In this document: piece after piece, positions 1-21,386 of the stretch
How the letters are laid out: each line of letters opens with the position of its first letter
How positions within the stretch are numbered: position 1 is the first letter of the stretch
Assembly (NCBI GenBank): GCA_046758445.1
Contig: JBHIAE010000050.1
Span: 1 to 21,386, forward strand
DNA: 21,386 nt
Direction of reading: 5' to 3'
Origin: Candidatus Thorarchaeota archaeon
GTDB taxonomy: Archaea; Asgardarchaeota; Thorarchaeia; Thorarchaeales; Thorarchaeaceae
Position numbers and translations under genes: made by a program
Notes under the pieces: model-generated
Told to the model about the DNA's origin: nothing
Database searches by the model: none
Seen by the model: only the letters and a program-made list of their open reading frames with translations

Positions 1-588
1 GCTGCACTGATGCTTCAGGTTGCTCCTGCAGCTAGGAATGACCTTCAAGATTTGATGGAGGCAACAGGGCGGAGCGATGGCTCTACGGGATCTCTTCCCA
101 ATCCGACCTGGGGTCACGGGAAGCTAAATGCCACCGCCGCAGTTGAGATATTGGCCCCCTCAATCGACACACCAACTCATAGTCCGCCGAGCCCAACTTC
201 CGCGGATGGGGTGACGGTTGCTGTGAACGTATCCGACCCATTTAGTGTTGGCAATGTCATCCTCTCGTACAACGACGAGGTACAGTGGCACAATCTTACG
301 ATGAACTCGATTGGATCGACCTATCAGGCCACCATTCCAAGCCATCAAGCAGGGACAAATGTGACCTACAGGGTCTATGCAAATGACAATGTGGACAGCT
401 GGGCTGTTTCTGCAGACTACTACTACATTGTGCAGGCACCCACTACAACAACCACGACCACCACGACAACTACCACAACAACTGGGCCGCCAACTGGACA
501 ACCAGATATTCTACTGATATTGGCCGTAGGAGGGATTGGAATCATAGCTGTTGTACTCATAGTGGTGATATTACGGAGAAGATCCTGA
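1..588 (+). CDS. C-terminal part of a membrane-anchored S8 (subtilisin-like) serine peptidase, truncated by the window edge
   Basis: Frame is open from base 1 (AALMLQ...). The AALMLQ and WGHGKLNATAAV segments are typical of the end of the S8 domain. They are followed by an Ig-like beta domain, a Thr-rich linker, a TM helix and an RRRS tail. Confidence 0.75.
   Translation, partial: AALMLQVAPAARNDLQDLMEATGRSDGSTGSLPNPTWGHGKLNATAAVEILAPSIDTPTHSPPSPTSADGVTVAVNVSDPFSVGNVILSYNDEVQWHNLTMNSIGSTYQATIPSHQAGTNVTYRVYANDNVDSWAVSADYYYIVQAPTTTTTTTTTTTTTTGPPTGQPDILLILAVGGIGIIAVVLIVVILRRRS
436..495 (+). repeat. Low-complexity ACN-codon tract encoding a poly-Thr/Pro linker
   Basis: AP, then a poly-Thr run, then GPPT, just before the TM anchor. 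Mixed ACA/ACC/ACG/ACT codons indicate a protein-level repeat. Confidence 0.85.
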
Positions 589-631
589 TAGAACACTCAT
601 TTAGCATCTCTAAAGAATCCGATATGTCATC

Positions 632-1618
632 TCATATCACATTGATGACTAACTGAGGCCAACTACTGGTTCCGTCTAGATACGAGCCATCTGATTTGAC
701 TTGCTGATTGTCATTGATGTCGGTAGCTCTAATCTTCAGAATGATTTGACCCACGTTAGAGAAACTAATACTGATCTCCCAAAACACCCAAACATTGTCT
801 GCATCAATCTGCTGAACTATCGGTGCATCGTTCCATGTCAATCCATCGTCTATTGTATACTCAACTTTCTTAACGCGGGTGCCCTCGAATGCACAGCCTC
901 CAACTCTGAGATTCTGACTCACGTTCACAAAGGCTGTACCGTCAGGAAAGAAGATTTTCGAATCGATCTCCATTGGTGGTGATGTATCCCATCCGCGGTC
1001 CTGCCAGTAGTCTTCGAGAGGTCTGTCAATTACTTCAATCTCAATCACCCAAGCAGGTTGTTTGACAGCGTAATATCCCGGATTGAGAATTCGCAAAGGA
1101 AACCCATGCAAGGGTGGGATCTCCACCCCGTTCATGTACAGGGCTCCAATCACTCCATTGTTCTCTAGTTGATCTAACGTGTGCGATGCATAATAACCGT
1201 CAGCAGCCATGTATCTGACTCCAGTTGCACCTCCAGAGATGCCCAATGATTCCAACAAGTCAAACAACACGAAACCTTCCCACACGGCAGTAGACACGAG
1301 TTTCCCATTCTCGCTATTGCCAATACATTCGATTGTGAGAGGCAGCTCAGTCAGATTCAATGACTGCAACTCCTCTAGAGAGAAGCTTGTTGGGTTATCG
1401 ATGAGCCCCTTTATCTCAAGTTGATAGGTGTCCCGGTCGATATCAGGAACAGCTCCAATTCGAGTCACGAAGTAGTCTTCGTTCTTGGTAATGAAATCTG
1501 GAAACTCTGCAGACACAGTGCCTGGTGCCGGTGACCATGGATTCGCAGTAATTACTATGCCAACTACGACGACTATTGTGATAAGGGCTCCTGCTAGAAC
1601 CTTTGGATTCTTCTCCAT
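632..1618 (-). CDS. Molybdopterin-dependent oxidoreductase, sulfite oxidase family (Moco-binding + Ig-like dimerisation domain), N-terminal TM/signal
   Basis: 328 aa. Motifs FITKNEDYF, TIECIGN (Mo-ligand Cys), AADGY, HGFPLR, and C-terminal VEYTIDDGLTW / IRATD. Confidence 0.88.
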   Translation of the reverse strand: MEKNPKVLAGALITIVVVVGIVITANPWSPAPGTVSAEFPDFITKNEDYFVTRIGAVPDIDRDTYQLEIKGLIDNPTSFSLEELQSLNLTELPLTIECIGNSENGKLVSTAVWEGFVLFDLLESLGISGGATGVRYMAADGYYASHTLDQLENNGVIGALYMNGVEIPPLHGFPLRILNPGYYAVKQPAWVIEIEVIDRPLEDYWQDRGWDTSPPMEIDSKIFFPDGTAFVNVSQNLRVGGCAFEGTRVKKVEYTIDDGLTWNDAPIVQQIDADNVWVFWEISISFSNVGQIILKIRATDINDNQQVKSDGSYLDGTSSWPQLVINVI

Positions 1619-2192
1619 GGATGTAGGACTACAATCGGATTGTGTTATCTATTATGGAGTATCTACAATACTCCATTCTCGAAACCAGGCCACTCAGAAG
1701 ATGCCCTTGGGGAAGATGCAAATACGAATTAACTATTGTCAAAAGATAGTTGACAATACGTCTAACTCTATGGATAGGAATCTTTGTTTACACTTGAGTT
1801 ATAGAGCAAGAATTTCATAAGAAAAGAGATTAGGCCTAGTATCTCCCGTTTTCTGATATAGTGATGCTGGCTCGTCCCATTGAAAGTCTTATCAAGCGCC
1901 TTTATTCCAAACCTAATCTCGATGCCATTACCGTTGTTGATTTGTAGCAGATCTCTTTTCGACCAGTTGACCCACACTAAGGCTGCAAAGTAAACTTGAA
2001 ATAAATGCGCAAGTGTGAGCTTGTTCTACTGGGCCCTACCAAGGGAGAAGACTTTGGCACATCTATATCAATGAGGATCAGGCTATTCCTACAAGAACGA
2101 ATCAGCGGTAGGAAGTTTCGTTATACTTAAAGAGGGTTTTATAATAATAGGGATATATCTTCAGGAAAGACTTCTTGTAAGAGAGTTTCGTA

Positions 2193-4334
2193 ATGAGAAC
2201 AGAACTTAGAGTGCCACTTCTCGCCATACTGCTTGGAGTATTAGTTACGGTTATCGACGCCTTTTTGGACTTCTTTATCTTCCATGAAGGTACTTTCCTT
2301 GAGATTCTGATACTCGCTGTGCCACCCCATGTAGTATTCATCCGATCAGTCATGGTTGCGTCCTTCGTCATTTTCGGTGTCTTCGTATCAAAGGCTATGG
2401 GTCAAAGAGAGCGTGCAGCGGAACGTGCCAACTACTTGTATTCAATACTGACAGCGATACGAAACGTCAACCAATTGATTACGACCGAAACAAACCTTGA
2501 TAAGCTATTGCAAAAGACCTGCGAAGCTCTTGTTGAAACCAGGGGCTATCAACACTCATGGATTGTTCTACTTGATGCAGAGAACCATGTCACTGGATCT
2601 GCATCTGCAGGGCTTGGAGTTGAGTTCCAACAGATGCTTGAAATGATGAATTCTGGCGGTCGAATTGAGTGTCTTACGAGGACAATAGAGCAGTCTGGTG
2701 TCTTGGTGTTTGATGACCCCCTACTGCAACACAATGTGTGTCCGCTCAACATGACATATCCTGAGGGAGTAGCCTTGAGTACAAAACTGGAATCTTACGA
2801 CCAGATATATGGTGTGCTAGGTGCTGCAGTACCTGAAGGTATGACTCTGGATGAAGAATTGTCGTTATTCAAGGATGTCGCTAATGACATAGCCTTTGCA
2901 TTATATCGCTTTGATATTGAAGAAGCAGGCTCTCGTGCACATCTTGAATTGCTGGAGAGTGAGAAGAAGTATCGAGAGCTATACAATGATGTTCGGGTAG
3001 GACTCGTCACCACAAACTTCGTAGATGGCAAGATTCTTGAATGCAATAACCTCTTTGTCCAAATGTTCGGATTTGAGAGTCGTGAACAAGCCCTTTCGGA
3101 CGGAATAGGTGTTAATCTATTTGTAGACCCCAGTGATAGGACTAGTTTTGTTTCTGAATTGAAGGAGAAGGGTTTCTATGATGGCGAACTAGCGCTGAAG
3201 GACCTGATGGAGAATGTGATTCAGTGTGAGGTCTACTCCCGTTTTAATCACCAAAATGATAGAATTGAGTCTGTGCTTGTTGACATCACTGAGAGGAGAA
3301 GGGCAGAAGAGAAGCTCCAGAGGAGTGAAGAAAAGCACCGCACACTGGTCGAATCGATGGCAGACTTGGTATTTGTCTATGATCGCCTTGATCGTTATAG
3401 AGAATTCTATGGTGCACCGGACCATCTGCTTTATGTCCCACCGGCACGATTTCTTGGCAAACATGTCAAGGACGTATTACCACACGACATTGCTGAGTTA
3501 TTTATCGAGCATTCTGGTATTGTAAGAGCAACTGGAAAACCAGAAACTTTCGACTATTCTCTGAAAATGGAAAACCAGCTCTTCTGGTTCTCAGCTAACC
3601 TGAGTCTTCATGAAGATGGTGAAGGGATAGTAGCAGTGGTACGTGACATCACTGACAGGAAGAAAGCAGAAAGCGCAGTGAGAGCTGCTGGCGACACAGC
3701 GATGTTGTATTTGGACCTTATGGGTCACGATATACGGAATCAACTACAAGCAATCGTCATGGCTACTGAAGTTCTTAAACATCAGGATTTTGAACCCGAG
3801 ATGCAGCAGGTTCTCGATTTAATAGTTGAGTCGGTATCAAATTCGCAGAATCTGATAAAGAAGATTTCATCTACTCGTGGGCTGTTATTTGTGCCGCTCT
3901 CCGACACATCCCTTTGGGATGTTCTGGAGGAATGTTCAAGCACTGTGAGAGAAACCTTTGATGATGTTCAAGTGCAGGCGAAATGCAATGCTCGACAATC
4001 GATTATCAGAGCGGATCGGTACCTAGAAGTTTTACTGATGAACCTCCTAGAGAACTCAGTTCTCCATAACAACAAGAAGACTAGACAACTCTGGATTGTG
4101 TTGAATGAGGTAGACAACGGATATGAGATTTCGATTGCAGACAACGGTCCTGGCATCCCTGACGAGAAGAAGGAAACCCTGTTTGACCCAGAGCGTCGAT
4201 TTGGAGGGGTGGGTATTCACCAAGCAATTCAAATAGCACACAAGTATGGGGGAAAACTCAGTGTGCATGATAGAATATATGGAAAACCAGAACAAGGTGC
4301 TAGGTTCCGACTATGGCTCCCAATTCCAAAATAA
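2193..4334 (+). CDS. Membrane sensor histidine kinase (2 TM, GAF, 2x PAS/PAC, HisKA, HATPase_c)
   Basis: 713 aa. PAC motifs DITERRRAEE and RDITDRKKAE, H-box GHDIRNQL, N-box NLLENS, G1 DNGPGI, G2 GGVGI. Confidence 0.93.
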   Translation: MRTELRVPLLAILLGVLVTVIDAFLDFFIFHEGTFLEILILAVPPHVVFIRSVMVASFVIFGVFVSKAMGQRERAAERANYLYSILTAIRNVNQLITTETNLDKLLQKTCEALVETRGYQHSWIVLLDAENHVTGSASAGLGVEFQQMLEMMNSGGRIECLTRTIEQSGVLVFDDPLLQHNVCPLNMTYPEGVALSTKLESYDQIYGVLGAAVPEGMTLDEELSLFKDVANDIAFALYRFDIEEAGSRAHLELLESEKKYRELYNDVRVGLVTTNFVDGKILECNNLFVQMFGFESREQALSDGIGVNLFVDPSDRTSFVSELKEKGFYDGELALKDLMENVIQCEVYSRFNHQNDRIESVLVDITERRRAEEKLQRSEEKHRTLVESMADLVFVYDRLDRYREFYGAPDHLLYVPPARFLGKHVKDVLPHDIAELFIEHSGIVRATGKPETFDYSLKMENQLFWFSANLSLHEDGEGIVAVVRDITDRKKAESAVRAAGDTAMLYLDLMGHDIRNQLQAIVMATEVLKHQDFEPEMQQVLDLIVESVSNSQNLIKKISSTRGLLFVPLSDTSLWDVLEECSSTVRETFDDVQVQAKCNARQSIIRADRYLEVLLMNLLENSVLHNNKKTRQLWIVLNEVDNGYEISIADNGPGIPDEKKETLFDPERRFGGVGIHQAIQIAHKYGGKLSVHDRIYGKPEQGARFRLWLPIPK

Positions 4335-4357
4335 CATTCAGCCTATTCTAGTGTTCT

Positions 4358-5419
4358 TTGTCTAACTGTGTGAATGCAGGAATCATCAGAATCAGAGTTG
4401 GGGGTGGATCTATCCCCCTCGACTTAGATCTAGTCCTCAACTTCCTCAACAGTGATGCGCACCTACTACGGTGCCTCACCTATGACAGGCCACTTAACAA
4501 GCATGAGGATACGGACACCTTCAGGTCGCTCACCCATAGTAGAAGTTCAGGCTGGCGGCTTCGCCATTGCAGGTACCACATTCGAATCGCAAAAAGAGGG
4601 TGGTTTTTCGCTATTACGGACGAGCGAGAATGGCAGCCTACTGTGAAATCACACCTACGGTTGGGGACACAGAGATGTGTGTCTATCAGTGGTCGAGGTA
4701 ACAGAAGGAGGATTTGTCATTGTTGTTGAATCTCTCTGGCGCGGGGATCTTGATGGTATTTTCGTTTCGCTGGTCCGCACTGATGAGAACGGCAATCATA
4801 TGTGGAACCACGCATATGCTGGTTCAGGATGGGACAAGGCCCATTCTGCAACTGAGTGCAGTAATGCTGACTTTGCGGTCAGTGGCACTTTCGATTTTCA
4901 GGGCTCTAATGGCTCTGACATGTGAATATTGCGCACTGATGCCGATGGAAACTTGTTCTGGAATGAAACCTACGGTGAACCCGGCAATGACGAAGGGTAT
5001 TCAATCGTCGAGTGCAACGATGGAGGCCCTGCTGTCGTCGGCCACGTAGAGAGCTTCTGGTCCGGTCAGGATCTGTGGTTGGTGCGCACCGATGCAGACG
5101 GCAACGTGCTGTGGGACCAGTTGCTGGGCGGAGGAGGCAGTGATTTCGGTCGCTCGATTGTTCTATCAGATGCTGGGGGCTTCGCAATCGTAAGCATCAC
5201 CAAGAATCTCGGCACGGCAGACTGGGATGTGTGGTTACTACGATTTCCATCGGATGCTCCGGCCTTTTCATTACCGATGCCAGTGCCATGGGGGCCATTA
5301 CAATGGTGGCTGCACTTGTGTTGATGATTGTCTTTGGCATATCGCTGGCTTTGAAGCCGCCTAGGCCTAGCACTCTGTCACCAAGAAGGCCGCCTCTCCA
5401 GTTCTGCTCTGCTTCGTAA
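4358..5419 (+). pseudogene. Disrupted secreted beta-propeller repeat protein (D-x-W-L-V-R-T-D-x-x-G-N-x-x-W-x-x-x-Y-G repeats) with C-terminal TM anchor
   Basis: ORFs 4452-4646, 4677-4925 and 4929-5324 are in one frame, separated by TGA at 4644-4646 and 4923-4925. The repeat motif recurs about 5 times. The TM-like tail is in another frame (5231-5419), and an upstream degenerate repeat is in the 4358 frame. Confidence 0.8.
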
Positions 5420-5741
5420 TGTCATAGTGGTCAAAGCTGACTATAGAACAGCAGTCTTATGATTGGATAAGAGTGACGGTTGATGAAGTCTGATCAGTAG
5501 AAAGAAGACTCCGGCGAAAGAGGGCAGGGAAGATTGGGTGAACCCCTCTCTGGACAACAGGCATCTACATCTCTTCCTAGGTCTATTGGGCGAGAAATGA
5601 GAGGCGTAGCAAGCTCATCCTACGACGCATCTCTCGATGACTGCTAGACTATTCCTGCATCTTGCTTCTCCAGCAACTCTATACGTTCGGTTAGCTCAAC
5701 GACCTGTCTTCTACTCGCAATTCCACCAAAGACGCCATATC

Positions 5742-5857
5742 AAAGAAAGAGTGAGGGAGAGAGGACGAGCCTCCATCAAGTCTAGAAGATGAATCTACAG
5801 ATGCTCCTTTTGCCTGTAGTGCAGATACTCAGGTCCGAAGATTTGCCTGACCAAGAA
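5742..5857 (-). repeat. Cassette-boundary element: gene-3'-end copy (FLVRQIFGPEYLHYRQKEHL*) plus hairpin/pyrimidine tail
   Basis: 5857->5795 translates as FLVRQIFGPEYLHYRQKEHL-TAG. The hairpin region 5742-5772 is nearly identical to 16220-16251. Confidence 0.85.
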
Positions 5858-5877
5858 AGGCACCAAGCAGAAACTAG

Positions 5878-6336
5878 ATGAGGCAGCTACCCATACGGAA
5901 CACAGAGATGTCGACTTTGACAGAGAAACAGTGTGATGCATGTGGAAGGCCACAGGGTGGTTACTTCTGTGTCAGGTGCAAGAGAGAGAGCTGCGAGGAC
6001 TGCTGGAGTTCGGAGTGGGAGCTCTGTGTCGACTGTGCGTCCTACAAGAACGGCGTACGTTGGGACATCAAACAGAACCTAATGAACGCTGGTAGGGCCG
6101 CAGAGTTTGCATCAGCCAAGATGGAGAGTGATTGTTCTCTCTGCCCCATTCTCCGTGATCAGCTGCTATACAATCTCAAGACGGCGAAGAACCTGGCGTT
6201 CGCTGCCCGGCAGGAAGGACTGCTGGAGGAGGAGGAGAATGCGTCTAGGCTTCGACAGGAGCTTACAGAGGTGTCAATCGAGGTGCTTGTGCGGCAAGGC
6301 CTCCAAGCGAATGGAGACCTGTGGCGGCATTTGTAG
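5878..6336 (+). CDS. Hypothetical Cys-rich (zinc-finger) protein; likely start at 5908
   Basis: Five CxxC motifs (CDAC, CVRC, CEDC, CVDC, CSLC) followed by a helical C-terminus. Confidence 0.7.
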   Translation: MRQLPIRNTEMSTLTEKQCDACGRPQGGYFCVRCKRESCEDCWSSEWELCVDCASYKNGVRWDIKQNLMNAGRAAEFASAKMESDCSLCPILRDQLLYNLKTAKNLAFAARQEGLLEEEENASRLRQELTEVSIEVLVRQGLQANGDLWRHL

Positions 6337-6370
6337 AGTCCTTAACTCGTGTTTCTTCCCTTAGCACCAG

Positions 6371-6447
6371 CGAGAGGACTTGAAGCCTCCCATAGCTTGG
6401 TGACGACTCTGCATAGGCTACTGAGGTCGGTGGGACTGATACATGAT
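6371..6447 (-). repeat. Degenerate copy of the boundary element
   Basis: GAGAGGACTTGAAGCCTCCCAT resembles the hairpin at 5759 (GAGAGGACGAGCCTCCAT). It is followed by CTCTGCATAGGCTACTGAGGTCGG, which resembles the consensus CTCTTGCATGTACGGCAGATACTCAGGTCCG with gaps. Confidence 0.4.
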
Positions 6448-6457
6448 GTATCTTGGT

Positions 6458-6844
6458 TCACTGTTGAGTCGCGAATTCCTGGGGTCGCTTCAGCAATAGT
6501 CCGAGAATTGCCACATTGAGTACTAGCAGCACAACGAACATGATGACCATGGGCATGGTCCCTAGCTGAATGTAGTAACCCGGACTCGCTATGAGAGAAT
6601 AGAAAAGAGCACCCTGTGAAAAGATAAAGAGCCTTGTGCCCCATGCTCGTCTTGTGATGAGTGCCCACCCACCAATCGCAAGAAGCAGCCCCGTGGCTAT
6701 TTCAGTGAGAATATGCGCCATTATCCGATAGGGCTCAGATGCCAGCTCGGGCACCTGACCAGTCGAGAGAAGCATCATCCACAAGCCAATCATTGAGATT
6801 CCTACAAGGATGGAGTATACTGAGGCGTTCTTTGAAACTGTCAT
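6458..6844 (-). CDS. Hypothetical 4-TM membrane protein
   Basis: 128 aa ORF with four hydrophobic helices. Confidence 0.75.
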   Translation of the reverse strand: MTVSKNASVYSILVGISMIGLWMMLLSTGQVPELASEPYRIMAHILTEIATGLLLAIGGWALITRRAWGTRLFIFSQGALFYSLIASPGYYIQLGTMPMVIMFVVLLVLNVAILGLLLKRPQEFATQQ

Positions 6845-6940
6845 GTTAGTCCGTTCATAAAGTGTATCTTCTGAGGAAACAAGCAGAAACCACCAACATA
6901 AGCACGGTCCGGATTCTATGATTCACGCTGAAAAGAAAGA

Positions 6941-7584
6941 GTGGAGGGAACGCTATACGTGCGGTCCCAATCGAGGACCAGAATTGTTGACGTCACAGAG
7001 AACAGCGAATTCGAGGTATATCTTCAAAGATGCCTAGTAGGTCCACCATCCAGACGTTACAGGAAGAGGATATCATACTTGATAGAAGCGATCCCGAAGG
7101 GCTTCCGCAAGAAGATTCTCATCTTCGATAGAACAGCTATCGGGACAATCGAGTATTCACCTTCAGAAGTCTCCTATTATCCCATCGTTGGTGACAGTGT
7201 GACCGTGATGAATTGTATCTGGGTGTTAAGAAAAGCAAAGGGCCACGATTTCGGGAGTATGCTGGTACAGGACATGATAGAGAGTGAAAGAGAAGCTGAT
7301 GGCTTCGCCATCATTGCCTTGGAGGGACACTGGAGTCTATGGTTCAAGAAGGAGCAGATGGAAAGACTTGGGTTCAAATCATTGGAATCAATACCTGTGA
7401 AACACAAGACAAAGACAGGGATTGTGTCTTCAAGATTCATCTCATGTGGATGCCAATAGTGGAAGATGCCCAGCAACCGTCATGGAATCTGCAGAATCTG
7501 TTGGAAGGCATAACAGCATGCATTGCACACCCACTGTATCATCCACAGACCCACACGTCGAGGCACATATTTGAGAAACAATAA
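6941..7584 (+). pseudogene. GNAT-family (YoaP-like) acetyltransferase with a frameshift near 7410-7416
   Basis: GTIEYSP, MNCIWVLRKAKGHDFGSMLV (acetyl-CoA motif A) and ERLGFK are in the 6941-7459 frame. The plausible continuation (RDCVFKIHLMWMP...CIAHPLYHP) is in the 7339-7584 frame. Confidence 0.75.
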
Positions 7585-7777
7585 GCTTGGAAATGGATGT
7601 TCCTTTTAGTATCTCAAGGCACATAACGATGAGGAGTTGACTTCTATCATTGATCAATAGCTAATCTCTAGGCCATATTTCAAGAATAGATGAAGACGTG
7701 AAGACACGACAGATTATAGGCCAACAACAAGCATAAAGCGCAAATATGTGGGTGACGTAATGGGAGTGGGTGGTCCC

Positions 7778-8011
7778 ATGGGCACAAATGAGGTGGATAA
7801 ACGAGGCCGAGTCACAATCCCAAAGGAGTTGCGTGAGAAGGCTGACCTTAAGCCCGGAGACCGTGTGCGTATCACAGCCAGTAAGGACAGTGTGACAATA
7901 GAGAAAGTGATAGACCTAGGCACATTCATAGAAGAGCTAAGAGGATGCATCACGATCGAGGGTGATCTTGAGCCCCTACAGTTGAAAGAGATATGGAGAA
8001 CCGGGCCTTGA
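7778..8011 (+). CDS. vapB: AbrB/MazE/SpoVT-family antitoxin (VapB-type)
   Basis: VDKRGRVTIPKELREKADLKPGDRV is the AbrB swapped-hairpin signature. The gene overlaps a downstream PIN gene. Confidence 0.88.
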   Translation: MGTNEVDKRGRVTIPKELREKADLKPGDRVRITASKDSVTIEKVIDLGTFIEELRGCITIEGDLEPLQLKEIWRTGP

Positions 8012-8412
8012 TTCTGATTGACACTGACATTTGGGCATACTATTTCGATAGCACTCTCCCGGAGCACACGCGGGTCATTAAGCCGCTAGAAGCTGCTCTT
8101 CGAAAGAAACAAGCTGCCGTCAACGCCACAGTCGTCGTCGAAACTCTTCATTATCTCATTAAGCGTTTAGGTCCCCTTGCTGGAGGCGGCAAGGCAACCG
8201 TCTTTATGAAATACGGAATTCCTCTGTATGCTTTAGATACTGAAACTCTTGATCTTACAAGGCAAAAACTGTGCGAATTCACACATATAGGGATAGGGGG
8301 CCGCGATGCATCAATACTGGCTACGATGGAAAAAGAAGACATCAATAGAATAATGACCCATGACCAGGCCTTCAAACGTATAGCGAATATCCAGGTAATT
8401 GATCCTGTGTAG
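7993..8412 (+). CDS. vapC: PIN-domain (VapC) toxin; likely start TTG at 8008 overlapping the antitoxin stop
   Basis: ILIDTDIW, VVETL, RDASILA and MTHDQAF carry the conserved acidic PIN residues. Confidence 0.9.
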   Translation: MENRALILIDTDIWAYYFDSTLPEHTRVIKPLEAALRKKQAAVNATVVVETLHYLIKRLGPLAGGGKATVFMKYGIPLYALDTETLDLTRQKLCEFTHIGIGGRDASILATMEKEDINRIMTHDQAFKRIANIQVIDPV

Positions 8413-8625
8413 ATGATTAGTTGAACAGCTGGTGGGACAGATACAACGAAGCATCAGAGCAAGTAGTACTATAGTGTGGAGGAGGTGTGAACTTCCTTTT
8501 ACTTCACAGTTCACTGAGAATCTTACGCGCAGGGATGAAGGAGAGATGGCATCCATCACAAGCTAATTGCCAACACTCCAGTCAATATCCATCTCGCGTG
8601 AACTGACCAAATCTTGAGGCAAGTC

Positions 8626-8925
8626 TCAAGACCTCAGTATCTCGAAGAATATCCTCAACGCGAGATCAATAAACTCGTCATCATCGCCAAAATAGCCTGG
8701 GAAGATAATCTGATAGGTCATCAAGAGTCCGACGATTCTCTGAATCCTCTCTGAGTTTTCTGCCAGTTTGCCTATATCTACTTCTCCAGACTCAGCTGCC
8801 TTCATCATAGCTTCAGACAATATGCCCATGGCCTGCTGCAATCCATCAGTGCTCTGATACTTTGTGACGAAGTCCATATACTCGCTTGGATCATCTAGCA
8901 TCTCGCTCTGGATAGCTGAGAGAAA
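8626..8925 (-). pseudogene. 5'-truncated helical protein fragment (possibly a TetR-like C-terminal domain)
   Basis: 91 aa protein-like helical ORF. The frame stays open upstream to about 8943. It lies head-to-head with 8926+ with only 24 bp between annotated starts. Confidence 0.4.
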
Positions 8926-9459
8926 ATGCCAATCGATAGGAGCTCATCAAAAGATATCGAAGCCCTGAAGACGATTGATTGGAAGATTCTGAAGTCACTC
9001 CAATCAGATGGACGTAAGACATTAAGTGCTATTGCATTAGATGTTGGTGCATCGGTGCCAACCGTCCGAAAACGACTGACTTTAATGAGAAAACACAACC
9101 TAATCCATGAAACCATCCAGGTAAATCCCGCAGCAACAGAGCGACAGTTTGTTGTAATGTTTGCGATGAGGAGTTCCGTCATTGTTGAGATGGACTATTT
9201 TGAATTGGAGAAGATGTTTCGAGAGAAGTTTGGCGAGAACTATTGGATTAGCTTCAGGATGGCGAACAGTCCAGAACTCATGCTCACACTTGTCGTTGAC
9301 TCATCAAAGCAAGTCGTTCCCCTTCGGTCTGGACTATTGTCAATGTTCAAGGGAACTGAGGTTACTAATCAAATGATTGTCCCGGAATGGATGTATTTCC
9401 CTGATTTCAGAGATGTGATGATTGATGAACATCTATCGCAGCTGACACCTTCGGTTTAG
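8926..9459 (+). CDS. Lrp/AsnC-family winged-HTH regulator (possibly the C-terminal half of a two-HTH protein)
   Basis: IDWKILKSLQSDGRKTLSAIALDVGASVPTVRKRL is an AsnC HTH signature. There is no room for a promoter upstream. Confidence 0.8.
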   Translation: MPIDRSSSKDIEALKTIDWKILKSLQSDGRKTLSAIALDVGASVPTVRKRLTLMRKHNLIHETIQVNPAATERQFVVMFAMRSSVIVEMDYFELEKMFREKFGENYWISFRMANSPELMLTLVVDSSKQVVPLRSGLLSMFKGTEVTNQMIVPEWMYFPDFRDVMIDEHLSQLTPSV

Positions 9460-9530
9460 GGCACGTCTCTGACCTACTGTACGCTAATCTCGCACAAAGT
9501 GTCTGTGTGCAGCCCTCGTTCTGAAACCAC

Positions 9531-10400
9531 TTAGCTCGTTCTAACGGTCAAGAATCTGAAGAATTTCCTCAAGTCTTTCAGTCGAACATTGAGTGCGGGA
9601 ACCTTCTCTCTGTACTCCTGATAGCCCTCGCCGAACCTTTCTATCAGTTCGATTTCTTCTCTCCTTATTTGGACTCTGAAAAGAAGGTAGAGGATCACAC
9701 AGAGTAGAATCGAATAGACTGAGAATCTGAAGAACATCCCTGCGGTTCCTACAAGTACCCCTCCCATGTACGCGGGGTGTCGAGTGACAGAGTATATCTC
9801 ATGTTCCTGCAGCTCTGATTCTTCTGGAAAGTAGAGATACACCACAGTCATGTAGTCAATGCCAAAGGTCACAAACGAACTTCGAGCAACAAGTAACCCA
9901 AGTACCAGTAAGATTCCCGAAAGGACCACACGTATTCCAACATCAATACTCGTAGTCACTCCTAGAAAGGATAGGAGTGACCTTGAGAATAGGATTGTCA
10001 AGTCGTTGACTGGAGGGGCTGGCGGCAGTGAGCGAACTGAAGTGAAGATATGGAGTACATTTGGAAAAACAAGAGCGATTCCTATCATCCCTCTTGGAAT
10101 CATCATCTGATATGAGAGATCTCCGAACTCTGACTTCATGTAGTCTCTTCTACTCCAAATGGTTCCTATCAACCACAAAGCAATGCTTGCCAGGAGTAGA
10201 CTGCCAAGTAGAGGTAACACTGGTTCAAGCATGACAAGGGCGGAAATGTCTGGAAACACGCGTGGTAGAATATCGAGGACAATAAGGAAGATGTATCCCA
10301 GTAGTGCGATCACTAAGGCCCTCAATGGTATAATGAAAATCTTTCTTCCTGGATATGCTGGAAGCTTCTCTCGGAGCTTCTCTACTCCTTTCAGTTTCAT
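9531..10400 (-). CDS. Isoprenylcysteine carboxylmethyltransferase / PEMT-family membrane methyltransferase
   Basis: Multi-TM protein with IYSVTRHPAY and RREEIELIERFGEGYQEYREKVP motifs. Confidence 0.85.
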   Translation of the reverse strand: MKLKGVEKLREKLPAYPGRKIFIIPLRALVIALLGYIFLIVLDILPRVFPDISALVMLEPVLPLLGSLLLASIALWLIGTIWSRRDYMKSEFGDLSYQMMIPRGMIGIALVFPNVLHIFTSVRSLPPAPPVNDLTILFSRSLLSFLGVTTSIDVGIRVVLSGILLVLGLLVARSSFVTFGIDYMTVVYLYFPEESELQEHEIYSVTRHPAYMGGVLVGTAGMFFRFSVYSILLCVILYLLFRVQIRREEIELIERFGEGYQEYREKVPALNVRLKDLRKFFRFLTVRTS

Positions 10401-10455
10401 AAGGAATCTGAAACCGATTCCGACTAATCAGTCTGTTCGTGGAATAGATAGAGTG

Positions 10456-10563
10456 CGAGAGGAGATTTGCTCTCTCTTGATTTGAAGACCAAAGCGGCCT
10501 CTGTTACTATTGCCTGTACGGCAGCTAGTCGGGTCCAAACATACCTCGTGCCATGACAATCAA
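10456..10563 (-). repeat. Cassette-boundary element (LIVMARGMFGPD*LPYRQ**QR) plus hairpin
   Basis: 10563->10498 is collinear with the consensus but has three nonsense substitutions. Hairpin GAGAGGAG...CTCTCTC at 10457-10477. Confidence 0.88.
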
Positions 10564-10856
10564 TCAGCTTGTTGATGGTTTACGATCTCTATTGTCAGGA
10601 GAACTTCGTCTACCTCTCTCCGAGATAGAATCGCTCTGATGGCATCAAGCTGGTCCTGGCTTCGTATGATGACGCCTATCTTGTTCATAGGATTTCCGCT
10701 TTGCCCAATCGGGTTTATCTCAACGGCAAGATAGGCTGGTTCGTTCTTTGATCGAGGTATCTTTCTGATGAATACTCCAGGTTCATCAGTCCTTAACCGT
10801 TCAAACTTCCTCCCGTGCCTGAGCATATCTCTCAACGATTCTTCCATTCCATTCAC
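10560..10856 (-). CDS. Hypothetical protein (98 aa)
   Basis: Protein-like ORF (PGVFIRKIP, LAVEINP). Its TGA overlaps the edge of the boundary element. Confidence 0.7.
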   Translation of the reverse strand: MNGMEESLRDMLRHGRKFERLRTDEPGVFIRKIPRSKNEPAYLAVEINPIGQSGNPMNKIGVIIRSQDQLDAIRAILSRREVDEVLLTIEIVNHQQAD

Positions 10857-11026
10857 TCAGTCAGCCTGAGTCGGTGTCTTGATAAACTAAGCTACATCCT
10901 GATTTTTGCTTGGATACGTTTGCTGCGTTCGTTTCTCATGGACCAGCGGGAAATGATGAGGTCCGACAAGTCAGCAGATAGATATCATCTGGAAGGTATT
11001 GAGAATCATTCTGTGTAGGAGGATTT

Positions 11027-11413
11027 GTGGTAGTAGTGAAATTGGAACCAATGATCTATACAGTAAATCTTGAGGAATCGATTAGATTCTATCGTGATAC
11101 TCTAGGGTTTGAGATTGAGGAATACTATCCCGACAATGAGAAACCCACTTGGGTCTGCTTTCGTATTGGGAATGACCGTTTTGCTATTGGAAAGACATTC
11201 TCAGACATCCACCACAAGTTGCATCCAAGAGGAGTCGATGGTTCAGGAGTACAGTTCTATATCAGAGTCGACGACGTGGATAGGCTGTATAATGAGTTCA
11301 AGAATGAATTAGAGATCATAGATGATATCGAGAACAAGAATTGGGGTGACAGGGAATTCACATTCAAAGACCCAAATGGATACCTAATCTCCTTCTTTTC
11401 AAGGCTACAATGA
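11027..11413 (+). CDS. VOC (glyoxalase/bleomycin-resistance) family protein
   Basis: NLEESIRFYRDTLGF, FYIRVDDVD and WGDREFTFKDPNGY motifs. GGAGG lies just upstream of the GTG start. Confidence 0.92.
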   Translation: MVVVKLEPMIYTVNLEESIRFYRDTLGFEIEEYYPDNEKPTWVCFRIGNDRFAIGKTFSDIHHKLHPRGVDGSGVQFYIRVDDVDRLYNEFKNELEIIDDIENKNWGDREFTFKDPNGYLISFFSRLQ

Positions 11414-11454
11414 ATTTGCCTATCCATTCACAAGTGTGAAGGATGAAAGAACGA

Positions 11455-11558
11455 AGAGAGAAAGGAGCACAAGAAACTCCTTCTCTCCTTGAAGATTACA
11501 TCTGCTTCTCTTGCATGTACGGCAGATAGTCAGGTCCGAGCATCTCGCGTGCCATGAA
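11455..11558 (-). repeat. Cassette-boundary element (FMAREMLGPDYLPYMQEKQM*) plus hairpin
   Basis: 11555->11496 reads ATG GCA CGC GAG ATG CTC GGA CCT GAC TAT CTG CCG TAC ATG CAA GAG AAG CAG ATG TAA. Stem GAGAGAAAGGAG/CTCCTTCTCTC at about 11456-11487. Confidence 0.92.
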
Positions 11559-11582
11559 AGACTTCTCTCGTTGATATTTGAT

Positions 11583-11645
11583 TTGTAAAGACCTAATCAG
11601 AAGTGAAGTTTATATAGATTGTAAACGTACTTGTAGACAGTAAAC
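11583..11645 (+). promoter_or_regulatory. Archaeal BRE/TATA promoter of the RHH-PIN operon with repeated TTGTA(A/G)AC boxes
   Basis: Purine-rich GAAGTGAAG, then TTTATATA (11609-11616). Boxes TTGTAAAG 11583, TTGTAAAC 11619, TTGTAGAC 11631 and AGTAAAC 11639. Confidence 0.6.
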
Positions 11646-11652
11646 ATTACTG

Positions 11653-11904
11653 ATGACGGTGAATTGTATGGGAGTATCCTCTGTGAGATTGACAGAAGAT
11701 GAGAAGGCCTTCCTTGAGAGACTTGTGAAGGAAGGAAAGTATCAATCAATCAGCGAAGCTCTGAAAGCTGGAATATACGAGATGATGCAAAACGAACAAA
11801 GTGCGAGTATTCCATGGAAGTCTTTTGATGAGGTCCGTAGATACTTTTCGAAAAAGGAGAAGAAACTGAAGGGGCTTGAGGATGTCCATGAAGAAGAAAG
11901 CTAA
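11653..11904 (+). CDS. Ribbon-helix-helix (CopG/ParD-like) antitoxin; likely start at 11668
   Basis: SVRLTEDEKAFLERLVKEGKYQSISEALKAGI fits the RHH pattern. It overlaps the downstream PIN gene. Confidence 0.85.
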   Translation: MTVNCMGVSSVRLTEDEKAFLERLVKEGKYQSISEALKAGIYEMMQNEQSASIPWKSFDEVRRYFSKKEKKLKGLEDVHEEES

Positions 11905-12400
11905 AGTCTATCTTGAGGCTTCTGCACTTTGGAATCTGTTCTATGGGGAACCAGGACAAAACATCGTAGAGTTCAGTCTTGAAAAGGAAGACATTTTCTG
12001 CTCAAGCTCAATATGGAGTCATCTAGAAATACATCGCGGGATTATGAAACGAATCAATCAAGAAGAACTGACGATTGATGAAGGCAATGACTTACGCAGG
12101 TTCATTGACTTTTCCCTCCGCAGACTTGCCACAAGAAAGAGGCTGCGAGAGTATGATGTATCAAGAGATCTCGTTGAGAGGACAAAGGAACTCATATCTT
12201 CATACAATCTATATGCTTCCGACGCCCTCCACTTTTCTACAGCTATCTCTAATGATTGCTCGATAGTACTTGTTGATGATTACCATCTCTCACGGATTGG
12301 AAAGAAGTTCTCAAAGGAGATTGACATTGCGATACTGTCAACATCAACTAGCATTGACAAGTTCTCTTCAGAATTGAAGAGAGCTCTCTCGAAGAAGTAA
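11888..12400 (+). CDS. vapC: PIN-domain (VapC) toxin
   Basis: VYLEASALW, HLEI, LYASDALH and VDD motifs. It is coupled to the RHH gene. Confidence 0.85.
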   Translation: MKKKAKVYLEASALWNLFYGEPGQNIVEFSLEKEDIFCSSSIWSHLEIHRGIMKRINQEELTIDEGNDLRRFIDFSLRRLATRKRLREYDVSRDLVERTKELISSYNLYASDALHFSTAISNDCSIVLVDDYHLSRIGKKFSKEIDIAILSTSTSIDKFSSELKRALSKK

Positions 12401-12414
12401 TTCCTGTAACCCAA

Positions 12415-12444
12415 TTATCTCACATGCATTGTGAAGACAATCAG
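12415..12444 (-). pseudogene. Remnant of a DUF4258 gene 5' end
   Basis: 12444->12415 reads (L)IVFTMHVR*, versus MIIFTKHAL of 21040-. It has the same overlap with the DUF2283 stop codon. Confidence 0.65.
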
Positions 12445-12668
12445 GCTATAGCGACCTCAGAAACCAATTCCTCATCACGAAGCTTCACCAAGTGATTGAG
12501 GTCAAGATCCCTTTTTGAGGAAGCGAGAACCTCAATGCCGCAAATGTCGCCACTGGAATTATAATCAACTACAACGCCCCCTCCTATCTCGACACTCTCT
12601 GCAACGTCTTCCCCTTTAAATCTGAAATAGACGGAGTCTGCAACCTTGTCATATTCCACTTGCATCAC
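12441..12668 (-). CDS. DUF2283 family protein (putative antitoxin), paralog of 21037-21267
   Basis: YDKVADSVYFRF...VVVDYNSSGDICGIEVL is the family signature. 62/74 aa identical to the other copy by manual count. Confidence 0.88.
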   Translation of the reverse strand: MMQVEYDKVADSVYFRFKGEDVAESVEIGGGVVVDYNSSGDICGIEVLASSKRDLDLNHLVKLRDEELVSEVAIA

Positions 12669-12789
12669 TAGTCACCATCCATTATCCATCATCAGACTTA
12701 TTCTTGTCTGCCAATCTGCTTTCCCATTGGATTGATGTCTGGTAGTTATGCGTTCTGTCTTTGTGCTGAGTAGACAATAATCACTCAGG

Positions 12790-12886
12790 AAAAAGAGCGA
12801 CTGAGAGAGGAGAACCCTCTCTTAATCTTAATGTGAGCCTACATCTACGGCAGATAGTCAGGTCCGAAAATCTCGCGGCCCATGAC
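12790..12886 (-). repeat. Cassette-boundary element (VMGREIFGPDYLP*M*, 15-nt internal deletion) plus hairpin
   Basis: 12886->12839. Stem AGAGAGG/CCTCTCT at about 12804-12822, followed by a minus-strand pyrimidine tail. Confidence 0.9.
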
Positions 12887-12982
12887 GCCCTTCTACTATG
12901 TTTCCATCGCACGCTTTCCGATTCATAGCAATTCGAGTTTTGACCTGAAACACACTCAACTGTACAGTATTGATTCTGGATG

Positions 12983-15900
12983 TCAACTACGTCTTCGTTT
13001 GGAATAACAGACTCCGAGAACTAGTGCCACTGCGAAAATGCTGCCAATTATGATGCTCCCGAGTAGGAAGTCTGGAATTGGGGGCGGTGTGGGCGTGGTA
13101 GTAGGAGTGGTAGGAAGTTCGACGGTGATGCTTTCCACGTTGCTCCAGTCGCTGCGTTCCATGCCTTCATCTTGAGCTATCACTGCGAAGTAGTAGGTTC
13201 CTGAGCCTAAGTCGGAGATATCTACTTCGATGTTAGTGCTGCCTGTTGTCCATGTTCTGAGTGAGTTGTCCATGGTCACGGTGTCGAACACTTCGAGAGT
13301 GTATTCGACTGCTGTGCCTTCGGGATCAGTGCTGACGCTCCACGAAACAGTGAAGATGCCATCATCGTCAGTGTCGCCGGGGTCGTTGAGCCTCGATGTG
13401 GTCGGTGGCTGATTGGCGACGGCAATGAATTCGATATTGCTCCATGGGCTGGGAACACCATCATTGTCAAAACCCCGTACTCTGAAGTAATAGGTGATTC
13501 CAATGAGATTGCTGACGAGTTGAATGGTACCCGAGGGAGTCCACTCCTGAAGAATAGTGGCAAAGCCATTGGAGTCACTCATTTGAAGATGGTAATGGTC
13601 GATTACGCCGTCGAAATCAAAGGCGGCACTCCAAGAAACGTTGAAAGTACCATCTCCTTCAGGATCTTGAGGTGCACTCAGTGTTGGGGCAAGGGGCTGT
13701 TCATTGTACCAATATGTAATGTCAACTTGATAGAGATGTGGACTGCGGTCATCATATTCAGTGGAAAAGAGGACTCGCCACCGCAAGTCGGACCCTCGAT
13801 AAGCAAACTCGTGCATAATCCTAGGCGTCACGGGTTCCCAGTGTGCTCCGCCATCAGCAGATAGTTGCCAAGTAAGGCTCGTATTGCTAGGCTCATAAGC
13901 GCTAAAGGTCAATGTAGCATTCTCGATCAGACTCGTTGTGCTATCGAATTCGAGAGATTGAGCTCCTACCTTCGTTACATTATAGGTAGCCCCAGCGCTG
14001 CGGAAGAGTCGAAAGATGAACATCGAGGTTGCATTAGATACGTAAAGGAAGTCTCCATGGACTGTTGCCATTGCTGCAAGTATTGGAGGGGTCGTATAAG
14101 AGGTGATAAGCTGGGGGTTTCGAGGATTGGTAGCATTAAGGAGATGAATCCCACCGAGTGCTTCAGTAACTATAGCATAGGGACCAAAAACCGCTATGCT
14201 TGCTGAAACATTGACACCAGGAAAATCGTAGAACGAAAACTGAGAAACAGCGAAAGGATTAGTAACATTCTGAAGAGAGATACCTCTATCGCCCTCAGCA
14301 AGGATGCAGACATCTCCATCAACAGTGACATCAGACAGCCAGGGTGATTTGGTGGTCTGATTAGTGAGGACAAGGCTACTGAGGTTTGTGGCATCATAGA
14401 GATAGAATCCATAGTCGAAGGGCGGTGATGTTTGCATACCTGTAGCATAAACGACGTGCCCTTGGACTGCAACATTGCCAAAACTAATCCCACCCGTAAC
14501 GTTGGAAATCTGTCCGCCCAAATTGGTAGGAATGGATACATTGATGATTTGGAGGCCATCATTCCCTGCAGCAAGGTAGGCCAGATCTCCAATGACGACT
14601 AAATCATTGATGGTGATCATCGGATAATAGTCGAGGAACTGAATGTCACTAGGATTGGTGACGTTGAAGGAAAGAAGCCCTTGTGTGAGTGAACCGCCAT
14701 CATCTGCAACAAAGCAATAGTGCCCCTGAATCTCAACGGAATCGTAATCAACAGGGCTCGTGTGATTGATTTGATTTAGAAGTACGGGATTAGCAGGGTC
14801 ACTAACGTTGAGAGTCAGGAGTCCATCAATGCCTGCTGCAACGTAGGCGATGTCCCCCTGCACCTCTATATCTAGAATCATATTCCCTGGAAAGGTCCCA
14901 ATCAGAGGGAGATTGGTCAACCCACCGCTACTCGCACCAATCCGATAGATCTCAAGACCTGCATCTGTCGCAATTACCAGATCGCCGTTGTAAAAGGCCA
15001 AGTCATTCACCGAGGTTGTCATCAATGAGAAATCATCAACGTATGTAGGATGCATCGGATCTGCAACATCTAGGATTACTACGGTTCCACTGTCATCACC
15101 TAGGAAGAGAGTGTGTCCCTGCGAGGCAAGACATTGAAGATTGTTGGTGTGACTATAGTACCCTTTGAGCTTGGGGTTGGCGGGATCGCTAATGTCGATT
15201 AGTTGAATCACGGACCAGGAGATGTAAAAGGCAATGTCACCATCGACATGAAGGCGATAGGAGGTGCCAAGTGCTGTGATACTGCTCACGACTGAGGGTG
15301 AAGAGGGGTTAGAGACATTGACAACATAGAAGCCGTTGTTGGCGGACAAGTAAGCCATGTCACCAATGACATTGATGTCATTCACTGTTGAAGGGAGAGA
15401 AGTGTTAGAAACAGAGAAGATATTGTAGGGGTCTTCAACATTCACTATGCGTAAGATATCACACGCTCCGTATAGAAACCGACCCTGCACAGCGATATTA
15501 GGCCTGTTACCACCGAAATTGGGTCGAGAGTCAGTGATTGTGGGTGTGGCACTAGGATTGCTGACATTGTACAATCGAAGGTCACCATAACGAGCAACTG
15601 TATACAGAATATCTCCTTCCACCTTAGCATCGTAGATATTTGACCAGCTCCAATCCCATGCAATGAATTGCGTGACTTGGTATGGATTGGTCAGATTTGC
15701 GATACGCAGAACTTGCTCAATCGGAGAGGCGCTTTGAGTAGCAATGTAAGCCTTACGACCTTGAATATCAATAGCCTGAACCCCCTCTGATACCAGATAC
15801 CGATCAAGTCGGGCAATGGCGTAATCACGCTGGCTCGTGACGGTGCCCGTTCCCCAACCACTTGCATTGGTATTACTGACATCCTGATAAGAAGTCGACA

Positions 15901-16108
15901 GGAAGTTCTCTGTCCTCCAACTTTGTCCTGAAAGAACTGCAACTTCGCTGAAACTCGTATCTACTGGTCGTGACATATGACTAGGGATTTGAAAGCATAT
16001 GAGAAGGACAATTAGAACTGCAAAACCCAGAAAACTCCTTGATCTCGACAACATCAAGCTCTCCCCTGTGGCAACGAATGTAATTGAGGAGCTTAAGGCT
16101 GTCAACAT
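12983..16108 (-). CDS. Large secreted, membrane-anchored surface protein: LVIVD-repeat beta-propellers + 2 fibronectin type III domains; likely start at 16054
   Basis: Signal-like N-terminus and many V-x-G-D-x-A-Y-(V/L)-A...G-L-x-I-x-(D/N)-V-S-(D/N)-P repeats. FN3 motifs FNVSW...YYFRVRG and FTVSW...YYFAVIA. PT-rich linker, TM helix and KRRRS tail. Confidence 0.9.
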   Translation of the reverse strand: MLTALSSSITFVATGESLMLSRSRSFLGFAVLIVLLICFQIPSHMSRPVDTSFSEVAVLSGQSWRTENFLSTSYQDVSNTNASGWGTGTVTSQRDYAIARLDRYLVSEGVQAIDIQGRKAYIATQSASPIEQVLRIANLTNPYQVTQFIAWDWSWSNIYDAKVEGDILYTVARYGDLRLYNVSNPSATPTITDSRPNFGGNRPNIAVQGRFLYGACDILRIVNVEDPYNIFSVSNTSLPSTVNDINVIGDMAYLSANNGFYVVNVSNPSSPSVVSSITALGTSYRLHVDGDIAFYISWSVIQLIDISDPANPKLKGYYSHTNNLQCLASQGHTLFLGDDSGTVVILDVADPMHPTYVDDFSLMTTSVNDLAFYNGDLVIATDAGLEIYRIGASSGGLTNLPLIGTFPGNMILDIEVQGDIAYVAAGIDGLLTLNVSDPANPVLLNQINHTSPVDYDSVEIQGHYCFVADDGGSLTQGLLSFNVTNPSDIQFLDYYPMITINDLVVIGDLAYLAAGNDGLQIINVSIPTNLGGQISNVTGGISFGNVAVQGHVVYATGMQTSPPFDYGFYLYDATNLSSLVLTNQTTKSPWLSDVTVDGDVCILAEGDRGISLQNVTNPFAVSQFSFYDFPGVNVSASIAVFGPYAIVTEALGGIHLLNATNPRNPQLITSYTTPPILAAMATVHGDFLYVSNATSMFIFRLFRSAGATYNVTKVGAQSLEFDSTTSLIENATLTFSAYEPSNTSLTWQLSADGGAHWEPVTPRIMHEFAYRGSDLRWRVLFSTEYDDRSPHLYQVDITYWYNEQPLAPTLSAPQDPEGDGTFNVSWSAAFDFDGVIDHYHLQMSDSNGFATILQEWTPSGTIQLVSNLIGITYYFRVRGFDNDGVPSPWSNIEFIAVANQPPTTSRLNDPGDTDDDGIFTVSWSVSTDPEGTAVEYTLEVFDTVTMDNSLRTWTTGSTNIEVDISDLGSGTYYFAVIAQDEGMERSDWSNVESITVELPTTPTTTPTPPPIPDFLLGSIIIGSIFAVALVLGVCYSKRRRS

Positions 16109-16219
16109 CAGATTGGTGTAACACGATGAACTTAGCTTTCGTGCACCATGCCTTATACTATTGATTCCTAAGTTTATTAATCCACATCATCGTGGCCAAT
16201 CTAATTCAAGATTAGACAC

Positions 16220-16286
16220 AAAGGAAAAGTGAGGGAGAGAGGGCGAGCCTCTCTCATTGTAGTTTAAGGATTACATCTGCCTCTCT
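16220..16286 (-). repeat. Partial boundary element (ERQM* plus well-formed hairpin/pyrimidine tail)
   Basis: TTACATCTGCCTCTCT at 16271-16286. Stem GAGAGAGG/CCTCTCTC at 16235-16255. Minus-strand tail CCTCACTTTTCCTTT. Confidence 0.8.
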
Positions 16287-16328
16287 AGATGCATAGTTGA
16301 ACTATGCCAAGAGTGATTGGCCAACCCG

Positions 16329-16370
16329 CTTAATGTGCCTACATGGCAACGAGTACACGCATAGTCAGAT
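16329..16370 (-). repeat. Degenerate boundary element
   Basis: CTTAATGTGCCTACAT resembles CTTAATGTGAGCCTACAT (12827-12844). GTACACGCATAGTCAG resembles GTACGGCAGATAGTCAG. Confidence 0.5.
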
Positions 16371-16515
16371 ACATACCCATTTCTCAAAGGAATGATTGAG
16401 GAAACGAAGATTTCTCCCTAGGAGCAACCTATGAGAATCATGCAGATGTTGGTATGTTTCTGTCCGGGAAAATGGTGTTACAAACTGGGAAATTGAGCGT
16501 CCGGTCAACGCCGTA

Positions 16516-17766
16516 TCAGTTCGGTTCATCCTGTACAGAAGCTATGTCATCACCGGACGGCGAGCTATGCAGTCCAACGAAGACCAATAGTGGAACCACG
16601 AGGAGCATCATAGAGGCCACTGTGAATGCAAAGATATAGCTGTGACCACCTAGCGCAAGAAGCAGTCCTAGGCATAAAGGTCCTGACGAGTGTCCAATAT
16701 CCATTACTGTACTGAGAAGTCCGAGGGCAGTTCCCTTCATAGAGGGGTCTACGCTCTCCGTCACCAAAGGGGCCGTAGTCGAGTCAGTGGCCGCAATCGC
16801 GATGCCAATCGGAATGATGAGCACGGTCTGCAAGAGCATGTTAGGCACTGTCGAAGCTAGAATAATCAGAAGACAGAGGGAACCCAGGCCACCGACAGTG
16901 AAGGGTACCCGACCGCTAATATCAGATGCCCTGCCTATTATCGGGCTCGTGATAAGCAAAGTGACCATGAGTAGGGTGAAGAATGGTCCTGCCACCCATT
17001 CTGGTACACCCACGACCTCTTTCCAGAAGAGGGGCATGAAAAACTCATAGGCACCGTACAAGAAGAATGTGGCAGCCTGAGCAGCACAGATGAGCAAGAT
17101 ATCACGTTTCAGCACATCCTTCAAAGAAACGTGACTCATGTTTTCACGTGCTGAGTCAGGTTCTCTTGGTGCATTCTCTGCGCCCATGGGCAGCAATAGA
17201 GTCATTACAAGAACACCCATCCCAAACAAACCACAGAGAAGGTACACGCCTCGGTACACATCTACACCATACGACTCAAACAGCGGGACGGCAAGAAGGA
17301 AACCTCCCACGAGTGGTGCGGCCATTCGACCCACTCGTGTAGAGGATGAATAAAGAGCCATCCGCTCACCCCTTCTGGCTCCGTACCATCCTGCCACAAC
17401 AGCTAGTGCCACTGGACCAAGGATTGCAGTGGCGAGTCCATGTATGAACCGCACGATGAGAAGCTGAACAGGAGTGATCACGAAGAAGTAGAGAAGAGGC
17501 ACAAAAGCGAATAGAACGGCAGCTATCCAAAGCGGTGTTCTCGGCCCCCTGCGGTCCATCAGCACTCCAACCGGTGCACTAACCAGTATGCCAGTGGCAG
17601 GAGATGCAGCTCCTATGAATCCCATCTCTTGGTCTGTGGCTCCGAGGCTAGAGGCGAAGTATGGTAGAACCGGTGATTTGGCCATTGTTGTGCTAAGAAT
17701 CGCGAGGGCACCTAGAATGCACAATAGCAGCATTTTCCGGCCTACACGAGTATGATCCTGACTCAT
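16516..17766 (-). CDS. Major facilitator superfamily transporter
   Basis: 416 aa with about 12 TM helices. Motif A GVLMDRRGPR and GRASDISGR, plus RFIHGL. Confidence 0.92.
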   Translation of the reverse strand: MSQDHTRVGRKMLLLCILGALAILSTTMAKSPVLPYFASSLGATDQEMGFIGAASPATGILVSAPVGVLMDRRGPRTPLWIAAVLFAFVPLLYFFVITPVQLLIVRFIHGLATAILGPVALAVVAGWYGARRGERMALYSSSTRVGRMAAPLVGGFLLAVPLFESYGVDVYRGVYLLCGLFGMGVLVMTLLLPMGAENAPREPDSARENMSHVSLKDVLKRDILLICAAQAATFFLYGAYEFFMPLFWKEVVGVPEWVAGPFFTLLMVTLLITSPIIGRASDISGRVPFTVGGLGSLCLLIILASTVPNMLLQTVLIIPIGIAIAATDSTTAPLVTESVDPSMKGTALGLLSTVMDIGHSSGPLCLGLLLALGGHSYIFAFTVASMMLLVVPLLVFVGLHSSPSGDDIASVQDEPN

Positions 17767-18305
17767 TTCATGGATCCGACCTGGATAGATTCTGGAAGAC
17801 GTTTCCTAAGCTCAGCAAACAGAAGTCGAAACGCCTCTTGGCGCGTCATCTGCTCTGTCTTGTTCTTGAGCTCCTGGCGAAGCCGCCTAAGGAGCAACCC
17901 AGCATAAAGGGAGTCACATACAACGAAGCCACGAGCAATCGCCTGTTGATCGTCATCACTGACGTAGGCTAGGCCACTCAGGATGAGTTCAGTACCGCGA
18001 GCATCTGGTGATTCATCGATGTCTTTCACAACATCAGCGCCATGGATAATACGCGCCATGTCATCCAGTGCGGGATCCCGAAGCTTGTAATGGTCGATTA
18101 GTACCTCGAAGGTGCATTTGCCCTCATGATGGGTGAATGGAATCTCCATATTTGGGAAGTCAAAGGGCGTACCATCTGTACTCGTCAGAGTGTGCCCAGG
18201 CCACATGACGAACTTGAAGACCGCCTTTGGATCAATGAACCGGCGAATGAGCCATGGACAAGCCACCCGGTCCACGTGCACATGATCACGAGTCACCCAT
18301 TTCAT
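17763..18305 (-). CDS. Chromate-resistance ChrB-family (C-terminal/ChrF-type) domain protein
   Basis: MKWVTRDHVHVDRVACPWLIRRFIDPKAVF, PFD, FTHHEGKCTFE and IIHGAD. ATGA overlap with the MFS gene. Confidence 0.88.
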   Translation of the reverse strand: MKWVTRDHVHVDRVACPWLIRRFIDPKAVFKFVMWPGHTLTSTDGTPFDFPNMEIPFTHHEGKCTFEVLIDHYKLRDPALDDMARIIHGADVVKDIDESPDARGTELILSGLAYVSDDDQQAIARGFVVCDSLYAGLLLRRLRQELKNKTEQMTRQEAFRLLFAELRKRLPESIQVGSMK

Positions 18306-18525
18306 GATTAACACTGCTACGGGTCACAGAAGCACTCCCGCTTAAGGTTGTCGCGGAAGAAGAATCATCTCATCGGATGCAGGGGGAATCCATTGCAAGG
18401 TTGAGGCTCTTTGATTTACCTATGAAATTGGAGAATGATTCACCAAAGCAGGTCTCATATGTCGCCCACTTCGATCGTTCTCTCATCTCACATACAGAGG
18501 TACTTGGTTTAACAGAAAACAATAT

Positions 18526-18783
18526 TCACTCTTTCACCCTCTTCAATCTGACCTTGCCTCCCTTGCTTTCAATAATGCCTTCGCCCACAAGCCCACGAAT
18601 CGCGGCAATAGCAAGACTTCGTTTTTGGTCCACTAATCCTCCTTCATCGACGAGTAACTCACGGACTATATCTTCCCGAAACCGCCACCCGCCGCCATCC
18701 AAAATCCTGAGAATCTCCTTCTTGGTGTTTTCTTTCCAGGTGACTCTCTCTTCGAATGTCAGTTTCCGTTTCCGTCCTTTCAT
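18526..18783 (-). CDS. Small basic hypothetical protein, possible winged-helix
   Basis: 85 aa. EILRIL...IVREL...AIRGLVGEGIIESKGGKVRL is a wHTH-like pattern. Confidence 0.55.
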   Translation of the reverse strand: MKGRKRKLTFEERVTWKENTKKEILRILDGGGWRFREDIVRELLVDEGGLVDQKRSLAIAAIRGLVGEGIIESKGGKVRLKRVKE

Positions 18784-18838
18784 TCTCTTTCCAGCACACT
18801 CGCTTTCGTATGAGCTCAGAACGGTTAATATGGGCTGC

Positions 18839-18906
18839 CATCTTCTCCTGCCTGTAAGGCAGATAGTCTATTACAGCTGTCTTATGTGCCTGCGTGCCAT
18901 TACAAT
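18839..18906 (-). repeat. Cassette-boundary element with replaced core (IVMAR...DYLPYRQEK-M)
   Basis: 18906->18892 = ATT GTA ATG GCA CGC. 18868->18839 = GAC TAT CTG CCT TAC AGG CAG GAG AAG ATG. The central 15 nt are replaced by 23 unrelated nt. Confidence 0.85.
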
Positions 18907-18931
18907 ACTATCCTATATTGGAGTAGGTCTA

Positions 18932-19255
18932 ATGGATTTTCCCGACGATTTGAGGTTTGCAGAGGAGTCTTTGAAACAGGCGGAGAAGGAATTCCTGGCT
19001 GGAAATGATGGAATCGCTGAAGCACTTCTAGTAAGACTGTCTACGGGAACTTTCTCTTCTGATGCCAAAACAGCACGAGAACGGATGGAGAATCTGGACG
19101 AGTTTCGTTATGTAAAATGGCATCGATGGGAGAAGAAATATGAATTCTCAGCGTCATCTGGAAGGACGAGGGATATCCTAGCATTGATACCACCACACTT
19201 CAGGCTAGTAGTCCCTACTGGTACTCAAAAAGAACAGGAATTACAACATTCGTAA
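18932..19255 (+). CDS. Hypothetical protein (true start probably ATG 18932 within ORF 18377-19255)
   Basis: GGAGTAGGT precedes the ATG. The downstream part is protein-like, while the upstream extension overlaps other features. Confidence 0.55.
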   Translation: MDFPDDLRFAEESLKQAEKEFLAGNDGIAEALLVRLSTGTFSSDAKTARERMENLDEFRYVKWHRWEKKYEFSASSGRTRDILALIPPHFRLVVPTGTQKEQELQHS

Positions 19256-19804
19256 AGGATCTAATGATTCATCGAAGTCTATTGGCACCTACTGTTGATG
19301 GCGAGCAAAAAGGATCTCCGACCTCTATAGGCAAACCATCAAACAGATGGTTGCTTGATTTTGTTGTTCTTTCCAGTCTGCGTCTCTCTTTCAAGAATCA
19401 TTGGGAGAAATTGGTACGAGATATCGTGATGAAGCGGCCCCAGACCAGCTTATACTTGTAGCTGAACGACTAGGTCTGACAATCCCGGAAACTCTTGATA
19501 TCGCCCGTAAGATCAGGGACATAGATGGCCGGGTGGTTGAGCGTGACGTGAGCGATTCCAAGAAGAATCTGACGTATTTGTGTAGAAAACCTGATTCCAG
19601 TCTGACCCCTCTAGTAGACATAAACGAGTGAAGCGAATCAACTTACAGAATCAAGTTTAGGGTGCCTATCTAAGAGTCCAGATTCCGTTCCTCAACATCA
19701 TCTCACACCCTACATCCACTGAGATTTGAGATAGTTTCGTCTGTTTGTTGAATTCATAGTTGAGACATGTTGAAAGGCAGTGGCCAGTTTGACTAGGTGT
19801 TAAG

Positions 19805-20020
19805 ATGGTCGTTACATCAAGTGAGAAAACAAGAAACGTTGGTGATGGCTTGGCCAAAAACAAGTTCTCCAGAGACCTGGATAGACTATTGAATAAGCTT
19901 CAACCAACATCAGACGCAGAAACTGCGGATCAACTTACAAGAATCCGTTATCGCTTGGTTGATTTGAACCGAAAGCGACTTGTCAAGATCAACCACAGTG
20001 TGATGCAGGTGCTCTGTGCA
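19805..20020 (+). pseudogene. 3'-truncated fragment of a hypothetical archaeal protein
   Basis: KFSRDLDRLLNKL...RLVKINHSVMQVLCA, after which it runs into the antisense of the AsnC fragment. Confidence 0.5.
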
Positions 20021-20176
20021 GAATTCAATGACCCCTGAATCTAACAGCTTCTGAACCCGTTTCTTAATCGCATTCATCGAAACATTATACTTCTTAGCTA
20101 CTGCTTGGTAAGACTGTCTACAATTCTGAAGTAGATCCATTATAATCATCTTATCAAGCTGGTCCAAATGACTCAC
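20021..20176 (-). pseudogene. N-terminal AsnC/Lrp HTH fragment, 3'-truncated
   Basis: LDQLDKMIIMDLLQNCRQSYQAVAKKYNVSMNAIKKRVQKLLDSGVIEF. Beyond about 20020 the ORF is the antisense of 19805+. Confidence 0.7.
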
Positions 20177-20243
20177 CGGTTCTGTTAGTGAATAGATGCG
20201 GGGTGCTATGTTGTATAGTTATGCAATTGAATGTATTCCAAGA

Positions 20244-20621
20244 CTAAAACATCCCATTCTCGTTCGGCGAGTCTTCCAGAATGGCTTGATTGATGTCCCA
20301 CATCTCTACGATGCGTGAGTCTACAAATCTGGAAATATGCATGAGTGCAAATCCAGGATGGTCTGGATTTTGTTTGACATGTGAATATGTTGTGACAAGG
20401 TCCCCATCTTCCAGAAACATCTTTACCTCTACCTGCTTTTCAGGATTCGCTCTGGCATCCTCCTCTATAGCCAATATCAATGACTCACGGTCACCTTTGA
20501 AATGCTGGTTGTGATGTATCAAATCTCTACTCGTGTGCTCATCAAACCATCTTCGAAACTCTCTAGATTCTACAAGATCGAAGAATGACAACGCAATCTC
20601 ACGGTTTGAGCCTTTGTTCAT
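20244..20621 (-). CDS. SnoaL-like / NTF2-family (ester cyclase-like) protein
   Basis: HHNQHFKGDRESL, LEDGDLVTTYSHV and RFVDSRIVEMWD. GAGGAG lies upstream of the ATG at 20621. Confidence 0.85.
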   Translation of the reverse strand: MNKGSNREIALSFFDLVESREFRRWFDEHTSRDLIHHNQHFKGDRESLILAIEEDARANPEKQVEVKMFLEDGDLVTTYSHVKQNPDHPGFALMHISRFVDSRIVEMWDINQAILEDSPNENGMF

Positions 20622-20685
20622 TTGAACTCCTCTTCCTGTGCTGCGTAGAGAAAACACTACTTACTCAAAAGGATTGGGAAATAAA

Positions 20686-20800
20686 GGAGGAGGAAAGGGG
20701 TGCAATATGCACACTCATTCCTACTGGTTGACTACATCTGTTTCTCTTTCCTGTATGGCAGATACTCGGGTCCGAAGATTTCTCGCGCTATGACAATCAA
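20686..20800 (-). repeat. Cassette-boundary element (LIVIAREIFGPEYLPYRKEKQM*) plus hairpin
   Basis: 20800->20732 is a 23-codon uninterrupted copy ending in TAG. Stem GTGCA/TGCAC around 20700-20712, with a minus-strand pyrimidine tail. Confidence 0.92.
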
Positions 20801-20803
20801 GTT

Positions 20804-21040
20804 CTAGGTTTTTCTGTACTTTTCTTTGCTTGTCCTATAAGCTGTGATTATGATGAAGTTTCCATCTCGTTCCACGAAGAAAACTCTCAAAATCTTCCCA
20901 TTACTATCCATCTGGGCAATCGAATGTCCAAGACTATCTGTCATCCTTTCTTTTGATGTCGACAATAGTTGAATGACTTCATCTCTCGTGATAGCACGTT
21001 GCTTCATTCTCTCCAACGCGTGCTTTGTGAAGATTATCAA
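20804..21040 (-). CDS. DUF4258 family protein (putative RelE/BrnT-like toxin)
   Basis: IIFTKHALERMKQRAI and LRVFF...IIITAY. The start overlaps the DUF2283 stop. Confidence 0.88.
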   Translation of the reverse strand: MIIFTKHALERMKQRAITRDEVIQLLSTSKERMTDSLGHSIAQMDSNGKILRVFFVERDGNFIIITAYRTSKEKYRKT

Positions 21041-21267
21041 ACTGTGGCGACCTCTGCAACCAGTTCCTCATCACGAAGCTTCACCAAGCGATTTAGATCA
21101 AGGTTCTTCTTTGAAAATGCAAGTACTTCGATGCCGCAGATCTCCCCCTTGGAATCATAGTCGATGACCACTCCCTCTCCAATCTCGACACTCTCTGCAA
21201 CATCTTCTCCTTTAAATCTGAAATACACGGAATCTGCAACTTTGTCATATTCCACTTGCATTGCCAT
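21037..21267 (-). CDS. DUF2283 family protein (putative antitoxin)
   Basis: YDKVADSVYFRF...VVIDYDSKGEICGIEVL. Confidence 0.9.
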   Translation of the reverse strand: MAMQVEYDKVADSVYFRFKGEDVAESVEIGEGVVIDYDSKGEICGIEVLAFSKKNLDLNRLVKLRDEELVAEVATV

Positions 21268-21330
21268 TCACCATTCATTATCCATCATCAGATTTATTCC
21301 TGTTTGCTAATCTGCTTTGCTATTGAAAAA

Positions 21331-21386
21331 CTACATATCTTTCTCTTATTGCTAGCGTGGATATGAAACCACATCTGCTTCTCTTG
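21331..21386 (-). repeat. Two adjacent partial boundary elements; the second runs off the window edge
   Basis: 21331-21345 reads EKDM* on minus. 21371-21386 ACATCTGCTTCTCTTG is 16/16 identical to 11498-11513 (QEKQM, followed by TGG rather than a stop). Confidence 0.8.

Follow-up and report, generated by a model that had tools for sequence, protein, structure and literature searches.

A gene-cassette array anchored at the 3′ end of an acyl-CoA dehydrogenase gene in Thorarchaeota

Genes and repeats at the locus

The window, i.e., the whole stretch of DNA analyzed here, comprises 21,386 nt from a Candidatus Thorarchaeota archaeon. Most of it consists of small blocks of unrelated genes, which are separated by copies of a repeat in one orientation (Table 1). 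Read on the minus strand, the repeat is the last ~22 codons plus the stop codon of an acyl-CoA dehydrogenase (ACAD) gene, and its copies translate as M-A-R-E-I-F-G-P-D/E-Y-L-P-Y-R-Q-E-K-Q-M-stop. After this tail come a ~15-nt spacer and a terminator-like hairpin. The full unit is derived from coding sequence and covers about 100–110 bp, not the ~65 bp given in an earlier note on this DNA. Tail copies are ~75–90% identical over ~70–100 nt, and they differ mainly at third codon positions, with Arg encoded by both AGG and CGT. The hairpin is maintained by compensatory changes (5/5 pairs covary). The unit has a sharp left edge, identical in all copies (ATCGTCATGG), while partial copies start or end in clusters around GGACCTGACTATCTGCC, with the breaks gathering near one 17-nt stretch. 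Displaced tails are decaying, with stop defects in 17/62 and indels in 10/92, and they retain codon-patterned variation, as expected if each of them once served as the tail of the gene. As a duplicated 3′ end of ACAD, the repeat is the type of attachment-site duplication that elements leave when they integrate into the end of a gene. This identity also gives a name to the "one site" of insertion that had been suggested previously.

The whole 3.25-Mb genome was searched with a profile made from the window's six main copies. This profile recovers exactly the six co-oriented copies that had been reported (E 1e-12 to 1e-20), together with one copy on contig C86 and one on contig C51, and nothing further below E=0.5. 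Since the eight copies are confined to three contigs and co-oriented within each, a dispersed MITE/REP-like repeat was rejected. A broader nhmmer profile, based on 59 copies from many genomes, adds partial copies at 16245–16286 (E 0.02) and 21359–21386 (E 8e-5), which correspond to the proposed copies at 16271 and 21371. The third proposed partial copy, at 21331, is matched weakly (21323–21347, E 2), and the degenerate copies proposed at ~5565, 6371–6447, and 16329 are not recovered by this profile with filters off and E<=10.

Table 1. Features of the window, listed in the order in which they are read on the minus strand
Feature	Position	Strand	Evidence	Remarks
Partial tail, cut by contig end	21359..21386	−	broader profile	array continues past the window beyond 21386
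Cassette: DUF2283 (21037–21267) and DUF4258 (20804–21040) gene pair	20808..21358	−	Pfam	
Displaced ACAD tail	20732..20798	−	nhmmer E 2e-23, broader profile; six-copy profile match 20734–20806	reads I-V-I-A-R-E-I-F-G-P-E-Y-L-P-Y-R-K-E-K-Q-M-stop; spacer and hairpin at about 20690–20731
Cassette(s): SnoaL-like (20244–20657), AsnC-type HTH (19910–20176), small ORFs	18923..20713	−	Pfam	
Degenerate tail (8-nt insertion, stops)	18842..18922	−	six-copy profile match 18836–18915	within a two-cassette block common to two other genomes (85% identity)
Cassette: ChrB_C (17763–18314) and MFS transporter (16516–17766)	16287..18841	−	Pfam	
Partial copy: last ~16 nt of tail, spacer, and hairpin (16235–16255)	16245..16286	−		divides a 5.9-kb block into two cassettes
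Cassette: 1041-aa LVIVD-repeat protein (12983–16108)	12900..16244	−	Pfam	relatives of the protein are cassettes in four other genomes
Displaced ACAD tail, 15-nt internal deletion	12839..12890	−	six-copy profile match 12834–12898	followed by a perfect hairpin at 12804–12822
Cassette: RHH antitoxin (11653–11904, +), PIN toxin (11876–12400, +), DUF2283 (12441–12668, −)	11574..12812	mixed	Pfam	
Displaced ACAD tail	11496..11562	−	nhmmer E 1e-24, broader profile; six-copy profile match 11498–11568	reading frame intact (MAREMLGPDYLPYMQEKQM-stop); hairpin at about 11440–11490
Cassette: glyoxalase/VOC (11027–11413, +), 98-aa ORF (10560–10856, −)	10568..11481	mixed	Pfam	
Displaced ACAD tail, decayed, in-frame stops	10495..10561	−	nhmmer E 1e-20, broader profile; six-copy profile match 10496–10567	
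Large block, no strong internal tail copy	5862..10472			PEMT/ICMT methyltransferase, AsnC-type HTH, PIN toxin pair, several family-less ORFs; the gene at 6941–7459 is a stand-alone cassette between tails in another genus (G018:C51)
Tail copy	5795..5861	−	nhmmer E 3e-17, broader profile; six-copy profile match 5797–5869	most distal and most divergent tail of the window; array ends here on this contig
Flank past last tail: GAF-PAS histidine kinase, molybdopterin oxidoreductase, tandem small paralogues	1..5773			outside the array; not adjoining arrays in the relatives examined

The Pfam assignments bear out the toxin–antitoxin pairs, VOC, and SnoaL-like proteins that the earlier note had listed as cargo, while no GNAT protein, also on that list, turned up in the scanned ORFs of the window. 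As that note had also observed, none of the blocks encodes a recombinase: no window ORF matches a recombinase family. Neither a tRNA nor an Rfam family was found in the window.

Arrays start at the acyl-CoA dehydrogenase gene

The intact ACAD gene lies on contig C51 (5805–4561) and encodes 414 aa with the Pfam domains Acyl-CoA_dh_N/M/1. Its C-terminus is the repeat sequence, and the same holds for ACAD in more than 20 relatives. Co-oriented tail arrays are present in 56 of the 86 Thorarchaeaceae genomes searched, where they are restricted to certain genera, and on 37 metagenome contigs. Wherever ACAD shares a contig with an array, its 3′ end is the start of the array. Many MAGs, G005, G018, G020, and G002 among them, have the intact gene's own end as the first copy, and the later copies are all co-oriented. 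The genes upstream of ACAD are housekeeping genes that are syntenic across Thorarchaeota; downstream nothing is shared, and the synteny break falls exactly at the ACAD 3′ end. Thorarchaeota assemblies break just behind ACAD because of the repeats.

The analysis covered more than 300 tail copies, from about 45 genomes and the 37 metagenome contigs. They are typically spaced 0.35–3 kb apart, the cassettes being packed tightly around single intact cargo genes, and the arrays reach nine or more units. Single ORFs predominate in the cassettes, with unrelated cargo on either strand. Tail copies also occur away from ACAD in G004 and G018, which counts against the explanation that we favor below. ACAD loci that lack displaced tails are known from other lineages, not from close strains.

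Cassettes are reshuffled at the repeats

Individual cassettes recur in other genomes with different neighbors, to which they are joined at tails. Among pairs of copies compared between genomes, 13 share the downstream flank only and three share both flanks, while about 20 non-ACAD pairs share the upstream flank only. Similarity between genomes stops at the tail unit. Indels that distinguish genomes have their ends at the repeat, and the order of genes in the region is not conserved. With the repeat also confined to a few contigs, none of the observations that the earlier note had named as refuting its proposal was made. Junctions where linked sequence gives way to unlinked sequence are scattered along the entire unit and are not placed at one nucleotide. 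The tail is weakly linked to either neighboring cassette, with the linkage fading gradually across it (7–8 and 1–5 independent pairs). A recombinase that always crosses over at the same point does not predict this gradual decay unless gene conversion is added, and the scatter of junctions suggests that homologous recombination between tails probably does much of the shuffling.

Known recombinases are absent from the arrays. The tyrosine recombinase family PF00589 has no match in the window, next to ACAD on C51, or next to ACAD in relatives, and it is missing altogether from five of the ten array-bearing genomes examined (G005, G020, G015, G012, and G002). PF00239, PF01797, and PF01867 gave no match in G000, G005, and G020, and Cas1 (PF01867) is also absent from G018. 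Collectively, the arrays encode neither tyrosine nor serine recombinases, nor a Y1 transposase or Cas1, and several genomes rich in arrays lack these enzymes entirely. A Thor-specific integrase profile, run over ~1 Mb of array loci, matched a single gene, and 181 kb of metagenome arrays gave no match; applied to six-frame translations of arrays, the lineage-specific profile revealed no integrase fragments. The MAGs are 60–99% complete and prone to lose mobile elements, and "no integrase" is therefore not proof of absence.

Models of array formation

We infer a mechanism in which small circular, non-autonomous modules with one unit each would recombine with the unit at the intact ACAD end (Campbell-type insertion). 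ACAD would keep a working tail and terminator, and the earlier unit with its cassettes would be displaced downstream. The enzyme that creates the units may be encoded outside the array and act in trans. Once multiple co-oriented units are in place, host homologous recombination and gene conversion could delete, swap, and reorder cassettes, both within the genome and with DNA from related cells. This model leaves unexplained how a new gene gains its tail unit. The earlier proposal of non-integron accretion of cassettes at one site is thereby retained, while no candidate was found for the trans-acting recombinase that was part of it. Taken together with this mechanism, we regard it as an evenly balanced proposition that the window is the distal part of an ACAD 3′-end-anchored gene-cassette array. 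A broader reading, which we put forward tentatively and a little short of even, is that Thorarchaeota possess a general gene-capture system with an integron-like role. This system would use housekeeping-gene 3′ ends (that of ACAD in the present case) as attachment units, operate through either a putative recombinase or host homologous recombination alone, and constitute a main route of accessory-gene flow in these Asgard archaea.

The process might also run without a dedicated enzyme. In this scenario, a rare founding duplication made the ~100-bp tail-plus-hairpin a portable stretch of homology for RadA alone; cassettes would be looped out between direct repeats, their circles re-inserted by single crossover, and swaps made with the DNA of relatives. 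The spread of linked/unlinked junctions over the whole unit, the several array-rich genomes without a known recombinase family, and the limitation of arrays to genera with a similar ACAD tail are all consistent with this. However, it gives no account of how new genes become flanked by units, nor of the constant left edge and the clustered breaks of partial copies. Moreover, the repeats are short and divergent for an efficient process of this kind, and we know of nothing described in Asgard archaea for homologous recombination on such sequences. We consider this explanation rather unlikely, though a serious alternative for most of the shuffling. Less probable still is that the cassettes are decayed plasmids, viruses, or islands that integrated in tandem at the ACAD 3′ end and had their integrases deleted. 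A duplicated target 3′ end, polarity, and a break of synteny where the gene ends are all classical signs of such elements, and Tycheposon islands stack likewise, with remnants (10.1101/2020.12.28.424599). G018 carries an intact 420-aa tyrosine recombinase 2.4 kb from a partial tail; this integrase, however, has no matching left att site. The close spacing of the tails and the want of integrase fragments also argue against decay, which if random would not leave mostly intact single genes.

It is improbable to a high degree that staggered cuts and fill-in duplicate the resident tail at each insertion, as a very long target-site duplication resembling those at CRISPR repeats or casposons. That the tails are barely linked to either neighboring cassette fits this. 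The first displaced tail, however, is never identical to the tail of the gene (at most 0.93), divergence among tails shows no gradient with distance from ACAD, adjacent copies differ by synonymous two-step changes (AGG versus CGT), and Cas1 is absent from the four genomes named above. A true integron array, as an integrase-less cluster of atypical attC sites, can in our view be nearly dismissed. In its favor are the single-gene cassettes with typical integron cargo, and integrons are reported to be enriched in Asgardarchaeota, mostly as integrase-less clusters (PMC9668308). Against this, the unit is gene-derived and codon-periodic, and the 59-copy alignment contains neither RYYYAAC/GTTRRRY boxes nor an R''-L''/L'-R' imperfect palindrome, in agreement with the earlier view that the repeat is not an attC. 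The cassette genes lie on both strands and no IntI is present. In addition, PMC9668308 lists no more than two genomes of Thorarchaeia, both with two attC, and its supplements lack the core motif.

Significance

No other known lineage is as closely related to eukaryotes as the Asgard archaea, whose gene exchange is poorly understood. The array amounts to a regular, family-wide storage and swapping of single accessory genes without a recognizable integrase, and its cargo includes defense systems, toxin–antitoxin pairs, transporters, peptidases, and surface proteins. Should a new enzyme be at work, this would be a new site-specific recombination system with a natural target of ~100 bp. If host recombination acts alone, it would be a clean natural case of pangenome dynamics that resemble those of integrons but need no dedicated machine. 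For practical work, the repeats provide a marker for cassette turnover in metagenomes.

Relation to known systems

We found no published description of such an array in the literature. Integrons, including archaeal ones (PMC9668308), share recombinase-less and mostly single-gene cassettes with unrelated cargo and one unit each. They differ from the present case, where no IntI lies by the array, a gene tail takes the place of the attC as the unit, a housekeeping gene provides the primary site at its end, and cassette genes occur on either strand.

The Xer-dependent modules, i.e., the IMEX elements at dif and the pdif modules of Acinetobacter plasmids, are likewise integrase-less and bordered by short recombination sites, and they are moved by a host enzyme. 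An Xer/dif module was rejected here: the consensus has no 11-6-11 dif-like site, and its sole inverted repeat has a 16-nt spacer and no covariation. In contrast to those modules, half of the ten array-bearing genomes examined lack a tyrosine recombinase match.

In the Tycheposon islands of Prochlorococcus, successive integrations at a single site move older units inward. As here, partial target copies separate the units, and niche-adaptive cargo is found in a host with otherwise few mobile elements; Tycheposons, however, carry tyrosine recombinases and replication modules and target tRNAs, whereas here there is no recombinase and the target is protein-coding (10.1101/2020.12.28.424599). Fragmented integrases are present in those islands, and none were found in the ACAD arrays.

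Accretion at gene 3′ ends is represented by ICESt1/ICESt3 and the CIMEs at fda of Streptococcus thermophilus and by tandem islands at tRNA and tmRNA genes. In these systems, like here, the direct repeats are copies of the target 3′ end, an intact gene stands at one end, newer units adjoin the gene, and some units have att sites without an integrase. Direct repeats and synteny on one side are both present at the Thorarchaeota locus, while a cognate integrase encoded by a unit is not. Compared with ICESt1/CIME-type accretion, essentially all units here lack an integrase and no helper element was seen. Moreover, the units are mostly single genes of 0.35–3 kb in arrays of nine or more, and conservation of the system extends over an entire archaeal family.

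Identity of the repeated unit

The repeat that delimits the array can be read as coding sequence. Translated on the minus strand, its copies give M-A-R-E-I-F-G-P-D/E-Y-L-P-Y-R-Q-E-K-Q-M-stop; they differ from one another mostly at third codon positions, with Arg encoded by AGG in some and by CGT in others, and some copies in relatives have ...Y-T-V-G-A-E-G-G-S-H-V-Q-K-I-V ahead of this tail. On contig C51 of the same genome, an open frame with three acyl-CoA dehydrogenase (ACAD) domains ends with the repeat sequence (see the table). It follows that the repeat is the duplicated 3′ end of an ACAD gene. An alternative reading as a small-peptide gene, i.e., a repeated 19-aa ORF, was dropped once this intact gene proved to carry the sequence at its end.

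An alignment of 59 copies places a sharp left edge at ATCGTCATGG, ~22 codons ahead of the stop. The stop is followed by a ~15-nt spacer (often TTTCAA...), a purine-rich/pyrimidine-rich hairpin and a T-rich run. The hairpin varies in sequence while its pairing is kept, with compensatory changes in five of five predicted pairs. Since the ACAD genes of array-less lineages carry a similar hairpin 3′ of the stop codon, it is probably the terminator of the ACAD gene. An inverted repeat within the tail (ACTATCTGC / GCAGATGTAGT, 16-nt spacer) was also considered as a binding site and rejected, as it shows no covariation in variant tails. In tails displaced from an intact gene, the entropy by codon position (13.0/9.6/25.1) reveals a strong third-position bias; these tails are also decaying, with stop defects in 17 of 62 and indels in 10 of 92. 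Judged from sequence, both bias and decay are consistent with displaced tails having formerly been working ends of an ACAD gene.

Distribution of the unit and its ACAD anchor

The genome in question comprises 3.25 Mb in 113 contigs (92.7% complete), the window being the whole of contig C50. The six strong co-oriented copies that the earlier note had located in the window were recovered in place by both repeat finding and a profile search. For its weaker copies the outcome is mixed: a broader profile returned two partial copies (see the table), and the degenerate ones near 5565, 6371-6447 and 16329 were not recovered. Searched genome-wide, the first of these profiles finds, outside the window, one copy on C86, one on C51 and no others, a restriction that rules out a MITE/REP element. 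The window holds no tRNA and no Rfam family. C86, whose single tail copy is partial, has a 55-base overlap with the beginning of the 102-kb contig C6, so its copy adjoins the core genome and not the distal end of the window. Either the tails of this genome occupy several loci, or rearrangement of the array has taken place. The C86-C6 join is the only one found, and C50 has no end overlap with C51 or C86.

The repeat is present in 16 of 41 sampled relatives and in 56 of the 86 genomes of the family, with an uneven spread among genera (25/28, 12/16 and 6/7 genomes; 0/5 and 0/3 in others). Some 110 more copies lie on 37 metagenome contigs. Irrespective of the source, copy orientation is uniform inside every contig.

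Where a contig also includes the ACAD gene, this gene always forms the array's upstream end. Relatives of the gene at 80-96% identity are from Thorarchaeota MAGs, and the next (~50% identity) are from Thermoplasmatota, Anaerolineae and Scalindua. The genes upstream of it are syntenic and common to Thorarchaeota; downstream of the stop codon there is no gene in common. The upstream neighbors have housekeeping functions (methyltransferase, CAAX protease, LeuB/LeuCD-like, epimerase) and include no recombinase. Numerous contigs stop directly behind the ACAD gene, as would be expected where a region is rich in repeats or varies within the population. Neighboring copies are typically 0.35-3 kb apart, and most of these intervals contain a single gene, on either strand. 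At two loci, L154 and L049, two tail units adjoin each other with no intervening gene; such "empty cassettes" would not be left by simple excision between two units.

Coordinates of features in the window (C50), in other contigs of its genome and in related loci
Contig or locus	Coordinates	Strand	Feature
C50	4358-5324		Three small ORFs (123, 111 and 131 aa), overlapping or in tandem, mutually paralogous, no Pfam family
C50	6941-7459		Gene found as a stand-alone cassette flanked by tails in another genus
C50	12425-12724; 21021-21320		300-nt segment with DUF2283 gene, two copies in the array, 82% identity
C50	16245-16286; 21359-21386		Partial copies of the repeat
C50	18377-19255	+	292-aa open frame, no Pfam family
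C50	18842-18922		Degenerate tail copy spanned by the 292-aa frame
C50	18512-19631		Included in a two-cassette block with both flanks in common
C51	5805-4561	-	414-aa open frame with three ACAD domains
C14	42454-65097		~100-nt co-oriented repeat (GGGTGCTCAACAGTG ... GGGCAAGTGCCAAC), 5+ copies
C2	124001-138018		Same repeat as on C14, reverse-complemented, 3 copies
C65	6341; 12785; 14434		Co-oriented intergenic repeats, short inverted arms AGTTCTA ... TAGAACT
C29 of the window's genome	17871; 19244; 19680		Another family of co-oriented intergenic repeats
L154	2173-2424		Two tail units back to back
L049	14128-14363		Two tail units back to back
L148 (C29 of G018)	17377-18237		286-aa protein, Arrestin_N and Arrestin_C
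L088	4452-5258		Five-fold tandem repeat, Thermoplasmatales contig

Reassortment of cassettes and position of breakpoints

When copies are compared across different genomes, 13 pairs have the downstream flank alone in common (at least 85%) and ~20 non-ACAD pairs the upstream flank alone; both flanks are in common in three pairs only, all of them representing one two-cassette block. As flank sharing between genomes is mostly one-sided, the cassettes have been reassorted, with breakpoints within the repeat units. The earlier note had named genome-wide scatter of the repeat, indels not ending at the repeat and conserved gene order as findings that would speak against its cassette reading, and none of these was found. 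In addition, partial copies cluster: those with the 5′ part only mostly stop just after TATCTGC, and those with the 3′ part only start at GGACCTGAC or at CAAGAGAA.

Among pairs with a flank in common, divergence in the tail far exceeds that in the flank itself. Just outside the unit, linkage to the upstream flank is ~0.8, and it drops to about 0.5-0.2 over the length of the unit; linkage to the downstream flank declines across the unit in the reverse direction, in a small analysis of 7-8 independent upstream-only and 1-5 downstream-only pairs (7 and 1 in a stricter re-analysis). The pattern does not fit a single fixed crossover unless gene conversion is added; as mapped from these few pairs, the junctions are scattered, and a single fixed point was rejected. 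Tails are slightly more similar inside a genome than between genomes (0.79 vs 0.74; 0 of 2000 permutations).

Search for a recombinase

No recombinase is encoded in the cassettes examined, and the genome of the window has two tyrosine-recombinase matches only, both on other contigs. The array-bearing relatives G002, G005, G012, G015 and G020 (81-93% complete) have no tyrosine-recombinase match, not even of the XerA type, which is unusual for archaea unless it reflects an assembly gap. The window's genome, G005 and G020 lack the resolvase, Y1 transposase and Cas1 families, and searches with PF00589, PF00239, PF01797 and PF01867 gave no candidate. Because MAGs are incomplete and mobile elements tend to be missed in binning, these absences are of limited meaning.

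A lineage-specific profile, built from 13 Thorarchaeota integrases and applied to six-frame translations, matched one gene in ~1 Mb of array loci and nothing in 181 kb of arrays from metagenomes. This gene encodes a 420-aa tyrosine recombinase in the relative G018 and was rebuilt across a join of the ends of contigs C29 and C28 (loci L148 and L028; 116 identical bases overlap). A partial copy of the ACAD tail follows 2.4 kb downstream, beyond a MatE transporter gene, and no left att site matching the recombinase gene was found. An arrestin-domain protein is encoded beside it among cassette-like cargo (see the table). A viral or plasmid origin of the unit was also considered, but scanning IMG/VR for the exact pattern returned no viral contig carrying it.

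Interpretation and rival explanations

The best-supported reading is that of an integrase-free, integron-like cassette array in which a housekeeping-gene tail and its terminator would serve as the attachment unit. In the simplest view, each unit would be created by Campbell-type insertion of a small circle bearing a replacement tail, and recombination between co-oriented units would later reshuffle the cassettes. As the main rival, host homologous recombination may account for everything that followed a founding event. Decayed integrase-bearing elements are disfavored.

Long target duplication is also disfavored. In no case does the first displaced tail fully match that of the gene (identity at most 0.93), and divergence shows no gradient with distance from the ACAD gene, which argues against duplication of a resident target at each insertion. 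A true integron is likewise disfavored: the anatomy of the unit and the lack of IntI rule out an attC-based reading, in agreement with the earlier note, and the core motif of the unit is absent from the supplements of Ghaly et al. (PMC9668308).

Relation to known systems and to other repeats in the genome

The array has its att-duplication logic in common with tandem accretion at gene 3′ ends (integrase-less cis-mobilizable units) and with tycheposon islands (10.1101/2020.12.28.424599), but differs from both in having no integrase. With integrons, including archaeal ones (PMC9668308), it has the cassette economy in common, but neither integrase nor attC. Xer-dependent modules are also among the nearest known kinds, and here the difference is the lack of a dif-like site. 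In full-text literature searches, no description of arrays of this kind in Thorarchaeota was found.

The repeat on C14 and C2 apparently forms another cassette array built on a different unit. Because the genome has other co-oriented repeat families, the ACAD locus is most readily viewed as one anchor within a broader, undescribed Thorarchaeota phenomenon.

Cargo

Both here and in relatives, the cargo comprises gene pairs (PIN/RHH; DUF4258/DUF2283), glyoxalase, SnoaL-like proteins, a BBE-type oxidase, AsnC-type regulators, MFS with ChrB, proteins of the LVIVD, TPR, beta-propeller and NosD types, peptidases (S41, M32) and a HerA/mad8-like ATPase related to defense. The HerA-like and 737-aa proteins beside the ACAD gene on C51 were considered as a mobility module; given their mad8/HerA match, they look like defense cargo. 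The 292-aa frame of the window is probably not a real gene; two relatives conserve shorter frames, which lie on both strands. A DUF4258 partner lies beside one of the two DUF2283 segments and is absent from the other. The three paralogous ORFs of the window resemble the five-fold tandem repeat on the Thermoplasmatales contig.

Follow-up and report, generated by a model that had tools for sequence, protein, structure and literature searches.

A probable array of gene cassettes attached to the tail of an acyl-CoA dehydrogenase gene in Thorarchaeota

Here we describe a repeat of about 65 bases in a 21,386-nucleotide stretch of DNA that forms a whole contig of a Thorarchaeota MAG (the window), which equals the last 20 codons, the stop codon and the terminator hairpin of an acyl-CoA dehydrogenase (ACAD) gene and which we read, with a probability of roughly 60%, as the site at which the cassettes of an array attach to the 3' end of that gene. 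The site is the tail of the gene, arrays lie 3' of the intact gene, cassette junctions fall within a core of the repeat, and cassettes are common to several genomes and reordered between them. We found no published description of a gene-tail cassette array.

An initial annotation, made from the letters of the window, had placed six copies of the repeat there, and a repeat search together with an nhmmer profile made from the copies themselves located all six at those positions and in one orientation, with E values of 1e-17 to 2e-20 for the five fuller copies; its minus-strand peptides likewise match the translations of the copies at 5.8k, 10.5k, 11.5k, 12.8k and 20.7k. The minus-strand copy closest to the contig end, i.e. 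on the gene-proximal side, lies at 20733..20805 (VIAREIFGPEYLPYRKEKQM and a stop; E = 5e-19) and is followed outward by a disrupted copy at 18841..18868 (minus strand; E = 7e-4), in which ATGGCACGC is retained, unrelated bases stand in place of the core's left arm and spacer, and GACTATCTGCCTTACAGGCAGGAGAAG comes after. The same broken copy is found again in another Thorarchaeota genome (L064:8207-8234) within a homologous cassette that shares its flanks on both sides and has 85% identity to that of the window across 1122 nt. A seventh, vestigial boundary on the minus strand (16219..16290, or ~16256-16290), missing from the initial list and read directly, holds only the tail GAGAGGCAGATGTAA and the hairpin GAGAGAGGCTCGCCCTCTCTC of repeat family D5. 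Further out on the minus strand are the copies at 12826..12898 (VMGREIFGPDYLP, stop, M, stop; E = 6e-17), with a deletion 3' of the core and a D5 hairpin at 12787-12824, at 11497..11568 (FMAREMLGPDYLPYMQEKQM and a stop; E = 2e-20), with a folded hairpin at ~11456-11487, at 10497..10568 (internal stops, VMARGMFGPD-stop-LPYRQ-stop-stop-Q; E = 1e-18), with a hairpin at 10457-10476, and at 5796..5869 (FLVRQIFGPEYLHYRQKEHL and a stop; E = 1e-17), with a D5 hairpin at 5741-5778, the last being the most divergent copy and the most distant from the gene. In addition, nhmmer found two more copies elsewhere in this genome, one on contig C51 (4562-4625) and one on contig C86 (6624-6670).

The claim that the repeat is a protein C-terminus complete with its stop has been borne out, as its register is identical to the end of an intact ACAD of 414 amino acids, encoded in the same genome on another contig (L001:4561-5805, minus strand; G000 contig C51), with the Pfam domains Acyl-CoA_dh_N, _M and _1 and a C-terminus ending in HVQLIVMGRELFGPDYLPYRQEKQT and a stop; the full-length source gene that the annotation presupposed is thereby found. 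The excess of third-position changes that it had noted is also significant: the first 39 nt of the five fuller window copies differ 22, 15 and 63 times at codon positions 1, 2 and 3, and in a formal codon test (54 remnants, about 35 related loci) mean pairwise diversity was 0.211, 0.153 and 0.460 at these positions (position 3 versus positions 1 and 2, Mann-Whitney p = 9.5e-8). Relative to the genic consensus, the 54 remnants carry 366 synonymous, 205 non-synonymous and 14 stop differences, the possible single-base changes of these three kinds standing at 34:135:11. In 36 of the 54 the frame still runs through 20 sense codons and closes with a stop at the shared position; 34 of the 54 have an in-frame stop no more than 11 codons upstream, and thus these 34 are not the tails of longer ORFs. 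A hairpin 3' of the stop is present in 22/24 genic copies and 29/54 remnants, compared with 21/390 shuffles. This terminator-like module of stop, hairpin and T/C-rich stretch, kept in about half of the remnants, might suggest that the repeats have a function of their own (small RNA, terminator module or micro-peptide gene) and that their likeness to the ACAD tail is incidental; such an explanation is scarcely plausible, given that the repeat has no Rfam match, that frame or stop is lost in 18/54 remnants, that a stop lies a few codons upstream of most of the 54, that the register is that of the intact gene's true end, and that remnants are found only downstream of the ACAD gene.

The copies also differ from what purely local events would leave behind. 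Homology to ACAD starts sharply ~63 nt before the stop in every remnant with no gene body upstream, the DNA between copies is unrelated and intact cargo, the same cargo occurs in other genomes in another order and with other neighbours, and the four non-truncated window copies are nearer to the gene ends of other species (76-87%) than to that of their own genome (59-71%), as the initial annotation had anticipated. An origin without any mobile units, whether the gene end was multiplied locally (segmental duplication, unequal crossing-over) or the copies are decayed remains of paralogous ACAD pseudogenes, is therefore very improbable. In favour of such an origin, private variants recur among the copies of a single genome (PEC in L030, for example, or GNE in L049), and thus some local duplication or gene conversion has taken place. 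The proposal that all copies were once translated 3' ends of one gene is largely supported, whereas their derivation from different lineages is suggested rather than proven, given these shared variants.

The cargo between the copies, as seen from Pfam matches and ORFs, is diverse. A cassette cut by the contig end (20806..21386) holds a DUF2283 gene (21037-21267, minus) and a 78-aa ORF (20804-21040, minus), and the next (18869..20732) a SnoaL-like gene (20244-20657, minus); the inner part of this region (18512-20020) has 80-85% identity to L064:7190-8563 by blastn. The cassette at 16291..18840 carries a ChrB_C gene (17763-18314, minus) and an MFS transporter gene (16516-17766, minus) and is separated by the vestigial boundary from that at 12899..16218, with the gene of a 1041-aa LVIVD-repeat surface protein (12983-16108, minus). 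Beyond these lie a cassette at 11569..12825 with a PIN-domain gene (11876-12400, plus) and a DUF2283 gene (12441-12668, minus), a single-gene cassette of the glyoxalase/bleomycin-resistance family (10569..11496; gene 11027-11413, plus), and a multi-gene block (5870..10496) that may represent several fused cassettes and encodes, besides ORFs of 152, 128 (with many hydrophobic residues) and 172 aa, a PIN protein (7993-8412, plus), an AsnC-type HTH protein (8926-9459, plus) and a PEMT/ICMT methyltransferase (9531-10400, minus).

The same cassette array is present in most of the Thorarchaeota (Asgard archaea) examined, in many of which remnants in one orientation lie directly 3' of the ACAD ortholog. 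The layout expected by the initial annotation, in which tails pushed outward lie behind an intact gene, occurs unbroken on single contigs of relatives, among them G005:C14 (at least 9 remnants), G018:C26 and SMTZ1-45. The core pattern was present in 53 of 86 family genomes, with up to 16 matches per genome, and a reversed-core control pattern gave 0 matches in the same search; no remnants were seen beside the ~50%-identical ACAD orthologs of Thermoplasmata, Anaerolineae and Scalindua. Several cassettes are common to different genomes in varied order, such as Y-Z-X-W in G005 versus X-Y in G015.

Cassette junctions map to the core GGACCTGACTATCTGCC, which lies within a 22-bp pseudo-palindrome, AGATATTC-GGACCT-GACTATCT. 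For instance, the copy at L021:7307 has the left half of the G005 X|W copy and the right half and hairpin of the G005 V|Y copy; four to five independent junctions switch within GGACCTGACTATCTGCC, and one or two switch 3' of the stop codon, outside the core. The symmetry of the pseudo-palindrome (8/11 pairs; chance ~0.05 by our own estimate, with position allowed for) appears to exceed chance only marginally.

We propose that a unit of 1 to 6 kb would consist of a right half-site (the last ~8 codons, the stop and the terminator hairpin), cargo, and a left half-site (~10 codons), and would recombine with the tail of ACAD itself inside GGACCTGACTATCTGCC. With the exchange placed there, the incoming cassette would provide ACAD only with its last ~8 codons, stop and hairpin, and the reading frame would be kept because the cassette brings a new tail and terminator. 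The left half-site would come to lie at the far end of the cassette, and the old tail, fused to it, would move outward as an untranslated remnant, so that each remnant would be a chimera, its left half coming from a cassette and its right half having once belonged to the gene. Repeated insertion would let the array grow, and later exchange between copies could excise, reorder or fuse cassettes. The earlier idea that an incoming module replaces the 3' end of the gene and pushes the old one outward thus holds, its extent being narrowed to the last ~8 codons, stop and hairpin. How a cargo gene gains its two half-sites is a point for which the model gives no account, and we count this against it.

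As to what drives the insertions, the first cassette of seven genomes or contigs (G000, which is the window's own genome, L030, L054, L104, L042, L170 and L159) carries a two-motif LAGLIDADG endonuclease gene, in all seven convergent with and directly 3' of the ACAD stop and in 4/7 accompanied by a HerA-like ATPase; complete endonuclease and HerA cassettes with a repeat copy on both sides are found in L170 and L159. The structure model of the endonuclease (pLDDT 92) matches I-DmoI, I-SceI and PI-SceI, both catalytic Asp residues are invariant across 22 homologs, and the protein has extra HTH domains. More distant members of the family are flanked by duplicated ends of other genes, most clearly in L141 (236-nt duplicates of a gene's 5' end, 92% identity) and similarly in L124 and L142. 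Our preferred, unproven candidate for the driver, to which we give slightly less than even odds, is this cassette-borne endonuclease, often together with the ATPase. It would cut the 22-bp core, host homologous recombination would copy half-site-flanked cassettes into the break, and cassettes lacking the gene would be non-autonomous passengers. If true, the array would correspond to the "mobile ORF" (mORF) endonuclease elements of fungal mitochondria, in a serial form that carries cargo. Endonuclease-bearing genomes, including that of the window, however, retain remnants with a consensus core, which counts against this driver, as a cutting enzyme should attack them; in addition, the window has no endonuclease gene, and no homolog was detectable in the array-bearing G005 and G002 (assemblies 81-87% complete).

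Alternatively, and in our view rather unlikely, the cassettes could be moved in trans by a conventional site-specific recombinase encoded elsewhere, via circular intermediates in the manner of integron cassettes or Xer-exploiting elements, with the LAGLIDADG/HerA cassette being a passenger or a selfish endonuclease that uses a multi-copy target. The core resembles a recombinase site, with 8-bp inverted arms, a 6-bp spacer and exchange mapped there, and this 8-6-8 arrangement together with single cassettes in different order between genomes is the expected product of a tyrosine recombinase acting on circular intermediates; arrays also persist in genomes without a detectable endonuclease, and service in trans has a precedent in integrons, in which integrase-less cassette clusters are common (PMC9668308). 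Against it, no tyrosine or serine recombinase (PF00589, PF00239) was found on the array contigs of five genomes searched and no recombinase among the array ORFs scanned against Pfam, PF00589 occurred in 4/17 genomes of the genus and PF00239 in 0/4 tested, these assemblies being incomplete and the negatives thus no proof of absence, and none of 35 metagenome contigs showed an excised circle. Nor would a recombinase give a reason why, in the ACAD-linked subfamily, each of the seven intact endonuclease genes lies in the first cassette. As regards the recombinases searched, the units can be called integrase-less, but the LAGLIDADG cassette provides a candidate mobility module.

A classical integron, or an attC cluster without its integrase, is an explanation to which we give almost no weight, even though small cassettes with one-orientation repeats at their borders invite it and a study reports an enrichment of integrons in Asgard archaea, among them a few Thorarchaeaceae MAGs in which 2 attC sites but no IntI were seen (PMC9668308). 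Both GTTRRRY and RYYYAAC are missing from the repeat consensus, whichever strand is read, and the window copies, folded as single strands, do no better than shuffled sequences (z -0.26 to +0.02), and we thus rejected an attC identity of the site; the site is moreover the tail of a coding gene and not an attI beside intI, cargo genes point in both orientations, an IntI-type recombinase is absent, and the repeat motif does not occur in the supplement of that study. The likeness to integrons (PMC9668308) lies in the one-way array of small cassettes of mostly one to a few genes, the recurring boundary site, the expected arrival of new cassettes beside the anchor, and accessory cargo that is shared and reordered. 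Unlike integrons, the site has no R'/R'' boxes or significant hairpin fold, each cassette brings its own hairpin module, and the array is anchored in a housekeeping-type gene, at a coding 3' end that each insertion would rebuild.

Among known systems the preferred driver is closest to the mORF elements of fungal mitochondria (atp6 of Allomyces macrogynus; atp6, atp9, cox2 and nad3 of Glomus), in which a conserved gene has at its 3' end a free-standing endonuclease gene (LAGLIDADG or GIY-YIG) that comes with a replacement C-terminal segment in frame, the native C-terminus being duplicated downstream with mostly synonymous differences (PMC3630166). In a similar way, the LAGLIDADG gene here lies directly 3' of the ACAD stop, between two tail copies. 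In contrast to mORF elements, the host is an archaeal chromosome and not an organelle, insertion is serial and leaves as many as 14-16 remnants, the endonuclease is missing from most units, which carry ordinary cargo, the exchange point falls within the duplicated segment, so that the unit ends in a left half-site, and the endonuclease, with extra HTH domains and often a HerA-like ATPase partner, is convergent rather than fused in frame, its cleavage being predicted.

Integration at the 3' ends of protein genes is also familiar from the guaA and trmE islands. Integrative islands that accrete in tandem at the 3' ends of tRNA or protein genes are exemplified by the tycheposon islands of Prochlorococcus (bioRxiv 10.1101/2020.12.28.424599). 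As in those, the element bears a copy of the target 3' end and restores the gene, newcomers displace older elements outward, and the island is dotted with incomplete copies of the target and with degenerate cargo units that lack an integrase. Unlike those, which have element-borne tyrosine or serine integrases, none was found here, the units are far smaller and many more per site, and homology reaches ~30 nt to the left of the exchange point. A further parallel is the intronless homing of free-standing endonuclease genes (seg, mob) in T4-like phages, where an intergenic endonuclease gene cuts a nearby conserved gene in genomes without it, break repair co-converts the flanks, and its own allele is protected by silent substitutions; it is not known to involve target duplication or a cassette array. 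By comparison, the sequences of the endonuclease-linked gene tails here give a hint of such silent-change protection.

A combination of repeat and profile searches delineated a unit of about 65-75 nt that occurs six times in the window. The window is an entire contig (C50, 21,386 bp) from an assembly of 3.25 Mb and 93% completeness. All six copies share one orientation and lie on the minus strand, at 5796-5869, 10497-10568, 11497-11568, 12826-12898, 18841-18868 (a disrupted copy) and 20733-20805, while a vestigial seventh boundary on the same strand, at about 16219-16290, retains just the hairpin and the final five codons, of which four are sense codons and one is the stop. Translation of the copies gave the minus-strand peptides that the initial annotation had read from them, and most are followed 3' of the stop by a short G/A-rich hairpin and then a T/C-rich stretch. 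Neither tRNA genes nor Rfam matches were found in the window, which rules out the repeat being a known RNA or an att site of the tRNA type. When the whole assembly was searched for the motif in six frames, two further copies emerged, one of which forms the true 3' end of a long ORF on its contig C51 (L001:4561-5805, minus strand). This gene encodes a 414-aa acyl-CoA dehydrogenase (ACAD) with Pfam matches to Acyl-CoA_dh_N, Acyl-CoA_dh_M and Acyl-CoA_dh_1 (E = 6e-31, 4e-13 and 1e-27), it terminates in ...HVQLIVMGRELFGPDYLPYRQEKQT and a stop, and its orthologs in Thorarchaeota are 80-96% identical. The last domain stops at residue 400 of 414 and the repeat, which comprises the last 20 codons, the stop and a terminator hairpin, is the true C-terminus. 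Thus, the full-length protein ending in this peptide, which the proposal of a repeated gene end called for, is encoded in the same genome. The C-termini of PEMT/ICMT proteins (...FG.EY..Y...) resemble the repeat peptide, and one such gene is present in the window at 9531-10400; this family was dropped as the source after the exact full-length match to ACAD.

The initial annotation had also placed the variation between copies largely at third codon positions, and a formal test bore this out. We compared 24 copies still attached to an intact ACAD gene (genic copies, 21 of which entered the codon-position test) with 54 full-length copies displaced between cassettes (remnants), drawn from some 35 non-redundant loci of Thorarchaeota. 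At codon positions 1, 2 and 3, the mean pairwise diversity was 0.157, 0.061 and 0.523 in the genic copies and 0.211, 0.153 and 0.460 in the remnants, with p = 9.5e-8 for position 3 against positions 1 and 2 in the 54 remnants. Relative to the genic consensus, the remnants carry 366 synonymous changes, 205 non-synonymous changes and 14 stops, where the possible single-base changes fall into the same classes at 34:135:11. The 20 sense codons and the stop are in register in 36 of the 54 remnants, and 34 of the 54 have an upstream stop within 11 codons; the remnants are therefore not the tails of other proteins.

When the ACAD protein was searched against 31 related genomes, the relatives showed the ortholog followed on the same strand by short downstream matches to residues ~390-413 only. 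Single contigs show this layout unambiguously. On contig C14 of the relative G005, ACAD (2133-3374) is followed by at least nine more copies that reach 17.7 kb; five copies were seen on a single contig of G018 (C26), eight in SMTZ1-45, three to six on single contigs of many others and at least 14 on one metagenome contig. The orthologs of about 50% identity in Thermoplasmata, Anaerolineae and Scalindua are without such copies. A degenerate pattern of the repeat's core matched 53 of 86 genomes of the family and 13 of 16 genera, with up to 16 matches per genome, and the reversed pattern, used as a control, gave none. A scan of viral contigs for the site returned no match, and none of 35 site-carrying metagenome contigs is circular. 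Many Thorarchaeota contigs stop some 20-530 bases from the ACAD stop codon, as would fit assemblies broken by repeats; no ORF leaves the right end of the window toward the open-ended ATPase ORF with which C51 begins.

Between the copies lie intact accessory genes in both orientations. In the window, Pfam assigns them as two PIN and two DUF2283 genes, genes for an AsnC-HTH regulator, a PEMT/ICMT protein, a glyoxalase and an LVIVD surface protein, and MFS, ChrB_C and SnoaL genes. These cassettes recur across genomes beside different neighbours: window positions 18512-20020 match a cassette at another locus (L064) at 80-85% identity, the same broken copy included, and the order is Y-Z-X-W in G005 and X-Y in a second relative, G015. 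In the copy that separates X from Y in G015, the left half carries silent variants linked to X, and the right half, the stop and the hairpin carry variants linked to Y, as judged against the G005 copies between X and W and between V and Y. Pairs of copies sharing a left or a right part place the switch point inside GGACCTGACTATCTGCC in four to five independent junctions and just 3' of the stop in one or two. The junction positions thus define the unit as right half, stop and hairpin, then cargo, then left half. A cassette entering beside the gene would accordingly bring it a new stop and hairpin along with its last ~8 codons, and the old tail would be displaced. As such, the earlier suggestion that each module brings a replacement 3' end and pushes the previous one outward is supported by the junction mapping, with the correction that a remnant is a chimera of two histories.

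The four non-truncated remnants of the window share 76-87% identity with gene ends from other species, and the window's remnants share only 59-71% with the gene end in their own genome, which at the level of sequence similarity is in keeping with a foreign supply of the tails. In addition, private variants are common to copies of one genome, so that local duplication or conversion also contributes. A Mantel comparison of gene-body and tail distances gave r = 0.40 (p = 0.0015) for the left half and r = 0.18 (p = 0.07-0.10, below significance) for the core and right half, a pattern that fits tail replacement in segments that are very short, too short for proof. Taken as a whole, we consider it about 90% probable that the array reflects a gene-tail attachment site at which cassettes are inserted serially and the tail is rebuilt.

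Clustering of the array ORFs revealed one recurrent family directly 3' of the ACAD stop, namely proteins of about 600-1070 aa with two LAGLIDADG motifs. The genes of its closest members, which are 36-56% identical to the copy on C51, lie 2 to ~100 nt past the ACAD stop at L030, L054, L104, L042, L170 and L159, as does that copy itself, always in the first cassette and convergent with ACAD; the window itself is without such a gene. The gene occupies L001:2345-4558 (plus strand) on C51, and a shorter version occupies L030:11346-13166 (minus strand). On C51 and at L054 the endonuclease gene and a HerA-like ATPase gene adjoin ACAD as a pair, and at L170 and L159 this two-gene cassette is complete between a genic copy and a remnant. 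Duplicated tails flank the endonuclease gene at 11181/13280 in L030, 2368/7438 in L170 and 7548/2005 in L159. For the conserved 490-aa part, AlphaFold predicted (pLDDT 92) a monomeric LAGLIDADG endonuclease fold with extra helical regions at both ends, for which Foldseek listed PI-SceI, I-DmoI, I-SceI and WhiA as best structural matches. The Asp of both motifs is invariant in 22 homologs, unlike in WhiA, which is not known to have them. The family was found in 36 of 86 genomes, and distant members lie between duplicated gene ends at other genes (L141, L124 and L142). The partner ATPase on C51 (L001:13-2235) has weak, sub-threshold matches to HerA, to the defence-associated mad8 and to CedD, the ATPase that translocates DNA in the crenarchaeal DNA-exchange system.

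As a pseudo-palindrome of 22 bp, the consensus core, AGATATTCGGACCTGACTATCT, has the size and shape typical of LAGLIDADG targets, and it has the gene-linked variants ...GACTACTTGCC and ...GAATGCTTGCC. With regard to the idea that silent changes might make endonuclease-linked alleles immune, gene tails beside an endonuclease are all at least 5 of 24 positions off the consensus core; however, tails without one show 0 to 8 differences from it. Repeat codon 11 (the Tyr in ...GP[DE]YLPY..., in the right arm of the core) varies between Y, C, N and F in the genic copies. Together with codon 3 (Ala/Gly) and the last codon (Met), it is the only one with marked non-synonymous variation among intact genes, and its variation may represent escape from a sequence-specific enzyme.

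We speculate that the LAGLIDADG endonuclease, with the HerA-like ATPase, would cut a housekeeping-type gene at the 22-bp site within its tail, and that host recombination would then copy in any DNA bounded by both half-sites. A selfish endonuclease cassette would thereby mobilise dozens of unrelated cargo cassettes between species, among them toxin-antitoxin, transporter, regulator and surface-protein genes, and related endonucleases would act likewise at the ends of other genes. This candidate driver has, in our estimate, not quite an even chance. It is favoured by its physical association with the site, seen in seven genomes or contigs and each time in the first cassette, by the intact catalytic residues and by the analogous target duplications around its relatives. 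However, arrays also occur in genomes without a detectable copy, and consensus cores persist in genomes that carry the endonuclease. Moreover, the core resembles an 8-6-8 recombinase site, and circular intermediates offer the simplest account of how single cassettes came to be reordered; both points would suit a recombinase encoded elsewhere that moves the cassettes in trans. We regard such a recombinase as the less probable driver, and rather unlikely, since no tyrosine or serine recombinase was found on the array contigs of the five genomes searched, a result that in turn favours the endonuclease. PF00589 had no match on C50, C51, C86 (a third contig of the genome), C14 of G005 or C26 and C22 of G018, and it was detected in only 4 of 17 genomes of the genus, which are incomplete; likewise, Pfam scans of the array ORFs yielded no tyrosine or serine integrase. 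An endonuclease-driven, integron-like platform for gene capture that operates in Thorarchaeota without a recombinase is a tentative proposal, somewhat doubtful as a whole.

A true integron cluster was rejected on several grounds. PF00589, the domain of IntI-type integrases, had no match on the array contigs searched, the repeat consensus is without the R'' (RYYYAAC) and R' (GTTRRRY) boxes of attC on either strand, and both strands carry cargo in the window and on C14 of G005, in contrast to the co-oriented, promoterless cassettes of integrons, which are read from Pc. The window copies folded as single strands no better than shuffles (z-scores -0.26 to +0.02). A survey of archaeal integrons reported a few Thorarchaeaceae with 2 attC sites each (Ghaly et al., PMC9668308), and the repeat motif is absent from its supplement. 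The arrays are similar to integrase-mediated islands at gene 3' ends in that the insertions sit between direct repeats of the ACAD 3' end and leave the gene restored, but differ from them in that no element-encoded tyrosine or serine integrase was found. They also resemble endonuclease-based mobile ORFs, as a free-standing homing-endonuclease gene with a predicted endonuclease fold and intact catalytic residues is present at the end of its target gene, flanked by the duplicated gene terminus, of which the proximal copy is in frame with the gene. In fungal mitochondria, the endonuclease ORF of such elements arrives with a foreign C-terminus that differs mostly by synonymous changes, and the native C-terminus stays behind downstream (PMC3630166); by analogy, the Thorarchaeota layout would be the pattern of these elements.

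Full-text literature searches on Asgard mobile elements, homing endonucleases, archaeal integrons and Thorarchaeota with ACAD or islands did not turn up the array. We place it with two known kinds, islands seated in the 3' end of a gene and mobile ORFs that encode an endonuclease, with a real chance that it is a new recombinase-free cassette system. If the reading holds, the arrays would be a means of gaining genes that is used across a family of Asgard archaea, the relatives of eukaryotes, about whose gene exchange, to our knowledge, little is known. Accessory genes would be gathered in ordered arrays behind one metabolic gene without a recognisable integrase, and a homing endonuclease, usually viewed as purely selfish, would underpin an integron-like system of cargo cassettes. 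The remnants could serve as markers for finding, counting and dating cassette gains, and the 22-bp core and its candidate endonuclease form a directly testable pair that might become a tool.

Several further observations concern the surroundings. At L141 (G089:C61, 7716-11704), a distant LAGLIDADG member (9344-11140, minus strand) lies between an orphan 95-aa 5' fragment and a full 530-aa copy of a gene whose N-terminal sequence looks like the pyruvate-carboxylase-B/oxaloacetate-decarboxylase type; the 236-nt copies of its 5' end are 92% identical, and the layout thus indicates that the family also targets gene 5' ends. In the genome of the window, a second, distant LAGLIDADG-HTH protein of 1277 aa is encoded after a 1037-aa ORF (C1:123645-130588, minus strand), directly upstream of hutU, which has an apparent frameshift; an obvious repeat array is absent there. 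Positions 12425-12724 and 21021-21320 of the window form a 300-nt direct repeat (82% identity) that spans two minus-strand DUF2283 genes in different cassettes (12441-12668 and 21037-21267), the latter followed by a 78-aa ORF (20804-21040). The DUF2283 gene and this ORF may be a toxin-antitoxin-like pair that occurs twice, and the repeat, being near the contig end, may explain the assembly break. Just past the last copy, overlapping plus-strand ORFs in different frames at 4358-5419, with beta-propeller-like repeats (...TDADGNxxW...), look like one frameshifted or decayed repeat-protein gene, and on C14 of G005 the first cassette is taken up by a related SBBP-repeat protein. Positions 1-588 encode the C-terminal part of a secreted or surface protein, with a run of 14 threonines and then a hydrophobic stretch, which is ordinary for an archaeal surface protein. 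Lastly, contig C86 holds a partial copy with the core and right half only (L002:6624-6670), ending in ...QT and a stop, a rare variant seen elsewhere only in the intact gene of the same genome. Because this copy adjoins housekeeping-looking genes (by sequence glycosyltransferase-like and phosphoglucosamine-mutase-like), it may be the outer end of the array.
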